DNA of 64,000 bases from Bacillota bacterium (lineage in GTDB: Bacteria > Bacillota > JAAYKD01): NCBI GenBank assembly GCA_963666425.2, contig OY762825.2, forward strand, positions 1,824,001 through 1,888,000, written 5' to 3'. This document shows positions 1 to 64,000 of this stretch, piece by piece. Within the stretch, counting starts at the first letter, position 1; each line of letters opens with the position of its first letter. The translations under genes were made by a program, and so were the position numbers. The notes beneath the pieces were generated by a model that was not told where the DNA came from, did not search any database, and saw only the letters and a list, made by a program, of their open reading frames with translations.

Positions 1-2
1 CT

Positions 3-884
3 GTCCTGGACGAGATCGACAAAAAAATCACAGAGAACATCCGAGCTGATGAACTGGCGCGCACGGTGAATTATTCTGTTTACCATTTCTGTCGGTTATT
101 CATGGCTCTGACCGGGACGCCGGTTATGAACTATGTGATCCGACGCAAATTGGAATACGCCTTGTATGATTTGTCGCAGGACAGGCGGATTTTAGACGTG
201 GCGATGGAGTATGGCTTTGAAACACACGCGGGATTCACGAAAGCCTTTAAAAAATGCTTCGGATATCCTCCATCAGTGTATCGTCTGCACATTACGGCTA
301 AACCGCCGGAAAGAGCGACAATCGCCAGCGTAATATTGAAATATGGAGGGATTACAGTGCAGGTTCAAATCAGAGAATTACCATCCTTTGCGATTGTCGG
401 TGTGATCAGTCAGCATGTTTTATCGAATGTAAAAAGAAGCGCCGATATACCGGCTTATTGGAACACGATTGCCATGGATTATGGTAAGCATTTATCCAGA
501 TTATACGATGCTTTTACTCCAGCTGTTCACGGCGAATTCGGCCTCTGCTTCAATGTGGATGATATGACCGGCGAATTTACCTATCTGCTTGGCGTAACAT
601 TCGATCATGAGGCTGACAACGCGAAAATCGAAGCGGACATGCGGAAAGTGGAAATGAAAGGCGGCTTATATGCTGTATTTACGACACCGAAAGTGCCGAA
701 TGAGCAATACCCAAAAGCCATTGCAGAGACATGGGGAGAAATACTGACCCGCTGGCTGCCGGAGTCTAATTACGAGTATGATGAAACACGTTTAGATTTC
801 GAGGCTTATGATGAACGCGATCACGCCTGGCTGCACAACGGTATGGTTCAGATGGATATTTGTCTGCCAATCCGCGAACGCTAG
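3..884 (+). CDS. AraC-family transcriptional regulator with C-terminal GyrI-like ligand-binding domain (5'-truncated by window edge)
   Basis: Frame open from position 3 (VLDEIDKKITENIRADELARTVNYS...); AraC HTH signature ILDVAMEYGFETHAGFTKAFKKCFGYPPSVYR; GyrI-like end GGLYAVFT...WLPESNYE...DFEAYD...DICLPI. Confidence 0.9.
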   Translation, partial: VLDEIDKKITENIRADELARTVNYSVYHFCRLFMALTGTPVMNYVIRRKLEYALYDLSQDRRILDVAMEYGFETHAGFTKAFKKCFGYPPSVYRLHITAKPPERATIASVILKYGGITVQVQIRELPSFAIVGVISQHVLSNVKRSADIPAYWNTIAMDYGKHLSRLYDAFTPAVHGEFGLCFNVDDMTGEFTYLLGVTFDHEADNAKIEADMRKVEMKGGLYAVFTTPKVPNEQYPKAIAETWGEILTRWLPESNYEYDETRLDFEAYDERDHAWLHNGMVQMDICLPIRER

Positions 885-895
885 ACAGGGCGGTC

Positions 896-938
896 AAGCA
901 GGAGCTGTTCTGATGTAGAGAGCAGCTCCTGCTTTTTG
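896..938 (+). terminator. Rho-independent terminator
   Basis: AAGCAGGAGCTG...CAGCTCCTGCTT stem followed by T-run just after the stop at 884. Confidence 0.85.
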
Positions 939-1144
939 TAATAAAAAACCGTCTGTTAATCGGGTGGAAACAACTGTTTTAACCCCGGGAAAGCAGCTTT
1001 TCTGCGATATTCAGAGATGGTTTGCTAATTATGTAGTATGCGCGGTCGTAGAGGTTACCAGATAGAAAACATGCCTGCACCCAGAATTTTCTGTTTTATT
1101 TTTAGTAGGCAGCTTTTTTTTTGACCATAAATAATGTATATTAT

Positions 1145-1306
1145 TGGTGACGAAACGCAGCGAATTCGGAGAACCGGTGAGCGGCAGACCGAGGAAACCA
1201 CAAAGACGATAACCTGAAGTGAAAGTGGAGACCTGCTAAATTCAAACAGTCAGGTAAATTTGCCGTCCGTGTGAAAACTAAATTAAAGTGCCGATCCCAG
1301 TTGCCA
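1145..1306 (+). ncRNA. Candidate structured RNA or leader upstream of aac(6'), family unassigned
   Basis: Nested pairings 1145-1151/1300-1306, 1181-1188/1259-1266 and 1231-1235/1251-1255 in a 480-bp intergenic gap. No family recognised. Confidence 0.35.
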
Positions 1307-1365
1307 CAAAATCGAGAGAAAGAAAATGAAGCCCGTTTTCTGGACTTCATGAGGTAAGGTGATTT

Positions 1366-1827
1366 ATGACAATTCTACGCGCACAGAGTTCCAATCTGAC
1401 CGAATGGGTAAAATTAGCTGCTCTCTTGTTTGGTGAGCATTCTTTTGCAGAACTCTATGAAGAGTACGAGAAATTTCTGACCACAGAAAAGGAAATCGGC
1501 TTTCTCTATGAGCAGGAGGGCAGCATGGTTGCATTTTTAAATCTCTCGATCCGCCATGATTATGTGAATGGCTGCCAAACCTCGCCGGTAGCTTATCTGG
1601 AGGCGCTTTATGTCCTGCCGGCATACCGCAGACGCGGAATCGGCCGCGATCTGATCGCACAGGCGGAGTCTTTCGCCAGAGCAAAAGGGATCACGCAACT
1701 GGCTTCCGATTGTCGTTTGGAGAACACAGCCAGCGCTTTGCTGCACCAACGTTGTGGTTTTCAGGAGAAGGAACGCATCATCTGTTTTGTGAAAAACATA
1801 GGAACTGAAGCAGGCAGCATTTATTAA
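1366..1827 (+). CDS. aac(6')-I: Aminoglycoside 6'-N-acetyltransferase, AAC(6')-I type GNAT
   Basis: Family motifs IRHDYVNGCQTSPVAYLEALYV, RRRGIG (AcCoA binding) and LASDC...N.AS...H...GFQE.ERIICF; RBS GAGGTAAGGTG. Confidence 0.88.
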   Translation: MTILRAQSSNLTEWVKLAALLFGEHSFAELYEEYEKFLTTEKEIGFLYEQEGSMVAFLNLSIRHDYVNGCQTSPVAYLEALYVLPAYRRRGIGRDLIAQAESFARAKGITQLASDCRLENTASALLHQRCGFQEKERIICFVKNIGTEAGSIY

Positions 1828-1983
1828 TTCGAGCTTTTTCACAGGAGGATCTCCATCGCATCATTGGATCGATTTGTCTGTCGGAATCAGCGCATCTATT
1901 GTCAGTTTTCTTCCTTTATGCTATCATAACGCCAGCAGTGAAAATCTGGCATCAACAGAAAAGTAAGCAAGGAGGAAAATAAG

Positions 1984-2958
1984 ATGAAGGAAGAGCTGCT
2001 GCGAACCTATTATGCCAAGAGAGGTTTCAGCGATTTAGCCACGGAAGGCGCAGTGAGCGCGGTCAAAACACTTGAAAATGCGTTAATGGAAAAGCAGCGA
2101 ACTCTAGAAGAAGTAACCGTGGCTGATATTCGGGAGCATGTCAAAACGCTGATTGCAACCGATAGAAATACGATCGATCATCTGCAGGCTTTGGCACGCT
2201 ATTTTTACCTGACAGACCGCAAAGATATCTACATCTATTTTACCTCCCTCACCGGTGGCTATGGCGTGATCGATAGTATCACGGATCGTCTTGGTCGGAT
2301 TGTGGATAAAGCAACGGCAGAAACAGTGAGTCAAACGGTCGTGAGCCCGCCGTTGGGGACAGAACCGCACGAGTATCCCGATTTCACCAGAGATTTTATG
2401 CGGCAGTTGGACGAAAAATTGCCCTCGAAAACGGTGTGTCAAATTTTAGCGGGCAACAATCACGGCGTCCCCAGAGAAGTTTTTTTACAGGAAAAAGCAA
2501 ATTACGAAAAAGCAGATTCGCTGGATGAATTTTTGTCTGACTACCATCGGCGTAAAGTAGCCGAATTGCAGGAGTTTTGCGATCAAAAAAAAGTGTGGTA
2601 TGAACAGACAATCAGCCAAAATGTAGTGGACTTTGTGGCTGCTAACCAGGAAATCTTATCCGCTGTGCGGCAGGGCGATTGCTTATATGTGACAAAAATT
2701 CCGTATGATCCGGATACTTATCTCAAAACAGAAGACCCTGTCAGCAAACGCTATCTGGCTTGCCATTGCCCCTTCGTCAAAGAAGCGATCAAACAGGGTA
2801 GGACGGATATCTCACCCCATTGGTGCTATTGCAGCGCAGGTTTTGAGAAGTTTCCCTTTGAAGTAATTTTAGATCAGGAAATGAGTGCCGAGGTCCTGCA
2901 ATCCGCCTTACAGGGGGATGCACTTTGCAGATTCGCCATCCATCTGCCGTCTAAATGA
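1984..2958 (+). CDS. Hypothetical protein: integrase core-binding (SAM-like) N-terminus plus Cys-rich V4R/DUF6144-like C-terminus
   Basis: RBS AAGGAGG; C-terminal CHCPF, WCYCSAG and CRFAI motifs; N-terminal TLEEVTVADIREHVKTL pattern. Confidence 0.65.
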   Translation: MKEELLRTYYAKRGFSDLATEGAVSAVKTLENALMEKQRTLEEVTVADIREHVKTLIATDRNTIDHLQALARYFYLTDRKDIYIYFTSLTGGYGVIDSITDRLGRIVDKATAETVSQTVVSPPLGTEPHEYPDFTRDFMRQLDEKLPSKTVCQILAGNNHGVPREVFLQEKANYEKADSLDEFLSDYHRRKVAELQEFCDQKKVWYEQTISQNVVDFVAANQEILSAVRQGDCLYVTKIPYDPDTYLKTEDPVSKRYLACHCPFVKEAIKQGRTDISPHWCYCSAGFEKFPFEVILDQEMSAEVLQSALQGDALCRFAIHLPSK

Positions 2959-3052
2959 GCTTTTTTGACAGTTTAGTGGAATGATTCTATTTTTCAACAA
3001 AGCGCACGAGCAAATTGACTCCGGTATCGGAAGAAGAAGCAGGGGTAAAGTT

Positions 3053-4159
3053 ATGGAACATAAAGGAACCGTCAGTTTGACAACCAACCGATTATTGCTT
3101 CGGCGATTTAACATGAACGACACAGAAGCAATGTATGACAACTGGGCAAGTGATCCGGAGGTCACTAGATATTTAATGTGGCAACCTCATTCTTCCCGCG
3201 ATGAGACGAAGCGAATTCTTGGACTGTGGCTGAATCACTACGGGGAAAATACATTTTATCAATGGGCAATTTGCTTTCAGAGCAAGCCAGAAGAACCCAT
3301 TGGCAGCATCAGTATTGTTCGTCAGGATGAACTTGCCGCATCGGTACATATCGGTTACTGTATCGGCAGGAAATGGTGGCATCAGGGGATTACAACTGAA
3401 GCGCTGGCTGCTGTGATTCGTTTCAGCTTTGAAGAACTGCGGGCCAACCGGGTGGAATCACGACATGATCCGCGCAATCCGAATTCCGGCAAAGTCATGG
3501 CAAAGTGCGGTATGAACTATGAAGCCACGATTCGTCAGAGTGATTGGAACTGCCAGGGAATCTGCGATACAGTTTTGTATGGTTTGTTGGCAGAGGAATA
3601 CTTCAGCACAACAGACGGCCAAGCCACAGAATCAATGGCATTGCTTGTGGTAGATATGCAGAAAGCGCTTCTGGAGGCACAGCCCTACGACGCAGATCAG
3701 GTGATCCAACGCATTCAGGCTCTGCTGACTGCGGCGCGTGCGAATCACAAAGAAGTGATTTTTATTCGCCACACGGAGCAAGTGGGTGGGGTCTTGGCGG
3801 AAGGCAGTGAGGGTTGGCAGATTGACTCGAGGTTGGAACCATTAGCCAATGAACGTATCTTCGATAAACTGTATAACAGTGCGTTTTATCAAACCGGCTT
3901 AAAACAGTATTTGGATCATGGAAAGATGCGGACCATCCTTTTGGTGGGTATGCAGACGGAATACTGCATTGATGCAACCTGCAAGAGCGCTTTCGAACAA
4001 GGATTTAAAGTGATCATTCCGGAAGGCTGCAATACAACGTATAGCAATCAGATTCTCTCCGCTGAGAAGCTGATTTGGTTTTATAATACAGACATTTGGT
4101 ATCATTTTGCTCAAGTCTTGCCGTTGACTGCAGTAATTGATTTACTGGAAAAACCATAA
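3053..4159 (+). CDS. RimJ/RimL-type GNAT fused to isochorismatase-family cysteine hydrolase
   Basis: N-half LTTNRLLLRRF...IGYCIGRKWWHQGITTEA...NPNSGKVMAKCGM; C-half ALLVVDMQ (Asp), FDK (Lys), GMQTEYCID (Cys). Start moved to ATG 3053 after AGGGG RBS. Confidence 0.85.
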   Translation: MEHKGTVSLTTNRLLLRRFNMNDTEAMYDNWASDPEVTRYLMWQPHSSRDETKRILGLWLNHYGENTFYQWAICFQSKPEEPIGSISIVRQDELAASVHIGYCIGRKWWHQGITTEALAAVIRFSFEELRANRVESRHDPRNPNSGKVMAKCGMNYEATIRQSDWNCQGICDTVLYGLLAEEYFSTTDGQATESMALLVVDMQKALLEAQPYDADQVIQRIQALLTAARANHKEVIFIRHTEQVGGVLAEGSEGWQIDSRLEPLANERIFDKLYNSAFYQTGLKQYLDHGKMRTILLVGMQTEYCIDATCKSAFEQGFKVIIPEGCNTTYSNQILSAEKLIWFYNTDIWYHFAQVLPLTAVIDLLEKP

Positions 4160-4276
4160 AACAGCCAGAAGCGCTGCGGCAAGCTGACGGTTTTTGATCG
4201 CTCAGCTTTGAGGGGAGGACGTGTTGGGATCCACGCCGAAAGAAGAGGGAAACAAAATGGCTGGGAGGAACACAGT

Positions 4277-4981
4277 TTGAGCAGAACGATACCTGGACTT
4301 TTGATCGCATTTTTCGGCGCGTTTCTTTGTGCGATGGATATTTTCGCTGTGATCAACAGCGGCTTTGATCTGACTTGTCTGATGGGTTTTTTGATGGGCG
4401 GCGGTATCTTATATTTCGGTCTGTTCCTGGCGACCTGGGAAGCCCGGCAGCGTAAAGCGGATCGGAAAATTTCCGAAGAATATCGCCGAAATTTCGTTGG
4501 CAAGATGCAAAGTGAAGGTTTTCAACCGCGACCGACGCTCGCTTTTCAGAAGAATGAATTTGCTCAGGATAAGTATGCGGTCTATTTTAAATTGGATGAT
4601 TCAGAATTAAAACTTGTTGTCAATAAGGGCTTCGGCAAACCGCAGGAGCTCGAGATTGATCAGGGTGTCTTGTCGGATTTGGCTTGCTCTGCGGTTTTAC
4701 GTTATAAAAATGGCGCTACTCTCAAACTGGAGTTGGAGGGAGCATCGCTTGGCGAGCAGCTTGCCGCCAAATTGGCTGCCGAAGCCATCAAAAACCATTA
4801 TCTGATTGTGCAGCTGACAATTTGCTTGGATTGGTGTTCCGGTGAAAGCTTGAGTCTGACGATTTTGGAAAATTGCCGAAATGATGCTGCTCAGGTCGCA
4901 GAGGCTTGTGCTTTCCTCAGTTCTTGGCAGCATGAGTTGATCAGCAGAGGCTTTTTGCAAAAATACGCAAACCTTGCATAA
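4277..4981 (+). CDS. Hypothetical membrane protein (two N-terminal TM helices)
   Basis: GGAGG precedes TTG 4277; hydrophobic segments GLLIAFFGAFLCAMDIFAVI and LMGFLMGGGILYFGLFLA; followed by terminator. Confidence 0.7.
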   Translation: MSRTIPGLLIAFFGAFLCAMDIFAVINSGFDLTCLMGFLMGGGILYFGLFLATWEARQRKADRKISEEYRRNFVGKMQSEGFQPRPTLAFQKNEFAQDKYAVYFKLDDSELKLVVNKGFGKPQELEIDQGVLSDLACSAVLRYKNGATLKLELEGASLGEQLAAKLAAEAIKNHYLIVQLTICLDWCSGESLSLTILENCRNDAAQVAEACAFLSSWQHELISRGFLQKYANLA

Positions 4982-4982
4982 A

Positions 4983-5024
4983 AACAGGACACCCATCTCT
5001 TGGATTTGAGACGGGTGTCCTGTT
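4983..5024. terminator. Bidirectional terminator hairpin between convergent genes
   Basis: AACAGGACACCC...GGGTGTCCTGTT inverted repeat between stops at 4981 (+) and 5045 (-). Confidence 0.8.
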
Positions 5025-5044
5025 AAGAACGGTGACAGATGAGC

Positions 5045-6223
5045 CTAGATTTTTTTGATGATCTGCAGATACATCCGGCAGGCGTCGTTGATTTGACTGA
5101 TCTCACAGTTTTCATCTCTCATGTGCGCCAGTTTATAGTCGCCGGGACCAAAGCCGATGGTTGGAATGCCCATGCTAACCGGTGTGATGGCATTGGTACC
5201 GAAATCCCAGAACTCATACTGAGCCGGCAGACTGCCGAAGACCGATTGATAAGCTTGCCGGCAAACGCGTGTCAATTCGTCTGCTGTATCAATCCGCCAG
5301 GGATTATGCATGGGCTGATAGACCAGCTTGGCACCTTTCCAAGTGGTATGATACAGCGTACCGACTTGCCAGGAGGCATTTTTCCCGCTGATCAGCTGCT
5401 GCATTTCTGCTTCTACCTGATCTAAGGTTTCTCCCCAGGGCAAACGGCGATCCAGGTAAATACTGCATTCGCTGGGAACCGCATTGAGTGAGGCGCTGAC
5501 GCAGGAGATATCGGATAAAACGATCGTGCCATGCGGCGCCGCTGCAGCGGACAGTTTCAGATTCAACGCTTCGACGCGCTGGATGATTTCTGCCATTTCA
5601 TACACCGCGTTGATGCCTTTTTCCGGTGCTGAACCATGAGCGGAGACGCCGTGGGTGGTGATGCGCAGCTGCGCTTTGCCTTTGTGGCCCAGACAAATCA
5701 GGTTATTGGAAGGCTCGCAAATGATAACATAATCCGGTTTCAGCTGGAACTGCTGATAGAAATGTTTCAGATTCTCGCCATCGCAGTATTCTTCACAGAT
5801 ACTGCCGGTGACATAGACAGTCTTATTTTCCAGGTATCCCAATTGTTTGGCGAAAGCTGCCGCATAAACAGAAGCACCCAGAGCGGATTTCATATCAACA
5901 GAGCCACGGCCATAGAGCCTGCCATCGACGATTTTGCCGCTGAAGGGAGCCACCTGCCATTGCTCGGCATCCATGACTTGGACGGTATCCAAATGTGAAT
6001 CGAAATGGATGACTTTTTGGCCGCTGCCGATGCGTCCCACCACATTGCCGACCTCGTCAATCAGTACTTCATCAAAACCAAGCCTCTCCATCTGCCGCAG
6101 CAGGAAATGAGCAAAATCAGCTTCCTGATCGGAATAGCTTTTGATCTGAACGGACTTTTGGATGAAATCGATCATCTCAGGGGAATTTTGGCATAAGAGT
6201 GTTTCCATTGCGGAATCGTTCAT
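5045..6223 (-). CDS. ygeY: YgeY-family M20 metallohydrolase
   Basis: M20 motifs DSHLDTV, GRGSVDMK, EEYCDG, ICEPS, GVSAHGSAPEKG; YgeY-like WDFGTNA and GFGPG...AH; ATG 6223 with AAGGAGG RBS. Confidence 0.8.
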   Translation of the reverse strand: MNDSAMETLLCQNSPEMIDFIQKSVQIKSYSDQEADFAHFLLRQMERLGFDEVLIDEVGNVVGRIGSGQKVIHFDSHLDTVQVMDAEQWQVAPFSGKIVDGRLYGRGSVDMKSALGASVYAAAFAKQLGYLENKTVYVTGSICEEYCDGENLKHFYQQFQLKPDYVIICEPSNNLICLGHKGKAQLRITTHGVSAHGSAPEKGINAVYEMAEIIQRVEALNLKLSAAAAPHGTIVLSDISCVSASLNAVPSECSIYLDRRLPWGETLDQVEAEMQQLISGKNASWQVGTLYHTTWKGAKLVYQPMHNPWRIDTADELTRVCRQAYQSVFGSLPAQYEFWDFGTNAITPVSMGIPTIGFGPGDYKLAHMRDENCEISQINDACRMYLQIIKKI

Positions 6224-6297
6224 AGTCTGTCCCTCCTTGCATGTGTATAATAAAAGGTAAAAGTCTTCGTATTGATGACTGAAAAGTGCTGAGGCAC

Positions 6298-6326
6298 TTG
6301 ACAGACGCTTTTGCTCATTGTATAAT
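6298..6326 (+). promoter_or_regulatory. Sigma-A promoter of the tyrS leader
   Basis: Perfect TTGACA (6298-6303), 17-nt spacer, TATAAT (6321-6326). Confidence 0.9.
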
Positions 6327-6379
6327 AACATAATTTAACAAAGATAGACAAGAATTCATATTTCATATCAAGAAAAAAA

Positions 6380-6661
6380 GCTGAGATCAGAAGAAGTAAT
6401 AATCAAATCTCCAAACAGAAAGAAGCCGGCTGATGAGAGGCTCATGGAGCATGATTATGAATACGTCTGGGAGCTGCGCACCGAACGGATTTATCCCAGT
6501 AGGCTGCGACGGAGTGGCGCTCCGTGATCGAGTGCCGGAGTATTTCCCACTGTGGAGGGCGTACTCGCTAAGGTAAGCAATGTGAGTTGCTTATAAACAG
6601 AAGGTGGCAACACGAGGTTTGAATCTCGTCCGTTTGAAAAACAAACGGACGTTTTTTTTTT
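6380..6661 (+). ncRNA. T-box riboswitch, Tyr specifier
   Basis: Stem I elements (AGTA, GCTGATGAGAG), specifier GAA-TAC with Tyr codon TAC at 6462-6464, T-box AAGGTGGCAACACG at 6601-6614, terminator CGTCCGTTTG/CAAACGGACG 6627-6651 plus T-run; directly upstream of tyrS. Confidence 0.93.
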
Positions 6662-6701
6662 ATACTTTCACAAGAAAAACACAGTAAGGAGAGGGTCAGC
6701 G

Positions 6702-7913
6702 ATGTTAACACCCCAAGAACAGATGCGAATCATCTGCAAAGGAGTCCACCTGATGGTGAATGAAGAGGAACTGCTGGTGAAATTAATCCATTCCTATGAG
6801 CAGAACAGGCCATTGATTGTTAAGCTGGGATTGGATCCCTCGGCACCTGATATTCATCTGGGGCATGCTGTTGTTTTGCGTAAAATGAAGCAAATGCAGG
6901 ACCTTGGTCACCAAGCAGTGATTGTGATCGGTGATTTCACCGGAAAAATCGGTGATCCGACCGGCAAGGCCAAGGGCAGAGCGGCTTTGAGCGACGAGCA
7001 GGTGAAAGCAAATTCCGCAACCTACTGCGAACAGATTTTTAAGATTCTGGACAAAGAGAAAACAGAAGTTCGCTACAACAGCGAATGGCTGGCCAAGTTG
7101 AATTTGCAGCAGGCGATTCAGCTCGCGGCTTCAGCAACCGTGGCGAGAATTTTGGAGCGGGATGATTTTCAGAACAGGTATCAGAATCAGGTAGCGATCG
7201 GCATTCATGAATTCTTCTATCCGCTGATGCAGGCTTATGACTCGGTGGCGTTGCAGGCGGATATTGAGATCGGCGGAACGGATCAGACTTTTAATGTTCT
7301 GATGGGCCGCACCGTGCAGAGAGATTATGGGCAAGAACAACAGATTGCCTTGTTTATGCCTATTTTAGAAGGTTTGGATGGCGTAGCAAAAATGAGTAAG
7401 AGCTTGGGTAATTATATCGGGATCAGTGAGCCTGCCGAAGTGATGTTTAAAAAGGTAATGGAAGTACCGGATCATCTGATCATTCGTTTTTTTGAATTGG
7501 CTACCGACGAGCACCCCGATTCGATCGATCAAATCAAAGCGGAATTGAGCAGCGGGGTGAATCCGCGCGATGTCAAATACCGCCTGGCACAAATCATCAC
7601 CGGCTTATACCACGGCGCTGAGGGGATGGCTAACGCAAAGCAGTATTATGATACTGCTTTCGCGAAAAAGGAGATCCCTGAACAAATGCCGGAATTCAGC
7701 CTGACCGCCAATCAGGCAACTCTGTTTGAGCTCATTCCGCAGTTGATTGCGATCGGTTTTGTGAAAAGCAAGAGTGATTTCCTGCGTCTGCTGCAGCAGG
7801 GTGCCATCCAAATTAACGGTGAGAAAATTCAAGTGCAGGATCCTTTGCCGCTCTTAGCCGATCGGGATGTTGTTAAAATTGGCAAAAAAAGATTCATCAG
7901 AATCCGGCTTTAG
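6702..7913 (+). CDS. tyrS: Tyrosine--tRNA ligase
   Basis: KLGLDPSAPDIHLGH (HIGH-like), YPLMQAYD, GGTDQTFN, KMSKS, C-terminal S4 domain ending KIGKKRF. Confidence 0.98.
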   Translation: MLTPQEQMRIICKGVHLMVNEEELLVKLIHSYEQNRPLIVKLGLDPSAPDIHLGHAVVLRKMKQMQDLGHQAVIVIGDFTGKIGDPTGKAKGRAALSDEQVKANSATYCEQIFKILDKEKTEVRYNSEWLAKLNLQQAIQLAASATVARILERDDFQNRYQNQVAIGIHEFFYPLMQAYDSVALQADIEIGGTDQTFNVLMGRTVQRDYGQEQQIALFMPILEGLDGVAKMSKSLGNYIGISEPAEVMFKKVMEVPDHLIIRFFELATDEHPDSIDQIKAELSSGVNPRDVKYRLAQIITGLYHGAEGMANAKQYYDTAFAKKEIPEQMPEFSLTANQATLFELIPQLIAIGFVKSKSDFLRLLQQGAIQINGEKIQVQDPLPLLADRDVVKIGKKRFIRIRL

Positions 7914-8121
7914 CCTGACTTGGGCTGAGACGTCACACCAAACACCTCTTCTCACTTTATTTCCATGCTATCAGCCCAGCTTCCTCTCTATTTTGCCTTG
8001 ATCTCATGATTTTGTGGTCACAAAAGAAAAATAGATCTGGCAATTGAAATATGTTGATAGTATACTAAAAGCGCAGTAAAAACCTGTTATCAGTAATCGG
8101 TTAAGAGAAAGGGAGTTGTTT

Positions 8122-8889
8122 ATGCAGAACAAAGTAATCATGATTTTGGTGGACGGGATGCGGCCCGATGCTGTTTTGGCTTGCGGGCATGCTTTTGTGG
8201 ATGAATTGATGCAGAACAGCACTTATACCATGCAAGGCACAACTGTTATGCCTTCCGTTACCTTACCCGTTCATATGTCGTTATTTCATAGCGTTGTGCC
8301 GGAGCGGCACGGTGTGACCACCAATCTTTTTACACCGCAGGTTCGGCCGGTTCCTGGATTATGTGAACAACTCAGCCTGGCTGCCAAGAAAGCTGCGATG
8401 TTTTACACCTGGGATGAATTGCGTGATATCACGCGTCCCAATTCTTTGACCTATTCTTTGCTGATCAATGGGCATAAGAATCGTGATACAGACCATCAAG
8501 TGACGGAAGCTGCTTCGCTTTATATCTTAGCGGAGCAACCGGATTTTGTCTATCTGTATCTCGGTGAAACAGATGATATCGGTCATCGTTATGGTTGGAT
8601 GAGCGAGATGTATTTGCAGACAATTCAGAAGGCGTTTAATTGTATCGAACGGATCTACCGGCAATGGAGTGAGGAATATACTATCATTGTTCTGGCGGAT
8701 CACGGCGGGCATGACAGAGGTCACGGCACTTCGATGGCGGAGGATATGACGGTGCCGCTTTTCTTCTGCGGCAAGGCCTTTGAGAAAAACAGACAGATCA
8801 CTTCGGCCTCTGTGTTGGATATTGCTCCTACCATTGCAAAGCTGCTGGAAGTGCCGCCGGCAGAAGAGTGGGAAGGTAAGGCACTTTAA
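8122..8889 (+). CDS. Alkaline phosphatase superfamily (nucleotide pyrophosphatase/phosphodiesterase-like) protein
   Basis: ILVDGMRPD, PSVTLP (Thr nucleophile), DDIGH and ADHGG metal ligands. Confidence 0.85.
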   Translation: MQNKVIMILVDGMRPDAVLACGHAFVDELMQNSTYTMQGTTVMPSVTLPVHMSLFHSVVPERHGVTTNLFTPQVRPVPGLCEQLSLAAKKAAMFYTWDELRDITRPNSLTYSLLINGHKNRDTDHQVTEAASLYILAEQPDFVYLYLGETDDIGHRYGWMSEMYLQTIQKAFNCIERIYRQWSEEYTIIVLADHGGHDRGHGTSMAEDMTVPLFFCGKAFEKNRQITSASVLDIAPTIAKLLEVPPAEEWEGKAL

Positions 8890-8896
8890 ACAGGAA

Positions 8897-8932
8897 AAAA
8901 AGCATCCACCTCATGCAGGCCGGGTGCTTTTT
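8897..8932 (+). terminator. Rho-independent terminator
   Basis: AAAAAGCATCC...GGGTGCTTTTT stem with T-run. Confidence 0.65.
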
Positions 8933-9050
8933 CTTGTTCTCTACCTATCCGCAGAAAGGTTTCTTTTTTCTATTGTTTTTTAGCTGCTTGACGCTCGTAT
9001 TCGCATCGATTCGAAAGACGTAATCAAGAATATTTTTTTTAAAAAAACAC

Positions 9051-9111
9051 TTGACAAGCGACATTGCTCATGCTAAACTGCTGTTGTGGTTGACTACTGA
9101 AGTAATTAACC
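9051..9111 (+). promoter_or_regulatory. Sigma-A promoter plus probable GntR/YtrA operator
   Basis: TTGACA 9051-9056, 17 nt, TG-n-TAAACT 9074-9079; imperfect dyad GGTTGACTACT-GA-AGTAATTAACC at 9088-9111. Confidence 0.75.
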
Positions 9112-9136
9112 AATTAGCACGAAGGGAGTAATTGCC

Positions 9137-9505
9137 GTGCAAATCAATTTCGAATCGGCGAAACCAATCTTTCTTCAGATTGCAGATGGATTAGAAGATG
9201 CAATTCTGGCCGGAGCATTTGCCGAAGAAGAACAGATTCCATCGATTACCGAGCTGGCGGTTGGCCTAAAAATCAACCCTGCCACCGCTTTGAAAGGAAT
9301 CAATCTTCTGGTTGACAATGGTATCGTCTATAAAAAGAGAGGTGTCGGTATGTTTGTTGCAACAGGTGCGATGGAGAAACTAAGGCAAAAACGAAAAGAT
9401 GAATTTTTCGAACACTATATTCTAGACTTGATCGCTGAAGCAAAATGTTTGGGTCTGACAGCGCAGGATATTAAGTCGATGATAGAAAGAGGGTTTATCG
9501 CGTGA
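9137..9505 (+). CDS. GntR-family regulator, YtrA subfamily
   Basis: KPIFLQIA...QIPSITELA..LKINPATA...KKRGVGMFV; 122 aa; heads an ABC operon. Confidence 0.92.
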   Translation: MQINFESAKPIFLQIADGLEDAILAGAFAEEEQIPSITELAVGLKINPATALKGINLLVDNGIVYKKRGVGMFVATGAMEKLRQKRKDEFFEHYILDLIAEAKCLGLTAQDIKSMIERGFIA

Positions 9506-10350
9506 ATAGCATCGAAGTAAAGAATATATCAAAGAATTATGGCGCAGTGTGCGCGCTCGATCAGGTCAACCTGCGTTTTGAAGAGAATAAAATCTATGGT
9601 CTTTTCGGCCGCAACGGAGCGGGGAAAACGACCCTGCTGAATATTATCACCGGCCGTATTTTCGCGGATCACGGTGAAGTGACCGTTAATGGGGAGATCG
9701 CTCTGGAAAATGATGCGGCTCTGCAAAAAATGTATCTTGCCAGTGAGGCGACCTTGTATCCGGAAGGGATGAAAGTAAAAGAAGCATTCCGGTGGTCACA
9801 ATGCTTTTATGCTAATTTCGATCCGGTCTATGCTGAAAAAACAGCAGCCCGGTTTGGCTTAGACTGCAGCAAGAAAATCAAAACTTTGTCTACCGGTTTC
9901 AATTCAATTTTTAAACTGGTGATTGCACTTTCTGTTAATACACCGTACCTTTTGTTTGATGAACCGATCCTTGGTTTGGATGCCAACAACCGTGACCTGT
10001 TTTATCGCTTGTTAATTGAAAAATTTAGTGTTACGCCCTGCACGATTATTATTTCAACGCATTTGATCGATGAGGTGGCTTCGGTTGTCGGTGAAGTTGT
10101 GATCATCAAAAATGGCACGATCATTCGCAATGAATCATGTGAAGCTTTGTTGGCGCAAGGGTATACCGCTTCCGGTCCGGCCGGCGTGATGGATCTATTC
10201 TTAAGTGATAAAAAGGTGCTTGGCTGTGATGTCCTGGGTGGCTTGAAGACCGCTTATATTTTAGGTGAAAAAGGCGGTAATCTGCCAAAGGGCATCGAGA
10301 TTAGCAAGCTGGATTTACAGAAGCTGTTTATCCAATTAACAAATTCATAG
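9502..10350 (+). CDS. ABC transporter ATP-binding protein
   Basis: Walker A GRNGAGKTT, signature LSTG, Walker B LLFDEP, H-loop STH. Confidence 0.95.
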   Translation: MNSIEVKNISKNYGAVCALDQVNLRFEENKIYGLFGRNGAGKTTLLNIITGRIFADHGEVTVNGEIALENDAALQKMYLASEATLYPEGMKVKEAFRWSQCFYANFDPVYAEKTAARFGLDCSKKIKTLSTGFNSIFKLVIALSVNTPYLLFDEPILGLDANNRDLFYRLLIEKFSVTPCTIIISTHLIDEVASVVGEVVIIKNGTIIRNESCEALLAQGYTASGPAGVMDLFLSDKKVLGCDVLGGLKTAYILGEKGGNLPKGIEISKLDLQKLFIQLTNS

Positions 10351-10359
10351 GGGGTCTGA

Positions 10360-11115
10360 GTGATGAATTTAAAACCTGCATTCAAGTATCAGCTTGCTGA
10401 CCATAAGAGTTCTGTCATCATCTTCTATTTCTGTATCATGGCTGTAACGGCACTGTCCCTTATTTCGGTCATGCTGTCAACCTCAGCCAGTACAGCCATG
10501 TATGGCGGTCTGGAACTGGCAAGCGCGATTTTTCTCTTCGTTACCGGTTTGAATTCTTTTTCCGAACCGTTCCGGATGCTGATGCAGAATGGTGTTTCCA
10601 GAAGAAGTATCTTCAAATCCAGAGTTATGGTTTTTCTTGTCTTGGCTTTTGCCATGGCTATGATTGATAAAGTGATCAATTTAATCGGTCTTTCCATTGC
10701 GTCTCTCGTCGAGCGTTTTCATTGGTTTTCGCTGTATGAACAAATCTTTGTAGAACGGGCGGCGCGGATGAATGGTTTTACTTTAGCTTTGGAAAGCACT
10801 CTGTTCGATGCCTGTCTTTATCTGGCGGCACTGGGATTGGGTTATTTTATCACAATTATGTATTATCGCTTAAACAAAAACGGGAAAATAGCAGTCAGTG
10901 TCGGTGTGCCGGTTGGCTTGATGATTGGCCTGCCTTTATTGGAACGCTTTGTCACCGGCGGCAGGATCGGTTGGGCATTGTATCGGTTTATTTTCTTTGC
11001 TTTTGGCATTCGCACAGCGAATCCCTATGCTTCCATGACGACCTTTGCTATCTCTTTTCTTGTGTTGTGTGGTTTTGGCTGGCTGATGATGAGAAAAGCG
11101 GTTGTGAAATCCTAA
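10360..11115 (+). CDS. ABC-2-type permease
   Basis: About six hydrophobic helices, QNGVSRR motif, follows the ATPase. Confidence 0.8.
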   Translation: MMNLKPAFKYQLADHKSSVIIFYFCIMAVTALSLISVMLSTSASTAMYGGLELASAIFLFVTGLNSFSEPFRMLMQNGVSRRSIFKSRVMVFLVLAFAMAMIDKVINLIGLSIASLVERFHWFSLYEQIFVERAARMNGFTLALESTLFDACLYLAALGLGYFITIMYYRLNKNGKIAVSVGVPVGLMIGLPLLERFVTGGRIGWALYRFIFFAFGIRTANPYASMTTFAISFLVLCGFGWLMMRKAVVKS

Positions 11116-11192
11116 GCGTTGCCGTAAAAGTGCGCCTGCTTGCAATGCAAAGAACATGATGACGCCTAATCCCAAACAAAATTGTCTTTAAG

Positions 11193-11227
11193 AAACACCT
11201 GCCGCTCAAAAAACGGTAGGTGTTTTT
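11193..11227 (+). terminator. Rho-independent terminator
   Basis: AAACACCTGCCG / CGGTAGGTGTTT stem plus T-run. Confidence 0.8.
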
Positions 11228-11381
11228 GTCTTGGCGCAAAATCTTGATAAGTCGCTGTGACTGTGGTATAGTAAAGTGAAAATTCGATAATTTATCCATA
11301 GAAGAAGCAAATTGTGCAATCGGAACAGCTTCGCATCGCTTGATTGCCCTATGATCCTACGAGCAACGAGGTAAATGATAG

Positions 11382-12710
11382 ATGTCTCAATCCAAAGTCG
11401 CTCCCAGCGTTTTTCAGCAATTGCTTGGCTTTACCGTACCGCTGATCTTGACCGGTTTACTGCAGCAGCTTTATTCGATCACCGACTCGTTGATCCTCGG
11501 TAATTTTGTCGGGCAAAGTGCCTTGACTGCGGTGGGTAGCGCCAGCTCCCTGCTCAACGTTTTTCTGTTTGTCATTACGGGATTAGTGACCGGTTGCACC
11601 ATTATGGTTTCTCATGCTTTCGGTGCCAGAGATTACAAGGCGATCGGTCGTATTACGGTGACCTTCTCCGTTTTCCTGACGCTTGGAGGTATCATTGCAG
11701 GTGTGCTTGGCGCCTTGAGCAACCGCAGTCTGCTTGTGCTGTTGAATACGCCGGTTGAATTTCTGCAGGATGCGGTTGTATATTTGACGATCATGATGAT
11801 TGGGATGCCGTTTCTTGTTTTTTACAACTTGAGCAGTGCCGTGGTGCGCGGCATCGGAGACAGTAAGACGCCACTCTATGCTCTAATCATTACCAGCATC
11901 GTTAATATTAGCTTGAATCTGCTTTTCGTGCTGGGATTTCAGGCAGGAATTGCCGGCTCCGCTTGGGCAACGGTCTTATCACAGATGCTTTCTGCCTTCT
12001 TTTTGCTCTTAGTGCTGCGCAAAATGCTGCGGAACTTCCAATTTCAACCCTCCCTCGCTGCGATTGATTTGCCGATTTTTCGGGAAGGCCTTCGGCTCAG
12101 CCTGCCGCGTGTCTTGCTCTCTTTTATCTCCTCCGGCGGCAGCATGCTGCTGCAGAATGTCCGCAATGGATTGGGTTATGATGCCGTTACTGCAATCACG
12201 ACTGCTTATAAAATTGATACCTTGATCGTCTTGCCGGCAACCAATATCGCAACTGCCGTGACGATTTTTACCGGTCAAAGCCTAGGTGCTGCCGACCGTC
12301 AGCGAGCGGAAGAAGGATTAAAAAAAGGATTGCAGATTGTTCTGCTCTATACTGTGGTGGCAGCTGTGTTGTTGATCACAGTCGGCAGTTATGTACTTGG
12401 TTTTTTTGGGATTTCAGATCAAATTGTGGCACTCGGACAACGCTTTTTCTTGCTTTGTGCCTTGTTTTACCCTATTATGGGGATCAAAGAAGTGCTGTTA
12501 TCTTATCTGCAGGGCTGCAAGGATGTGACTTTTGTTTCTTTTTGCGCCATTGCAGCCTTGTTCGTCCGGGTGGGGCTTTCCTATCTCTTGGTGGATCGTT
12601 TGGGCTTTGATGTGATCGCGGTAGCAGAGATGGCAAGTTGGGTCTTTGCTGCTTGCCTTGCTTATAGGCGTTATCGCACGATGAAAAAGAGAGCAATCAA
12701 GCAATTCTAA
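11382..12710 (+). CDS. MATE family efflux transporter
   Basis: LLQQLYSITDSLILGNFVG, RGIGDSKTPL, VNISLN, GIAGSAWAT, GQSLGA; about 12 TM segments. Confidence 0.93.
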   Translation: MSQSKVAPSVFQQLLGFTVPLILTGLLQQLYSITDSLILGNFVGQSALTAVGSASSLLNVFLFVITGLVTGCTIMVSHAFGARDYKAIGRITVTFSVFLTLGGIIAGVLGALSNRSLLVLLNTPVEFLQDAVVYLTIMMIGMPFLVFYNLSSAVVRGIGDSKTPLYALIITSIVNISLNLLFVLGFQAGIAGSAWATVLSQMLSAFFLLLVLRKMLRNFQFQPSLAAIDLPIFREGLRLSLPRVLLSFISSGGSMLLQNVRNGLGYDAVTAITTAYKIDTLIVLPATNIATAVTIFTGQSLGAADRQRAEEGLKKGLQIVLLYTVVAAVLLITVGSYVLGFFGISDQIVALGQRFFLLCALFYPIMGIKEVLLSYLQGCKDVTFVSFCAIAALFVRVGLSYLLVDRLGFDVIAVAEMASWVFAACLAYRRYRTMKKRAIKQF

Positions 12711-12861
12711 AAATGGACCAGAGAGAATGCAGTAAAACAGGCGCTCGAACGGGTCGGTCTGCTGTGCTGTCTTGATGATGTCGCTCGGCTGGGATGCGCC
12801 GGAGAGCACGTTCTTCACGGTTATGATGGACTTTATCAGAAAAAAAGGGAGGCTGCGGAAG

Positions 12862-13782
12862 ATGGAAAGAAAATTGAAAATTGCAGTGATTCAGGAAGCA
12901 CCGGTGTTGTTTGACCTGGAAAAGACGATGGAAAAGACGATTCAGCTCAGCCGGGAGGCTGCGGCAAGCGGAGCAAAACTGATTGTTTTTCCAGAAAGTT
13001 TTATCCCCTGCTACCCCAGAGGGTTGACCTTCGGTATGGTGATCGGCAGTCGGACCAGCGAAGCCAGAGAAGACTTCCAGAGATACTATGAGAATGCGGT
13101 GGCGGTACCCGGTCCGGATGTAGACAGATTGGCTGAACTAGCCAAAGAACTGCAGGTTTATCTCTCCATCGGCGTGACCGAAAAGAATGGCAACGGTTTG
13201 GATGGCACGCTGCATTGCAGTAATTTATTCTTTGGTCCCGAGGGTTATTTAGGGCGGCACAGAAAACTGAAACCGACCGCCGGAGAGCGGGTCATCTGGG
13301 GTGAGGATGACGGATCGACCATGACAGTGATCGATACACCTTATGGTAAAATGGGTTCTCTGATTTGTTGGGAGAATTATATGCCTTTGGCCAGGATGGC
13401 CATGTATTTGAAAGGTGTCAACCTTTATATCGTGCCAACTGCCGACCAGAGAGAAGTCTATCAAGCAACCTTGCGGCATATCGCCTTCGAAGGCAGATGT
13501 TTTGTGATTGCCAGCAATCAATATGTGGAAAAATCGATGTATCCCACCGATCTGAAATATTACAAGGATCTCGAAAGTCAACCGGAAGTGATGTGCCGAG
13601 GCGGCAGCTGCATCATCAATCCCTATGGTGAGTATGTGGCGGGACCGTTATTTGATCGGGCCGGCATCCTCACGGCTGAAGTTGATTTGGATCAAATCAG
13701 TCAGTCTAAATTCGATTGGGATCCGACCGGGCATTACAACCGTCCGGAGCTCTTTCAATTCAAAGTGAATGAGCAGCGCTAG
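12862..13782 (+). CDS. Nitrilase (carbon-nitrogen hydrolase family)
   Basis: Glu-Lys-Cys triad in FPES, HRKLKPT, ICWENYMPL; C-terminal DPTGHYNRPE; ATG 12862 after GGGAGG. Confidence 0.92.
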   Translation: MERKLKIAVIQEAPVLFDLEKTMEKTIQLSREAAASGAKLIVFPESFIPCYPRGLTFGMVIGSRTSEAREDFQRYYENAVAVPGPDVDRLAELAKELQVYLSIGVTEKNGNGLDGTLHCSNLFFGPEGYLGRHRKLKPTAGERVIWGEDDGSTMTVIDTPYGKMGSLICWENYMPLARMAMYLKGVNLYIVPTADQREVYQATLRHIAFEGRCFVIASNQYVEKSMYPTDLKYYKDLESQPEVMCRGGSCIINPYGEYVAGPLFDRAGILTAEVDLDQISQSKFDWDPTGHYNRPELFQFKVNEQR

Positions 13783-13794
13783 ATAAAAAATCAG

Positions 13795-13839
13795 AAGAGC
13801 ACCAATTGCCGATAAAATCAGCTGCATTGGTGCTCTTTT
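13795..13839. terminator. Bidirectional terminator
   Basis: AAGAGCACCAAT...ATTGGTGCTCTT between convergent genes. Confidence 0.8.
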
Positions 13840-13842
13840 GAT

Positions 13843-14343
13843 TTAGGCAGGCATTATTTTTTCCAGCAGGACCGAGCCATCGACCGGATCATCCGGGTGT
13901 TCAATGCGAAGAATGCGAAAACCGCATTTATCAATGTAAAAGTGATGATTTCGTTTTGAAAATAAAGGTGTTTCGGTATGCCATACCTTTGTCTTTGGGT
14001 AAGTTGCTTCTACCCAGTGCCAGACTTCGACGCCTAATCCTTGGTTCTGCCTATTTGTATCCAAAAATAGACAGCCCAGCCGATTGTCATCGGCTTTGTT
14101 GAGGCCGATCCATAAAATCACACATCCGACCGCTTGCCCTTCCAGCTCGATTTTGAAAGCGGTTGCCTGTGGATGCAGTGCCCATTTCCGTAGAAACTCA
14201 CCATTGTTGTAACCCGGAGGACCATCGTCTACCCCGCGATGGATCTGGGCATCATAATTGAAAGCGCGAGTCATGATTTCCGTCAGCGGTTCGATATCGC
14301 TTGCCTGAAAAGGGATCAATTCCAATCCTTGATATGGTTTCAT
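13843..14343 (-). CDS. GNAT family N-acetyltransferase
   Basis: GPPGY motif, QNQGLG AcCoA motif, TP.FSKRNHHFY.KCGF; ATG 14343 after GGAGG. Confidence 0.85.
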   Translation of the reverse strand: MKPYQGLELIPFQASDIEPLTEIMTRAFNYDAQIHRGVDDGPPGYNNGEFLRKWALHPQATAFKIELEGQAVGCVILWIGLNKADDNRLGCLFLDTNRQNQGLGVEVWHWVEATYPKTKVWHTETPLFSKRNHHFYIDKCGFRILRIEHPDDPVDGSVLLEKIMPA

Positions 14344-14389
14344 TTTTCCTCCATTTTTCTTTTTCACTTGTGTTTTTTAAGATTTTAGC

Positions 14390-15367
14390 TTACTTTTTCA
14401 AAGAAACCGGGTAAAGCAGATCAAGCTGATGTTCACTGTTGCTCGGCCAATTCGCATGGCAATTGTAGAGCCAATTCAAATGCTCTTCCAGCAGACCGTA
14501 CATACAGGCGCCATTGTCATCCAGACAAGCACTGCCGTATTTCTGGTTATCATTGTTTACCCATTCAGATAACCATTCCCATTCATGAAAATCACCCAAC
14601 TCAATCGTATGAGCAGCGTAGAGTCCACCCGGGAACTGCTTCTTTGTTAAGGGAGCGCTTACCTCCATCTCATCAGGGATTGTCACCCAAGTCTCATAGC
14701 CATATTCGGGTGAATGGAACGATGGATTGGGATGGTTGAAACCAAAGACGCGCGCATCCGGTTTGATTTCGTAAAGATGACTGTCGTTGACGAATTTTTC
14801 CAGCAGATCAGCGGAGTGCTGTTCTGGGTCGGGACCAAAAAAATGACTTGCCGCAACGGTTGCAGGAGCGAGCCAAATGATCCTGACATCATTGAGCTTT
14901 GTGAGAGGGGAACTGGGTTTTTCCATACTGATTTCCTCCTTAAAATTGATTCTGGAAAGAGGAACCGTATCGACGAGATCGAGTGAGACAGTATCACTGA
15001 ATCGGGCAAGAATGGTATCGGTATTGAAATCTTGCAGGATCATAGCCAGTATCATCCGCAAGGTGGTACGAATCTGATTCAGAGCCGCCACTTGATTGTC
15101 CATTTTATCGATGTTTTGTTGAAAAACAGCAATCAGTTCATCGAAATCATCACTTTTCAAAATAGTGTCAATTTGCTTGAGTGGAAGACAGAGTTTACGT
15201 AAAATGACAATGAACTGCAGACGCTTGATTGCGGTTTCATCGTAGACACGATAAGCATAATCATCAATTCTCTGACTTTCAATCAGACCAAGTTCTTCAT
15301 AATAGCGAAGCGCTCTGGTTGAGATAGCAAAAGCTTTGGATACCTGCGATATTGTGCTCAGTTTCAT
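14390..15367 (-). CDS. MerR-family regulator with GyrI-like effector domain
   Basis: TISQVSKAFAISTRALRYYEELGLI...YRVY HTH; C-terminal RVFGFNHP...GYETWVTIP...FPGGLYA. Confidence 0.92.
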   Translation of the reverse strand: MKLSTISQVSKAFAISTRALRYYEELGLIESQRIDDYAYRVYDETAIKRLQFIVILRKLCLPLKQIDTILKSDDFDELIAVFQQNIDKMDNQVAALNQIRTTLRMILAMILQDFNTDTILARFSDTVSLDLVDTVPLSRINFKEEISMEKPSSPLTKLNDVRIIWLAPATVAASHFFGPDPEQHSADLLEKFVNDSHLYEIKPDARVFGFNHPNPSFHSPEYGYETWVTIPDEMEVSAPLTKKQFPGGLYAAHTIELGDFHEWEWLSEWVNNDNQKYGSACLDDNGACMYGLLEEHLNWLYNCHANWPSNSEHQLDLLYPVSLKK

Positions 15368-15389
15368 CTTTCTTCCTCCTTCCATTTTT

Positions 15390-15420
15390 AGGATACAGCA
15401 CGACGCGACGTCAAAGTCAA
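15390..15420 (-). promoter_or_regulatory. MerR-type promoter with 19-bp spacer and internal dyad
   Basis: Minus strand TTGACT (15420-15415), 19-nt spacer containing GACG-TCG-CGTC, TATCCT (15395-15390). Confidence 0.8.
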
Positions 15421-15618
15421 GTATTTATACAAATATTCTCTATTTTTTTTCGAATCCCCTGCTTTGAGCGAAGCGGAAAAACTGAGCAATAGCCGGCGTT
15501 GATTGATCGGCAAAATTTAATGCATTAATTCTTGGAATAAATAGAAGATGGATGGGGTAGCGCAGAATATTCTATGAGGAATAATAGCATTTGAAAATTA
15601 CAGCACAAAAAGTATCAA

Positions 15619-15647
15619 TTGACGCTGCTCTGATATGAGAATATAAT
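15619..15647 (+). promoter_or_regulatory. Sigma-A promoter of the kdpDE-like pair
   Basis: TTGACG 15619-15624, 17 nt, TATAAT 15642-15647. Confidence 0.8.
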
Positions 15648-15730
15648 CAGGTTGATATAGAAAATAAAAATCAGACAAAAAGTACAGTTTTTTCTATCGA
15701 TCATTTTCATGGAAGGATTAGGACGATTGT

Positions 15731-17254
15731 ATGGCAGCACAACAGAAGAATTATAAAGATTTGCTCAATTTGCTTTATATGGGTGCTTATCTGGCCTTGG
15801 CTTCCTTGGTTGGCTATTTGTTTCGTTATATCCATTTTTCGGAAACGAATATTATTATGGTTTATCTGCTGGCGGTATTATTGACTGCGCGGCAAACCAG
15901 CGGCTATGCCTATGGTATCTTAGCTGCAATCATCGCAACTTTTGCTTTCAATTATTTCTTCACGGCACCTTATTTTACATTAGCCGTTTATGATCCGAAA
16001 TACCTGGTCACTTTTGTTGTTTTTATTATCACCGCAATGATTACCAGTGCCTTGACTTCTCATGTCAAGCAAAGCGCAATTAAAGCAAATGAAAAAGAAG
16101 CAGAAACAAAAGCGCTTTACCTGCTCACCGATCATTTAACGGATGCGGAAAACATGCATGATATTGCTGAAATCGCCGTCAAAATCATCAGTGATGTCAT
16201 GCAGTGTCAGGCAGGGTGTCTCTGCTTTGACGAAAATAGCCTGCCGGAGAAGAAATTCGTCCAGCAGATTTCCCCAGACGAACGCATCGATCGCGAGGTG
16301 GCCGAGCCGGAAGAATTGAGGCACCGGATCGAAGGTCTGCAAACAGATCGTGTCAACGGCAAGGAGTTTCAGGAATGGCTGATTTTTGGCCGGGATAATG
16401 TGCTTGGTTTGATCCGTATTCCTGTTCAACGCACGGAAGATCTGACCGAAGCACAGACACGATTGCTTCGCTCCATGATTGAAAGTATCGCTTTAGCCAT
16501 GGACCGATACCGCTCTGCGCAGCAAAGGCAGAAATACAGAGAAGCGACTGTACAGGAACGCTACCGAGGTAATTTGCTAAGGGCAATTTCTCATGATTTA
16601 CGCACTCCGTTGTCAGGAATCATGGGGACTGCTGAAATGCTGATGGATATGTCGAACGCAAATGATCCCCGGCATGATTTAGCAAAAGTGATTTATAATG
16701 ATGCGGATTGGCTGTATTCTTTGGTGGAAAATATCCTGAGTCTGACTCGTTTACAAGAAGGTAAATTGATTCTGAAAAAGCAGCTTGAGGCTGTTGAGGA
16801 AGTCATCGGAGGGGCGGTCCATCATATTAAGCAACACGCTCCGGAGCATGAAATCACAGTGAAAATCCCAGAGGAACTTTTACTTGTTCCCATGGATGCA
16901 AAATTAATCGAACAAGTTTTGATCAACTTATTGGATAATGCCGTAAAACACACCGCAAAAGAAAACGAAATCCAGATCACTGTTTTTCAGAATAAAGCTG
17001 CGAAAGAAGCGGTGTTTTCCGTGGCAGACCGAGGTGAAGGGATTGCACCCATCGATTTGCCGCATATCTTTCAAATGTTTTATACATCACAAACCAAGCA
17101 AGCAGATGCGAAGCATGGAATTGGTTTAGGTCTCTCCATCTGCGATGCGATCGTGAAAGCACATGGAGGAACGATTGAAGTTCATAACCGTTCTGACGGA
17201 ATCGGAGCGGAATTTATCTTTTCTTTGCCGATGGAGGTCAATCAAGATGGATAA
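15731..17254 (+). CDS. kdpD: KdpD-like sensor histidine kinase lacking the N-terminal KdpD and Usp domains
   Basis: Four-TM region NIIMVYLLAV...AFNYFFTAPYFTL, GAF-like region, H-box NLLRAISHDLRTPL, N-box NLLDNAVKH, DRGEGI and GIGLGLSIC; 507 aa. Confidence 0.85.
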   Translation: MAAQQKNYKDLLNLLYMGAYLALASLVGYLFRYIHFSETNIIMVYLLAVLLTARQTSGYAYGILAAIIATFAFNYFFTAPYFTLAVYDPKYLVTFVVFIITAMITSALTSHVKQSAIKANEKEAETKALYLLTDHLTDAENMHDIAEIAVKIISDVMQCQAGCLCFDENSLPEKKFVQQISPDERIDREVAEPEELRHRIEGLQTDRVNGKEFQEWLIFGRDNVLGLIRIPVQRTEDLTEAQTRLLRSMIESIALAMDRYRSAQQRQKYREATVQERYRGNLLRAISHDLRTPLSGIMGTAEMLMDMSNANDPRHDLAKVIYNDADWLYSLVENILSLTRLQEGKLILKKQLEAVEEVIGGAVHHIKQHAPEHEITVKIPEELLLVPMDAKLIEQVLINLLDNAVKHTAKENEIQITVFQNKAAKEAVFSVADRGEGIAPIDLPHIFQMFYTSQTKQADAKHGIGLGLSICDAIVKAHGGTIEVHNRSDGIGAEFIFSLPMEVNQDG

Positions 17255-17945
17255 TTTAGGAGCAAGAATTCTGGTAGTGGAGGATGACGCCCAGATCCGG
17301 AATTTTATCTGCTATGCGCTGCGCAGTGAAGGTTATCACTATATAAGTGAACACTCCGCGCAGGGAGCCTTGAGCATTCTCGTTTCCGAACCGGTAGATT
17401 TAATGCTGCTTGATCTTGGATTGCCTGATTTTGACGGCATGGATGTGATTAAAAAAGTACGTGAATGGTCTGAAATACCGATTATTGTGGTCTCAGCGCG
17501 GGATCAGGATAAAGAAAAAGCAGCCGCACTTGATCTGGGAGCGGATGATTATTTAACAAAACCTTTTTCTGCAACAGAGCTGCTGGCACGGATTCGCGTC
17601 GCTTTGCGTCATTTATATCAAAAAAATAAGAACCAGCAGCGTTGTTATTATCAAATTGGCGATTTGCGTATTGATTTGGATAAACATTTGGTGTTTTTAA
17701 AAGAAATTGAGATGCATACCACCCCAATGGAATATAGTCTTTTAGTTTTGTTCTTTAAAAACGCCGGAAAAGTTTTAACGACTGGGTTAATTATCAGAGA
17801 AATTTGGGGAACCGAATATGGCAGCGATACGCAGGCTTTAAGGACGCTGATGGCGGGATTACGAAGAAAAATTGAAACCGATCCGGCAAAACCACGCTAT
17901 ATCATGACAGAAATTGGTGTCGGTTACAGGCTGGTGGATGAGTGA
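17247..17945 (+). CDS. kdpE: KdpE-like OmpR-family response regulator
   Basis: ILVVEDD, LLDLGLPDFDG, ALDLGADDYLTKPF, LRRKIETDPAKPRYIMTEIGVGYR; ATG 17247 overlaps the kinase 3' end. Confidence 0.9.
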   Translation: MDNLGARILVVEDDAQIRNFICYALRSEGYHYISEHSAQGALSILVSEPVDLMLLDLGLPDFDGMDVIKKVREWSEIPIIVVSARDQDKEKAAALDLGADDYLTKPFSATELLARIRVALRHLYQKNKNQQRCYYQIGDLRIDLDKHLVFLKEIEMHTTPMEYSLLVLFFKNAGKVLTTGLIIREIWGTEYGSDTQALRTLMAGLRRKIETDPAKPRYIMTEIGVGYRLVDE

Positions 17946-17957
17946 GAAGCAACAACG

Positions 17958-17990
17958 AACCGCTTTGAGTGCAAATTCAAGGCGGTTTTG
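17958..17990 (+). terminator. Terminator after kdpE
   Basis: AACCGCTTTGA...TCAAGGCGGTTTTG. Confidence 0.75.
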
Positions 17991-18009
17991 TTCTGTACAA
18001 AACAGAATT

Positions 18010-18076
18010 CCCACACCATCCTCACAATAAAAACGCCACCCTCACACCATTCTCACAGTGAATTTGTTACTATAAT
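18010..18076 (+). promoter_or_regulatory. Two pairs of 11-bp-periodic C(C/T)CACA boxes plus a -10 element; putative KdpE-activated promoter
   Basis: CCCACA 18010 / CTCACA 18021 and CTCACA 18041 / CTCACA 18052; TATAAT 18071-18076; no consensus -35. Confidence 0.75.
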
Positions 18077-18154
18077 GTTAACAAGCGAGCGGATCTGAAA
18101 GCCGCTAACGGGGCATGAATACTTTTTCTGACATTTGATATGGAGGGCAATAAA

Positions 18155-18562
18155 ATGGAAAACGAGCACGAGGAAGAAGAAAGTCGAAAGCGGAAAGTTC
18201 TGTGCGATTCCTTTCGTGATTTGAGTGGAAAGCTGAATTATCCGGCCTGCGAACGCCTACTTCGTTCTGCCATGGCAGAAGATCCGCATTCTCCCGTTCC
18301 GCACAACCTGATGGGAGTGCTTTTGGAATACCAGAATGACCATCTCGCGGCGATGAAGCATTTTCGGGCGGCATGGGCACTCGAACCTACTTATCTTCCG
18401 GCCAGGCTGAATTTAGAGCATTACAGCAGTTTGACTCTGCGCGGACCCTATTTGATTGATGAAGGGGATTCTACAGCAGCAGAAAACAAAGATACTTACA
18501 AAATAGAATATGACGAACAGGGTATTGGACATGTTTTAAAAAGGCAAGGTGAATTAGATTGA
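18155..18562 (+). CDS. Small TPR-like protein
   Basis: AMAEDPHSPVPHNLMGVLLE...AAMKHFRAAWALEPTYLPARLNL is TPR-patterned; GGAGG RBS. Confidence 0.7.
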   Translation: MENEHEEEESRKRKVLCDSFRDLSGKLNYPACERLLRSAMAEDPHSPVPHNLMGVLLEYQNDHLAAMKHFRAAWALEPTYLPARLNLEHYSSLTLRGPYLIDEGDSTAAENKDTYKIEYDEQGIGHVLKRQGELD

Positions 18563-19014
18563 GAAACCAAGGAGTAAAGCCAGCCAAACAAGATTTCACG
18601 ATTATTGTTGGCTGTGGCTGTATGGGAGCTTGTTTTGCCAACGTTTTAGCAGAAAAGCAAAGAAGAGTTTTGGTTTTGGATCGGGAAGCAAAATCCTTGC
18701 TGAAATTATCCCCGACCTATAACGGAGCCACGATGGTTGGCGATGGCACCGATCTCGATCAATTACGTGAGATTGGGATGGAAGATGCCACATTTGTTTT
18801 GGTTTCCACCAATAGCGACACAGCGAATTTAATGATTGCTCAGATGGCAAAGGAAATTTTCCAAATAGAGCAAGTGATTGCGAAACTGAACGAATTGGAG
18901 TATGCCGAGGTTTATCGGGAATTCGGGATCAAAACCGTTGCTCCCAGCGCGTTGACAGCTGCGGCACTGATTCACTTGTTGGATTATCCTGAAAAGGAGC
19001 GGGTAATTGAATGA
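18559..19014 (+). CDS. trkA: TrkA-family protein, RCK_N domain only
   Basis: IIVGCGCMG, VLVLD, VGDGTD, TNSDTANL; 151 aa. Confidence 0.85.
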   Translation: MRNQGVKPAKQDFTIIVGCGCMGACFANVLAEKQRRVLVLDREAKSLLKLSPTYNGATMVGDGTDLDQLREIGMEDATFVLVSTNSDTANLMIAQMAKEIFQIEQVIAKLNELEYAEVYREFGIKTVAPSALTAAALIHLLDYPEKERVIE

Positions 19015-19703
19015 AAAGAGCGCTTTTAATTGGCGGACTGCGCAAGGCGCAGCTTCTTGCTCATTTTCTGATCGGAAAAGGGTATTCTGTCACAGCAGTC
19101 AATCTCAGTTATCAGGATTGCTTAAAACTCACCGAAATGGATCATCTGCTCGTTGTGAATGGTGATGGCACAAAACCCTGCGTTCTGCAGCAGGCAAGTG
19201 TTGCTGATGTGGATTTGGCGATTGCGCTCACACCGAAGGATGAGGATAATCTTGTTATTTGTGAATTGTGTAAAAGAGTTTTTCGTGCCAAGAAAACAGT
19301 GACGATCGTCAATGACCCCAGCCAAATCACTTTTTTTACGAAAATCGGTATTGATTCCGTGATCTGTTCCGATGGCGCGGTGACGGACCGGATCATCAAG
19401 CAAATAGCAATCAACGATCTCGCGACATTGATACCGGTGATTGACGGCCGAATCAATGTCGTGAAGGTAGATGTTCTGCCTGATTCACCGATTACTGGCA
19501 AGAAATTATGGGAAATCGGTTTGCCACAAGAAGTGATGATCAGCTGCATTCTGCGTGCGGACGAAAATTTCATCCCCCGAGGAGATACAAGGATTTTGGC
19601 GGGCGATATCCTGCTCCTGATTGCATCCAATTATCAGGAAGTAGAGATCATTAAAATTCTGACCGGTGCGGCATTACCGTCGGCAAGAGGAGAATCCATA
19701 TGA
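19011..19703 (+). CDS. trkA: TrkA-family protein (RCK_N + RCK_C), degenerate nucleotide loop
   Basis: LLIGGLRKA, NGDGT, TPKDEDNL, SPITGKKL...IPRGDTRILAGD. Confidence 0.85.
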   Translation: MKRALLIGGLRKAQLLAHFLIGKGYSVTAVNLSYQDCLKLTEMDHLLVVNGDGTKPCVLQQASVADVDLAIALTPKDEDNLVICELCKRVFRAKKTVTIVNDPSQITFFTKIGIDSVICSDGAVTDRIIKQIAINDLATLIPVIDGRINVVKVDVLPDSPITGKKLWEIGLPQEVMISCILRADENFIPRGDTRILAGDILLLIASNYQEVEIIKILTGAALPSARGESI

Positions 19704-20335
19704 ATATTATCATTGTTGGCTGTGATTTACTGGGCAGTATTTTAGCGAATAATCTGTCCGATGTTGGCCATAATGTTTCTGTGATTGATCGGGACAGTGA
19801 ACGGCTGAATGTACTAGGCAGCGGTTTTAATGGCGTAAAAATAAAGGGAATCGAATATGATAATGAAATTTTAGTAGAAGCAGGAATTCGCGAGGCAGAC
19901 ATTCTCTTGGCTGTCACAACGGATGAAAACATCAATATTACGGTATCACTGATCGCGAAAGAGATGTACAAGGTTCCCAGAATCATTGCTCGTATTATGA
20001 ATCCAAACAGAAAGTATATTTACGAAAACTTGCAGATAGAAACCATCAATCCGATCCAATTAGAAGTGGATGTCCTAGAGACAAAGCTGGCATTGAAGAG
20101 AGAAGCTTCTCTGTTTGATTTGAATGTAGAATATGAAATCATTGGCGTTACCGTGAAGCATGCAAAAAAAATCTCGGTGCAGGAGATTGAAGAACAATTT
20201 AATTGTATCATTTCTGCAATCGATAAGGGGAATACGATTTTATTGCCGCTCAAAAGTGAAGTCATCGAACATGGAGAGCGAATTATTTGCACCATCAGAA
20301 AGAAAGACAAAGAACGTCTGGTATCATTACTATAA
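19700..20335 (+). CDS. trkA: TrkA-family protein (RCK_N + divergent RCK_C)
   Basis: MNIIIVGCDLLG...GHNVSVID, AGIREAD, TTDENINI, IIARI. Confidence 0.85.
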   Translation: MNIIIVGCDLLGSILANNLSDVGHNVSVIDRDSERLNVLGSGFNGVKIKGIEYDNEILVEAGIREADILLAVTTDENINITVSLIAKEMYKVPRIIARIMNPNRKYIYENLQIETINPIQLEVDVLETKLALKREASLFDLNVEYEIIGVTVKHAKKISVQEIEEQFNCIISAIDKGNTILLPLKSEVIEHGERIICTIRKKDKERLVSLL

Positions 20336-20348
20336 AGGAGCGTCATTT

Positions 20349-20993
20349 ATGAAAGCGATCGTGATTGGCGGCGGCAAAGTAGGCTATTATTTGGTTAAAA
20401 CTTTGAGAGAAAGAAAATACGACGTTACATTGGTAGAAAAGGAACAAGACCTTTGTCGTACCGTTGCCGAGGATGTTGATATCTCCGTAATTTGTGGGGA
20501 TGGCACGGATATTGATGTTTTAAAAGATGCCGGAATTGAAGAAGCAGAAGTCATTGCAGCTGTCACTGGTACGGATGAAGTGAATCTAGTCATCTGTAAA
20601 ATAGCAAAAAGCAGTTTCAAAATCGTAGAAGTTATTACGAGAGTCAATAACCCCAAAAATATCCCAATGTTTAAAGCATTGGGCGCAGATAAAACCGTCT
20701 GCAGCACTGAAGTGATCGCCAATCTGATTGAATACGAATTTGATAAGGGGAATTTTAAAGTCGTACACGTTTTGGAACGCGGCACCATGATTTTGGCTGA
20801 GATTAAAATCGAGAAAACAAACGATTGGTGTGATCAATTGGTGAAAGACTTAGTGCTGCCCGAGGAATGTATCCTGATTTCTATCTTGCGGAAGGAAAAG
20901 GTGATTTATCCCAGAGGAAATACACGAATTTTAGAATCGGATAATATACTGGTCATTGTAAATAAAGCAAGCTTAGCGGAACTCAGAAAATGA
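20349..20993 (+). CDS. trkA: TrkA-family protein (canonical RCK_N + RCK_C)
   Basis: MKAIVIGGGKVG, CGDGTD, TGTDEVNL, IYPRGNTRILESD; ATG 20349 after AAAGGAG. Confidence 0.9.
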   Translation: MKAIVIGGGKVGYYLVKTLRERKYDVTLVEKEQDLCRTVAEDVDISVICGDGTDIDVLKDAGIEEAEVIAAVTGTDEVNLVICKIAKSSFKIVEVITRVNNPKNIPMFKALGADKTVCSTEVIANLIEYEFDKGNFKVVHVLERGTMILAEIKIEKTNDWCDQLVKDLVLPEECILISILRKEKVIYPRGNTRILESDNILVIVNKASLAELRK

Positions 20994-21020
20994 AATTGAC
21001 TTGGAACAGGAGCCCATAAA

Positions 21021-21125
21021 ATGCATGAGATGAAGAAGGATTTTATTGGAGTGGTAGTTGAGCTGTTATCTGTGAGCGGGTTCATCCTATTTTTATTTCT
21101 TTCCATAGCGATCGTAATGAGGTAA
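21021..21125 (+). CDS. Putative 34-aa single-pass membrane peptide (below ORF-track cutoff)
   Basis: AGGAG upstream of ATG 21021; MHEMKKDFIGVVVELLSVSGFILFLFLSIAIVMR; TAA ends 4 nt before the trkH ATG and fills the intra-operon gap. Confidence 0.7.
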   Translation: MHEMKKDFIGVVVELLSVSGFILFLFLSIAIVMR

Positions 21126-21129
21126 GTAT

Positions 21130-22668
21130 ATGGTTAATTCAAACGTAAAGTATACGGATTTTAAGATAATCTGCTATTATACTGGGTATGTCATAATCGG
21201 TTTTGCATTATTGATGTTGCTTCCGTTCCTTGTAGCGTTGCTTTTTCGCGAACAGAATCCCGCACTCGATTTTCTGATCAGCATTGCCATCACAATCAGT
21301 ATCGGATTATCACTTGTCATAATTGGCAGGGAAACCCGTGAAAAAAAGTCCTATGTACAATGGAAGCTCGGTTTTGTCGTGGCTTCCCTGTCCTGGTTGC
21401 TCGCTATGGTGTTGGGAGCGATTCCTTACTTATTGAGTGGTCATATCGGTTCCTTACTGGATGCTTGTTTTGATGTCATGAGCGGACTTACCACTACCGG
21501 TTTAGTGTTGACGCAGGATTTGGATCATCTTTCTTATGGGTTGAATCTATGGCGGCATTTGTTGACTTTTGTTGGCGGACAGGGAATTGTGGTCTTGGCG
21601 CTCTCTTTTTTGGTCAAAGAAACCAGCGGTGCCTATAAATTTTATGTAGGGGAAGCGAAAGATATTGAATTGGTTCCCAATGTCAAAGGCACTGCGAGAA
21701 TCATCTGGAAAATTAGCTTGGTTTATCTCGTCATCGGAACATTTGCCCTTTGGATTAATGGGATGATGATTGGCTTGCAGCCAGTCTCTGCTTTTTTTCA
21801 CGGGCTATTTATGTTTGTTTCTTCCTGGAGCACCGGTGGATTTGCGCCAAATTCACAGAATATCATGTACTACCACAGCTTGTCTTACGAAATGATCACG
21901 GTTATTTTTCTTATTCTGGGCTCCTTTAATTTTGGTCTGCATTATGCCATCTGGCAAGGCAAGAAAAAGGAATTGATTAGAAATATTGAAACGCAGGTTT
22001 TTTTTATTACTGCGTTTATAGCTTCGCTTGGTGCAGTAATCGGTTTAGCGAAATTGAATGTCTATTCTGATGCGGTGTCGATGTTCAGACGAGTGGTTTA
22101 CAACGTTTTGTCTGCTCAGACCACAACCGGTTTTGGCAATGTATACGCCAGACAGTTTGCCTTGGAATGGGGAGATTTTGGTATCTTGATCATGGTCATC
22201 GTCATGTTGATCGGTGGCTCGGCCTGTTCTACTGCCGGTGGTTTTAAAGGGCTGCGGGTTGGCGTGGTAATCAAGGGCTTTTTTGCGGATATTCGTAAAA
22301 TACTGTCACCGGAAAGAAATATGCGCGTTTATAAATTCCATCATATCAAAGACTATGTTTTGGAGGATGGAATTGTCAAAACTTCTGCCCTAATTATACT
22401 CTGTTATATTGTCTTATTTTCGGCTGGAACAGCCTTGGGAGCTTACTATGGTTATCCTCTCGCTGAATCAGCATTTGAAGCTGCTTCCGTAACCGGTAAT
22501 GTAGGTTTATCCATAGGGATAACTTCCCCAAGTATGCCTGTTCTGATGAAAATCTATTATATTACTGCAATGTATTTGGGAAGGCTGGAGTTTTTATCTG
22601 TATTTGGTATGATTGGATATTTCCTCGGAGGTATAAAAAAACTATGCGCAAAAGCAAGAAAAATATAG
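21130..22668 (+). CDS. trkH: TrkH-family K+ uptake membrane subunit
   Basis: Four pore loops SGLTTTGL, SSWSTGGF, SAQTTTGF, SVTGNVGL; IGGSACSTAGGFK; MYLGRLE. Confidence 0.95.
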   Translation: MVNSNVKYTDFKIICYYTGYVIIGFALLMLLPFLVALLFREQNPALDFLISIAITISIGLSLVIIGRETREKKSYVQWKLGFVVASLSWLLAMVLGAIPYLLSGHIGSLLDACFDVMSGLTTTGLVLTQDLDHLSYGLNLWRHLLTFVGGQGIVVLALSFLVKETSGAYKFYVGEAKDIELVPNVKGTARIIWKISLVYLVIGTFALWINGMMIGLQPVSAFFHGLFMFVSSWSTGGFAPNSQNIMYYHSLSYEMITVIFLILGSFNFGLHYAIWQGKKKELIRNIETQVFFITAFIASLGAVIGLAKLNVYSDAVSMFRRVVYNVLSAQTTTGFGNVYARQFALEWGDFGILIMVIVMLIGGSACSTAGGFKGLRVGVVIKGFFADIRKILSPERNMRVYKFHHIKDYVLEDGIVKTSALIILCYIVLFSAGTALGAYYGYPLAESAFEAASVTGNVGLSIGITSPSMPVLMKIYYITAMYLGRLEFLSVFGMIGYFLGGIKKLCAKARKI

Positions 22669-23159
22669 TTTTCTTGAGCATTTTCTTTCTTTTCCTAGTG
22701 ATGTCTGCATCCAGAAGCTATGCCGCTGAAACAGTAACCATCAATCAATTGATTGAAAATACAGCAAAATATGATAACCTGGTCGTAACGGTAGAAGGTG
22801 AAATCATCGGCGAAGCACTGGAAAGAGGAGATTTTGCCTGGATCAATCTCAATGATACGACAAACGCAATCGGTATTTGGATGAAGTTAAGCGATGCGCA
22901 ACAATTGCAATATTACGGGGATTATAGTCATAGGGGTGACATAATAAAAATCACAGGAAAATTCTCAAGAGCATGTGCAGAACACGGTGGTGATTTTGAT
23001 ATTCATAGCAATCGGATTGAGGTTGTTAAAGAAGGATGGATCGTCAAGGAAATTGTTTCATCTTATAAAATCATGGTCACTGTGGTATTACTGATCATAG
23101 CCAGCATTCTGCTGGCATTGTATATCAAATTAGTGGGAAAAAAGGAATTGGAAAACTAA
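22644..23159 (+). CDS. Exported, C-terminally anchored OB-fold-like protein
   Basis: Signal peptide ending SYA; VTVEGEIIGE...LNDTTNAIGIW...GDIIKITGKF OB-like pattern; C-terminal TM plus Lys tail. Confidence 0.7.
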   Translation: MRKSKKNIVFLSIFFLFLVMSASRSYAAETVTINQLIENTAKYDNLVVTVEGEIIGEALERGDFAWINLNDTTNAIGIWMKLSDAQQLQYYGDYSHRGDIIKITGKFSRACAEHGGDFDIHSNRIEVVKEGWIVKEIVSSYKIMVTVVLLIIASILLALYIKLVGKKELEN

Positions 23160-23193
23160 GCTCACAATGGGTTGCTTTAATGAAAGTATAGTA

Positions 23194-23225
23194 AAGCCGG
23201 TACTGCTTTTCTGCGGTACCGGCTT
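23194..23225. terminator. Bidirectional terminator
   Basis: AAGCCGGTAC...GTACCGGCTT between convergent operons. Confidence 0.8.
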
Positions 23226-23236
23226 GATGTTATACT

Positions 23237-24520
23237 TTAATACATCTTTTTTTTCTGCGGTGGATCAACTTTGACCAAAACCTGAATAATGCGGTGTTCC
23301 TGCATCTTATCCACCGTGACGGTTAAATTTTTGTAAGTAAACGTATCGCCCGGATTGGGAAAACCGTTGAGCATTTCAATCGCCCAACCACCGACTGTGG
23401 TATAATCGCTCTCAAAATCACGGTCATCCAGGTCGAAATACTCCAGAAAATCATAGATGCTGATGTCGGCATCCACTTCGTGAATATTCTCTCCGACATC
23501 CGTGAATTCTTCCACGATTTCGTCCGATTCGTCCCAGATTTCACCCACCAGTTGTTCCAAAACATCTTCCATGGTAACCACACCCAGCGTGCCGCCGTAT
23601 TCATCGGTTACAATCGCCATATGCATCTTGCGTCGTTTCAATTCGGCTAAAACAGCAGGCAGTTTCATGGATTTATGAATAAAACAGACATCCATCAGCA
23701 GATCACGTAAGGAAAACTCTTTGGTGTCGACCACCTGCTTAAAAAAGTGATTCAGATAAAGAATGCCGATGATATTATCGATGCTGTCTTCATAAACCGG
23801 GATGCGCGAATAACTGGAGTGATTGGCCAATTCAATGATGGAATCCAAATCATCATCGATATCTATCGCCAGCATATCAACACGGGGTGTGATAATCTCC
23901 TGCGCAGAAATTTCGGAGAATTCGATAGCGGACTGCAGTAAATCACTGCGTTCCTCATCGATGATCCCTTCGTCCTCAACGGTTTCAATAATGGAAACAA
24001 GGTCTTCTTCCGTGACAGAAGGTTCTTTTTTCTGAGTCGCCCAGGTTCGATTCATGACATCCAGCAATTTCATGATTACAAAGACAATCGGCGCGGTAAT
24101 CAGCATCAAAAAACGCAGAAAAGGTGCTGCTGCAAGGGTAAAGACATCGCAATGGTCTTTGGCTAAAATTTTCGGGACGATCTCACCAAAAATCAGGATG
24201 ATCACCGTCATCGCAACTGTTGCGATGGCTGCGCCGGATTCTCCCATCAGCTTGATAGCGATCACGGTTGCAATCGCAGAGGAGGCCATGTTCACCAGAT
24301 TGTTGCCAATCAGAATAGTGGTCAGCGCTTTATCGTAGCGCTCGTAAATATAGTAAGCTAATTTTGCTTTCTTACTGCCGCTTTCCGCGGCTTTTTTCAT
24401 GCGCATTTTATTGGCAGAAGCGAAGGCTATTTCCGATCCGGAAAAGAAAGCCGAAAAGCAAATCAGCACGGTAATCAATATATAAGGGCCATACGGACTG
24501 TCGTCCATGGGGAAATTCAC
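23237..24520 (-). CDS. CNNM/CorC (HlyC, DUF21-CBS-CorC) family transporter
   Basis: SAFFSGSEIAF, ILIGNNLVN, FGEIVPK, TPRVDM, YSRIPV, DEYGGTLG, EQLVGEIWDE. Confidence 0.93.
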   Translation of the reverse strand: MNFPMDDSPYGPYILITVLICFSAFFSGSEIAFASANKMRMKKAAESGSKKAKLAYYIYERYDKALTTILIGNNLVNMASSAIATVIAIKLMGESGAAIATVAMTVIILIFGEIVPKILAKDHCDVFTLAAAPFLRFLMLITAPIVFVIMKLLDVMNRTWATQKKEPSVTEEDLVSIIETVEDEGIIDEERSDLLQSAIEFSEISAQEIITPRVDMLAIDIDDDLDSIIELANHSSYSRIPVYEDSIDNIIGILYLNHFFKQVVDTKEFSLRDLLMDVCFIHKSMKLPAVLAELKRRKMHMAIVTDEYGGTLGVVTMEDVLEQLVGEIWDESDEIVEEFTDVGENIHEVDADISIYDFLEYFDLDDRDFESDYTTVGGWAIEMLNGFPNPGDTFTYKNLTVTVDKMQEHRIIQVLVKVDPPQKKKMY

Positions 24521-24593
24521 TCCTCTTATTATTTAGATGATCGGAAACGAGATTTTTTGGCTTGGGTTGATGCGTTTTGCTTCGTGCAACCGG

Positions 24594-25859
24594 TTAGTCG
24601 TTGATCTTCAGCAATAATTTAATGATGCGCTTGTGATCAATCTTTGTGACTGTGATGGTTACACCATGATATTCAAAGCTGTCGCCTTCCTTAGGTACGT
24701 AATTTAAGTTTTCCAGTACCCAGGAACCGAGTGTTTTATGCCAAAGCTCTTCTTTATCATAATTGTTAAAATGCATCAGTTCAAAGGCATCGTCCACATC
24801 GAAATTGGCGCTTGCTTCAAAACGATTACCGCCCAGTGGCTTAAAATCTTCTAAAACCTCGTCGTCTTCATCCCAAATTTCACCGACCAATTCTTCTAAA
24901 ATATCTTCAACGGTCATAATCCCCAAAGTACCGCCATAGTCATCACTGACGATGGCCATGTGCAGTTTTCGACGGCTCATCTCCTGCAGAAGATCATCTA
25001 TTTTAGTTGTCTTGGGAACGAAATAGGGAGCATCTAAAATGGAGCGCAGGTTGATGGTATCGCCCTGCTTCATATACAGCTTTAAAAATTTCCTGATTTG
25101 TAAAATGCCGATGATATGATCGATATGATCTTCATAGACAGGCAAACGCGAAAATTTCACTTCTTTGATGATTTTTAAAATTTCGGCACAGCTTGTGTCG
25201 ACATCCAGCGCAACCACATCCACACGGGAAGTCAAAGCATCCTGTGCCGTAACATCGGCAAACTCCAGGGCAGAGTGAATCAGATCACTCTTATTTTGTT
25301 CCAAGCTGCCTTCTTCTTTGATGGTTTCGATAATATCGTAGAGTTCGTCTTCTGTGACCGTTGGTTCTTCGTCACGATGAAAAAGTTTGGAAACAGCAGT
25401 GCTGATGGCGGTGAAAATAAAGGCAAGCGGGGTTAAGACCTTGACCAGAAAATAGAGAGAATCCGATACATTGAGAGCAAAAGACTCACTCTGCGCTTTG
25501 GCAAAGGTTTTTGGCAGCATTTCACTGATGAAAAAAACAACGACTGTGACAATCAGCGTGCTGGCAGTGACCGATCCTTCTCCCCAGGTTTTGGTGGCAA
25601 TCAAAGTTGCCAAGCTTGCGCAGCCGATATGCATCAGGTTGTTGCCAATCAGCAGGGTCGTGAGGGATTTGTCAAAGTTGTTCAGAATATACATTGCCTT
25701 TTTGGCACGCGGATCTCCATTTTCCGCATTGTTTTTCATGCGGATTTTATTCAGAGAGGCAAAAGACATTTCCGAACCGGCAAAATAGCCGCCACCCAGA
25801 ATTAAAAGAAACAGCAGTAAGTAGTAATACCAACTGTCACTACCCATACGGGCAACCAC
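24594..25859 (-). CDS. CNNM/CorC family transporter, second paralogue
   Basis: YFAGSEMSF, LLIGNNL, SEMLPK, FSRLPV, DDYGGTLG, EELVGEIWDE; start may be ATG 25847. Confidence 0.93.
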   Translation of the reverse strand: MVARMGSDSWYYYLLLFLLILGGGYFAGSEMSFASLNKIRMKNNAENGDPRAKKAMYILNNFDKSLTTLLIGNNLMHIGCASLATLIATKTWGEGSVTASTLIVTVVVFFISEMLPKTFAKAQSESFALNVSDSLYFLVKVLTPLAFIFTAISTAVSKLFHRDEEPTVTEDELYDIIETIKEEGSLEQNKSDLIHSALEFADVTAQDALTSRVDVVALDVDTSCAEILKIIKEVKFSRLPVYEDHIDHIIGILQIRKFLKLYMKQGDTINLRSILDAPYFVPKTTKIDDLLQEMSRRKLHMAIVSDDYGGTLGIMTVEDILEELVGEIWDEDDEVLEDFKPLGGNRFEASANFDVDDAFELMHFNNYDKEELWHKTLGSWVLENLNYVPKEGDSFEYHGVTITVTKIDHKRIIKLLLKIND

Positions 25860-25980
25860 ACTCCTTTATGTATCAGATCCATCTATGTGTAAATAAAGTG
25901 CGCTCGTGAAAGCGGATCAGCAGGTTGATTTTTTAACCCGTTGTTCACTTTTTCAGAGGCACTTAGAATCGTACTTCTAT

Positions 25981-26009
25981 AGTATAACGCAAAGAGCGGG
26001 GGATAGCAA
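25981..26009 (-). promoter_or_regulatory. Probable sigma-A promoter of the CNNM pair
   Basis: Minus strand TTGCTA (26009-26004), 17 nt, TATACT (25986-25981). Confidence 0.6.
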
Positions 26010-26335
26010 GACGGAAAAATGACGGTATCTGGCCATTTGCTAGTGAAATTGGCTGTTTACTCACTTTTTGAGATCATCCCTGCTTGAGACGGAATTTTAT
26101 GACCACAGTCGAAACAATCAGGGTTTGAAGTGCAGAATTTCGGAGATCGGCAGCAGCGGCAAGCTGGGTAACAAAAACAATAGAATTGCTTTTTAGGTAA
26201 ATTCATCGATCGTGAAAAGAAAGGCTTCTGTGCGGATGGGATTTATGGTATAATTATTACATTGCGGTTGCGAAGGAATATTACAAAGCAATTCGCTAGA
26301 AGTACGGAAATAAAAACAGAAAGGATTTGATCACG

Positions 26336-27514
26336 ATGCGTTATACAGGCGTCACAGCGCGGGGGATCATCACACCAATCTTCCAGTCCGGAGACCCTCT
26401 GATCGGGATGATTTGTAACAGTGTTGACAGGGCTGCCAAAGAAGAAAATTTCAGCTTGCACGACGGGGATATCCTCGGCGTTACGGAAGCGGTTGTCGCA
26501 AGAACACAAGGGAATTACGCTTCCTGTGAGCAGATTGCGGCGGACATTCGGCAGAAACTGGGCGGTCAGGAAATGGGGATCGTGTTTCCCATTCTTTCGC
26601 GCAATCGTTTTGCTATTCTTTTGAAATCAATCGCCATGTCCTGTGAAAAACTAACGGTTCAGCTTTCTTACCCCAACGATGAAGTTGGCAATCGTCTGAT
26701 AACTTTGGATGAACTGGATGAAAAAGGAATCAATCCTTTTACCGGTAGTTTTACGGAAACAGAATTTCGTAATTTGTTTCAAAATACAGTGCACCCTTTC
26801 ACCGGTATCGATTATATCGAATACTATAAGAGTATCAGTGAAAAGATTGAAATTGTGTTTTCCAATGATCCAAGATATATTCTCAATTTCACCAAGAATG
26901 TGCTGAACTGCGATATTCACAGTCGTTTTCGGACGCAGAGACTGCTGAAAGCAGCCGGTGCGGAACGTTCTTTCCGTCTGGATGAAATTTTAACAGCAAG
27001 CGTCAACGGCAGCGGTTATAATCCCAGCTATGGCTTATTGGGCTCCAATAAGGCAACGGAAGATAAAGTGAAACTTTTCCCCAAGGATACCGACCTTTTT
27101 GTCAGCGATTTACAGAGCGCCTTGGCCAGCACATTCGGTAAACAAATCGAAGTGATGGTCTACGGCGACGGCGGTTTCAAAGATCCGGTCGGGGGCATCT
27201 GGGAATTGGCTGACCCGGTCATTTCTCCTTCCTTTACCAGCCGCCTGGATGGTACGCCAAACGAACTGAAGATGAAATATTTCGCCGATAATGAATTCAG
27301 TCATCTTTCCGGAAATGCACTGGCGGCAGCGATGAAGCAACGGATCAAACAAAAAGACGTCAGCCTGAAAGGTCAGATGACTTCTCAGGGAACTACCCCT
27401 CGGCATCTAACCGATTTGCTGGGCAGCTTATGCGATCTGATCAGCGGCAGCGGCGACAGAGGGACTCCGGTTGTGCTGATCCAGGGGTATTTTACAAATT
27501 TCGCTTCAGAATAG
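26336..27514 (+). CDS. Coenzyme F420-0:L-glutamate ligase-like (CofE family) protein
   Basis: ARGIITPIFQSGD, GDILGVTEAVVARTQGN, TDLLGSLCDLISGSGDRGTPVVLIQGY. Confidence 0.8.
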   Translation: MRYTGVTARGIITPIFQSGDPLIGMICNSVDRAAKEENFSLHDGDILGVTEAVVARTQGNYASCEQIAADIRQKLGGQEMGIVFPILSRNRFAILLKSIAMSCEKLTVQLSYPNDEVGNRLITLDELDEKGINPFTGSFTETEFRNLFQNTVHPFTGIDYIEYYKSISEKIEIVFSNDPRYILNFTKNVLNCDIHSRFRTQRLLKAAGAERSFRLDEILTASVNGSGYNPSYGLLGSNKATEDKVKLFPKDTDLFVSDLQSALASTFGKQIEVMVYGDGGFKDPVGGIWELADPVISPSFTSRLDGTPNELKMKYFADNEFSHLSGNALAAAMKQRIKQKDVSLKGQMTSQGTTPRHLTDLLGSLCDLISGSGDRGTPVVLIQGYFTNFASE

Positions 27515-27558
27515 CGGCAAATTTCGCTTGCTGATCCAGGTAAAGGAAGATCAAAATG

Positions 27559-27605
27559 TAACAATCAATGCTTTGAGTTTAGCTCATGGCATTGATTGTT
27601 TTTTT
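27559..27605 (+). terminator. Rho-independent terminator
   Basis: ACAATCAATGC...GCATTGATTGT plus long T-run. Confidence 0.85.
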
Positions 27606-27914
27606 ATTTCAGCTCAAGCTTGTCAGTGGACCGAAATTCGTTAAATTTATCTTGGAACCGGCAGTTTAGAAGAAGGATTTTTATTCATGGATATGTAATA
27701 TTATCCGCAATGATTGTCACGATTTGTGACTTTAAATTGTCTGAATAGTTAGTATACTGAATTTTAGCTAACGATAATAAACAGAGTATTTTATGATTGG
27801 ATCAGTCGTTTCGGCACAAATGCATTTTTTCTTAAAAAGGAAATGATCGTTATGAGAACAGAAAAAAATCACGTCAATTTTTTCTTCGGCAATCAAATAA
27901 AAGGGGGTGTTTTT

Positions 27915-30900
27915 GTGAAAAACAGCAGGAGATTTGGCTTTCGTAAAATACTGGCACTGCTCTTGGTGCTGGCGCAATTAACGGGGTTAACACCCGGAAT
28001 GTTGGTCATGGCACAGGAGACGGAAACACCCACACAGGCGGAGGCTGTACAATCGGAGACAGCTTTGCCTGATGATACACCTGCGTTGACGGATGCTGAT
28101 GCAGCCAGCGCGCCGGCGCAGAATGAAGCTGCTGCAGAATTGACGACTTTGCCGGAAGCGCCGGTCACGCTTTTGGAAGGTCCTCCCGGCGGACCACCCA
28201 GCGGGCCTCCCGGTGGCGGTACTCTACTGACGGAAGGGATGGCAACCGAAGCCAGTCCGGTGGCCATCACTGATCTTTCCAAAGCCTTTGCCTTTGCCGT
28301 CATGATGCCTTTTGCCACACAAACTGAGTTGTGGTTTAGCCTCACTCTGGCGACCGATACTGTTTTTAGTATCACAGGTGCTGCCTCCGGTATGAGTTTT
28401 GCTTATTTACATGCCATCGAACTTTATCAAAATACGAGTGCCAGCAAGGTGGATACAACCTTCGCCTCCGGCGTGCTGACTTCCAATGCTGTGCTTACTG
28501 CCGGATCTTACCTGATTAAACTGAGAGCATCGGATGCGGCGGGCGTTCCCAGCGGAGCGGCTATTCCAAGCATTCAATGGATGCTGAGCTTTACAACCGG
28601 CAGCGCTGCCAATGTTTTAGCTGAGGGTTCTGCTACCAACCAAAATCCGGTTACCATCGCGGATATTTCCAAATCCTACCTTTTCAAAGTCGGAACCTAT
28701 GCCACACAGCCCAGTGATTTGTGGTTTGCTTTCGCGCTGCCCGGTAACGGCAGTGATATAGCCTTGACGATCACAGGATCCGATCCGGCCAACAGCGGTT
28801 CTTATTTGCACGCGATCGATGTTTACAACAGCTCCGGTCAGCTTCTGCCAGCCAGTTTCGCGGACGGGAGTCTGCAAGCGGAGATTGCCACCAATGCGAC
28901 CTACAAAATCAGGCTGCGTTCCTCTTCTTTGGATGGTACCGCGAGCGGCGGCACAATTCCGGCGATGGATTGGCAGCTGGCTTTCCAAATGGCAGTGATT
29001 ACACCACCTGTGCTGAATGATGCCAATCCAGCCTCGGCGGACAATCCTGCCGTGATCGCCAATATCAATAAAACCTATACTTTTTCGGTGGGAACCTATA
29101 CCACGCAGCCAACCGAGTTATGGCTTAGTTTCACGATCCCGGACGGGGTCAGTAATAAGGAATTGACGATAACCAGTAATTATGTTACTTGGATCGGGTT
29201 TTACCTAAATTCAGTTGAATTATATGATAATTCACAAACGTTGGTTGTATCGGGTGGGATGCCTGCTCATGTCAGCAGCGGGAATTATAACTTAAGGTTA
29301 CGTCCGTCGGATTATTCCGGTACGGTAAATGGTCAGGCGATCCCAACCTCGAATTGGACGCTGCAGTTTCAATTGCTGACGACAGACCCTAATGTCCTGG
29401 CAGAAGGGTCTGCTACCTATGAATCACCGGTTGTGATCGGCAATATCGAGGCAGATTATGCTTATTGCGTGGGTGACTATAGCGTACAGCCAATGAAAGT
29501 ATGGTTTAGCTTTACGATTCCGCAAGGAATCGAGAACCAGAATTATGCCATTCGTAATGCCGCCGGCGACCCTTTCTCCGGCTACAGTCAGTATGCAATC
29601 AGCTATCTGGCGCTCTATGACGGTGCAAAACAGTTGATGGCAGAGAATACGGGAGAAACCCCGCTTATTTTTGCGGCTTTGAGCAGCGGTACTTATTATC
29701 TTGCTGTGGGAAATCAAATGCGTTGGGGACCGGAAGCCGGCGGTTTCATGGAAATCCAACCTGCCAGTTGTAAAATCAGCCTTACTCCAGCGCTCGCTTC
29801 ACCAACTTTAGCAACCGGGTCTCCTGTCAGTGGAAGTTATGCCACAGCACAAACCGTATTTATCAATGTTCCTTCCGGTACGCAGGTGATCTATTCCAGC
29901 AGCAGCGCCAATCCTTGGGAAGATGCCAATGCAGTACTTTACCATGCCGATACCGGCATTACGGTCAGTGAGACGGCAACGCTTCATCTGGCGGCGGTTA
30001 TTTATGATGGAGAGACCATTACCAGCTACAGTAAACCGTTTGGCCTTGTCTATTTGATCGATGAGTATGAACTGACCAGTGTGCGCTCGGAGGTCACGCT
30101 CAGCCCCAACGGAACCAATTACTGGGCGATCGACACGACAGCAACCGGAGCCGGCAATTATGCTTTTTCTTTTGACATGGTCAGCACAGGTTATAGCCAG
30201 ACGATTCATTGGGGGATTTATAACGCCAGCGGTGAACAAGTCAAATACATTATGGCTGCCCGTTATTATGAAGATACAGAAATCCATGAGGTAATCTATT
30301 TGGCTGCCGGCTTCTATTACCTGCAGATCGATTGGCCGGGCTACAGCACTTGTCACCCCAGTATGACGAAAAGTTTGGATGCTATCCCGATGATTAGTGT
30401 GGATGCAGGCAATTATACAACGGCACAAACGGTCTTACTGACCCTGCCGGTCGATGCTCCGGCTGGTGCTGCCATCTATTACAAAATTGATCGCTCTTCC
30501 TGGGTGGATCCTTACTATGAAGCAAAACTTTATAATGGAAATCCGCTGATGATCCGGGCGGAAGGCACGCTATATGCCTATATTAAGGACGATAACGGTC
30601 TGGTTGGACCCGTCAACAGCAAAACCTATACCTTCAACTATACAGAAGGCGCCGAAAGTAAAACCTATAATTCTCTGATTGCCGCACCTGTTTTTAACTT
30701 AGCGAATAACAGCAGCCAAGCGCCAGGAACCGAATTAACCGCCTCAGCGGAAGGTGGACTTGATGTTTACTACTACATTAACAAATCGGCGGATTCTCCG
30801 AATTTAAATACTGTTTATCTCCAAGGAACAGAATATAACGCAGCGATTATTCTGGCTGCGGAGATGCTGAATCCCAATTCCTGGAATGAAGAGATACAGA

Positions 30901-33900
30901 TTTTTGCTGTTGCTTTAGATTCATCTACAGGATTGATCAGTGAGGATGCTTATGTCTATTTAACACTGATTACCCCCGGCCCAACTTTCACACCCGCGGC
31001 TGATCCGACTGCGGTCACCGTACTAGCAGAACCGGCGTTTGTTAGCATTGCGCATGAGACGGCTGGTACCCTATATTATAATCAAAACAGACCAAATTAC
31101 GATCCCTTTTCCTGGGGTTACGTATACAGCAATCCGATTGAAGTCAGCACCAGCATGCTGATTCGTGCGCAGTTGAATATGGGAATAGAAAATAGCGCAA
31201 TCACAGAGGCAAGGTATTTGGTGACAGCCAGTAAGCAATTACCGCTGGATGCCTATGTTTCTGCTTATGGCTTTAAAAACTATACCAACAATTATCATAT
31301 TACGGCAACTGCGGCTGGAACTTATGTTTTATCTGTCAATGCTTCCTATCCTGTCACGGTTTATAATGACACGAAAACAGAAGTCATTGCCAGTCGGACT
31401 GAAGGAACGGCTGACTTGCGCTTTTACCTTCCGGTGGGAACCGCCCGGGTTGTAGTGACCTACCCTGCCGATGTTGCTGAAACAGAATATTATCTTTACC
31501 TGACCCGAATTGTGGCGGAACCTGTGCTTTCTCCGGCTCCTTCCGGAACATGGCAACCGAAGTTATCACTGAATTTGTCATCCTCAGACGGCGATACGAT
31601 CTGGTATTATGTCGGAGAAGTTTTTATTTGGTATACCAATGATCGTTATCCCGATGCCAGATGGCAGTCCAGTCCAACCGCTGTCACTTTACCCGAATTC
31701 ACCGGAGGATATGTCAGATTATCCGCCTACTGCAAAGCGGCTGATGGTAAAACCAGCGCGGTAATCAATCAGCTCTATCAAATTGATGAAACACCGCCTA
31801 CACTGGATGCGGCAAATAATGGGCGTTTTAAATTCAACACAGATAATAATACTTATTCCTATTCCAATATCGGTTCTGCCGGAGCGACTTTGTACAGAAC
31901 CGTTTATGTAAATATCAACGGTGCGACTGACGCTGCCAGCGGGGTGGCAAAAGTTGAATATTACGTTTCCATCGACGGTGGAGCGAGCTACACTGCCTTA
32001 GGCGCAGTCAACCGCACTTCGATGTCGGAAGCAATTCCCAATTTTGCCTGGGATACCACAAATACGACCGGCAACAAAAATACAGATGTCCGCTTAAAAG
32101 CAATCTTAACCGATTTCACCAGTCTAAAAAGTGCAGTTTCGGTTGCGGAGGTTACAGATGCCTACGCCTATTCCTTTACCATAGACAATGCGCCGACTCC
32201 TGTTCCGACAGATTTTACGGTCTCTGCCGGTCCGGGCAAGATTACCCTGAATTGGACTGCTGCAGCCTATCAGTATGCCAATGTCTATCGTTCCACTACC
32301 TTAGCGGGTCTTTCTGCTGCTGTGGAACCGTTTTATCATGGTTATTTCTATTCTGCTGAGAGAAGTTATCTCGATTACTTTTATGCGGCAGCAGATACGG
32401 CATTGGTCTATTATTATGCCGTGACAACGATCGACAGCAGAGGAATCGAAAGCAGCAAGGTTGTTTGCAGTTCACCTGTTTCTCCGCTTGCCGACACCAT
32501 TGCACCCGATTTATATCTCTCGGGTGCAGGCAGTTATGTCAGCCTTGCCAGTGATTTTTATTATAATGCCACGGATAATATTGCGCTGGCTGCTCTGGAA
32601 GCGACGCTGACAGCCGAGAACACTGCGGTGACAACCATTGTCGATCTTGATTTTACCGATCATCGAACGACTGCTTATGGTTATATTACCAATGACCGGA
32701 TGGCGGAATTGGGCTTATCCGGTGGCGCTTACACAGTTACTCTGACAGCGACAGACAGCTATGGCAACCAGTACAGCGAAAGCAGCAGTTTCATCTATGA
32801 TATTACACCGCCGCTATTGCCGGCTACGCTGACCGCCGTTTCGCTGGCCGGTAAGGTCCGCTTAGCCTGGACTGCTTCAGTGTCAACGGATGTGCAGTCT
32901 ATCAATATTTACCGCAGCACCGCAGCGGAGGGATCTTTCGATTATTATACTTCGGTTGCCGGTGATCAAATCAAATTTGATAATTATGACGCGGGCAATG
33001 TCGGAGTCACCTTCTATTATAAAATCAAACTGTTGGATCATGCTTATAACGAGAGCGTTTTCAGTGAGATGGTCTCGGCCGCCGTGGGTGATTTCACACC
33101 CAGCATGCGAATTGCCGCTCAGCCGGTAATCGGTCGGACCACAACGATTTATTTCAGCGGATTCCAGCCCTATGAGACCATTGATTTCTATCTGGATCAG
33201 TCCGCCACGGCATTTGATACCGGTTACAGCAGTTATGAGACCGATACAGAACAGGAAGCGCAGCTGGCGGTTCCATATGACATGACCGGCACGCATACAG
33301 TAAAAGCAATCGGCCGCACTTCGGAAAAAATTGCGCTGCTCCGCTTTACGGTCGGCTCCTATGCGCCGAGTTTTACTTTATCAGCCGGCAGTGTCGCTGT
33401 TGGCGGTAGTTTAAACTATTCGATTGTCGGCTATGCCGATTACAAATATGTTTATTTCTATCTGCAGCCGGATGATGCGGGTACGGAGTATGGTCACTAC
33501 CTTACCTATCAATATTATAGTCAAACAGAGATCAGCAATTCTTTCCAAATTCCAGCCGATACGTTACCCGGGATTTACACGATTCGTGCCGTTCAAATCG
33601 ACAGCGGCTTAACTGCCTATGCCACGGTGACGATTACTGCGCCGCAGGTCAGTCTGGTCATCAATGACTCGTCTCCCACGCTGGGACAATATGTCTACTT
33701 TACCGCCTCCGGATTCCTGCCCTATGAAACGGTTCGCTTTTATCTGGCCGATTTGCCTGGATATGCACAGCAAAGCGGTTATACCGGTCAGGCGAGTTAT
33801 TCTGTGCAATTACCTGGTTCGATCACGGGCGGCAGCTTTGTCACTTTGGCGGTGGGACAGACAAGCGGCTTGGCGGCTGAACTGACGGTTCCAATCAGCA

Positions 33901-36900
33901 GTGCGATTCCCGGCATTACCTTACCGGCCATAGTCCAGCCAGGCAGTGTCTTTACCGTTTCCGGCAGCGATTTCACCCCTTACTCCAATGTCAAATTGTT
34001 GGTGGACGGAGTTGAAAAAACGACTGTCTATTCCTACGAAGGCAATGTCAGCATCAATTATTCTTTCGCGGATACCGCTGCGGAAGGACGCCATGCCATT
34101 GAATTACTGGACACCAGCGGCAGCAAAGCAGGCGGCAGTGTCGTTTTGCTGCGGCCAAGTCTGACGTTGACACTTTCGGCAGAACCTACCTTAGGCGAAG
34201 ATTTGACGCTGATTGCCACCGGTTTCAGAAACAATGAAACCGTTGCCTTTACGATGAACGGGGTAGCACAGGGGAATGCGGTCGCGGATGCCTCCGGGAT
34301 AGCAGCACTGACCATTCACGCTCTGGATGTGACTTCCTCCTCTTATTTCTTTACGGCCGCGGCGGTTTCCGGCAGCGTCACCAAAGGCTGGCGCAGCAAT
34401 GGCCCGGACAATGAACTGAGCATTGCCTATACCGGTGCGATGCAGCCCGATGTCTTATTCCACTTTACGGTTGCTCAATTAGCGGAAGGGGAAGCCATCC
34501 GTGTTTATCTCAATCATCAGCTCTATGCGCTGAATCCCGCTGTAACAGCGGCTGCTGACGGCACGGCTTCCTTCTCGGTCACACTGCCTGCCGGTTACTC
34601 AAGCGACAGCTTGAATCTCACTGTCATGGGTGAAACGAATTCTCTCTGGCAGACGGCGACGGTTCCGGTTCATCAGACAACACCGGTGCTGACTGTGACG
34701 CCGAGCAGCCCGACCGCCGGCAGCGTCCTCGATTTTTCTGTCAGCGGTTTTGCTCCGGGAGAAACGGCAGCGCTCTGGTTTAACGCAAAACCCGTCGCGA
34801 GTGCTGCAGCCGATGGTAGCGGCGCAGCGGTGCTGAGTTATACACCCGATATCGCAGCGATTGCGGGAGATTATCCGGTCGTCGTTGCGGGCTCGCGCAG
34901 TAATCATTATCTGAAAAAAACGATAACCCTGAATAGCTATGTCTTTACGGTCAATGCGCCTGCCACAGCGGATCCGGGCAGCAGAGTCACGCTCGCTGCC
35001 AGCGGTTTAGTAGAAGGTGAGACCCTGCATTTGCTGTTTGATCAGACTTGTATCAGCGGCAGTGGTATCATTGCCGCTGCCGGCTCGGCGGCGCTTGATT
35101 ATACGATTCCGCCTTATCTGGCTGCCGGCAATCATAGTATTCGCTTTGTGCTTGCCAAGAGCGCTGTGCTGATTGAAAAGAGTATTTATATTACCGATCT
35201 TACACCGCAGCTTGCCGCCAGCCAATCCGGAACAGAAACGAAAGCCAGCTTAAATTTGAGTGGTTTTCTGCCGGGTGAAGGTGTGCTGGTTTATTTCGAT
35301 CAGCGCGATGTGACGGCAAATACGACCACAGCAGAGGGCAGTTCTTCCTTCGTGATCAGCGAGACGGGAGCCCTGACGCTGATTTATAATTTCCCTGCCA
35401 GCATTACCTCCGGTGATCACAGTTTCGCGGTGATCGGCAAAGCCAGCCAACGGGCTGCTTACAGTACGCTGGCGGTTGAGGTGACCGGACAACGTCTGAC
35501 CGTTGCCAACAGCGAGGGCAGAGCCGAAGGGAAGCCGGGTGATCTGCTCACCTTACACGCCGATGGTTTCACAGCCAGCGTTGATGTCAGCGTGTTGTTT
35601 GGTGAAATTAATCTGACGCCGGCAAACCATACAACCGATGCAATCGGGGCTTACTCAGCGACCATCGTTCTTCCGCTCGGAACAGCAGAAGGTCTGCATG
35701 CAATTCAAATTGTAGCGGCTTCTGTCAGCGAATTGGCGCAAACCACGCTGCGGGTGGATACCACCGCTCCAGCCGTGCCGGAATTGCGGGCGACTCCTGC
35801 CAAACGTCAGATTACCCTGGCTTGGGATAAATCCGCCGATGTGGATACCACTTCCTATCTGATTTACCGCAAATTGAGCACAGAGAATGCCGACAGTTAC
35901 GTCTTGACCGATACACTGGATGCAGCCGTCAACACCGTCACTCATTCCCTGACTGAAGGCAGCCATCCTTTGGCAGTCGATGTCAATTATCACTACATCA
36001 TCAAAGCCAGGGATCGTTTGGGCAATCTCAGCGTCGCTTCCGCTGCTTTGACCGCTGCCCTGCTGCCCGATACCGCGGCTCCGGTTCTCGAGTATATGGG
36101 TAATCCTTATGCTGGCTATCGTAATGGTTTTTATGTATTGCAGGGTTCGGCTCATTTCACTCCGACCATCAGCGATGACCGTCAGGCTTCGACGGTGCTG
36201 CTGGAGTACAGCAAGACTGGTACGAATTATACCGCGCTCCCAGCCGTCAGTTTGACTTATCAAGGTCAAAGCTATTACAGCGGTCTGTTTACTTTCCGCG
36301 GGGATATCACGCTCGATACGCTGGCGATTACGAACCAGCCAAATTTCGGTGATGGGCTTTATACGATTCGCTTAAGTGTAACCGACGCGGCCGGTAAAAC
36401 AGCAGTCCGTACGCAGCAGTATTATATTGATAACACGAAACCGGCAGCGCCAACCAATTTGGCTGCCGCTGCGGGTCCCAAGATGGTCAAGCTGACCTGG
36501 AATTACGGCGAGATCAGTGATGTGAATTATTTCCTGCTTCAATTCGGTCCCGATTTGGAACATTTGACGACATATTATCTATCCGCCTCTACCCGCAGTT
36601 ATGACCTGGTCAACCTGCTGCCGGCAACGGAATATATCATGCAGTTAGCCGCCCGAGATGATGTGAATAATATCAGTGACGCGGTAACAGTCCGTGCGAC
36701 GCCGATCATCGATACCGAAAAACCGATCCTGCCTTTGGACACGATCAGCCCGGCCGCCAACAGCCGGATCAGTAAGAATTTGAACTTGCAGCTCAAAGCA
36801 ACCGACAATGTGGGGCTGAGCCGCTTCCTGCTTTCGATCGCGCCGTTTGGCAGCACTGAATTCACGTCCATCGATCCGGCGGAGATCAACAGTTATATTT

Positions 36901-39900
36901 ATTCCAACATTCAGTATCTTTATCTGGAAAACCTCAGTTACCAAGGCAATTATACACTGCGCCTGATTGCCGTCGACAGTGCCGATTTACAGTCTGATCC
37001 GGTGGAAATTACCTATCAATTTGATACACAGGCGCCGCAGCTGACTGCGCTGACGGCCACAGCGATTTCCGGCGGTATCATGATCAGTTGGGCGAAGGCT
37101 GCCGATGCGGATTTGTATTTCTATTACTTGCTGCGGAAAGCGCCCGGCGAGACCGACTACAGCTATTATCGCTACATTTCACCCAGCTACTATGCGCAAA
37201 CAAGTGGCTTGATCGCTTATTTGGATTATGCGGTGACTGCCGGTGAAACCTATGCTTATAAGATTTCAGCCTACGACGATCTGAATAACAGCACAAATCC
37301 CGCGGAGGCTACAGCAGTCTCGGCTCAGCCAGGTGCCTTCAATTTGACGCTGAGCCTGACACCCACGCAGGATGTCAAACCGGGCGCCGTGCTCAGTCTG
37401 ACTGCCACGGGCTTAAGTCCCTATGAAAGTGCGGTTTTCAGCATTGACGGCTTGGAAATTTTCACCGCTTACGCCAATGAAAAAGGCAATCTGCTCTATG
37501 ATTGGAGTTACATCAAGAACACCACCAGTGGTGAACATACCCTTCAAATGCAGAGCAGTTCCAGCAATCAGCTGAAGAGCGTGAATTTTACCGCGGTAGC
37601 AACCAAACTTGCTGCGCCGGGAAACGTCAATGCGGCGGCGGGTATCATGAATATCAGCCTCAGTTGGGATGCGGTCGGCGCCGCTTATGGTTATCAGCTT
37701 TACCGTAAAGCGGACGAGGGCGATTACTTGCTGCTGGTTGATAAGATTTATGGCAGAACCTATACCGATTATGCGGTCGCCAAAGACATCGTCTATTCCT
37801 ACCAGGTAGCCGCCTTCGACCGTTATAATGCGATTGGTGAAAAGAGCATTGAGGCGATTGCCAAACCGGATCCGGATCAGATCGCACCGGAGATTGCTGT
37901 TTTTGTTTCGAATCGAGACGGCAATCTGCTGACACTGGTGGCAACCGTCAGCGATGATATTCGGCTGGCCAAAGTCGATTTTGCTTATAAACCGGCCGGT
38001 ACGGATGATTCTGCTTATCAGATGATTGAGTCTGTCAGCATCAGCGGCAGTAAAAAGACCGCGGCAGCCAGCTGCAGTTTCGATACATCCGCTTTGACTC
38101 AGGGCAATTATACGCTGCGGGCGATCGTTTGGGATGGCGCCAACAATCAGTCGACTCCCCGCACCCTCTCCACAACGATCTCCACCTCATTACCGCATGC
38201 CCCTCAGAATTTAACCGCTGTGGCGGGCCAGATGCGCATTGCCCTGCGCTGGGAGGCGCCGGGAGTGATAGAGGAACCGATCGCCCGCTACAATATCTAT
38301 CGCAAAGTGGGTGAAGCCGATTTTGTCTTGCTTTCCACCACGACTCTAACCAATTATACCGATTTGGCCGTCGGGCTGGCAACAGCTTATACCTATCAGG
38401 TCAAAGCAGTCAACGTCTTTGGTTACGAAGGTCCGGAAGTGAGAATGACGACGCCGGTCACAGCGCTGGCCGACACCAGCGTGCCGGTGATCAGCGGCTT
38501 TGCGCCCGCTGCCAATAGCCGCTTGGGCGGGCAAATCAACATGAGTGTAATCGCCAGCGATAATGTAGCGGTTAAGCAAATTGATTTCTTTGTCGTCACT
38601 GCCAACGGTCTGCTCACTCTGGGCCGCAGTGAGACGGGATCAATCAGTTTCAATAGTGTCAATTATCAAACCGAAGGGGATCTGGTCATCAAAGCTAGGG
38701 TCCGTGATGCTGCCGGTAATCAAGCGGAGCAAACGGTAACTTACAAAGTGGATAATGTCGCGCCGACAGCACCGTTGGCGACGGCTGCCTCAGGTGAGCT
38801 TTCCATTCAGCTGACCTGGAGCCTGCCATTGATGCCAACCGATCTCTCCTATTATAACGTTTATGTTTTAGCTAACAACACCACACCGGAGCAGAATACC
38901 ACGCCGCCTGTTGCGAAAGTCACGACGCTGTTCTATAACTACAAAGTCGGTACCACTGCCAGTTTTTATATCACAGCGGTGGATAGCTTGGACAATGAAA
39001 GTATCGCCTCCAATATCGTAACAGCCACACCCGGCACCGATCGGACCGCGCCGGTGATTTTAAGCCTGACACCTAACAATCAGGCCATCGTCAGAGCCGA
39101 TACGAATGTGCGGGCAGACGCGACCGATAATGTGGCGGTCAACAGCTACCTGTTTGAAGTCATCCCGATGTTGCAGGATACGGATACCGGCAGCTTAAAG
39201 ATCATGCCTGCCGCTGCCTGGACAGAATTGAGTTTGCAGCCAACCACCCCAACAATAAAAACCGGCAGTTTTGTTTGGAATACGCAGGACAGCATCATTA
39301 CAGCGGAAGGACTGCAGGCCAGATATCCCGATGGTTATTACACCTTGCGGGTAACAGCCAAAGATATGATCGGTAATGCCAGCCTAAAAACCGAAGTGGT
39401 GAAAGTCGCCAATCATCCGCCGATCGCTCCCGACGGTTTGCGTGTCGATGCGGGAGAATGGCGTCTGATGGTCAGCTGGAAACCGATGAGCGGCAGTGAT
39501 GTAGCCGGTTATAAGGTGGAACGTCAAATCGAAGGCGAGTCAGGCTTTACTGAAGTGGCTGAAACAACTTCTAATGTCTATATCGAAACCGGAGTCAGCC
39601 CGCTTAGCCTCTACAGTTATCGGGTAGCCATGATCAATGATCTGGGCAACCTTGGGCCTTGGGCAGCGATCAGCAATCAGCGTGCTTTGGAAGAGACGTC
39701 AACCCCATCCATTCTCAGTATGAGCCCGCTGCAGGACCAACGTTTCAATAGTGCACTTAACTTAAAAATTCTGGCACAGGACGAAGTGGCGATCGAGCAG
39801 ATTAAGCTTTCTTATTACCGCATCGGTGATCAATCTTCAGGAGAAATTCCTGCTGAAGCGGTCTATACGGAAATCGCTGTCTTAAGCGGTGCGTCAATCG

Positions 39901-42900
39901 TTTATGGCAATGTGGAAACCTCAGAGAACGACGTCTTTGGTACGGATTGTTATACCGCCGCATATCGTTGGACGACCGAAGCCCTTGCAGAAGGACTCTA
40001 TGCGCTAAAAGCGGTCGCCTATAACAAGGGCAATCAAACTGCTTTCATCGTCAAGAAATACTATAAAGATACCCAGCCGCCAGCCGCTCCCGGCGGCGTG
40101 ACGCTGACCGATCCGGGCATCGGACAGACACTGAACCTGACCTGGACGTCAGGTGCGGATGTTTTACGTTATGAAATCTATCGCAGTACGAATGCGGAGG
40201 CGGTCTTCACTTATGCTGAACCGGCCGGGTATCTGAAATTGCCTGCTACACTCAGCCCGACCTTTTCCGATACCGGGTTGACGGATGGTATGACCTATTA
40301 CTATCACATCGTAACCGTCGATGCTGCCGGAAATGTCAGTAATCCTTCCTCCCGGGTCAGCGGCACGCCCACAGCCAAGAGTGATCTCGGTATTCAAGCC
40401 ATTTACACCGATCCGGCAGTGCTCATTCTTGGGCGCAATAATAGCTTAAAAGCGTCTATGCGTAATGATGGCACCGCTAGGGCAACCGGCGTGGTTACGT
40501 TTTATTACTTTGACGGAACCAGCGATATCGCGGTAGGAAGTGTCAATGTCGACTATGCTGCCAATACAGGCGGTGAAACCAGCCTGGTTTGGCTCGCTCC
40601 ACTGACGCTGTCGGCGTCCGTTACCGTCAAAGCAACGGTCACGACCAATCCCGGCAGCGATGATATCAGCGCCGAGAACAATCAGTTTACACGGTCCAGC
40701 ATCGCAACCAATCAGCCACCCACGGCGGTGATTACGCTGCCTGCAGAACCTTACGAATCCGGTTTCCTTTTAAGCTTCAATGCAAATGCTTCAAGCGATG
40801 TTGGCGGCCGTATCGTTTCCTATGCCTGGGATTTTGGCAACAGTAAGAAAGCCGAAGGAGCGGCAGCGACCAGCCAATACACCTTACCGGGTGAATATAC
40901 GATTCGCTTAACCGTCAAGGACAACAACGGAGCAGAAACGACGGCTGTACAGACGATTATCGTTGGAGATAAGCGTCCTGACCTCTATGTTGATTCGATT
41001 CGCTGGACTCCAAGCGAAACCAAAGAAGGCGACGTGGTCACCATCACGGCAGTCATTGGCAACAAAGGCTTCGGCAACGCTGCTTTGGGTTTCCTGACCG
41101 GCTTCTATATCGACAATCAGTATATGGGTTACAGCAAATGCGATGTGAATCTGAACAATATCAGTCTTGCCAGAGGGGAAACACGGGAAGTCAGTTTCAA
41201 TTATGTCGCTGCAGCCGGTGTGCATGTGGTAAAAGTAGTGGCCAACGACATCCTCGATACCCTGAAAGAAACAGATAAGGGCAATAATAACCGCAGCGCA
41301 GTGCTGAGCAATCAGCAAATCTCTTTTGCTGATGTCGGAGTGGAGAGCATTGTCTGGGTGCCGGACGGAACGGTTTTTGATACGCAGCAGGCGTTTGCTT
41401 ATCGCACCGTGATCAAGAATCACGGCAGCGCAAGCGCAGCTAATTTTGGAGTTTCACTCTATATTGACGACGAATACCGCGGCCGACAGATGGTTCCCAA
41501 TTTGGCGGTCGGAGCGGAGATGACCTTAAATTACTACGTCGCTCCGGCAGTTGGCATTCACAAAGTCGAAATCAAAGTGGATGACCTCAATCCGGTCCTG
41601 ATCGAAGAAAATACGACCAACAATAATGCCAATCTCATCACTGAGGATTTCACCGTCATTTATCCTGAAATCACGGTCGGAAATATTATTTGGAAACCGA
41701 CCGAAACGACCCTGACCGAAGGTACCTCCATCACGTTTGAAGCGAAGCTGATCAATAACAGCACCATCAATATCACAAAGAATTTCCTGGTGCACGTGGC
41801 GATGGATGGCAGAGTCTTTAAAACGATCACAGTCTATGGTTTGAAGGCCGGCGAAGTCAAGGATGTGCTGACGAAATGGTCGGCTTCCAGCGGTGAACAC
41901 AGCTTTAAAGTGATCGTCGATGCCAAGAAGGCCGTCATTGATCCGGATACCACGGTAGAAAAGAGTATCACCATTCCCAAACTTTCTATCCTTTATCCGA
42001 ATCTGCACATCAGTAATGTATCCTATTCTCCATTGTCGGTAGAAACCAATAAGATGGTCAGTTTCTTAGTCAGTATCAACAATCAAAGTGTGGCGACCGC
42101 ATTCAAACGTTTCAATATCGGTTTGTATGTGGATGGCAAAGCGGTGGCCGGTTCCACCATCGACGGTATTCGCGGCTACAGCACGGTTCCGGTTGTGATC
42201 AATTGGACACCGGAAACTGCGGGACTGCACACAATCCAAATCCTGGCGGACAGCTTTGGTGAGTTGACCATGAGCGCCGCGACCGAAGGGATACGCCGCA
42301 GCTGGACGACCAGTTTGCAAGTCAGCGAAGCACTTGTCCTGAAAACCAATCCGAACAAAGAGGCGCAGGACGAAGATTTCATGGCGGTGCTCTATACCAG
42401 CGGAGATGGTTTTATCCCGCTCTCGGCCAGCCTGCGTCATGCCAGCATCAGCAGCCAGAATTTAGGACCGGATGAGGATGCATCGGTCAGTTATACCTTG
42501 AAGAAAGGCAGCGTGCTGGTATCCGGCTTTGAAGGACAGATGGCGTTCAATTCCAGCAACCGTCAATTCGAATATCAATTGCCGATCACGACGGAACTGA
42601 CAACCGGGACCTATACGCTGGAATTTTTGGGCAGCTGCGGCACAGAGATTTTAAGCAGCATCTGCAACATCATGATTGTCAAGGAAACGACAGTCACGTT
42701 GGAAACCAATAAGGACACTTATTTGTTGGGTGAAACGATTCGGGTCAGCGGCCGCATGACGGTCGGCGGGCAGCCGGTCGCCAACGAACGGGTTGTCTTG
42801 GACTTCCAGCTGCAGCCGCGGCTGACCGATCCGCTGCGGGGTTATGACGCCAAGGGGAATGAGATCATGATGATCTGGCAGGCGGAAGAAATTGTCTTCG

Positions 42901-45900
42901 CCGTGACTGATCTGAATGGCAATTACGAGTATAAATTTACGCCCTTTACCGGTGAAGCAGGCGATTGGACGATCTTAGCGTTTGCCTATCAGAATGCCTT
43001 AGGCGGCGGCGCTCCGCCTAAAGAAGTAAAGGTTTGGGGCATGGCTGCCTCACCGGCCAGCCTGACGCTGGTTGCGACGAAAAATTCCCAATTCTCCAAA
43101 GAAATTAAATTCCGTCACGCGGCACCGAATTACGCAGAAGGTGACCCGCTTACTTCAGTAAGCGCAATTTTAGTGGCTACTGCTCTGAATAACGGGGTAT
43201 CGGCGACCATTGATACGTCCGCTATGGCCCGCAGCCTGGCTCCCGGTGCAGAAACCGGTGTGATCTTAAATGTCAGTGCCGGATTGAACTGTGATGACAC
43301 AGCAACCTATGAAATTGTCTTCAGTTCAGCCCAGGGAGCAACCTGCAAGACACGAGTCACAATCAATCTGCGGCCGGCAACACCGATTCCGGTGACCGAT
43401 GTCAAGAGCATCTCGATTGGCGTCAATCCGGCAGACAGTGTCAGCCGCATCGTCACCGTCACCAATAAGGGCAAAGGCTACTTGGACGGCCTAAAAATCA
43501 CACTGCCCGGCAGCATTCCCTGGGTGACGGCAGGCAGTATCGGCAGCACGCGTCTGGCACCCAATGAAAGCACCACCTTTACGGTCGAATTTTCACCGGG
43601 AGTCGGTGTCGCCTTGGGACAATATCAGGATAAGCTGGTGGTCAGCGATGCGACCGGTAAGTTCTATGCTAATGTCGCTTTGAGTGCCGAAATCAGTTCA
43701 GCCAAAACAGGCGGTATTTCCTTCCGTGTCACCGATGATGTCGGTACGAAAGTCGGCAATGCGGATATTACCATCATCTCCAAAGAACCCTATACCAGCA
43801 TGGCTGGCGGGGTGGAAACACAGTATTATCCCAACTTCACCACCAGGACGGATGCAAACGGTGTGGCTCAATTCTATGAAAAACCGTTAGGTGATTACGA
43901 TTTGGTCGTCATGGCTGCCGGTCGCAAGAAATTTGTCAGCCAGTGCAGTGTGATGCCTTCGACTGGCGCGCCATTTATGGATATCCTGCTGCAAAACGAA
44001 CCGATCAGCATTGAGTGGACCGTTGTCCCCACCACCATCGTGGATGAATATGAAATCAAATTGGAATTGACCTTCGGCGCCCATATTCCGGTGCCTGCCT
44101 TTGGTTTCAATCCTCCTTGGGTGAATATTCCCAAAGAGGTCAATGAACCGATTGTCGTTGAAGCGAATGTGGTCAATACCGGTTTGATCGCCATTACAGA
44201 TGTGGTGGCCTCGGTCGTGCGTGCCAACAAATCGGAAACCGGCATCAGCATCATCGGCGGCGGTTATCTCGGAGAAATCGGCGCTCACAGCAGCGCGAAG
44301 ATTCGCCTGCAGGTGCAGCCCGGTGTGTATCAACTGCTGTTCAGCAAGAACGCAGCCGGCAATCCGCTGAATTACATCAAATTTGAAGGTACTTATGTTT
44401 CTTTCGATTCGGATACCGGACTGCCGATCGATCCGGCGCCGGTGATTACAGGTGTCCTGCCGCTCTATAATCCGAGTGAAACGTCTGTTACACTGCAGGT
44501 GCGTCTGCCGGAAGAAAATGCCAAAGTTGTGGAAGAAGAAGTGAAATTGCCGGAAGGGCAGATGGAAGAACTGCGCTATATCGCTCCTGCCGGCGGCAAC
44601 CGTGACGATTTGCTCAAACCGGGAGCCGATTCCGCTTACGAAATCGTGCAGCTGACTTTAAGTCAGAAAGCCACCCTGGAACGACAGGCGTTTGATGCCA
44701 CTTTAAAAATCACCAATGGTTACCCGGAATATGCTCTGCAAAATCTGCGTGTCGATGTTACGGTAACGGATGCGGATGGGAAAGATGTAACGAACAAGAA
44801 CTTTGTGATTGCTACCGGTATCAATGGCCTGACGGATTTGGATGGCAATGACAGTTTAGCTGCCGGTAAGAATATGACGGCAACCTGGCAGATCATCCCC
44901 GGCAGTGATTTGGGCGGTACATCGGTAACCGGCAAGCTCTATTACGCCAAGGCACTGATTTCCTACTATGTTAACGGCCGCCTGGTGCAAACGCAGACGG
45001 AAGGTGTGGAAATCACCATTGTGCCGCAGCCGAAACTGACACTCAATTACTATGTGCCGCATACGGTGCTTTCCAATACGCCGTTTAAACTGGCGGTCAA
45101 GGTATCGAACAGCGGCTATGGTGAAGCGAAGAATCTGATCATCGACTCCGGTAAACTGGAGATCAGCTCCAATCAAAGCGGTTTGCTGACGGACTTTGAA
45201 ATTCTGGGCAGTTCCTTTGGCAGCACGACCGGCAGCAACTTCAGACTGGAATTCGGTAACATCGGACCGGCTGTTTACAGTGAAACAACAGATTTAATCA
45301 CGAACCAAGTCACCGGCAGCTGGACACCGACCGAAGTATCCGGTTATTGGCTGGTGCGCTGGAATTTGCCGGTGGAAGCCGAAGAAAATCCTTACGAAGG
45401 CGAATTCCGTGATTTTAAAGCCACCCTGACCCACAAAGACTATAAGGGCGTGCAATTGAACCCCTTGATTGTCGGTGTGACCACCAGCATTATCGGCAAA
45501 GAAGATGTCCTGGCAGATCTCAATGCGGATGGCGCTTTGGCGGTTGTCAATGAAGGCAATACCGGCTTCCCGGATTTCCTGATGAATTTGGTTAGCGGTT
45601 TAAGGATTCCCATCTTTGTGCCTGATTCGGTCGAAACCAGCGTGAGTTATGAGACCGGCGGCAACTATCTGCAGCTGAAATCCGCCAAGCCAACGGCAGC
45701 GCTCGATTATAATTCGGTGCGTTATCAGATCATCATGCTGCCTGCTCCGGAAGGCTGCGGTAATATTTCTGCGGTCAAACGCAGCCTCAGCGCCGACGGC
45801 AGCAATCCAAGCAGCCTCTCTTTCTCCAACTACTGGAAGGACTTTGGCAATATTTACATCGTCGATCAAATCCCGGTCAGTTATGATGCCAGCGGCAGCC

Positions 45901-48900
45901 GGGTCTTCCTCGATTCTTGGTATACCATTGAATTTGGCAGCGGCGTCATCCTCGGCGATCTGGGTTACTCCCGTTTTGTCTACACCCTGGCGGCGCCGGG
46001 AGAAGAAGGCGGCATCCCAATTGGCGTGGAAGGCACCGGCAGCTATATCAAAGATGCAGTTTATTACGATACCGGGATTTATCCTGATCAGGGAGAGAAC
46101 GATCTCACCCTGCGCGTTCTGCTGGATAACCGTTCCAAGAACGTAGAAAACGGCAGCATCCGCTTCAGTGTGATCGATACGACTATCCCCTTGGGTGAAA
46201 ACCAGACCATCTTCAATGCGGAAGTTGCTTTTGTTAATCTGCAGCCTTATATCACCCAATATGTCTCCTGCAGCAGTTGGGTACCGGTCAAAGGCGGCGT
46301 TTATCAGATCAAAGCAGAGCTGCTGAGCGGAGGCGAGGCCACCGGACGTTTTGTCACATCGGAAGCGGTCGTCAACAGCCTGCCGTACGGCAATGCCGGC
46401 GCCGATATCGCCAATGCGGTTGTTTTGCAACCGGTCCGCTTTGATGCCAGCCGGTCTTATGACCGGGATGGCTACATCACTTCTTTCGTCTGGGATTTTG
46501 GTGACGGTGAAAGCGGTTATGGTTTGACTCCGACGCATACCTACTTGAAATCCGGTTCTTACAAAGTAAAACTCTACGTGATGGATAATAATCTTTCCAC
46601 CACCTGGCCGCCGAAGCTGGTCGGTAGTGCATTGGGCGGTGAACCCGATCCTGCGACAGTGACCGAGCAAAATGAATTCTCCGTCATGCAAATCACGGTC
46701 TTGGAAAACCGGCCGGATTTATTTGTGCAAACCATCGAATTCTCTGAATCAACACCGGCCGAGAACAGCGTCTTTACCGTGACAGCCACACTGCAGAACG
46801 GCACCTCTGAAGGAACTGCCGGCGGCTTAACTGCCACTCCGGCACCTTTCCTGGTGGGCTTCTACCTTGATGATGTCTACCGAGGCTATGTGCGCGTCGA
46901 AGATGCGATTACAGTCAACAACACCAAGGAAGTCAGTTTTGATCTGACCATGCCAGCCGGCGGCACTGCTCATAAGGTTTCTGTCATCGCCAATGACATC
47001 GGAAAATACATTGAAGAGGCGGATTTTGACAACAACCGGCTCGACCAGGTGATCAATGGAACGCAGACTGATTTTGCTGATTTGGCTGTAGAAAACCTAC
47101 AAGTCAGTGCAATCAGTGGGGACACGGTGCAGTGGCATGCCGGAATAACCGTGCAGGCCAAGGTGAAGAACCTCGGCAGCGCAGCGGCGGGAGCATTTAA
47201 GATCGTCGCTTACGCTAACGATACACTGATCTATTCCGCATTGGTCGATGAGCTGGCGGTAAGCGGAGAAGAAAACATTAGTTTCCCGTGGCTGCCGGAA
47301 ACGAGTGGAGATTATCAGCTGCGTCTGTTGGCTGACGGACCGTTATCTACTGTTGTAGAAATGGTGGAAGACAATAACAGTCAAACACAGACGATCAAAA
47401 ACTTAAATGTCACCTATGCCGATTTGACGGTGCAGAATGTGCGCACCAGCCTCAGCGGCAGTATTGTGCCGCAGGGGACGAATGTCGTGCTCTTTGCCAA
47501 TATTCTCAATCAGGGTAGTGCCGCCAACCGGACCGCCAGCAAAGCCTACTTCTATGTCAATAACCGCTTTATTGGTGCGGCTGAGTTTGGCAAAACAGAG
47601 GCACTTGCTGCGGGTGCTTCCACCACAATCAGTTACATTTGGAAGAACCCCGACATCGCCGCTGAGGAAATCTTAGTCATCGTCGACCCGGAAAATAAGG
47701 TCTTGGAAAGCAATGAAGCCAATAACACGGGCAGCTATTACTTCAGTTCTCCTTTAACCGTGACAGCGGCGCAGCTGCATCTGGTGGATCTGGTGACCAA
47801 TACCACTGCCGTTCAGTATGGCGACAGCGTAACCACACTGGTCAAAGTCAAAAACAGCGGTGATCGGGCAATTACGACGCCGTTTGCCACCGCCCTTTAC
47901 GTCAACAATCGCAAAGTTGGTATGGTAACCACCGATGCGATCGGTATCGGCAGTCAGGTTGAGCTGTCCTTTACCTGGAAAGCAGACCAATTGCCGACCG
48001 GGAGTTATCTGCTGCGGGCCTATACCGACAGTGAAGCCAAGCTCAACCTGACCGACCGCAGCCAAACCTACAAGAGTGCAGTTCTGAGTGTCGGGCATAG
48101 CTTAGTGCTGACACCTGTGTCCAGTGCTGCAGCTTATTCCTTAGGAGAAGCCAGCCATGTCAGTTTAGGCGTTGCCTCTTCCGCCGCTTCCTGGTCGCCT
48201 CTCGGTGATGCTGCCGTCAGCGTACAGCTTTACAGTGTCAGTGAAGGTGCTGAGCCGGTATTGACCGCAGTCGGGGAGCCGATCAATCTGGTTTATGATC
48301 CGGCAGCCGGAACCTATCAAGGAGTGGTTACCTCACCCGCCGCGGCAGGTAGTTACCGCTTACGTTTTAATGCCGTAAAAGATCTGCTGACTGCCACAAC
48401 CGAAACTGATATTGTCTACACCAATGCGTTCCAAATTAGTTTGAGCAATGCAACTGAACAGAGTTATACAATTGGGCAGAGTATCACAGCTGCAGGCACA
48501 GTGACAGATGCGAATGGCGCTGCTATTCCGGATGCAGCCGTAACAATCAGCGTGATCGGTGAAGAAACCTGGCAATTCAGCGGCAGAACCGACGCGAATG
48601 GAACTTACTCGATTGCAGTGAACCTTCCAACAGACTGCGGCGGCGCTTATACGATGAAGGCATCTGCCAGCATCGCCGGCGTGAAAAAGCAAACCGCTTC
48701 GATTGTCTTCTTTATCGACGGACTCTATCTTGCCTTGAACAGTAAAGTAACCATTGTGCAAGGCTACGATCAGATGTTGGCAGGATTTGTCACGAATCTT
48801 GGTGTGACAGCAGCAGACAATATCAGTCTTGTTGTCAGCGGATTGCCAGCAGGATTAACTATCGAACCGCTTCTCACTTTAAACGCTACTAATATTGCCG

Positions 48901-51900
48901 CAGAAAGCAGCCAGGAAATTCAGCTGAAGCTGAGCGCTGCCGAAACGCTGGCGGCCGGGGTCTATGAGATCACCCTAACAGCAGGGAATGCCAGCCACGT
49001 TCTGACGGTGTCGGTAGTGGCAGCCGAAGCGAAGTACTCCATCAACATCATTGGTGAAGTGGAATCGGGCGGTGATGGCTTACGCAAAGAAGCGCTGACG
49101 ATGTCGCTGCGGCAGGGAGAAATGAAAACTTCTGTGATTCAGGTCACGAACAGCGGCACCGCCAATCTAACCGGACTGACGGTCGACTGCGATCTGCCTT
49201 TTGTGCGCTTCTCGGCTACACCGGTGGACGGCTATCTGATCAAACCGGTCAACAAAGGTTACACGATCCGTGACGCGGAAGGCCGCGCTTCCATCGTCGT
49301 AGCGGTTTCTCCTTCTAACTTTACACAAACCGGTCTCTATGAAGGCAGCATCACCCTAACATCGAATGCCGGTGTTCGAAAGATTCCCATCGTGATATCC
49401 GTTGGCAGTGAACAAGTGGCCAGCTTAACCTATGAAGTGCGCAACGACAGCAATACGCCGCTGCAAGATGCAACGGTAGAACTCAGCGGTGTAGTGCAGC
49501 AAAAAGATCCGGTCAATTTCAGCGGTAAAACCGATGTCGATGGACGCATTACGTTCAGCAATATCCCTGCAGGTGCCTATCAATTAACCGCGACAGCGGA
49601 TTTGCATTCGACCCTCTCGGCAGCAGTTGATCTCCCGGCGCTGAACGATCGGCTGCCGCAAATCATAACCTTAACAAAACAACCGATGGTCTTTGGCTTT
49701 GAAGCCGCTGCGGAGGACAGTATGCGCAGCAGTTCAACCAAGAGTGTTGGCTATGACAGCGTCGTTTACAAAGCGGAACAATTGGCTGCCAGCACAGAAC
49801 CTCAGCTGCAGCCCAATCTCCCCGCGGACGAACAACAATTCTGGTATATCTCCGGCAAGATTCTCAATCGACTCTCCATCCGCAATCCGGCCGCACCAAT
49901 CACATTAACTGATCTGTCAGCGAGCGATTCTAAGCTGAAAGATGTCACTTTAGAAGTGGTATCCACCAGTAAAAACCTGCCGCTCAATGCTTTCTTGCTG
50001 AAGGGTGAAAGTGGCTACACACCGGTTCGCTATATTGGAGATTTGGCAGCCGGTCAAGTCATTGATTTGATCTGGAGTCTGGATATTGACCGACTCTTTG
50101 TGATGGCCAAAGTGGCAGCAGTCGGCAGCACGGGCGAATTCCAACTCACTTTCGATGGAACGAAAGTCAGCCAAGCTATGGTGGACGCGTATGTCAAGGC
50201 CAATGATCCGCTGGGAGAAGGTTCACTGCAGTTGGTCGCCGGCAGTTATACGGCAGGTGGAAACAGCTTCAATGTGAAGGTCACTGCCGGTTCAGATCAA
50301 ACCTATCGCACACCGACGGACCGGATTCCTCTCTATTTTGGCAACCAAGTCTATCTCTTTGATGCTACCATTAAGGCAAGCGGAACCAGAAGCGATAACG
50401 GAGCTACCGTTGAAACCTTGATTCCTGTGCGTGTTCGTTACCTTGCGCCTGATTATGAAATTTGGGGTTCCGGCAAACAGAACGCCAATCAGGAGGACAG
50501 TGGCTCTCAAACCACGGCTACGGATGCTTATGATGAGAATCCCGGCTTGAAACAGGAGATTCAGTTGGAAGCCGCCTTCCCGTCTGTTAACGGTCAGACA
50601 GCAAAGGGTAATTATAGTCAGAATTTCCTGAAAGAAATGGGTTATGGACTGCCGGAAGTACCGGAAGAAGCGACGAAGAATGCTGATTTGGATTTCGGTT
50701 TCTCTTCGGGAGCCGGCTTTGCGGAACAGGTTGTGGGATTGAAACTGAACTTGACCAACACATCCTCGACCTCACCGATGACCGATTTGAGTATTCGTCT
50801 ATTGCTCACCGATAACAGTTACGATGCCGAAGGCAATTTAATCAAAGGCGGTTCTCCGGTGTATCCTGCTGTCAATCTGATAGCCTCTGCCACGGGCGAA
50901 AACGCACCGGTGGTGGATGGTTATGGCATCACCCTGAGTGAATTGAATCTGGGTGAGACCTTAAAGCTGAATTATCAATTGAAGCTGGATGAGGTGCAGG
51001 ACATCTACTCTGCTATAGCGGAATTTGATCCCTCCATTGCCAAATTACTGCAGAATAAATCTTCGGGTAAGATTTACGCCCGCTTCCTCTACGAATATAC
51101 GCAGGACGGTAAGCAGCAAAGCGTGATGAGCAGCGTGCGGGAATTTGAAGTCAAGGCGAAACCAAAAGTTTACATCAGCTATGATCTGGAAGCGTATCAA
51201 AGCGATCCGAATCGGTTTACGCTGACGGCCTATGTGACCAATTTGGGCGAAGGTGCCGCCGAAGGTGTTTATGTCAGCGCACCGATCATGCCGGAAACCG
51301 AATACAAGTTCGTTGTAACGAGTGGAAATTCAACCAAAGGAACCAATTTAGGAGATGGCAAAGTCCAGCTGGGGACGATCCAGCCGGGAGAAACCGAAAA
51401 AGTTTACTTCAACCTCATAAGAATTGAAGTGACTGCCGCTCAAAAAGGAACCAAGTTGTCCTTGGGCAAACTGGCCGAATTGCCGGCGATGCCGGTCAAG
51501 AGCGAGATTGCCGGTAATCTAATCGTAGCGCCGATGAAAATGGAAGCCATGAACACCCTCAGAGCGCACGAAAACTTCCTGTCTATGCAAACCGAGTTGG
51601 ACAACCTGCAAGTCAATTTAGAAAAAGTAGTCGATAAAACGGTATCCGAGCTGGCTCGTTCGATCCTGGATCAATACGATTATGCCAGAATCCTGACCGG
51701 CGCGGTTGGGATCACCAAGGTTTATGAAATGACCAGCGGTGTCGCCAACTTAATCGGTTGGATTAAGTCGATCGCTGAACTGCCGGCGAAATTGAAAGGT
51801 GCCTTCACTTCGGCAGACGATGAGCTGAAAGAAGTGCTCAACGGCAAAGTCTTAACACCGGATGAATACAAACTTTTCGCCGCCACGCAGCAAGCTTATC

Positions 51901-54900
51901 AGGGCTATGGCACAAAATTACTAAATCTTTATACATCGGGAATCAGCTGGTTCAACAATTGGATCGGCAACACGCTTGATGATTATATCAATACCGCGAA
52001 AGATGTCTGGAATACTTACTCCGATGCCAAGAAGGGCAAAGCCGGCGTGGAAGCGATGGCGGATTATGAAGTCAAAGCCAATCAGGCGCTGGATACCCTA
52101 GGTAAAGCGGCCAAATTCATTTCGGATGCGGTCAATACGAAGAGCAAGAGCGAACGCACCTCCCTGACGACGCAAGGCAAGGCGGCTTTGGAAGCAGCTC
52201 AAAGCTTAATTCAGGCAGCCAGCGAGATTAAGACGAAGAATATGGCGGTTTTTGAATCGATCGCCAGCGGTTCCACCAATGGTTGGATCGGCGGAGAAGT
52301 CGATCGCTATTATCTCTCGGCAGCCAATGCTTATGTCAACGAAGTTGAATTTGCCGTGCAGGAAACCCTAAAAATCATTGCGGCGCAGATGCAGGCGATC
52401 GTTGCGGTCAATGCGTTCGAAGATGCAGCCGAGGGAATGAAAGCTTCAGCGGAAAATATGACCAAGGTCACGAAGGAAGCGCAGCAGGTGCTGGATGCAA
52501 CCAACAACATGCTGAACAATGTCGGTTATCAGCCGAACCAGTCGGTGATGGATCAGGTCAAGAACTTCCGCAGCTCCAGCACCGTCGTTGATTTTGCCAA
52601 GAGCTGGCTGACCAGTAAACTGACGATTGTGGACATGGCGGCGCTGCAGAATATTTCCAAGACTACACCGACGCTGGTCAAAAACCTGGGCAATCTGGCC
52701 ATTGCAGTCAAGACTGCCCCTGAGGAGGGATTCAGTAACGCGGAAGTAGCAGATTTGATTTTCGAATGCATCTTCCCCAATTCCACTGAGGTTGCCAAGG
52801 AAAAATACGCCTACTTCTATGATGAATTTGACGCATATGCTCCGGCCGGCGGCTCCAAAACGGCAGAATATTCTATCTATACGCTAACCCAGGCGATTAA
52901 GTTGAGCAGCACGAATGTCATCGATTTGGATGCTTATGAGAAAGCAATCAACCAATTGGCTACCAGTAAGACAACAAACAGCCAAGCGGTAATGAATGCT
53001 GCGGTATCATCGGCAACCCGTAAGAGCAATGTCTTTAACATGCTGGAGCAAACACGGGCTGATCTTGCGCTGATAGGGGAGATGATTCAAGGCTATCTTG
53101 ACAATGACCTTACCGCAACAGCCTACTATCCTTCCGGTCAAGTCCTGGATTACCTGAAATCCCTGAATACGCAGTTAAAGTCGATGTATGCGAACCCCAA
53201 CGGCAGCCCTATCCCGATTACGCGGGTCGGGCGCTACCGCAACCTCTGGGTTTATACTGCCGATGGCATGGATCTGGTGCCGGATCAGATCACGCTCTTT
53301 GAAGTTTATCAGCTGCAGCAGGAAGTCGACGCTTCCATTGCGGAAGGATTCGATGCCATTTATCAGCGTCACATTGTGAACATGATGAAAGATATTGAGA
53401 CGAGGTTAACCTTGGCCAGCACAGCCTTTGCCTTTATGGGCAGTGTTTCGGGTGCCTCCGGTTCCCTTTCCGCCATCGCAGCCACGGCCGCTCAGATGAT
53501 CAATACTTCTTCCTACGTCACAGCGCTGGATTCGCTCGATGCGACCATCCTAACCAAACTCTCCAAACAAATCGGCGAATTGGCTGTTAACACAACTCTG
53601 ATGGTCAATAAAGAAACATCCATTGCTTCAAATTTACTGGATGTTTTCAATACGCTGGAGAACTGGCGTAAAGTCGATCCGGAATTACCGTTGACCGTCC
53701 TGTCACAGCAAGCCACGGATGTGGCGCTGCAGGAGGGTTACACCGAAGGTCAAACCACTGTCGCAATTTCCATCCGCAACGAGCATACCGGTTCGGTAAC
53801 CATCGCTCCCACTGTGGAAATTTACGATAGCTATGGCTTGGTGAATTCCGTTACTTTGGCCAGCCAAACGCTGCTGCCGGGTCAGACCGGTCAATTCAGC
53901 GGTTTGGTTGCAGTGCCGCACAATGCTTTAAGAGATGCCGGCGGCTACATTGCGGTCTTTACCTTCGAAGCTTCTGAAGCTGAGACCATGACCATTTCCC
54001 CGACTTACGGGCCTTACACGGCTGCCTTCAATGCCCACAGGGCGGCAGCTTTAGCCCAGATGAAGAGTGAGACGGCAGATGCCGTGCAAACCTCACAACC
54101 GCTGGGTGGTTATCTGGCTGGCAAAATTGAGGCGGTTATGAACGGTCAAGTGGTGGAAGTCGCTGAGGTCGTGGACAGTCAAACAGTCACGATCAGTAAA
54201 TCAGCCGGCACGATCCTGCGTATTTTCTGCGCCGCTATCAGCGGCAGCGGGGTCAGCCTGAGCGTCAGCGACAGCCAAGGGCAGCCTGTGAGTGCTTTTG
54301 CCGATCTGATCAATCCAGCGGATTTCGTTTTAATCAGCGATCCGGCAGCCGGAATTTATACGGTGACGGTGAGCAACGGTGCGGCAAGCGAACAGGGCTT
54401 TGCGCTGCAGGTGGTGGAACATCCGAATTACGGCACGGTTGCCGGTATCTATACGCAGTATACCAACGTTCAGGCAGCACAAAACTCAAGCGGCGAATGG
54501 CAGGCAACCATTCCGATCAACCTATATGAAACCGGTTTGCTGCATGATCTGACTGGAATTACCTTCACGGTCAGCGAATTAAGCCTTCAGAGCGATGCGG
54601 CGATAAAAATCGTCGGCAGCGAGATGACGATTCAGAATGCGAAAAATGAAGTGCAGAGTCAGCCGTTTACCATTCCGGCCGGGACTGGCAAACAGCTCGC
54701 ATTGGTGATCAAACCGAACCCGGACCATGCCGACGGCATCTATACCGGCAGCTTAAGTATTCATTTGACGGCGGAAGCGTTTAATACCGGTTATTCAACA
54801 CACAGTGGCTGGACTGCAAACGGGGATGGAAGTGATACTTTAATCATTCCGCTTGCTTTGAAACTGGATACCGCTGTGCCGAATGCGCCCAGCTTTACGG

Positions 54901-56933
54901 CAGAAGTGAATGCCGCTGCCGCCAACACCGTTACGATCAGCGGCACGGCAATTCCGGGAGAAAGAATCTATATTTATACAACAGAACCGGGCAGTGAGCT
55001 GGTAGATGCAGCCGATCAGGTTTATGCTGTGCTCACGGCGGATGCCAATGGCAGCTATACCATGGATTTGGTCTTGGAAATGACGGAAGAATTCTTATCA
55101 GCAACCAGCGGCAGCCTGACCCTGTATGCCAAAGCGGCAGCAGTCAACGGCGTGCTGAGCGAGGCCAGTGCAGCGGTAAGCGTCAACATCGATTATTATG
55201 ATACCACCGCCCCGCAGATCACCCTATTATCCCCCTATGCCGGTGTGGAACTAAGCAACCCGGTCAGCCAAATTCGCTTTGAAGTTTTCGATGGTGAAAG
55301 CGCAGTCGTTGAGGAAAGCATTCAAGTGGATGTCAATGGCAGCGGTATGAACGCTGCCTGGAACCGCACGGAGAAACTCTACGAAGTGAATCTGGCGACA
55401 CCGCTGACCGGCGGCACCAATAATCTGCGCATCAGCGCGGAGAATGAAGTAGGTTTGCTCGCAACGGAGACGTATGATGTAATCCTTGGCGATGTCATTA
55501 CGGCTGTGTTCACAGTAATGGAAGCTTCCACGCCGATCGCAGGAGCTACCGTGAGCATTAACGGAGTAGATTTGACAACCGATCTCAACGGAACCGTTTC
55601 CACCGAGCTTGCGGCAGGAAATTATACGTATACAGTCAGCAAGACCGGTTATCTCAGCGTGAATGATTCGAAAAATATTCAGGCGGATGACCGCAGCATC
55701 ACAGTTCTCTTACAGAAATCTGCTAACATTACCTATACCATCAGCAGTGCTGCGAATGCCGTAGCCAATGCCAAAGTGGAAATCAAAACCAAAGCGGCAG
55801 TGTTGGTGACCTCGGGTTATACCAACGCCGCCGGTCAACTGACACTGCAGCTGCCGCTGGCAACCTATGACTGCACCATCAGCAAGGTGGGCTACCTCAG
55901 TCAAACCGCCGAAATTGCAGTGACCCAGGATGCCGCAAAGGCAGTCAGTTTGGCGAATGATACGACGGCCAACTTCCTGGTGACCATCAAGCTGCAAAAT
56001 CAGCTCAATACGGTGGTAGAAAAAACGGAAGACAGCAATCACCTGAAAGTCATGCTGGGAGCAGCAGAGTGGATCGTGACTGGTAATCAAACCGCACAAT
56101 TGCTCAGCAATGGCGACTACAGCCTGATCATCAGCGCGGATGGCTATCAAGCGGTCACCCTGCCGGTCACGGTAGCGGGTGCCGCGGTAACCGAGACAGT
56201 TGTTTTAATGTCTGCCGGTGCTGCGATTAATTACACAGCAGAAACGCTCAACTTAGCGGCAGGTTATCAAGCCAATACCGCAGCGGATTTCAGCGGAGTT
56301 GCGGTAGCCAGCGGGGCGAATTTTGCTCCCGGCTCGCTTCTCTATATCAAACAAGAAGCAACCGGCGCAATTGTTCCTCTCAAGTCGCAGGAACGGCCGA
56401 GTGCGCCGGCCAGTCTGGCTGTCAGTCAAACAGCTGACAATACGGCAACGGTTACCCCAATCGCCGGCGCAGAATATCGTATCGACGAGGACAGCTGGCA
56501 GGATACGAATGTCTTCTCTGCGGTCAGCAATTTCACAAGCCATTCCTTTGCCGCTCGAATCAAGGCAACCGGAACTTCCTACGCCTCCTTAGCAACAGCA
56601 GCCGACGCGCTGATTCTCTATCCGCAGACGATTTATACGCGGGCACTGGAGCTTGATCCAACCGCCCTGACCACGCAGGTGACGCTGGGCAACCACTCCG
56701 GAGCAGATGCCAATCTCATGTTGGTGATTGCGATTTACAATGCCAACGGCAGAATGTTGGAAATGAAGACGGAGAGCGGTATCAATTTGGTCAATGCGAC
56801 GGAAGTGGAAAAGGTGATTACGTTCAAAGCACTGCCGCAGGGCGGACGCTGCAAAGTCTTCCTGATCGATACGCTCAGCAGTTTACAGCCGCTGGCCGAC
56901 AGCAGCGAAGGCAGTATCAGTTTGGTTGGATAA
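27915..56933 (+). CDS. Giant (~9,672 aa) secreted multidomain surface protein (PPC-like, Fn3-associated, FN3, Ig-like, PKD, CARDB, carboxypeptidase-regulatory-like domains, helical insert)
   Basis: Uninterrupted 29-kb ORF; GTG 27915 after AAGGGGG; Sec signal MKNSRRFGFRKILALLLVLAQLTGLTPGMLVMA; FN3 motifs (LxW...YxIYR...YxD...YxYxV), DTxAP Ig junctions, two PKD (WDFGNS, WDFGDG), CARDB (PDL.V..I...E....NN). Confidence 0.95.
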   Translation: MKNSRRFGFRKILALLLVLAQLTGLTPGMLVMAQETETPTQAEAVQSETALPDDTPALTDADAASAPAQNEAAAELTTLPEAPVTLLEGPPGGPPSGPPGGGTLLTEGMATEASPVAITDLSKAFAFAVMMPFATQTELWFSLTLATDTVFSITGAASGMSFAYLHAIELYQNTSASKVDTTFASGVLTSNAVLTAGSYLIKLRASDAAGVPSGAAIPSIQWMLSFTTGSAANVLAEGSATNQNPVTIADISKSYLFKVGTYATQPSDLWFAFALPGNGSDIALTITGSDPANSGSYLHAIDVYNSSGQLLPASFADGSLQAEIATNATYKIRLRSSSLDGTASGGTIPAMDWQLAFQMAVITPPVLNDANPASADNPAVIANINKTYTFSVGTYTTQPTELWLSFTIPDGVSNKELTITSNYVTWIGFYLNSVELYDNSQTLVVSGGMPAHVSSGNYNLRLRPSDYSGTVNGQAIPTSNWTLQFQLLTTDPNVLAEGSATYESPVVIGNIEADYAYCVGDYSVQPMKVWFSFTIPQGIENQNYAIRNAAGDPFSGYSQYAISYLALYDGAKQLMAENTGETPLIFAALSSGTYYLAVGNQMRWGPEAGGFMEIQPASCKISLTPALASPTLATGSPVSGSYATAQTVFINVPSGTQVIYSSSSANPWEDANAVLYHADTGITVSETATLHLAAVIYDGETITSYSKPFGLVYLIDEYELTSVRSEVTLSPNGTNYWAIDTTATGAGNYAFSFDMVSTGYSQTIHWGIYNASGEQVKYIMAARYYEDTEIHEVIYLAAGFYYLQIDWPGYSTCHPSMTKSLDAIPMISVDAGNYTTAQTVLLTLPVDAPAGAAIYYKIDRSSWVDPYYEAKLYNGNPLMIRAEGTLYAYIKDDNGLVGPVNSKTYTFNYTEGAESKTYNSLIAAPVFNLANNSSQAPGTELTASAEGGLDVYYYINKSADSPNLNTVYLQGTEYNAAIILAAEMLNPNSWNEEIQIFAVALDSSTGLISEDAYVYLTLITPGPTFTPAADPTAVTVLAEPAFVSIAHETAGTLYYNQNRPNYDPFSWGYVYSNPIEVSTSMLIRAQLNMGIENSAITEARYLVTASKQLPLDAYVSAYGFKNYTNNYHITATAAGTYVLSVNASYPVTVYNDTKTEVIASRTEGTADLRFYLPVGTARVVVTYPADVAETEYYLYLTRIVAEPVLSPAPSGTWQPKLSLNLSSSDGDTIWYYVGEVFIWYTNDRYPDARWQSSPTAVTLPEFTGGYVRLSAYCKAADGKTSAVINQLYQIDETPPTLDAANNGRFKFNTDNNTYSYSNIGSAGATLYRTVYVNINGATDAASGVAKVEYYVSIDGGASYTALGAVNRTSMSEAIPNFAWDTTNTTGNKNTDVRLKAILTDFTSLKSAVSVAEVTDAYAYSFTIDNAPTPVPTDFTVSAGPGKITLNWTAAAYQYANVYRSTTLAGLSAAVEPFYHGYFYSAERSYLDYFYAAADTALVYYYAVTTIDSRGIESSKVVCSSPVSPLADTIAPDLYLSGAGSYVSLASDFYYNATDNIALAALEATLTAENTAVTTIVDLDFTDHRTTAYGYITNDRMAELGLSGGAYTVTLTATDSYGNQYSESSSFIYDITPPLLPATLTAVSLAGKVRLAWTASVSTDVQSINIYRSTAAEGSFDYYTSVAGDQIKFDNYDAGNVGVTFYYKIKLLDHAYNESVFSEMVSAAVGDFTPSMRIAAQPVIGRTTTIYFSGFQPYETIDFYLDQSATAFDTGYSSYETDTEQEAQLAVPYDMTGTHTVKAIGRTSEKIALLRFTVGSYAPSFTLSAGSVAVGGSLNYSIVGYADYKYVYFYLQPDDAGTEYGHYLTYQYYSQTEISNSFQIPADTLPGIYTIRAVQIDSGLTAYATVTITAPQVSLVINDSSPTLGQYVYFTASGFLPYETVRFYLADLPGYAQQSGYTGQASYSVQLPGSITGGSFVTLAVGQTSGLAAELTVPISSAIPGITLPAIVQPGSVFTVSGSDFTPYSNVKLLVDGVEKTTVYSYEGNVSINYSFADTAAEGRHAIELLDTSGSKAGGSVVLLRPSLTLTLSAEPTLGEDLTLIATGFRNNETVAFTMNGVAQGNAVADASGIAALTIHALDVTSSSYFFTAAAVSGSVTKGWRSNGPDNELSIAYTGAMQPDVLFHFTVAQLAEGEAIRVYLNHQLYALNPAVTAAADGTASFSVTLPAGYSSDSLNLTVMGETNSLWQTATVPVHQTTPVLTVTPSSPTAGSVLDFSVSGFAPGETAALWFNAKPVASAAADGSGAAVLSYTPDIAAIAGDYPVVVAGSRSNHYLKKTITLNSYVFTVNAPATADPGSRVTLAASGLVEGETLHLLFDQTCISGSGIIAAAGSAALDYTIPPYLAAGNHSIRFVLAKSAVLIEKSIYITDLTPQLAASQSGTETKASLNLSGFLPGEGVLVYFDQRDVTANTTTAEGSSSFVISETGALTLIYNFPASITSGDHSFAVIGKASQRAAYSTLAVEVTGQRLTVANSEGRAEGKPGDLLTLHADGFTASVDVSVLFGEINLTPANHTTDAIGAYSATIVLPLGTAEGLHAIQIVAASVSELAQTTLRVDTTAPAVPELRATPAKRQITLAWDKSADVDTTSYLIYRKLSTENADSYVLTDTLDAAVNTVTHSLTEGSHPLAVDVNYHYIIKARDRLGNLSVASAALTAALLPDTAAPVLEYMGNPYAGYRNGFYVLQGSAHFTPTISDDRQASTVLLEYSKTGTNYTALPAVSLTYQGQSYYSGLFTFRGDITLDTLAITNQPNFGDGLYTIRLSVTDAAGKTAVRTQQYYIDNTKPAAPTNLAAAAGPKMVKLTWNYGEISDVNYFLLQFGPDLEHLTTYYLSASTRSYDLVNLLPATEYIMQLAARDDVNNISDAVTVRATPIIDTEKPILPLDTISPAANSRISKNLNLQLKATDNVGLSRFLLSIAPFGSTEFTSIDPAEINSYIYSNIQYLYLENLSYQGNYTLRLIAVDSADLQSDPVEITYQFDTQAPQLTALTATAISGGIMISWAKAADADLYFYYLLRKAPGETDYSYYRYISPSYYAQTSGLIAYLDYAVTAGETYAYKISAYDDLNNSTNPAEATAVSAQPGAFNLTLSLTPTQDVKPGAVLSLTATGLSPYESAVFSIDGLEIFTAYANEKGNLLYDWSYIKNTTSGEHTLQMQSSSSNQLKSVNFTAVATKLAAPGNVNAAAGIMNISLSWDAVGAAYGYQLYRKADEGDYLLLVDKIYGRTYTDYAVAKDIVYSYQVAAFDRYNAIGEKSIEAIAKPDPDQIAPEIAVFVSNRDGNLLTLVATVSDDIRLAKVDFAYKPAGTDDSAYQMIESVSISGSKKTAAASCSFDTSALTQGNYTLRAIVWDGANNQSTPRTLSTTISTSLPHAPQNLTAVAGQMRIALRWEAPGVIEEPIARYNIYRKVGEADFVLLSTTTLTNYTDLAVGLATAYTYQVKAVNVFGYEGPEVRMTTPVTALADTSVPVISGFAPAANSRLGGQINMSVIASDNVAVKQIDFFVVTANGLLTLGRSETGSISFNSVNYQTEGDLVIKARVRDAAGNQAEQTVTYKVDNVAPTAPLATAASGELSIQLTWSLPLMPTDLSYYNVYVLANNTTPEQNTTPPVAKVTTLFYNYKVGTTASFYITAVDSLDNESIASNIVTATPGTDRTAPVILSLTPNNQAIVRADTNVRADATDNVAVNSYLFEVIPMLQDTDTGSLKIMPAAAWTELSLQPTTPTIKTGSFVWNTQDSIITAEGLQARYPDGYYTLRVTAKDMIGNASLKTEVVKVANHPPIAPDGLRVDAGEWRLMVSWKPMSGSDVAGYKVERQIEGESGFTEVAETTSNVYIETGVSPLSLYSYRVAMINDLGNLGPWAAISNQRALEETSTPSILSMSPLQDQRFNSALNLKILAQDEVAIEQIKLSYYRIGDQSSGEIPAEAVYTEIAVLSGASIVYGNVETSENDVFGTDCYTAAYRWTTEALAEGLYALKAVAYNKGNQTAFIVKKYYKDTQPPAAPGGVTLTDPGIGQTLNLTWTSGADVLRYEIYRSTNAEAVFTYAEPAGYLKLPATLSPTFSDTGLTDGMTYYYHIVTVDAAGNVSNPSSRVSGTPTAKSDLGIQAIYTDPAVLILGRNNSLKASMRNDGTARATGVVTFYYFDGTSDIAVGSVNVDYAANTGGETSLVWLAPLTLSASVTVKATVTTNPGSDDISAENNQFTRSSIATNQPPTAVITLPAEPYESGFLLSFNANASSDVGGRIVSYAWDFGNSKKAEGAAATSQYTLPGEYTIRLTVKDNNGAETTAVQTIIVGDKRPDLYVDSIRWTPSETKEGDVVTITAVIGNKGFGNAALGFLTGFYIDNQYMGYSKCDVNLNNISLARGETREVSFNYVAAAGVHVVKVVANDILDTLKETDKGNNNRSAVLSNQQISFADVGVESIVWVPDGTVFDTQQAFAYRTVIKNHGSASAANFGVSLYIDDEYRGRQMVPNLAVGAEMTLNYYVAPAVGIHKVEIKVDDLNPVLIEENTTNNNANLITEDFTVIYPEITVGNIIWKPTETTLTEGTSITFEAKLINNSTINITKNFLVHVAMDGRVFKTITVYGLKAGEVKDVLTKWSASSGEHSFKVIVDAKKAVIDPDTTVEKSITIPKLSILYPNLHISNVSYSPLSVETNKMVSFLVSINNQSVATAFKRFNIGLYVDGKAVAGSTIDGIRGYSTVPVVINWTPETAGLHTIQILADSFGELTMSAATEGIRRSWTTSLQVSEALVLKTNPNKEAQDEDFMAVLYTSGDGFIPLSASLRHASISSQNLGPDEDASVSYTLKKGSVLVSGFEGQMAFNSSNRQFEYQLPITTELTTGTYTLEFLGSCGTEILSSICNIMIVKETTVTLETNKDTYLLGETIRVSGRMTVGGQPVANERVVLDFQLQPRLTDPLRGYDAKGNEIMMIWQAEEIVFAVTDLNGNYEYKFTPFTGEAGDWTILAFAYQNALGGGAPPKEVKVWGMAASPASLTLVATKNSQFSKEIKFRHAAPNYAEGDPLTSVSAILVATALNNGVSATIDTSAMARSLAPGAETGVILNVSAGLNCDDTATYEIVFSSAQGATCKTRVTINLRPATPIPVTDVKSISIGVNPADSVSRIVTVTNKGKGYLDGLKITLPGSIPWVTAGSIGSTRLAPNESTTFTVEFSPGVGVALGQYQDKLVVSDATGKFYANVALSAEISSAKTGGISFRVTDDVGTKVGNADITIISKEPYTSMAGGVETQYYPNFTTRTDANGVAQFYEKPLGDYDLVVMAAGRKKFVSQCSVMPSTGAPFMDILLQNEPISIEWTVVPTTIVDEYEIKLELTFGAHIPVPAFGFNPPWVNIPKEVNEPIVVEANVVNTGLIAITDVVASVVRANKSETGISIIGGGYLGEIGAHSSAKIRLQVQPGVYQLLFSKNAAGNPLNYIKFEGTYVSFDSDTGLPIDPAPVITGVLPLYNPSETSVTLQVRLPEENAKVVEEEVKLPEGQMEELRYIAPAGGNRDDLLKPGADSAYEIVQLTLSQKATLERQAFDATLKITNGYPEYALQNLRVDVTVTDADGKDVTNKNFVIATGINGLTDLDGNDSLAAGKNMTATWQIIPGSDLGGTSVTGKLYYAKALISYYVNGRLVQTQTEGVEITIVPQPKLTLNYYVPHTVLSNTPFKLAVKVSNSGYGEAKNLIIDSGKLEISSNQSGLLTDFEILGSSFGSTTGSNFRLEFGNIGPAVYSETTDLITNQVTGSWTPTEVSGYWLVRWNLPVEAEENPYEGEFRDFKATLTHKDYKGVQLNPLIVGVTTSIIGKEDVLADLNADGALAVVNEGNTGFPDFLMNLVSGLRIPIFVPDSVETSVSYETGGNYLQLKSAKPTAALDYNSVRYQIIMLPAPEGCGNISAVKRSLSADGSNPSSLSFSNYWKDFGNIYIVDQIPVSYDASGSRVFLDSWYTIEFGSGVILGDLGYSRFVYTLAAPGEEGGIPIGVEGTGSYIKDAVYYDTGIYPDQGENDLTLRVLLDNRSKNVENGSIRFSVIDTTIPLGENQTIFNAEVAFVNLQPYITQYVSCSSWVPVKGGVYQIKAELLSGGEATGRFVTSEAVVNSLPYGNAGADIANAVVLQPVRFDASRSYDRDGYITSFVWDFGDGESGYGLTPTHTYLKSGSYKVKLYVMDNNLSTTWPPKLVGSALGGEPDPATVTEQNEFSVMQITVLENRPDLFVQTIEFSESTPAENSVFTVTATLQNGTSEGTAGGLTATPAPFLVGFYLDDVYRGYVRVEDAITVNNTKEVSFDLTMPAGGTAHKVSVIANDIGKYIEEADFDNNRLDQVINGTQTDFADLAVENLQVSAISGDTVQWHAGITVQAKVKNLGSAAAGAFKIVAYANDTLIYSALVDELAVSGEENISFPWLPETSGDYQLRLLADGPLSTVVEMVEDNNSQTQTIKNLNVTYADLTVQNVRTSLSGSIVPQGTNVVLFANILNQGSAANRTASKAYFYVNNRFIGAAEFGKTEALAAGASTTISYIWKNPDIAAEEILVIVDPENKVLESNEANNTGSYYFSSPLTVTAAQLHLVDLVTNTTAVQYGDSVTTLVKVKNSGDRAITTPFATALYVNNRKVGMVTTDAIGIGSQVELSFTWKADQLPTGSYLLRAYTDSEAKLNLTDRSQTYKSAVLSVGHSLVLTPVSSAAAYSLGEASHVSLGVASSAASWSPLGDAAVSVQLYSVSEGAEPVLTAVGEPINLVYDPAAGTYQGVVTSPAAAGSYRLRFNAVKDLLTATTETDIVYTNAFQISLSNATEQSYTIGQSITAAGTVTDANGAAIPDAAVTISVIGEETWQFSGRTDANGTYSIAVNLPTDCGGAYTMKASASIAGVKKQTASIVFFIDGLYLALNSKVTIVQGYDQMLAGFVTNLGVTAADNISLVVSGLPAGLTIEPLLTLNATNIAAESSQEIQLKLSAAETLAAGVYEITLTAGNASHVLTVSVVAAEAKYSINIIGEVESGGDGLRKEALTMSLRQGEMKTSVIQVTNSGTANLTGLTVDCDLPFVRFSATPVDGYLIKPVNKGYTIRDAEGRASIVVAVSPSNFTQTGLYEGSITLTSNAGVRKIPIVISVGSEQVASLTYEVRNDSNTPLQDATVELSGVVQQKDPVNFSGKTDVDGRITFSNIPAGAYQLTATADLHSTLSAAVDLPALNDRLPQIITLTKQPMVFGFEAAAEDSMRSSSTKSVGYDSVVYKAEQLAASTEPQLQPNLPADEQQFWYISGKILNRLSIRNPAAPITLTDLSASDSKLKDVTLEVVSTSKNLPLNAFLLKGESGYTPVRYIGDLAAGQVIDLIWSLDIDRLFVMAKVAAVGSTGEFQLTFDGTKVSQAMVDAYVKANDPLGEGSLQLVAGSYTAGGNSFNVKVTAGSDQTYRTPTDRIPLYFGNQVYLFDATIKASGTRSDNGATVETLIPVRVRYLAPDYEIWGSGKQNANQEDSGSQTTATDAYDENPGLKQEIQLEAAFPSVNGQTAKGNYSQNFLKEMGYGLPEVPEEATKNADLDFGFSSGAGFAEQVVGLKLNLTNTSSTSPMTDLSIRLLLTDNSYDAEGNLIKGGSPVYPAVNLIASATGENAPVVDGYGITLSELNLGETLKLNYQLKLDEVQDIYSAIAEFDPSIAKLLQNKSSGKIYARFLYEYTQDGKQQSVMSSVREFEVKAKPKVYISYDLEAYQSDPNRFTLTAYVTNLGEGAAEGVYVSAPIMPETEYKFVVTSGNSTKGTNLGDGKVQLGTIQPGETEKVYFNLIRIEVTAAQKGTKLSLGKLAELPAMPVKSEIAGNLIVAPMKMEAMNTLRAHENFLSMQTELDNLQVNLEKVVDKTVSELARSILDQYDYARILTGAVGITKVYEMTSGVANLIGWIKSIAELPAKLKGAFTSADDELKEVLNGKVLTPDEYKLFAATQQAYQGYGTKLLNLYTSGISWFNNWIGNTLDDYINTAKDVWNTYSDAKKGKAGVEAMADYEVKANQALDTLGKAAKFISDAVNTKSKSERTSLTTQGKAALEAAQSLIQAASEIKTKNMAVFESIASGSTNGWIGGEVDRYYLSAANAYVNEVEFAVQETLKIIAAQMQAIVAVNAFEDAAEGMKASAENMTKVTKEAQQVLDATNNMLNNVGYQPNQSVMDQVKNFRSSSTVVDFAKSWLTSKLTIVDMAALQNISKTTPTLVKNLGNLAIAVKTAPEEGFSNAEVADLIFECIFPNSTEVAKEKYAYFYDEFDAYAPAGGSKTAEYSIYTLTQAIKLSSTNVIDLDAYEKAINQLATSKTTNSQAVMNAAVSSATRKSNVFNMLEQTRADLALIGEMIQGYLDNDLTATAYYPSGQVLDYLKSLNTQLKSMYANPNGSPIPITRVGRYRNLWVYTADGMDLVPDQITLFEVYQLQQEVDASIAEGFDAIYQRHIVNMMKDIETRLTLASTAFAFMGSVSGASGSLSAIAATAAQMINTSSYVTALDSLDATILTKLSKQIGELAVNTTLMVNKETSIASNLLDVFNTLENWRKVDPELPLTVLSQQATDVALQEGYTEGQTTVAISIRNEHTGSVTIAPTVEIYDSYGLVNSVTLASQTLLPGQTGQFSGLVAVPHNALRDAGGYIAVFTFEASEAETMTISPTYGPYTAAFNAHRAAALAQMKSETADAVQTSQPLGGYLAGKIEAVMNGQVVEVAEVVDSQTVTISKSAGTILRIFCAAISGSGVSLSVSDSQGQPVSAFADLINPADFVLISDPAAGIYTVTVSNGAASEQGFALQVVEHPNYGTVAGIYTQYTNVQAAQNSSGEWQATIPINLYETGLLHDLTGITFTVSELSLQSDAAIKIVGSEMTIQNAKNEVQSQPFTIPAGTGKQLALVIKPNPDHADGIYTGSLSIHLTAEAFNTGYSTHSGWTANGDGSDTLIIPLALKLDTAVPNAPSFTAEVNAAAANTVTISGTAIPGERIYIYTTEPGSELVDAADQVYAVLTADANGSYTMDLVLEMTEEFLSATSGSLTLYAKAAAVNGVLSEASAAVSVNIDYYDTTAPQITLLSPYAGVELSNPVSQIRFEVFDGESAVVEESIQVDVNGSGMNAAWNRTEKLYEVNLATPLTGGTNNLRISAENEVGLLATETYDVILGDVITAVFTVMEASTPIAGATVSINGVDLTTDLNGTVSTELAAGNYTYTVSKTGYLSVNDSKNIQADDRSITVLLQKSANITYTISSAANAVANAKVEIKTKAAVLVTSGYTNAAGQLTLQLPLATYDCTISKVGYLSQTAEIAVTQDAAKAVSLANDTTANFLVTIKLQNQLNTVVEKTEDSNHLKVMLGAAEWIVTGNQTAQLLSNGDYSLIISADGYQAVTLPVTVAGAAVTETVVLMSAGAAINYTAETLNLAAGYQANTAADFSGVAVASGANFAPGSLLYIKQEATGAIVPLKSQERPSAPASLAVSQTADNTATVTPIAGAEYRIDEDSWQDTNVFSAVSNFTSHSFAARIKATGTSYASLATAADALILYPQTIYTRALELDPTALTTQVTLGNHSGADANLMLVIAIYNANGRMLEMKTESGINLVNATEVEKVITFKALPQGGRCKVFLIDTLSSLQPLADSSEGSISLVG
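28224..29790 (+). repeat. Four tandem ~125-130-aa N-terminal repeats of the giant protein
   Basis: Units start LLTEGMATEASPV, VLAEGSATNQNPV, VLNDANPASADNPA, VLAEGSATYESPV and share (L/V)W(F/L)(S/A)(F/L), an L/V-Y strand and a Y-x-I/L strand. Confidence 0.85.
33090..35760 (+). repeat. About ten tandem ~90-aa beta-sandwich repeats with a GFxPxExV-like signature
   Basis: SGFQPYETI, SGFLPYETV, SDFTPYSNV, TGFRNNETV, AQLAEGEAI, SGFAPGETA, SGLVEGETL, SGFLPGEGV, DGFTASVDV. Confidence 0.8.
40380..51550 (+). repeat. Ancient tandem duplication of a ~1,900-aa PKD-CARDB-core supermodule
   Basis: Colinear motif pairs offset by 5.7-6.1 kb, e.g. RPDLYVDSI/RPDLFVQTI, FADVGVESI/FADLAVENL, TYLLGETIRVSG/SYTIGQSITAAG. 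Confidence 0.8.
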
Positions 56934-56956
56934 ACAGCATAAGGCAAGGAACAACA

Positions 56957-56994
56957 ACAACAGGCAGGTTCTGCATGCAGAACCTGCCTGTTGT
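56957..56994. terminator. Perfect 38-bp palindrome, probable bidirectional terminator
   Basis: ACAACAGGCAGGTTCTGCA|TGCAGAACCTGCCTGTTGT between the convergent giant gene and ugtP-like gene. Confidence 0.8.
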
Positions 56995-57092
56995 ATTTTG
57001 AACGTGAAAATTGCTGGAATCAGGTCGACCTGTTCCTGGCGTGTCACCGGAAAACGATCTATGATGCAAGGTATGGCGGCAAGGGTTGACCG

Positions 57093-58241
57093 TTAATTGC
57101 AATCCTTGTCTGACGGCGTTTGTCTTTCTTCGTACCAATGCATGATAAATCCGCAGAGATCCTGGGTAGCGTTCCTTTTCCCTAAAAGCTGAATGGTGTC
57201 TCGCAGAATGCTTACCCTCAATTGATTGGAGAATAAATTGTAGACGGCTTCTTCCAAAGGGAAAGTGGGAGTAACATAGAGTGCCAGGCCATTGTTCAGC
57301 ATGAATTCAACGTTGCGGACTTCCTGACCTGGAATCGGATTGATCATAATCATCGGCAGCCCTTTGGCTAAGGCCTCTGAGGAGGTTAAGCCGCCTGGTT
57401 TCGTGATAATACAATCGGCGGCATCCATCATCAAGTCCACATTGTCGACAAAACCGTAAATACGGAAATCTTTTTTTATCCGAATTGTTTTTAGCAAATT
57501 GTACATGCGTTTATTGTTGCCGCAGACGACCAAAGCCTGATAATCGAGTGGCAGTAGATCCAGTTTCTCAATGGTTTCATCCAGATGCCCGAAACCCATG
57601 GATCCGCTCATGATCAATACCGTCTTTTTTTCTGGATCTAAATCCAATTGGCGGCGGGCTTCTTTTTGCTCGATACGTTGAGAAAATTTTGGATGGATCG
57701 GGATACCAAAGGGAAGCATCTTACTGATGGGAATACCTTTTCGTTTTACTTCGTAGGCTAAGAGTTCGCTGGCGACGATATAGTAATCCATGTTACTGCA
57801 TTCCTGCCAGAGTGGGTGAACCGTAAAATCCGTGATGATATTCAGGGTCAGGGTGTCAGGCAGCAATCCCCGCTTTTTCATCAAATCGAGCATACAAGAG
57901 GCAAAGACATGCGAGCTGATGATCACATCTGCATGAAAATTGAGGATATAGTCCTGGATTTCGTGAGTCAGCAGGCGGGTGACCAATTGAGTCGGCGAGT
58001 AAGGAGAAGCAGGTTTGGTTACCCGATCCATGATTTGATAGATTTTTCGATAAGCAGGTTTCGCATAGGAAGCACTGAACAAATAGCCGCGGGAAACAGT
58101 TTCGTTCAACAAAGGAGCAATTTGCTCATAGACATCGAGTAATTCACAAGTGGCACCTTGCTCCTGCAGATAATCAGCCAATGCTTTGGAGGTAGCATAA
58201 TGTCCCTGTCCGGTTGGTAGGTATAAAAATAAGACTTTCAT
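57093..58241 (-). CDS. ugtP: UgtP/MGDG-synthase-like diacylglycerol glycosyltransferase (GT28)
   Basis: TGQGH, ITDFTVHPLW, PFGIPI, GSMGFG, VCGNN, ITKPGGLTSSEA, PIPGQEVRN. Confidence 0.88.
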   Translation of the reverse strand: MKVLFLYLPTGQGHYATSKALADYLQEQGATCELLDVYEQIAPLLNETVSRGYLFSASYAKPAYRKIYQIMDRVTKPASPYSPTQLVTRLLTHEIQDYILNFHADVIISSHVFASCMLDLMKKRGLLPDTLTLNIITDFTVHPLWQECSNMDYYIVASELLAYEVKRKGIPISKMLPFGIPIHPKFSQRIEQKEARRQLDLDPEKKTVLIMSGSMGFGHLDETIEKLDLLPLDYQALVVCGNNKRMYNLLKTIRIKKDFRIYGFVDNVDLMMDAADCIITKPGGLTSSEALAKGLPMIMINPIPGQEVRNVEFMLNNGLALYVTPTFPLEEAVYNLFSNQLRVSILRDTIQLLGKRNATQDLCGFIMHWYEERQTPSDKDCN

Positions 58242-58297
58242 AGAATTATCCTTTCTCACAATTTGGAAATTGCAGCCGGTATAACATCAGAGGATTT

Positions 58298-59176
58298 TCA
58301 GTAGATTTCTTTGGCGTCACGGGGCAGTTCGTGAATATGACGGACATAAGACCGACTGTTGCGCGCTAATTTTTGATCATAAGTAAAATGCAGCCGTGCC
58401 GCCACTTCTTGGGCGGTTTCCTCGAACAAGTCCATCATCGTAAATAATGCCTGCCAAAGTGCGGCTTCCTCTCCGCTGGGGTAGGTTGCCAGCAATTTTT
58501 GCCAGGTTTGCGGCGGTAAGTAATTCTTCAGATATTTACCGGATTTACCGGTCGAAACCGCGAAATCGGTTTCTGTACCGACCAGCCAGTTCAGCATGGT
58601 GATCAATTTGAACTTCGGATATTGAAAACAATCCAGGGCATAAAGCAATTCATTGCGCCAAAGCCCTTTGGCGATATAAGGCGCCACCCAATAAAAATCG
58701 ATACAACGGCAATCAAAAATTGCCTGCGTTGGCCGCTGCACGAGATAATCGCCGTCATTGGCAGCCGGGATTTTCGGCAGCAGCGCATCTTTATCGAGCA
58801 GGACAACGGTCAGACTGTCGCTGCCGAATTCTTTTCGCATCGCCGCTTTGGTCAGGATAGAAAGATCGATGCGGTTGCCGTCGGTAAATTGCATCAGCCA
58901 AGCATAACGCTGTGAGAAATCGATGGCTTTTCCCAATATTTGATCCAATTGATCCGGTTCTTCCATGATCAGGATCTCGCCAAAACGGTCGAGCCAAGCA
59001 GGATCGGCTAAAAAGGAAGCGGTCTCCGTTACCACATAAACGATATCAAAATCCTGAAAGATATCTTTCGGAACCTTGACATTCGCCCGGGAGCCGTTGA
59101 GATAAACCGCACGAATTCTTTCATCGTTTCTGGCTGTGCTGAGAAGCAAATCCAGCATTTTCTGTTCATTGCGCAT
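58298..59176 (-). CDS. ant(6): Aminoglycoside 6-adenylyltransferase (ANT(6), AadK/AadE family)
   Basis: DERIRAVYLNGSRAN, DIFQDFDIVYVV, LMQFTDGNRIDL, VLLDKD, YIAKGLWRNE, STGKSGKYL; ATG 59176 after AAGGAG. Confidence 0.92.
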   Translation of the reverse strand: MRNEQKMLDLLLSTARNDERIRAVYLNGSRANVKVPKDIFQDFDIVYVVTETASFLADPAWLDRFGEILIMEEPDQLDQILGKAIDFSQRYAWLMQFTDGNRIDLSILTKAAMRKEFGSDSLTVVLLDKDALLPKIPAANDGDYLVQRPTQAIFDCRCIDFYWVAPYIAKGLWRNELLYALDCFQYPKFKLITMLNWLVGTETDFAVSTGKSGKYLKNYLPPQTWQKLLATYPSGEEAALWQALFTMMDLFEETAQEVAARLHFTYDQKLARNSRSYVRHIHELPRDAKEIY

Positions 59177-59304
59177 TGGTTTACTCCTTATTTTGAACTG
59201 GATATCACTCATTGATTATTCGTGCCGTTTGCTGCGGGTTCCTTCTCTCGGACGCTGCCACAGCCGGAATCAGCTTGATGACAAGCGGCAGCGTCAGCGA
59301 TGAA

Positions 59305-59979
59305 TCAGTTTTTAGAGCTGCACGAAAAATTTAACCATTGAGCAGGGCAATCTGCCTTCTCTTGGATTTCGTTAAGCAAACGAGCAGTATGAAAACCATC
59401 GCAGACCGCATGATGTGCACGGATCGAAAAAGGCAGCAGCATTCGTTTACCTTGAGCAAAATACTTACCGGTTGTGAAAATAGGCAGCAGATAAGCCATA
59501 CTCTGGGGCAGATGCAGGTTGAATTCGCTGAAACTGATCCAGGGTAGAGCAGAAAAAGGAAAAACATTCGCCGGGGTGTTCTCTTGGGCTGTTAATTTGT
59601 GCACATTTCCGAACTGCGCTGTATTCTCCAAATAAGATTGATAAAATTGAGCAAAATCTCTCTGAAAAGGGGTCCAGATACTGGTAAAGGTTTCACTTTC
59701 CGGTTGGAACCAGGTATAAGAGGGGTGAAGTATATCCCAATAACCCAGAACACCATTTTCGTCGAGACATGTGCGAAATTCACTATGATTGTTGACCGCA
59801 CAGGCTGTGAGGTAGATGCTGACAGGGTAAAATTTGATTTGCTTTTGCTGACAGGTTGTCAGTAAAGTGGTGATGTCCAAATTGACCGTGATATTATAAG
59901 TGCAAGCCACTTCCTGCAGATAATGCTGATAATAGGGTGTCCGCGGCCAGCCATTGCAATCGATTGGATGGAATGTCAT
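59305..59979 (-). CDS. catA: Type A chloramphenicol O-acetyltransferase-like protein
   Basis: Catalytic motif HHAVCDGFH, SALPWISF, PIFTTGKY, WPRTPYY. Confidence 0.9.
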   Translation of the reverse strand: MTFHPIDCNGWPRTPYYQHYLQEVACTYNITVNLDITTLLTTCQQKQIKFYPVSIYLTACAVNNHSEFRTCLDENGVLGYWDILHPSYTWFQPESETFTSIWTPFQRDFAQFYQSYLENTAQFGNVHKLTAQENTPANVFPFSALPWISFSEFNLHLPQSMAYLLPIFTTGKYFAQGKRMLLPFSIRAHHAVCDGFHTARLLNEIQEKADCPAQWLNFSCSSKN

Positions 59980-60013
59980 TTCTTTTCTCCTTTTCTTTCG
60001 GGAGCCTCTTTGC

Positions 60014-63000
60014 TTAGCAGAGCAGCGGCCGCTGCCGATGCAGCTGCAGCGTTAGGGTGTCATCATCTTCGATACTGAAATCAATGAAAATACTGCGGCT
60101 GCGGCAGAGCATTTGGATGACAGCCAGATCATGCAGCAGGTGGGTCCTGGCGCAGAGATAGAGATAATCTCCCTGTGCAGTTTCGTCGGCCACTTCCGAG
60201 GTATAGGAGACGGCAGTGATCCAGGGGCAGCGGATTGCGGCATAGTGATGTTTATAATTGAGCGTGTAAGGGATCCAGTAATTGATCATGTTCTGAACAT
60301 AATCGGCGGGGAACAGCCGCGGCAGCCAGGCATGCGCATACTTTTCAAAACGCTCGCGCCATTCACTGTTCCAGGTGGAAATTTCCGGATCCCGGTTGAT
60401 GGTCTCGGCAATGACCTCCGCAATCTTTTGATTGACCGCTAAATTGGAAGTAAAGTCGGCATGGTCTACCGTCCAGAAATAACCGTAGAGCAGCGCGCGC
60501 GGCAGCCAGAAGCCTTTAAACCCCGGCGAAGTATAACCGGAATACTGTTGATCCCATTCATGGCTGGGTACGCCATGATTATCAATCACCACATCAGGCA
60601 GGTTGCCGAGCCAGAGTTTACTGAAAGCCAATGCTTCGCTGTGAATCGTATCGGGATGGAAATATTCTGAGGTGAAATCGCGTCCGAGCGCGTTGAAACG
60701 AGCGACATGCAGTTTCCAATTGGGATGTTCCAGCTGCAATTCATGATGCAGTGCAGCACCATCGGGGTTTTCCAGGGGAATGATGGCAAGACTGATTTGC
60801 TCCGCCAGATTCTGGTAGAGGGGATTGCTCAGGAGTTCTTTCAGCAGCAGAAAAGCCGCATTTGTGCTGGAGACTTCATTGGCATGATGCCGACAGAGGA
60901 TGATTTCGGAAGGCAGCAAGCTCAGTCGCTTGACCCGAGAAAGATAACCTTTGGCTTGTGGCAGCAGTTCGATGCCATAAATCACTCTGCCCAAAACACT
61001 CTTGGCAAGCGGCAGAACACGCAGACCCGGCACCAATTTCAGCTGCTTCATGATGGCGAGATATTCCTCATAACCAATCACGCTGTGTTCCTGTAAATCA
61101 ATTTGCTGGATCGACAGTGGCGGACGCAGCAATTGCTTTTGCGGCAGATCGAGCAGATAGGCGGTTGGCTGCGGGTCATTGGCCAACGTAAAGACCAATT
61201 GGCGGACGGGAAAGTAGGAGAGTTCTTCCTGCGCTGTTTTTTTGCCGATCAATTCCGTGTAAAAATGCAGCAAACGATGAAAATCGAATTCATCTCTTTG
61301 GCTGCGCCAATCTTCCACAGCAATCTGAGCCCGGAAATGATCCTGCTGCCAATCCAATTGCTGCAGGCTGGTTTTCACAGAACCTTTGTTCAAAGCGCGA
61401 TACTGCCGGCCGCTTTGCGTGAGCAGCAGAGGCTTTTTCTCCATTTGTTCCAATAGGGTGACACGCAGGGTCGGTTTGCCTGATCGCTGATGGAGCAGAG
61501 GCAGGATCAAACCGGGAGCAGTGAACTGCTCTCCGCAGCGGTTTAATCCGTAAACCTTAAAGAAATCGCTGCCGGCAAAGTAAAGATCTTCATGCAAAGC
61601 GTCGAGAGAGGAAAGCAAATCCTGCCGCCAAGGCAATTTCTCATCCGGTTCGCTGGCTTCAATCTCCAAACGCAGTTGAGAGAAGAAAGGCTGATCGGCA
61701 ATACTGGCCTGCTGTGGCAGCTTTTCTTCGATAAAATTGCGGCAGTCGGGCAGTATTTCCTGCTGATAAAGATTCCAAATCGTGGTCAGATCGGTATCGA
61801 TCTTCTGCTCGAATAAAAGCGTTCCATTACGGTGAACCTTCAGGTAACCGCAGGCGGGATGCACGAGCCCGAGAGCAGGATAGGCATCGAGATAAGGTCG
61901 GTTCTGCCAGGCGGCCAGATAGTGTTCCTGCAGCAAGGGGGTATTGTTTTGATCAAAGGCTGTCACTTCGTAGGTCAGATTCGCCTTGCCTTTGTATTCA
62001 AGGAATTGAATCGCACTGCGCGGCAGCGCGAGCCGGCTGCTCAAAAGATCATCGGCGGGATAAAGCTCCTGCAGATAGCGCAGCGGCAGGTCATGCCATT
62101 GCTCCGCTGTGGCCGTAGTCAGATGGTTGCGGATGGGGGTAGCTCCATCCTGATCCAGCCATTCTGTTTTCCCTTCCGGTAAAAAAGCCTTGAAAGCAAT
62201 TTCTATGTGGTGCAGCGAACCAAATTGCTGCAGCTGCGGCAGGATGACTTCTTCCAGCCAACTGTAACCTTGTTTATAAGCGCAAAGAAAGTGAAACCGA
62301 TCGGTCTGCAAGCCCCGCTGCTGCAATTGGTTCAGAATTTCAGCGGCAAGCTGTTGGCGGCAGGCAGCATCTTCGCTCAGGGCAGCCTCAATTTCGATGT
62401 GATCACCGGCCTGCAGCAACGGATAGACCGTCTCAGAAAGCAGTCGGCGCAGCACATCCGCTTCCCAGGGCAGATCATAGGCTTTACTGTAAACCGTACG
62501 GGACGCTTTGTGGTTGAAGAATTCCACTTCCGGGTACTCTCGCTGCAAAGCGGCCAATTCCGTCGGATCGGCAGGAGAGGTATAACAGAGTAAGGGATCA
62601 TCATCCGCTTCGATCAGCATTTGCAGCGCTGCTGTCTGACCATTCAGTGTTTGCAGACAGAGCCCGTCTTCCGTTTGTTGTAAAAAATCCTGCCAGGTCT
62701 GGTCTTCCCGCAGAGCCGGGAAATGCGTGCAGAATTCTGCCGAGAAAGCTTCCAATTCGGCTCCGCTGCCGCTGATCACGAGGCGGCTGCTTTCCGGCGC
62801 AGAAAGTAGTTTGATGCTGCAGCAGGCTTGTGTTTGGAAAGTAAGCAAATTACCGGGGACGGGCTGGCTGACTGCAATCGGCAGCGTATAAGAGGTCGTT
62901 TCCATGCCGAAACGGACAGCAAAGTTACAGGCAGCGATCAGCGTGCTGTCGTCACAGTTTGCCGGCAGCAGAAAATGCAAATCCAGCTGGTCCGGGAGGC

Positions 63001-63457
63001 CATTATGATCGCTGTCTTTTAAAAAAACTCCCAAAGAGAATAAATCGGCCAGACCGCGCTGCGGCTGCAGCGTGCCGACAGGACGGTAATCTTCCGGTGC
63101 TTTACTTGCTTTAAATCCACTCGGCCGCTGCTCGGCCGCATGCGGTAAACGCATGTGCAGCAACGCTTCCGCTTTGCTGTTCAAATCGGCCAGAGCCGCC
63201 GGCAGATCCTGCAAACCCCGAATGGCAACGATGACTTTATTTTGTTGCTGCACGATGCTGAATGCATCGTGCGTTTGCTCATCGGCCTGCAGATAGAGCA
63301 TATTCTCCTCCGTGCGCGCCGTCTGTCTGACAGCGACGGGAAATTCCAGGGAAATGCTGTGAAAACCCAGCCAAAGCGCCAATTCCAGAGTCAGTGTTTT
63401 CTGCAGGTCAGTCATGGCAGGGGTAAGCAGTATTTTGATGGTATGGGGATGATACAT
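60014..63457 (-). CDS. Large M14-family zinc carboxypeptidase-domain protein
   Basis: C-terminal RHHANEVSST (HxxE), ENPDG, ARFNALGRD, IDNHG, SEVADE; ~800-aa unassigned N-terminal region; no signal peptide. Confidence 0.85.
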   Translation of the reverse strand: MYHPHTIKILLTPAMTDLQKTLTLELALWLGFHSISLEFPVAVRQTARTEENMLYLQADEQTHDAFSIVQQQNKVIVAIRGLQDLPAALADLNSKAEALLHMRLPHAAEQRPSGFKASKAPEDYRPVGTLQPQRGLADLFSLGVFLKDSDHNGLPDQLDLHFLLPANCDDSTLIAACNFAVRFGMETTSYTLPIAVSQPVPGNLLTFQTQACCSIKLLSAPESSRLVISGSGAELEAFSAEFCTHFPALREDQTWQDFLQQTEDGLCLQTLNGQTAALQMLIEADDDPLLCYTSPADPTELAALQREYPEVEFFNHKASRTVYSKAYDLPWEADVLRRLLSETVYPLLQAGDHIEIEAALSEDAACRQQLAAEILNQLQQRGLQTDRFHFLCAYKQGYSWLEEVILPQLQQFGSLHHIEIAFKAFLPEGKTEWLDQDGATPIRNHLTTATAEQWHDLPLRYLQELYPADDLLSSRLALPRSAIQFLEYKGKANLTYEVTAFDQNNTPLLQEHYLAAWQNRPYLDAYPALGLVHPACGYLKVHRNGTLLFEQKIDTDLTTIWNLYQQEILPDCRNFIEEKLPQQASIADQPFFSQLRLEIEASEPDEKLPWRQDLLSSLDALHEDLYFAGSDFFKVYGLNRCGEQFTAPGLILPLLHQRSGKPTLRVTLLEQMEKKPLLLTQSGRQYRALNKGSVKTSLQQLDWQQDHFRAQIAVEDWRSQRDEFDFHRLLHFYTELIGKKTAQEELSYFPVRQLVFTLANDPQPTAYLLDLPQKQLLRPPLSIQQIDLQEHSVIGYEEYLAIMKQLKLVPGLRVLPLAKSVLGRVIYGIELLPQAKGYLSRVKRLSLLPSEIILCRHHANEVSSTNAAFLLLKELLSNPLYQNLAEQISLAIIPLENPDGAALHHELQLEHPNWKLHVARFNALGRDFTSEYFHPDTIHSEALAFSKLWLGNLPDVVIDNHGVPSHEWDQQYSGYTSPGFKGFWLPRALLYGYFWTVDHADFTSNLAVNQKIAEVIAETINRDPEISTWNSEWRERFEKYAHAWLPRLFPADYVQNMINYWIPYTLNYKHHYAAIRCPWITAVSYTSEVADETAQGDYLYLCARTHLLHDLAVIQMLCRSRSIFIDFSIEDDDTLTLQLHRQRPLLC

Positions 63458-63655
63458 CAGGACCTGCCTTCTTTCTGTGCTCTTTGTATTGCTAAATTCG
63501 CTGAAGGACAGTGCTTTTTCCTGCTTGATAAGAGAGAAAAATTGAAAAAACTACCTTAAGGCAAAGATGAGATAGAGGTAAGAACTGTTTTTCTGTTTTG
63601 GGCGGCGAGCATTGTCCAGAAGAATCGCACAGTTTTGGCAGGATTGCAGCCAATC

Positions 63656-63688
63656 AAAAAGGCACGGTTTTAATACCGCGCCTTTTTT
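63656..63688 (-). terminator. Rho-independent terminator
   Basis: AAAAAGGC..GGT/ACC..GCCTTTTT just downstream of the minus-strand stop at 63705. Confidence 0.75.
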
Positions 63689-63704
63689 GAAATAATATGG
63701 AATC

Positions 63705-63998
63705 TTATTTGACAGTCGCTATAATGACTCTGATGCGGTCACCGGCCACAAAGATGCTGCTGTCATAATAGCCGCGCAAATGATAGAGATTCAAATCGGA
63801 AACAGCGGCTAAATTGGTGGTATAGATTGCCTCATCGGTCTTGAGATAAACTTGCAGATCGGCTGCCAATTGATATTCCTGATGATTGCCGACCACAGCA
63901 GAATTGCTCAGGGTATCAATATCCAATTCAGCCAATTTGAGTATATTGCTGACCGTATGATTGCTGTAAACCAGCATAACACCGCCGGACAGGTTATA
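63705..63998 (-). CDS. 3' end of a gene truncated by the window edge, probably an S-layer-type surface protein
   Basis: Frame stays open to the edge (YNLSGGVMLVY...); the C-terminus GYYD....GDRIRVIIA resembles clostridial SLH-protein ends as I recall them. Confidence 0.5.
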   Translation of the reverse strand, partial: YNLSGGVMLVYSNHTVSNILKLAELDIDTLSNSAVVGNHQEYQLAADLQVYLKTDEAIYTTNLAAVSDLNLYHLRGYYDSSIFVAGDRIRVIIATVK

Positions 63999-64000
63999 AC

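Follow-up and report, generated by a model that had tools for sequence, protein, structure and literature searches.

The locus described here raises the question of whether a two-component system resembling KdpD/KdpE controls a Trk-type potassium transport operon, and whether it does so in place of the kdpFABC pump genes. It lies in a 64-kb stretch of DNA (the window; C1:1824001-1888000), in which a kinase gene, a regulator gene and eight further genes follow one another. We consider it likely that these genes make up a self-contained module for regulated potassium uptake, in which the pair controls a Trk complex with extra subunits. Judged from sequence, the short KdpD/KdpE-like pair probably switches on the adjacent Trk operon, and the arrangement is repeated across many Clostridia-like bacteria.

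Gene content and boundaries of the locus

All ten + strand genes (15731-23159) were confirmed at the coordinates given in the initial annotation (Table 1). Each was under purifying selection (dN/dS 0.05-0.24 in comparison with a same-genus genome), and they are therefore real genes rather than chance open reading frames. At the place of the hairpin after the regulator gene, a hairpin with a T run was also read from the sequences of loci L012, L013, L040, L071 and L078. The separate promoter region that had been claimed after the regulator gene was found. The terminator is followed by eight coupled genes encoding a TPR-like protein, four half-size RCK proteins, a 34-aa peptide, TrkH and an OB-fold protein, and gene junctions consist of 4-25 nt overlaps or 4-27 nt gaps. 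The promoter 5' of the kinase gene is probably a constitutive promoter of the kinase-regulator pair; no regulator box was found upstream of it in repeat-site searches. The strong hairpin downstream of the OB gene is probably a bidirectional terminator ending the Trk operon.

Table 1. Features of the locus in window coordinates (dN/dS relative to a same-genus genome)
Feature	Position	Strand	Basis and remarks
Sigma-70-like promoter TTGACG-17-TATAAT, 5' of kinase gene	15619..15647	+	11/12 consensus matches; consensus match only
Short KdpD-like sensor histidine kinase, 507 aa	15731..17254	+	Pfam; dN/dS 0.076
KdpE-like OmpR-family response regulator, 232 aa	17247..17945	+	Pfam Response_reg and Trans_reg_C
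Terminator-like hairpin after regulator gene	17957..17988	+	14-pair stem
Putative regulator-binding region and promoter	18010..18076	+	Sequence; repeats at 18010-18057
Small soluble TPR-like protein, 135 aa, first gene of predicted regulated operon	18155..18562	+	ATG with GGAGG ribosome-binding site; dN/dS 0.18
RCK protein A1, 151 aa	18559..19014	+	TrkA_N only; canonical GxGxxG; dN/dS 0.21
RCK protein A2, 230 aa	19011..19703	+	TrkA_N and TrkA_C; degenerate glycine motif; dN/dS 0.14
RCK protein A3, 211 aa	19700..20335	+	TrkA_N and weak TrkA_C (21.7 bits, under cut-off 27)
RCK protein A4, 214 aa	20349..20993	+	TrkA_N with canonical GGGKVG and TrkA_C; dN/dS 0.045
Single-pass membrane peptide, 34 aa	21021..21125	+	ORF; ends 4 nt 5' of trkH; dN/dS 0.24
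TrkH-family pore subunit, 512 aa, divergent subfamily	21130..22668	+	PF02386, 133.7 bits
Membrane-anchored extracytoplasmic OB-fold protein, 171 aa	22644..23159	+	AlphaFold2 model, pLDDT 92.5
Strong hairpin between convergent OB gene and CNNM-family gene	~23194..23225		-35.6 kcal/mol; z -6.47 for 23155-23245

The kinase-regulator pair and the Trk promoter

The kinase consists of a four-helix DUF4118 membrane domain (residues 19-121), a linker, a HisKA domain (279-344) and an HATPase_c domain (389-502) according to Pfam. It had been described as lacking the N-terminal KdpD and Usp parts, and the Pfam search of the 507-aa protein agreed, with no match to PF02702 or Usp at E<=0.01. The NCBIfam KdpD equivalog scored 289 bits (cut-off 1123), aligning only at profile positions 408-883 of 895. 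The best NCBIfam family of the regulator, whose gene shares its first 8 nt with the end of the kinase gene, was KdpE (216.5 bits against a cut-off of 325). Compared with the KdpD/KdpE-kdpFABC paradigm of E. coli, the pair has the DUF4118, HisKA and HATPase_c domains and a KdpE-family regulator in common, whereas the serine kinase and Usp domains are missing and the scores lie far under the equivalog cut-offs. A passage in one study describes the N-terminal domain of E. coli KdpD as a serine kinase acting on KdpB (PMC11018627); this activity would be without a target in a Trk system, which offers a rationale for the truncated kinase.

No kdp genes were found within the 64-kb window, in agreement with the statement that it holds no kdpABC. 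However, a search of the whole genome located a canonical kdpFABC-kdpD-kdpE cluster approximately 715 kb away (C1: about 2553300-2561200), with a 906-aa KdpD carrying PF02702 and the only KdpA match of the genome (C1:2553415-2555061). The proposed wiring to Trk "instead of kdpFABC" is therefore wrong for this genome. Since the canonical kdpF-A-B-C-kdpD-kdpE genes are kept, the window pair is, by sequence identity, a paralogue of the KdpDE of this genome and not KdpDE rewired: the kinase shows 38% identity to the 906-aa KdpD over the stretch from membrane domain to C-terminus, and the regulator 47% identity to the canonical KdpE. A quick regulator tree was poorly resolved and did not separate Trk-linked from kdp-linked regulators. 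The picture of a module in place of Kdp may hold in the 22 relatives, among 36 module-bearing related genomes searched, in which KdpA was not found. Overall, the inference of an inducible multi-subunit Trk system was upheld by linkage, repeats and subunits, but the absence of Kdp from the genome was not.

The region 5' of the TPR gene contains a distal repeat pair (CCCACA/CTCACA at about 18011 and 18021) and a proximal pair (CTCACA/CTCACA at 18041 and 18052). These are direct repeats with an 11-bp period, the two pairs being 31 bp apart. A TATAAT box lies at 18071-18076, and its -35 position falls within the proximal pair. The exact CTCACA-N5-CTCACA site occurs only once in the 3.2-Mb genome, at 18041; when one mismatch at most was allowed there were six sites genome-wide, two of them in the 18010-18076 region. 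The two-pair layout was present 5' of the TPR gene, the first of the operon, in all five closest loci and was almost absent elsewhere in those loci, and a related layout was found in more distant loci. Where the kinase and regulator genes form a separate convergent operon, the Trk operon keeps the two-pair repeat just 5' of its -10 box. When a repeat profile seeded with six sites was scanned against approximately 1.3 Mb of loci and the 3.2-Mb genome, seven non-seed matches were obtained at E<0.01 (L038, L044, L003, L033, L060, L068 and L004), all of them 5' of a Trk-operon gene or TPR gene, and none elsewhere in the DNA scanned. Because a profile built from distant sites gave no match on the window's own repeat site, the continuity of the element across clades rests on layout and position; the repeat sequence itself differs by clade (CTCACA here, CTTAACA/CTTTATA type in more distant clades). 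In locus L070, an MscS channel gene adjoins the TPR gene that carries the repeat box.

In the KdpD/KdpE paradigm, too, a K+ transporter operon has an 11-bp-period direct repeat at its promoter; the site here is predicted, and its predicted target is the Trk operon, not a P-type pump. The canonical kdp promoter of the same genome carries different repeats (CTTAAT-N5-CTTAAT), and this difference from CTCACA would fit two insulated paralogous regulators. Taken together, the conserved cis-elements suggest that the Trk operon is inducible.

Conservation of the gene order elsewhere, on which the initial annotation had staked its reading, was found in related loci. Among 43 loci flanked on each side by 6 kb or more (long-flank loci), a kinase of 470-570 aa and a regulator of at least 45% identity were found within 9 kb of the Trk module in 35. 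The pair was upstream on the same strand in 23, downstream and convergent in 6, upstream and divergent in 3, and downstream on the same strand in 3; the other 8 loci had no adjacent pair. The more distant OB-type modules had an adjacent DUF4118 kinase in 3 of 20 loci and unrelated or longer kinases in three others. A sample of 401 genomes from the phylum contained 22 short DUF4118 (KdpD-like) kinases, of which 19 adjoined K+ transport genes, namely OB-type Trk (3), other TrkH/KtrB (8), KimA-like (3), kdpABC (3), RCK with a P-type ATPase (1) and RCK alone (1). Bacillus offers an example of K+ importers other than Kdp being controlled at the level of transcription: its ktrAB and kimA genes are under a c-di-AMP riboswitch. 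In contrast, two-component control is predicted here, and a search of 14000-24000 gave no match to a riboswitch or any other Rfam family.

Predicted subunits of the Trk complex

TrkH matched TIGR00933 at 225.6 bits, under the cut-off of 331, and was the weakest (most divergent) of the three TrkH matches of the genome. Its four P-loop (selectivity-filter) glycine motifs and intramembrane loop were invariant in 39 sequences. Compared with TrkAH/KtrAB, the module has in common the TrkH-family pore with four P-loops and intramembrane loop and the upstream RCK genes. It differs in the divergent, below-cut-off TrkH subfamily, in RCKs encoded by two or four half-size genes, in a linked dedicated two-component system, and in the addition of a conserved extracytoplasmic OB-fold protein and a 34-aa peptide.

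The OB protein has a signal-peptide-like N-terminus, an OB barrel and a C-terminal transmembrane helix according to AlphaFold2 and sequence. The model (pLDDT 92.5) shows an OB fold with hydrophobic helices on its N- and C-terminal sides. No Pfam family was found above cut-off in 61 OB members. All 76 loci, and likewise all 20 more distant loci, had the OB gene directly 3' of TrkH, with overlapping reading frames. The TrkH-OB complex model scored an ipSAE of 0.80 compared to 0.00 for the best of three controls, and the runs agreed to 97% or more with a partner pLDDT of 83 or higher. When the complex tool was calibrated, its pass mark was reached by 116 of the 157 solved complexes and 2 of the 215 mismatched pairs, counts that hold only roughly for TrkH-OB because custom alignments were used. 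The modelled interface joins family-invariant OB residues to the TrkH loops after the D1-D3 filters. The OB domain is thus predicted to sit on the outer mouth of TrkH as an outer subunit.

The 34-aa peptide had no family match, and an equivalent ORF was present 5' of TrkH in 70 of 73 evaluable loci. It has an invariant Gly and, four residues on, a Glu, both before the hydrophobic helix. The OB protein and the peptide would be undescribed partners of the Trk channel, and the operon does carry accessory genes outside the standard Trk model, as had been claimed.

Both proteins invite comparison with KdpFABC, of which a section of one article describes KdpC as periplasmically oriented near the filter, where it may increase the affinity for K+, and likens the single-spanning KdpF to a lipid (PMC6255902). 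On that description, both systems pair an SKT-type pore with an outer-mouth single-pass protein and a tiny single-pass peptide, whereas the Trk module has no P-type ATPase. The likeness to KdpC is one of layout only, the OB protein being anchored oppositely, by a C-terminal helix after a signal peptide. Homology of OB with KdpC was rejected (hhalign probability 0.25%).

The small TPR-like protein matched TPR_19 of Pfam at 22.6 bits (cut-off 25), has an alternative ATG start at 18140 (140 aa), and shows the conserved core HNLLG...E...A...H.R.A..L.P...P...N in a 38-sequence family alignment. The four trkA genes of the initial annotation are present but exceptional, as most relatives carry two (A3- and A4-like). 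An A3-like gene lies 5' of A4 in nearly all related loci; the A3 glycine motif is degenerate here (GCDLLG) and canonical in most relatives. With tandem TrkA profiles, A2 aligns to the second half. The extra A1/A2 pair accompanies the kinase and regulator genes; in some relatives it stands 5' of another TrkH, one that is missing from this genome. A cytosolic gating assembly made from two separately encoded proteins, predicted here, resembles Thermotoga maritima TM1088A/B, described in part of one report as a two-subunit TrkA gating ring of a putative Trk transporter (PMC4380455). Set against that description, the halves here are an RCK_N protein (with or without a weak C domain) and an RCK_N+C protein, in two such pairs.

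Proposed mechanism and alternative readings

In the proposed mechanism, the kinase would be the histidine-kinase half of KdpD (membrane domain and transmitter) after loss of the N-terminal domain, transcribed with the KdpE paralogue from their own promoter. The phosphorylated regulator would bind the two 11-bp-spaced repeat pairs at 18010-18057, overlapping the -35 region, and activate the eight-gene operon. TrkH, with intact K+ selectivity motifs, would form the channel of a specialised Trk complex, with the OB domain on the outer pore mouth and its C-terminal anchor helix packed against TrkH. The 34-aa peptide and the TPR protein would be further parts of the complex, gated in the cytoplasm by RCK proteins from the half-size genes, the universal A3/A4 and the extra A1/A2 pair. 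This subunit layout would parallel KdpA-KdpC-KdpF, minus the ATPase.

We infer a K+-related signal, a regulator that activates rather than represses, and a flux that is K+ uptake. It is unlikely that the pair regulates the module with a stimulus or cargo, or both, other than limiting K+, such as Na+ or NH4+ flux, osmotic or pH stress, or K+ release. The below-cut-off, most divergent TrkH copy, the acidic, His and Cys residues conserved in OB, which could bind another cation, and the MscS gene beside the boxed TPR gene in L070 are consistent with such a role; the four invariant glycine motifs, the retention of the KdpD membrane and C-terminal parts, and the adjacency of 19 of 22 short kinases to K+ transporters of several unrelated families argue for K+. 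Appreciably less probable is that the pair is a mere neighbour controlling other genes, for example kdpFABC, beside a constitutive Trk operon that is only RCK-gated. The classical description of Trk systems as constitutive, given in a passage of one article (PMC3610689), and the 8 of 43 long-flank loci without the pair point that way. Against it, linkage is kept through four arrangements, and the genome-unique repeats fall precisely in the gap between regulator gene and operon, and stay with the Trk genes in loci where the pair has another position. Moreover, the canonical kdp operon comes with a full-length KdpD/KdpE of its own and with other repeats, and KdpA was not found in 22 of 36 module-bearing genomes.

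Under the preferred reading of a regulated K+-uptake module, the OB protein and the peptide would tune affinity, gating or stability. That they are passengers transcribed along with the transporter genes, such as a cell-surface protein with no part in transport, seems the least probable of the alternatives by a little. TrkH-OB binding is a modelled one, and OB relatives are labelled as DNA-binding protein, aspartyl/asparaginyl-tRNA synthetase or hypothetical; nucleic-acid binding is nevertheless unlikely from the sequence, as the signal peptide and C-terminal anchor would put the fold outside the cell. The invariable adjacency to TrkH with overlapping frames (76/76 and 20/20 loci), the complex score of 0.80 (controls 0.00) and the location of invariant residues at the interface all speak for transporter subunits.

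Composition of the cluster and architecture of the kinase

All ten genes that the initial annotation had described were found on the plus strand: a short KdpD-like kinase, a KdpE-like regulator and, in the order proposed, eight coupled genes for a small TPR-like protein, four RCK proteins (A1 to A4), a 34-aa hydrophobic peptide, TrkH and a 171-aa membrane-anchored OB-fold protein (OB). Likewise, the kinase carried neither the N-terminal KdpD domain nor a Usp input. The regulator gene overlaps the kinase stop by 8 nt and the OB gene overlaps the TrkH stop by 25 nt; a strong hairpin between the OB gene and a convergent CNNM gene marks the end of the unit. No riboswitch was found in an Rfam scan of positions 14000-24000 (E ≤ 1), whose sole match was to a miRNA family and is attributed to chance. 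The same ten genes occur in the same order in a genome of the same genus, and comparison with it gave dN/dS values of 0.05-0.24 for all ten genes, with the peptide and the extra pair of RCK genes among them, indicating purifying selection. Since the extra RCK genes had values of 0.14-0.21, their reading as decaying pseudogenes was rejected.

Coordinates of features in the window and in related records
Feature	Record	Position	Strand	Remark
Ten-gene cluster	window	15731-23159	+	kinase to OB
Regulator gene	window	17247-17945	+
Terminator-like hairpin	window	17957-17988		after regulator gene
TPR-like protein gene	window	start most likely 18155	+	GGAGG ahead of start
34-aa peptide ORF	window	21021-21125	+
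TrkH gene	window	21130-22668	+
Rfam miRNA-family match	window	23179-23243
Hairpin common to Trk operon and CNNM/CorC-type genes	window	~23194-23225
CNNM/CorC-type gene	window	23237-24520	-
CNNM/CorC-type gene	window	24594-25859	-
MerR-family regulator gene	window	14390-15385	-	Cass2 effector-binding domain
GNAT acetyltransferase gene	window	13843-14367	-
CN-hydrolase gene	window	12772-13782	+
MatE exporter gene	window	11382-12710	+
Half-size RCK gene pair	G000 (this genome), C1	1791359-1794052
Half-size RCK gene pair	G000, C1	1579447-1580792
kdpA in two apparent pieces	G443 (Acetobacterium), C22	156317-157962	-	in-frame TAA between
670-aa kinase	L107 (same family)	7737-9749	-	adjoins OB-TrkH
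Cation P-type ATPase, 947 aa	L118	13642-16485	+	Cation_ATPase_N/C
Cation P-type ATPase, 854 aa	L110	2279-4843	-	BLAST only
Repeat element and lone TPR gene	L070 (Clostridium algoriphilum)	7286-9339		element after regulator gene

The kinase (507 aa) matched DUF4118 (PF13493, E 1.5e-30), the four-helix membrane domain of KdpD, together with HisKA (PF00512, E 1.2e-15) and HATPase_c (PF02518, E 1.5e-27), and it begins 18 residues ahead of its first membrane helix. No match to the Walker A/B-containing N-terminal domain PF02702 was found at E ≤ 0.01, nor one to Usp in the Pfam search. Against the KdpD equivalog NF007793 it scored 289.1 bits, short of the cut-off of 1123, over profile positions 408-883 of 895 only. 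The regulator consists of a receiver and an OmpR-type winged-helix domain; its best family was KdpE (NF007820, 216.5 bits, below the cut-off of 325), followed by MtrA (181.5).

According to PMC11018627, KdpB is phosphorylated by the N-terminal domain of KdpD, an atypical serine kinase. The window kinase would be the complementary half, having kept the membrane and transmitter parts and lost the KdpB-directed domain, and the loss would be explained by the lack of the substrate, KdpB, in the Trk system. It was also considered that A1 and A2 might replace the cytoplasmic sensor domains that the kinase lacks; at L110 and L113 these two genes merely stand ahead of another TrkH. In a genome of the same family, a Usp-DUF4118-HisKA-HATPase_c kinase without PF02702 (L107) stands architecturally between the complete KdpD and the short kinase.

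Kdp genes and conservation of the Trk module

The window contained no kdpABC, as the initial annotation had stated; its view that the Trk operon stands instead of kdpFABC did not survive the genome check, which found a complete canonical set approximately 715 kb away, consisting of kdpF (29 aa), kdpA, kdpB, kdpC, kdpE and a 906-aa KdpD with PF02702 and DUF4118. Unlike this canonical KdpD/KdpE, the window pair (short kinase plus regulator) is not encoded with kdpFABC. The window kinase was 38% identical to the membrane-to-C-terminus part of the genome's KdpD and the regulator 47% identical to its KdpE. The pair is therefore a second, shortened paralogue rather than a KdpDE system redirected from a missing pump. 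The whole genome holds exactly two DUF4118 kinases, a single PF02702 domain, that of the 906-aa KdpD, and three TrkH-family genes. The interpretation given in the initial annotation is supported in part: the window system would be a two-component-controlled, multi-subunit Trk system with a truncated KdpD paralogue as its sensor.

The gene order is conserved in other genomes. A TrkH protein search with one genome per species gave 131 relatives, of which the best 80 loci (60-76% identity) were kept, and the ORFs called in them were compared with the ten window proteins. These 80 came from Oscillospiraceae, Lachnospiraceae, Clostridiaceae, Acetobacterium, Sedimentibacter, Acidaminococcaceae and others; cultured, non-pathogenic carriers of the module include Anaerobium acetethylicum, Sedimentibacter saalensis, Caproiciproducens faecalis and Clostridium grantii. 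TrkH was complete in 78 of the 80. OB followed TrkH directly in all 76 loci with at least 700 nt downstream. In 70 of 73 evaluable loci a peptide ORF of 30-45 aa stopped shortly ahead of TrkH; it has an invariant Gly and, four residues on, a Glu, both ahead of the hydrophobic stretch. Genes like A3 and A4 preceded the peptide at nearly every locus.

The pair (both genes within 9 kb, the kinase ORF of 470-570 aa covering at least 85% of the query and the regulator at least 45% identical) lay beside the Trk module in 35 of the 43 loci flanked by at least 6 kb on each side, placed upstream on the same strand in 23, downstream and convergent in six, upstream and divergent in three and downstream on the same strand in three. 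Its retention through these four rearrangements argues for a functional tie. The eight long-flank loci without it were L004, L024, L039, L043, L046, L048, L049 and L079, all Acetobacterium records except L004 and L079. Four RCK genes were present in all nine downstream-type loci, where kinase, regulator, A1 and A2 form an operon, and in only 5 of the 23 upstream same-strand loci, an arrangement unusual overall. The TPR gene was found in 18 of the 23 upstream same-strand loci, in all three divergent loci and in none of the nine downstream ones.

KdpA (PF03814) was searched for in the genomes behind 36 of the 54 pair-bearing loci and behind all eight long-flank loci without the pair. It exceeded the cut-off in 14 of the 36 and was not found in the other 22, many of which are MAGs of unstated completeness; isolate genomes among those without a match were those of L008, L028, L041, L059 and L063. 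Six of the eight genomes without an adjacent pair had KdpA. In one Acetobacterium genome, kdpA is apparently split by an in-frame stop codon (Table). At L047, L060 and L034, a full-length kdpD-kdpE adjoining kdpABC lies directly beside the short pair, a layout that fits an origin of the short pair by tandem duplication. A quick regulator phylogeny was poorly resolved and carries no conclusion on origin; its L060 row at 15485, which touches both kinases, is labelled Trk-linked by mistake.

In the reciprocal direction, 401 genomes sampled evenly across the phylum were surveyed. OB was present in 22 of them at E ≤ 1e-10, and all 20 OB loci fetched had A3-A4-TrkH-OB. DUF4118 gave 73 matches in 62 genomes, 22 within open frames of 480-580 aa; these short kinases came from the window, from L088 and L090 and from 19 further loci, and the neighbours of all were examined. 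Three adjoined OB-type Trk and eight other TrkH/KtrB-family genes (L109, L110, L113, L115, L119, L120, L126, L127; three Pfam-confirmed and the rest by BLAST at 23-31% identity). Three lay beside a KimA-like permease (L111, L121, L124), three beside kdpABC (L116, L117, L122), one beside RCK genes and a cation P-type ATPase (L118) and one beside a lone RCK gene (L114). No K+-related neighbour was seen for the kinases of L112, L123 and L125, that of L123 being at a contig end. K+ transport genes, mostly not Kdp, thus adjoin 19 of the 22 short kinases, which supports a K+-related signal and the idea that the tie between the short pair and K+ transport extends beyond the window operon.

At L110 and L113, genes for the kinase, regulator, TPR, A1 and A2 are followed, in this order, by a TrkH of another type (496-498 aa, with 29-30% identity to the TrkH of the window), which is absent from this genome. 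This makes the window cluster look like two units fused together, one of kinase-regulator-TPR-A1-A2 and one of A3-A4-peptide-TrkH-OB.

The KimA-like permeases (genomes G104, G150 and G372) have 636-643 aa, with AA_permease_2 and a weak K_trans match, and at L124 a KefC-like exchanger with RCK domains also lies beside the pair. The P-type ATPases of L110 and L118 are in the same gene string as the short kinase, regulator and A1/A2 RCK genes.

Repeat element at the Trk promoter

Downstream of the terminator-like hairpin and ahead of the TPR gene lie two direct-repeat pairs with an 11-bp period (CCCACA/CTCACA and CTCACA/CTCACA), 31 bp apart. A TATAAT at 18071 follows 13 nt after the end of the proximal pair, which therefore overlaps the -35 position. 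Several counts argue against chance. This promoter is the only place in the 3.2-Mb genome with the exact double site CTCACA-N4-6-CTCACA; with one mismatch allowed and an 11-bp period there were six sites genome-wide, two of them here. The same two pairs were found upstream of the TPR gene in L012, L013, L040, L071 and L078, whose regulators are 71-78% identical, and with at most one mismatch only two further sites were found across the 80 loci, one elsewhere in L040 and one in L034. Distant loci had a related layout with the half-sites CTTACAC/CTTAACAC and CTTATA/CTTTATA. Where kinase and regulator form a separate convergent operon, two repeat pairs still stand just before the -10 box of the Trk operon, and no repeats accompany the kinase gene, whose promoter is of the ordinary extended -10 type.

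An nhmmer profile built from six distant-locus sites was run on approximately 1.3 Mb of loci and the whole 3.2-Mb genome. All seven non-seed matches at E < 0.01 (L038, L044, L003, L033, L060, L068 and L004) were upstream of a Trk-operon gene or TPR gene, and none was found elsewhere in these sequences; L004 is a locus with no kinase beside it. This profile did not pick up the element of the window itself, which has diverged. Weak minus-strand matches upstream of A1/A2-like genes in L003, L023, L033 and L057 (E 1.8-8.6) are suggestive only. At L070 the element precedes a lone TPR gene, and a gene for an MscS-family mechanosensitive channel begins 275 nt after it.

These repeats support the prediction that the regulator controls the operon, be it by activation or by repression. 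The canonical kdp promoter of this genome has CTTAAC and CTTAAT-N5-CTTAAT before TATAAT, in contrast to CTCACA at the Trk operon, and such differing repeats are what two insulated paralogous regulators would need. The half-site sequence of E. coli KdpE was not found in PMC4660055, and the window repeats are not likened to that site.

TrkH, its RCK proteins and the predicted OB partner

TrkH matched PF02386 with 133.7 bits (cut-off 27) and TIGR00933 with 225.6, below the cut-off of 331.15, and is the most divergent of the genome's three. In an alignment of 39 sequences (73% mean column identity), T121-T122-G124, S234-G237, T332-G334, G456-V458 and G362-R376 were invariant, as were a Lys and an Arg of the glycine-rich intramembrane loop. 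From established SKT topology we take these motifs to be the P-loop selectivity filters and the D3 intramembrane loop, which presumably mark a K+-selective pore.

No single-polypeptide TrkA (N1-C1-N2-C2, approximately 458 aa) was found in the operon, its RCK proteins being encoded by four separate genes of 151-230 aa with best scores of 75-151 bits against TrkA equivalogs (cut-offs of at least 289). A1 has TrkA_N only, A2 and A4 have N and C, and A3 has N and a weak C; tandem TrkA profiles are matched over their first half by A1 and A3 and over their second half by A2. GxGxxG is kept in A1 and A4 and degenerate in the A2 class; the A3 motif, canonical in most relatives, is GCDLLG in the window and in its congener. 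A structural precedent for a Trk ring made of two proteins is indicated by PMC4380455. Two further half-size RCK gene pairs occur in this genome (Table), one directly upstream of a second TrkH, approximately 30 kb before the window.

The AlphaFold2 model of OB (pLDDT 92.5) showed a five-stranded OB barrel flanked by two helices, a signal-like one at the N-terminus and a membrane helix at the C-terminus, and the (nearly) invariant residues of the family include several acidic ones, one Cys and two His. Foldseek returned only generic anticodon-binding OB domains, headed by Asn/Asp/Lys-tRNA synthetases (E about 3e-6), and relatives are labelled in their sources as hypothetical, DNA-binding or Asp/Asn-tRNA synthetase. 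A cytoplasmic nucleic-acid-binding domain is unlikely all the same: OB reached only 16.2 bits against PF01336 (cut-off 27), no Pfam family exceeded its cut-off in any of 61 members, and the signal-peptide-like N-terminus and C-terminal anchor would place the domain outside the cell. Homology of OB to KdpC was rejected, hhalign of the OB alignment with the genome's KdpC giving a probability of 0.25%.

The TrkH-OB complex model gave an ipSAE of 0.80 in three runs, compared to 0.00 for the best of three controls, with at least 97% contact agreement between runs and a partner pLDDT of at least 83. The pass mark was reached in calibration by 116 of 157 solved complexes and by 2 of 215 mismatched pairs, counts that apply only roughly because custom alignments were used. 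No solved TrkH complex with a partner of this kind is known to us, and it therefore seems unlikely that the score reflects a memorised structure. In the model, the OB C-terminal helix packs on TrkH residues 41-70, and the barrel, through family-invariant residues, contacts 132-136, 241-251 and 339-346, the loops after the D1, D2 and D3 filters, as well as 214-217 and 311-321. OB is thus predicted to cap the outer pore mouth of TrkH. A pore, a single-pass protein with an outer-mouth domain and a tiny single-spanner would mirror KdpA-KdpC-KdpF as described in PMC6255902, where KdpC is suggested to raise K+ affinity. A full-text search of literature outside subscription journals found no published OB-fold or small-peptide partner of TrkH and no published link of the short KdpD/KdpE pair to Trk/Ktr/KimA genes.

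Trk/Ktr transporters are textbook constitutive systems gated post-translationally by RCK rings, and KdpD/KdpE is a textbook regulator with one target, the Kdp pump. The expectation that this operon has parts outside the standard Trk model was borne out by two conserved putative subunits, OB and the peptide. A wider reading, held tentatively and at somewhat less than an even chance, is that TrkH pore, extracytoplasmic OB cap, 34-aa peptide and split RCK ring form a previously unrecognised SKT holo-complex class with a Kdp-like layout and no ATPase. It would be an inducible high-affinity K+ scavenger of many Clostridia-like bacteria, substituting for Kdp where Kdp is absent, and one arm of an undescribed wider rule, by which KdpD has been stripped of the serine-kinase domain directed at KdpB and its histidine-kinase half is reused with KdpE paralogues as a dedicated sensor for Trk/Ktr/KimA-type importers. 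Apart from this wider reading, an N-terminally minimal KdpD/KdpE paralogue family is genomically tied to non-Kdp K+ importers, a link directly testable through its conserved promoter element, and a widespread TrkH subfamily has two conserved, unannotated membrane partners, one a predicted outer-mouth cap. If this is confirmed, the Trk subunit model gains components, K+ scavenging by Kdp-less anaerobes could be explained, and nature offers an experiment on which part of KdpD senses K+, since the short kinase keeps no more of it than the membrane and C-terminal half.

The Trk operon shares its closing hairpin with two tandem CNNM/CorC-type genes that run towards it and encode putative Mg2+/Co2+ transporters (CNNM membrane domain, CBS and CorC_HlyC). 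On the other side, the MerR-family regulator gene is divergent from the kinase gene and is followed by the GNAT, CN-hydrolase and MatE genes. The G+C content was 0.40-0.49 over positions 1-28000 of the window (0.40-0.45 in the Trk cluster) compared to approximately 0.46-0.54 over 28001-64000, and the GC skew was positive over the first of these parts and near zero over the second.

What the first reader, a model, noticed from the sequence alone, without database searches (positions are those of the whole stretch)
27915..56933. A ~9,670-aa (~1 MDa) secreted protein with no adjacent export or anchoring machinery
Seen: one intact 29-kb gene between two terminators, with an ordinary Sec signal. 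Order: Ala/Pro/Glu-rich linker with GPPGGPPSGPPGGG, four tip repeats, Fn3-associated and PPC-like units, FN3/Ig alternation, GFxPxE repeats, two PKD-CARDB supermodules, a helical block, Ig/PEGA-like units and a terminal domain. Unlike many giant adhesins, the repeats are highly diverged rather than near-identical. No T1SS, accessory Sec or sortase gene is adjacent, and I see no LPxTG, SLH, RTX, dockerin or RHS motif. Inference: a single-gene extracellular apparatus for long-range adhesion or contact-dependent delivery.
Basis: partly seen in the sequence, partly recalled or inferred. Interest (0 to 1): 0.88.

Follow-up and report, generated by a model that had tools for sequence, protein, structure and literature searches.

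The report
Conserved one-megadalton surface fibre protein
This is a real, intact 29-kb gene for a roughly 1-megadalton secreted protein, one of a small, unstudied family of giant cell-surface fibres in anaerobic Bacillota, with a variable tip, an unusually conserved middle and a helical block of no known fold.

Summary
One open frame (27843/27915..56933, 9,696/9,672 aa) lies between two strong hairpin terminators.

It is not a chimera. Collinear orthologues with open frames of 9,334-9,882 aa exist in four other genomes. A 99.2% identical, gap-free 7,507-aa copy exists elsewhere.

The protein belongs to a rare family. The helical block has only 19 relatives among 1.84 billion representatives. 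33 loci were found in 185,579 species genomes, all Bacillota.

- The N-terminal ~1,200 aa is the most variable part.
- Residues ~4325-5925 are the most conserved and fold as plain Ig-like sandwiches.
- The ~720-aa helical block matches no solved fold.
- Relatives end in dockerin, SLH, choline-binding repeats, CFI-box-CTERM, CBM or Cu-amine-oxidase-N modules. The C-terminus is therefore the address end. This protein ends in an unnamed beta-sandwich instead.

No conserved export or anchoring neighbour exists.

Best reading: a Sec-exported, C-terminally tethered long adhesive fibre. Contact-dependent delivery is unsupported. I rate it a new variant of a known kind.

The parts
27560..27611 (+). 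Intrinsic terminator of the upstream gene (hairpin followed by a U run)
   Evidence: RNA fold dG -24.2 kcal/mol, z -3.8, 0 of 200 shuffles as stable. The sequence is shown.
27915..56933 (+). Giant gene, 9,672 codons from GTG 27915. The frame is open from ATG 27843.
   Evidence: RBS AAAGGGGG lies at 27900-27907.
27915..28016 (+). Sec-type signal peptide (basic N-region, hydrophobic core, VMA before QE)
   Evidence: It holds the only strongly hydrophobic 19-residue window in the protein. The region is conserved in orthologues G001 and G002. The cleavage site is inferred.
28017..28223 (+). Ala/Pro/Glu-rich linker containing GPPGGPPSGPPGGG
28224..29837 (+). Four ~130-aa tip repeats (aa 128-665), PPC / galactose-binding-like jelly rolls
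   Evidence: Self-BLAST gives 27-44% identity. Pfam hits are weak: GH123_N_2, GBD_T9SS_assoc. The ESM Atlas lead to PPC scores 0.93. One strain carries an in-frame 96-to-111-nt replacement at 29174-29271.
29838..35942 (+). Variable N-terminal beta modules, mostly without a Pfam family; includes CHB_HEX_C_1 and the GFxPxE (GxPGS) Ig-like repeats
   Evidence: Conservation to orthologues is lowest over the first ~1,200 aa.
35943..40202 (+). Alternating fn3 and Big_7/Big_13 Ig-like units (aa ~2700-4120)
   Evidence: Pfam tiling.
40203..42452 (+). PKD-CARDB supermodule 1 (CARDB, PKD, then about 5 CARDB)
   Evidence: Pfam. PDB sequence matches reach only PKD and CARDB domains. It is paralogous to supermodule 2.
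40815..45617 (+). Most conserved core of the family (aa ~4325-5925); overlaps supermodule 1
   Evidence: Identity is 57-86% to G001/G002 and 37-73% to G004. Residues 5430-5960 are 46-78% identical in 25 loci. The 26-sequence alignment has 88 invariant columns. AlphaFold2 gives an all-beta model, and fold searches return only Ig-like arrays.
46263..48602 (+). PKD-CARDB supermodule 2
   Evidence: Pfam. 26% identical to supermodule 1 over 571 columns, E 2e-42.
48603..51533 (+). CarboxypepD_reg / Big_1 / NPCBM_assoc / SpaA-like sandwiches, then beta modules without a Pfam family
   Evidence: Pfam tiling.
51534..53702 (+). Helical block (aa ~7898-8620) with long helices; no known fold
   Evidence: AlphaFold2 gives pLDDT 67.8 and a nearly all-helical model. 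Foldseek found nothing at E <= 0.001. VIA-align's best Z is 11.4, on generic bundles. Only 19 relatives exist among 1.84 billion representatives.
53406..53519 (+). Uncharged Gly/Ala/Ser-rich ~38-aa segment between two long helices of the block (aa ~8522-8559)
   Evidence: Counted over the wider 41-residue window, query residues 632-672 (about aa 8511-8551): 10 relatives that cover it (at least 20 residues; one only in part) carry 1-6 charged residues there, and the window protein's four all lie before aa 8522. The whole block is 19% charged. The AlphaFold2 model has low pLDDT over residues 648-674.
53664..54422 (+). Conserved post-helical beta module starting WRKVDPELP
   Evidence: Alignment A2 has 28 invariant columns. 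Its pattern retrieved 33 loci.
55497..56210 (+). Three CarboxypepD_reg / PEGA-like units
   Evidence: Pfam. The same units occur in relatives.
56640..56930 (+). Terminal ~95-aa beta-sandwich ('X' domain) with no Pfam or NCBIfam family
   Evidence: Searches found no family. The domain also ends an S8 subtilase and begins a 4,208-aa SLH protein of the same genome.
56957..56994 (+). Terminator hairpin (17-bp stem, palindromic)
   Evidence: dG -31.5 kcal/mol, z -6.7.

Best explanation
The gene encodes a Sec-exported, ~1 MDa, acidic, cysteine-poor fibre. It is built from roughly 80-90 diverged beta-sandwich modules plus one ~720-aa helical block. It belongs to a conserved but uncharacterised family of giant surface proteins of anaerobic Bacillota.

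Proposed working, with shown and inferred steps marked:
1. The general Sec pathway exports it through its N-terminal signal peptide, without a dedicated partner. The absence of partners is shown; the route is inferred.
2. The C-terminal end is the address end that holds the molecule on the cell envelope. Relatives carry SLH, choline-binding, CFI-box-CTERM, Cu-amine-oxidase-N or dockerin modules there (shown). Here an unnamed terminal beta-sandwich takes that place, and its role as an anchor is inferred.
3. The long chain of Ig-like modules projects the fast-evolving N-terminal PPC-like repeats away from the cell to bind a particulate or cellular ligand. The variability is shown; the binding is inferred.

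The very strong conservation of the middle (aa ~4325-5925) and of the helical block points to a role beyond spacing, such as self-association or mechanics. That role is not resolved.
For: The gene is real:
- The frame is intact, with an RBS and terminators.
- Collinear orthologues have open frames of 9,593, 9,589, 9,334 and 9,882 aa, plus one of at least 8,880 aa cut by a contig start. The four full-length ones begin with signal-type N-termini.
- A 99.2% identical, gap-free copy covers 7,507 aa.
- An independent run of another study holds the gene at about 99% identity with only an in-frame change.

Surface protein:
- It has one signal-type hydrophobic segment and no other.
- The composition is acidic and low in Cys.
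- Only fn3, Ig, PKD, CARDB and prealbumin-like modules were found.

Address end. Among the C-terminal 700 aa of 26 relatives, Pfam found:
- Dockerin_1 in 4
- Choline_bind_4 in 1
- SLH in 1
- Cu_amine_oxidN1 in 1
- CBM_2 + CBM_5_12 in 1
NCBIfam CFI_box_CTERM was found in 2 of the 2 relatives tested.

Variable tip: the first ~1,200 aa show 9-55% identity to close orthologues, against 57-86% in the core. A strain-level in-frame replacement lies inside tip repeat 3.

No dedicated machinery:
- 29 flanking ORFs are housekeeping or regulatory genes.
- No neighbour family recurs outside close kin.
- There is one SecA, one distant sortase and no cohesin.

The lineage keeps the gene: 4 of the 5 other genomes of its family carry it, and the one without is 80% complete.
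Against: - No binding, localisation or expression data exist.
- The terminal domain has no known anchoring role. In a neighbouring SLH protein it sits at the N-terminus, so it may be an ordinary structural module.
- One relative ends in CBMs, which bind substrate rather than the cell. The C-terminus is therefore not always the cell-proximal end.
- In this genome most other large surface proteins carry SLH (45 matches), and this one has none. That would also fit a released protein.
- A passive-stalk model does not explain why the middle is the most conserved part or what the helical block does.
- The AlphaFold2 models are of moderate confidence only (pLDDT 68 and 70).
Confidence: 0.6

Rival explanations
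1. The protein is a released extracellular matrix or biofilm scaffold. It is exported by Sec and not tethered. Its conserved middle mediates lateral self-association into a mesh that holds flocs or granules together.
For: - The protein has no recognised anchor, in a genome where other large surface proteins carry SLH.
- The conserved core of Ig-like sandwiches would suit homotypic contacts.
- Close relatives were found in landfill, wastewater and aquaculture metagenome contigs at word shares of 0.23-0.41. The landfill run, when laid, held 47 pieces at 90-99% identity.
Against: - 10 of 26 relatives carry address modules at the C-terminus, most of them cell-directed.
- The terminal domain is kept in all close orthologues.
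- No self-association was tested.
Confidence: 0.2
2. The protein is a contact-dependent effector. The fibre reaches a neighbouring cell, and the helical block, with its uncharged Gly/Ala/Ser-rich hairpin between long helices, inserts into a membrane in the manner of ClyA-type alpha-pore-forming toxins.
For: - An uncharged ~38-aa segment flanked by long helices is kept across 10 relatives in an otherwise 19%-charged block.
- AhlC, AhlB and ClyA appear among the structural matches (Z 8.8, 8.2, 7.7).
- One relative, P0028, carries what looks like a metallo-beta-lactamase (ComEC-type) insert in its helical block. This was read by eye, not scored.
Against: - Those Z-scores lie below the level expected by chance for helical bundles (about 13), and they align to another part of the model, residues 157-316.
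- Mean hydropathy of the 41-residue window around the segment is only 0.25-1.03, and nothing beyond the signal peptide passes a transmembrane-like threshold.
- Pfam and NCBIfam found no toxin, RHS or polymorphic C-terminal domain, and no immunity-like gene follows.
- The block is internal, about 1,100 aa from the C-terminus and far from the distal tip.
Confidence: 0.07
3. The protein is a scaffold that presents or carries enzymes for breaking down insoluble polymers, a cellulosome-like role, rather than an adhesin.
For: - Relatives occur in cellulolytic Acetivibrio and Pseudobacteroides and in rumen Oscillospiraceae.
- Some relatives end in dockerin or CBM modules.
- The PKD and PPC-like modules are of the kind found in collagenases.
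Against: - No catalytic domain and no cohesin were found in the protein.
- The genome has no cohesin.
- The window protein has no dockerin.
Confidence: 0.08
4. The frame is an assembly artefact or a dead gene.
For: - A near-identical database protein starts only at aa ~2186.
- An independent run has a contig break at 33408-34409.
Against: - Four other genomes give collinear intact frames of 9,334-9,882 aa.
- The frame holds no stop over 29 kb.
- The independent run covers both sides of the break at about 99% identity with no frameshift listed.
- The break coincides with the start of the shorter gene call, as expected for a truncated call.
Confidence: 0.02

Closest known systems
Giant Gram-positive surface adhesins (Ebh, SasG/Aap, Bap, serine-rich repeat proteins; recalled from knowledge) and the Giant1-5 proteins of Apilactobacillus kunkeei (PMC12863079, abstract and outline read)
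   Same: All have an N-terminal Sec signal, a very long elongated chain of repeated extracellular modules, a putative binding region at the N-terminal end, an acidic low-Cys composition, and a proposed role in attachment or aggregation.
   Different: - It has no LPxTG, no SRR region and no accessory Sec.
- Its modules are highly diverged rather than near-identical.
- Its tip is PPC-like, not a beta-solenoid.
- It has a single non-repetitive ~720-aa helical block and a strongly conserved middle.
- No sequence relationship to these proteins was found in any search.
T1SS-exported RTX giant adhesins (LapA, SiiE, MpIBP; recalled from knowledge)
   Same: Similar size class, tandem Ig-like extender modules and a distal ligand-binding region.
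   Different: Those proteins belong to diderm bacteria. They have C-terminal RTX repeats and a T1SS signal, with adjacent ABC/MFP genes. Here there is an N-terminal Sec signal, no RTX and no transporter gene nearby.
Giant genes of Omnitrophota and other phyla (bioRxiv 10.1101/2023.11.21.568195, passages read); giant genes of Ca. Epulopiscium viviparus (PMC10756260, passages read)
   Same: These are very large predicted extracellular proteins known mostly from metagenomes, with attachment-type domains. Dockerin occurs in some Clostridia giants.
   Different: - In the passages read, Omnitrophota giants have many transmembrane regions, SecA-like domains and a conserved adjacent secretion locus.
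- The Clostridia giants described there are built of RCC1, Listeria-Bacteroides-repeat and YG-repeat domains.
- None of the passages read describes a PKD-CARDB / helical-block architecture.
- This gene has no transmembrane region beyond its signal and no conserved neighbour.
Cellulosomal and S-layer-associated proteins of Clostridia (dockerin- or SLH-addressed)
   Same: The family follows the same logic of swappable C-terminal address modules. Relatives end in Dockerin_1, SLH, choline-binding repeats or CBMs.
   Different: The window protein has none of these modules, and its genome has no cohesin. Its terminal domain is unnamed.
ClyA-family alpha-pore-forming toxins (for the helical block only)
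   Same: Both have long antiparallel helices with a hydrophobic, uncharged segment between them.
   Different: The structural similarity is at chance level for helical bundles (Z about 8). There is no sequence match. Here the block is an internal module of a 9.7k-aa protein.

Membership tests
Sortase-anchored LPXTG surface proteins | C-terminal LPXTG motif followed by a hydrophobic segment and a basic tail | tested here: not met
   The only LPxT-like strings are internal (aa 2741, 6484). No hydrophobic window lies outside aa 36-54. The protein ends ...SSEGSISLVG.
Sortase-anchored LPXTG surface proteins | A sortase available in the genome, often adjacent | tested here: met
   One sortase match exists in the genome at C1:1970673, about 83 kb past the window end and not adjacent.
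SLH-anchored S-layer-associated proteins | SLH domains (PF00395) | tested here: not met
   The genome has 45 SLH matches, none inside C1:1851768-1880930. Pfam found none in the protein.
T1SS RTX giant adhesins | C-terminal RTX nonapeptide repeats and adjacent ABC/MFP export genes | tested here: not met
   Pfam found no RTX-type family. The flanks hold no T1SS genes. The protein has an N-terminal Sec-type signal instead.
Serine-rich repeat adhesins / accessory Sec substrates | SRR regions together with SecA2/SecY2 | tested here: not met
   Ser makes up 8.7% of the protein overall and there is no SRR region. A single SecA_DEAD match exists in the genome.
Cellulosomal dockerin-bearing proteins | A dockerin in the protein and a cohesin partner in the genome | tested here: not met
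   The window protein has no Dockerin_1 and the genome has no cohesin. 4 of 26 relatives do carry Dockerin_1.
Polymorphic toxin / contact-dependent inhibition proteins | C-terminal toxin cassette, RHS/filamentous haemagglutinin repeats, downstream immunity gene | tested here: not met
   Pfam and NCBIfam found no such domain. The next gene is a convergent MGDG-synthase-like glycosyltransferase. Only families held in these libraries can be seen.
ClyA-type alpha-pore-forming toxins (helical block) | Elongated helical bundle with a membrane-inserting hydrophobic hairpin | tested here: inconclusive
   AhlC, AhlB and ClyA score Z 8.8, 8.2 and 7.7, below the chance level for helical models, and they align to another sub-region. 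An uncharged segment is present.
Unnamed family of giant PKD-CARDB / helical-block proteins of Bacillota (defined here) | Conserved core (aa 5430-5960 equivalent, motifs such as GISIVGGGYIGEIPAH, ATLERQAFDATL, GEFRxFKATLTHxDYKGVQLNPLI) | tested here: met
   The region is 46-78% identical in 25 loci. The 26-sequence alignment has 88 invariant columns.
Unnamed family of giant PKD-CARDB / helical-block proteins of Bacillota (defined here) | A ~720-aa helical block followed by the WRKVDPELP beta module, then CarboxypepD_reg units | tested here: met
   Six relatives match the block over all or most of its length at ~30% identity, E 1e-74 to 1e-89. Eight relatives were scanned for the downstream units. 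33 loci were found.
Unnamed family of giant PKD-CARDB / helical-block proteins of Bacillota (defined here) | Collinear full length of about 9,300-9,900 aa with an N-terminal signal | tested here: met
   P0003 is collinear over 5,939 columns at 43% identity.

The most novel reading that the evidence does not exclude
The family is not a passive adhesin stalk but a conserved extracellular device. In this reading the near-invariant ~1,600-aa middle is an assembly or force-bearing unit. The unique helical block, with its conserved uncharged Gly/Ala/Ser hairpin between ~70-residue helices, is a membrane- or envelope-inserting element. A single Sec-exported polypeptide would then physically couple two cells, for example partners in anaerobic syntrophic or electroactive consortia, or act on a neighbour's envelope. 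It would use interchangeable C-terminal address modules and a new terminal 'X' domain as a docking system.
Probability: 0.1. Interest if true: 0.85.

Novelty: new variant of a known kind. Interest (0 to 1): 0.55.

Why it matters
Giant bacterial surface proteins are common as a class, but very few families have been studied. This family is about 1 MDa and is kept intact across several classes of anaerobic Bacillota, including rumen Oscillospiraceae, cellulolytic Acetivibrio and Pseudobacteroides, Dethiobacter, Thermincola and Syntrophomonadaceae. It needs no dedicated export genes.

Three features run against the usual picture of a drifting stalk with a conserved tip:
- The tip is variable and the middle is conserved.
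- The C-terminal address modules are swappable.
- A 720-aa helical module has no solved relative.

If the anchoring and the role of the helical block were worked out, the family would offer a model for how monoderm anaerobes build very long surface tethers in flocs, granules and on plant fibre. It could also add a new docking domain beside SLH and dockerin.

Tried and rejected
- Complex prediction tested the giant protein's C-terminal domain (A6) against the N-terminal X domain of the 4,208-aa SLH neighbour (A5). The score was 0.01 against a mark of 0.32, so there was no verdict. This counts neither for nor against binding.
- Foldseek of the helical block against the PDB found nothing at E <= 0.001. 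VIA-align gave only generic bundles.
- Fold searches of the core returned only generic Ig-like arrays. The idea that the conserved core hides an enzyme is therefore dropped.
- I considered whether the THxDYKGVQ motif is a Thr-Gln ester-bond site like that of Cpe0147. That motif is recalled from memory, and the spacing differs from the recalled HxDxxDxxQ. This was not tested further.
- A word-based homologue search with the terminal domain, 'longer' lengths, gave no hit among 230 candidates. ESM Atlas gave only hypothetical Bacillota clusters at 0.90.
- Rfam found no riboswitch or other family in the 5' region or anywhere in the window. Only chance miRNA-like hits appeared, on the terminator hairpin.
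- I first took L013 and L031 (frames closed upstream) for short forms of the family. Their frames start inside domains and have no signal peptide, so they look like broken or frameshifted assemblies. The idea is dropped.
- A ~550-610-aa HTH protein lies divergently upstream in G004 and G005. Its homologue in this genome lies about 1 Mb away, so it is not a conserved partner.
- An RNA metatranscriptome run holds 300-1,177-nt contigs at 90-96% identity over 37096-46812. This is only a weak hint that a relative is transcribed, because DNA carry-over cannot be excluded. Runs with small word shares were not used for habitat.
- Earlier notes of this scan hold nothing similar.
- Literature searches and the passages read gave no description of this family. 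Supplements were not read.
Full report
THE OBSERVATION

The window holds one uninterrupted frame on the + strand, 27843..56933, giving 9,696 aa from the first ATG (translated). It lies 7 nt after AAAGGGGG, and the N-terminus it gives (KNSRRFGFRKILALLLVLAQLTGLTPGMLVMA|QE) aligns with the starts of the orthologues. This stretch holds the only 19-residue window in the whole protein with mean hydropathy above 1.8. If the signal is cut after VMA, the mature chain is 9,638 aa, 1,028 kDa and pI 4.5, with 0.2% Cys.

The gene is bracketed by two hairpin terminators:
- 27560-27600 followed by a U run (dG -24.2 kcal/mol, z -3.8)
- 56957-56994 (dG -31.5 kcal/mol, z -6.7)

The consensus scanner picked up only the second.

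- The GPPGG linker lies at aa 113.
- There are four ~130-aa tip repeats, aa 128-665, 27-44% identical to each other.
- CHB_HEX_C_1 units follow, then a long Pfam-poor stretch that contains the GFxPxE units. NCBIfam matches those units as GxPGS_dom.
- fn3 / Big_7 / Big_13 alternate over aa ~2700-4100.
- There are two PKD+CARDB supermodules. They are paralogous, 26% identical over 571 columns.
- A helical block follows, then three CarboxypepD_reg/PEGA units and a terminal domain with no family.

Tandem Repeats Finder finds no DNA array in the gene, so the repeats are indeed old and diverged.

Pfam finds no SLH, dockerin, RTX or RHS in the protein. LPxT-like strings occur only internally.

The 29 flanking ORFs I scanned are regulators, transporters (TrkA/TrkH, CNNM/CorC, MatE, ABC), acetyltransferases, peptidases, a tRNA synthetase, an F420-ligase-like protein, an MGDG-synthase-like glycosyltransferase, an aminoglycoside nucleotidyltransferase-like protein and a chloramphenicol acetyltransferase. 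None is an export or anchoring component. The genome has one SecA, one sortase about 83 kb beyond the window and no cohesin.

IS IT REAL?

Yes. A search of five related genomes with the first 2,976 aa found collinear matches inside open frames of 9,593, 9,589, 9,334 and 9,882 aa, plus one of at least 8,880 aa cut by its contig start. I read the four full-length frames through from adjoining loci. All begin with signal-type N-termini.

A database protein of 7,511 aa (P0002) is 99.2% identical to residues 2190-9696, with 60 substitutions and no gap. Another of 6,459 aa (P0003), cut by the end of a 21-kb contig, is collinear over 5,939 columns at 43% identity.

Public runs hold the DNA. One contig of the probable source spans 27800-47799 with no difference, which is not independent evidence. 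A run of another study covers 27800-33408 and 34409-47799 at about 99% identity, and its only length change is an in-frame 96-to-111-nt replacement inside tip repeat 3. That run's contig break at 33408-34409 coincides with the first residue of P0002 (aa ~2186, about nt 34398). The shorter database protein is therefore most simply a truncated gene call.

I could not lay reads on 47800-56933. P0002 covers that part without gaps.

THE FAMILY

The helical block (aa 7880-8640) was scored against 1.84 billion representative proteins. It found 19 at E <= 0.001 and 8 at E <= 1e-30. Six of them match the block over all or most of its length at about 30% identity, and all six are large proteins or fragments of large proteins (1,757-5,082 aa).

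A pattern from the module just after the block (W[RK][KQ][VI]DP[EPA]LP) retrieved 33 loci from one genome each of 185,579 species. All are Bacillota:
- rumen Oscillospiraceae MAGs
- anaerobic-digester MAGs
- Dethiobacter alkaliphilus, Thermincola ferriacetica and a Syntrophomonadaceae MAG
- four loci in Acetivibrio alkalicellulosi DSM 17461
- one locus in Pseudobacteroides cellulosolvens ATCC 35603

In 30 of the 33 loci the frame is still open at the upstream end of the DNA held, 10 kb before the match in most. These too are giant genes.

The window's own class holds only 10 genomes in the collection. The core is found in 5 of the 10, counting the window's own genome. Within the window's family it is found in 4 of the 5 other genomes, and the one without is 80% complete. 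It is found in 0 of the 4 genomes of the two other families of the order. The distribution across Bacillota classes is thus patchy.

CONSERVATION PATTERN

A five-sequence alignment of full-length orthologues shows three zones:
- The first ~1,200 aa are the least conserved: 9-55% identity to the two close orthologues, and mostly under 25% to the two distant ones.
- Residues ~4325-5925 are the most conserved: 57-86% to the close pair, 37-73% to G004 and 34-67% to the Dethiobacter orthologue.
- The C-terminal ~470 aa fall back to 31-48%.

Residues 5430-5960 are 46-78% identical in 25 loci. Those 25 include loci whose post-helical module is only 26-36% identical to the window. The 26-sequence alignment has 88 invariant columns.

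This is the reverse of what a spacer would show. Yet AlphaFold2 on that alignment gives an all-beta chain of about four to five sandwiches (pLDDT 69.9). Foldseek returns only arrays of Ig-like domains: HYDIN-type ciliary central-apparatus proteins, integrin legs, Gram-positive pilins and AgI/II C123, at E 3e-6 to 1e-3 with TM <= 0.18. VIA-align gives MSP/PapD-like and generic Ig matches at Z <= 8.7. I therefore do not think the core hides an enzyme. What keeps it so constant is unexplained.

THE HELICAL BLOCK

AlphaFold2 with 13 sequences gives a nearly all-helical model (pLDDT 67.8, pTM 0.56). Its helices run up to 72 residues (27-98, 269-328, 607-656, 677-729), with a few short strands. Foldseek finds nothing at E <= 0.001. 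VIA-align against 48,161 chains gives at best Z 11.4, to a designed gp41 mimic, and only over residues ~157-316. That is below the level the tool itself gives as chance for helical models.

Between the last two long helices lies a ~38-residue Gly/Ala/Ser-rich stretch with no charged residue (aa ~8522-8559). I counted charges over the wider 41-residue window of query residues 632-672. The 10 relatives that cover that window (one only in part) carry 1-6 charged residues there, while the block as a whole is 19% charged. I record this as unexplained. It feeds the novel reading but proves nothing.

WHICH END IS WHICH?

I scanned the last 700 aa of the giant frame in 26 relatives. These are the 33 loci minus 5 whose frame runs off the locus, one whose frame stops 18 aa after the match, and one ORF of 985 aa. 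Pfam found:
- Dockerin_1 in 4 (L008, L009, L015, L033)
- choline-binding repeats in 1 (L010)
- three SLH domains in 1 (L018)
- Cu_amine_oxidN1 in 1 (L030)
- CBM_2 plus CBM_5_12 in 1 (L029)

NCBIfam found CFI_box_CTERM in both of the two tested, L017 and L026. This is a C-terminal domain with a hydrophobic segment and a basic tail, visible.

Ten of the 26 thus carry a recognised address module at the C-terminus, and it differs from lineage to lineage. That is the signature of the tethered end. The CBM case is the exception, since CBMs point to substrate rather than to the cell.

The window protein and its close kin end instead in a ~95-aa beta-sandwich with no family. I call it the X domain (alignment A4). 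In some rumen relatives it follows a dockerin.

In four genomes of this lineage (G000, G012, G001, G002) the domain occurs in three kinds of frame:
- the C-terminus of the giant protein
- a 505-1,119-aa frame, which in G000 is a secreted S8 subtilase carrying the domain at its C-terminus
- directly after the signal peptide of a 3,313-4,222-aa frame that lies 6-16 kb downstream of the giant gene

In G003 only the giant protein's copy was found. In this genome the third protein is 4,208 aa and has SLH domains. The idea that the giant protein docks on this SLH-anchored neighbour through the shared domain is attractive but untested. The one complex prediction gave no verdict, which is recorded only under Tried and rejected.

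No neighbour gene family recurs across the 33 loci outside the close kin that share general synteny.

MECHANISM

Shown:
- an intact gene
- a signal-type N-terminus
- a chain of extracellular-type modules
- a variable N-terminal tip
- address modules at the C-terminus of relatives
- the absence of dedicated machinery

Inferred:
- export by the general Sec pathway
- retention by the C-terminal end
- projection of the PPC-like tip repeats as the ligand-binding end (ESM Atlas lead 0.93; weak Pfam hits to galactose-binding-like sandwiches)
- an extended length of a few hundred nanometres, assuming about 85 modules of ~100 aa at ~4 nm each (my estimate)

I put 0.6 on this tethered-adhesin reading, 0.2 on a released matrix scaffold, about 0.08 on an enzyme-scaffold role, 0.07 on contact-dependent delivery or membrane action, and 0.02 on an artefact.

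COMPARISON AND NOVELTY

Functionally the protein resembles the giant Gram-positive adhesins and the Giant1-5 proteins of Apilactobacillus kunkeei (PMC12863079, abstract and outline read). It fails the defining features of the following classes; each is listed in the membership table:
- LPXTG-anchored proteins
- SLH-anchored proteins
- RTX/T1SS adhesins
- serine-rich-repeat adhesins
- dockerin-bearing proteins
- polymorphic toxins

The survey of giant genes (bioRxiv 10.1101/2023.11.21.568195, passages read) describes Clostridia giants built of RCC1, Listeria-Bacteroides-repeat and YG-repeat domains, and Omnitrophota giants with adjacent secretion loci. It does not describe this architecture. 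Three full-text searches found no description of the family, and I did not read supplements. Sequence search of the PDB matches only the PKD and CARDB domains.

I rate the finding a new variant of a known kind. It is a giant surface fibre, but of a conserved, unnamed family with an inverted conservation pattern, swappable address modules, an unplaced helical block and an unnamed terminal domain.

LIMITS

- There are no expression or localisation data.
- Both AlphaFold2 models are of middling confidence.
- No signal-peptide predictor was available.
- Source names of the relatives could not be listed.
- The 3' third of the gene was not checked against reads.

Noticed in passing
G000:C1:1896995-1909618 (about 9 kb past the window end; locus L044 96-12722): A 4,208-aa secreted protein with SLH domains (four Pfam stretches, best at aa 1423-1459) carries the giant protein's terminal 'X' domain right after its own signal peptide. 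Frames of 3,313-3,645 aa with the same domain lie 6-15 kb downstream of the giant gene in G001, G002 and G012.
   Followed up: partly
G000:C1:617835-619388 (-) (locus L043): A 514-aa secreted S8 subtilase ends in the same 'X' domain. Frames of 505-1,119 aa with the domain occur in G012, G001 and G002.
   Followed up: partly
window 58298-59212 (-) and 59305-59979 (-): An aminoglycoside nucleotidyltransferase-like gene (Adenyl_transf, E 1.6e-109) and a chloramphenicol acetyltransferase (CAT, E 1.8e-77) lie side by side just downstream. The first is syntenic in the close relatives L002-L004.
   Followed up: no
window 60014-63457 (-): A 1,147-aa protein has only an M14 carboxypeptidase hit over aa 810-929. 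The rest is unassigned.
   Followed up: no
window 18559-22668 (+): Four consecutive TrkA-N/TrkA-C ORFs, partly overlapping, are followed by TrkH. They lie downstream of a DUF4118 histidine kinase and its response regulator.
   Followed up: no
window 29174-29271: In a ~99% identical strain from another study, 96 nt inside tip repeat 3 (aa ~444-477) are replaced by 111 other nucleotides, in frame. This is strain-level variation of the tip.
   Followed up: no
protein P0028 (relative, 4,985 aa): Its helical block appears to contain an inserted metallo-beta-lactamase (ComEC-type) domain. I read the motifs by eye; they were not scored.
   Followed up: no
L037 9738-11579 (-) and L038 11266-12915 (-): In the two distant orthologous loci (G004, G005) a ~550-610-aa protein with N-terminal HTH-like segments lies divergently upstream of the giant gene. 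The two are 26% identical to each other. The homologue in this genome is about 1 Mb away, at C1:867957-869456.
   Followed up: partly
genome G000, contigs C3, C5, C7, C10, C12, C15: Small contigs have G+C of 0.22-0.63, against 0.47 for the 2.9-Mb main contig. Together with the 6.85% contamination estimate, this suggests that foreign contigs are binned with the genome.
   Followed up: no
window 28001-56000: The giant gene has G+C of 0.46-0.54, against 0.40-0.46 in the flanks at 14-28 kb. This may reflect its Ala/Thr/Gly-rich composition rather than foreign origin.
   Followed up: no
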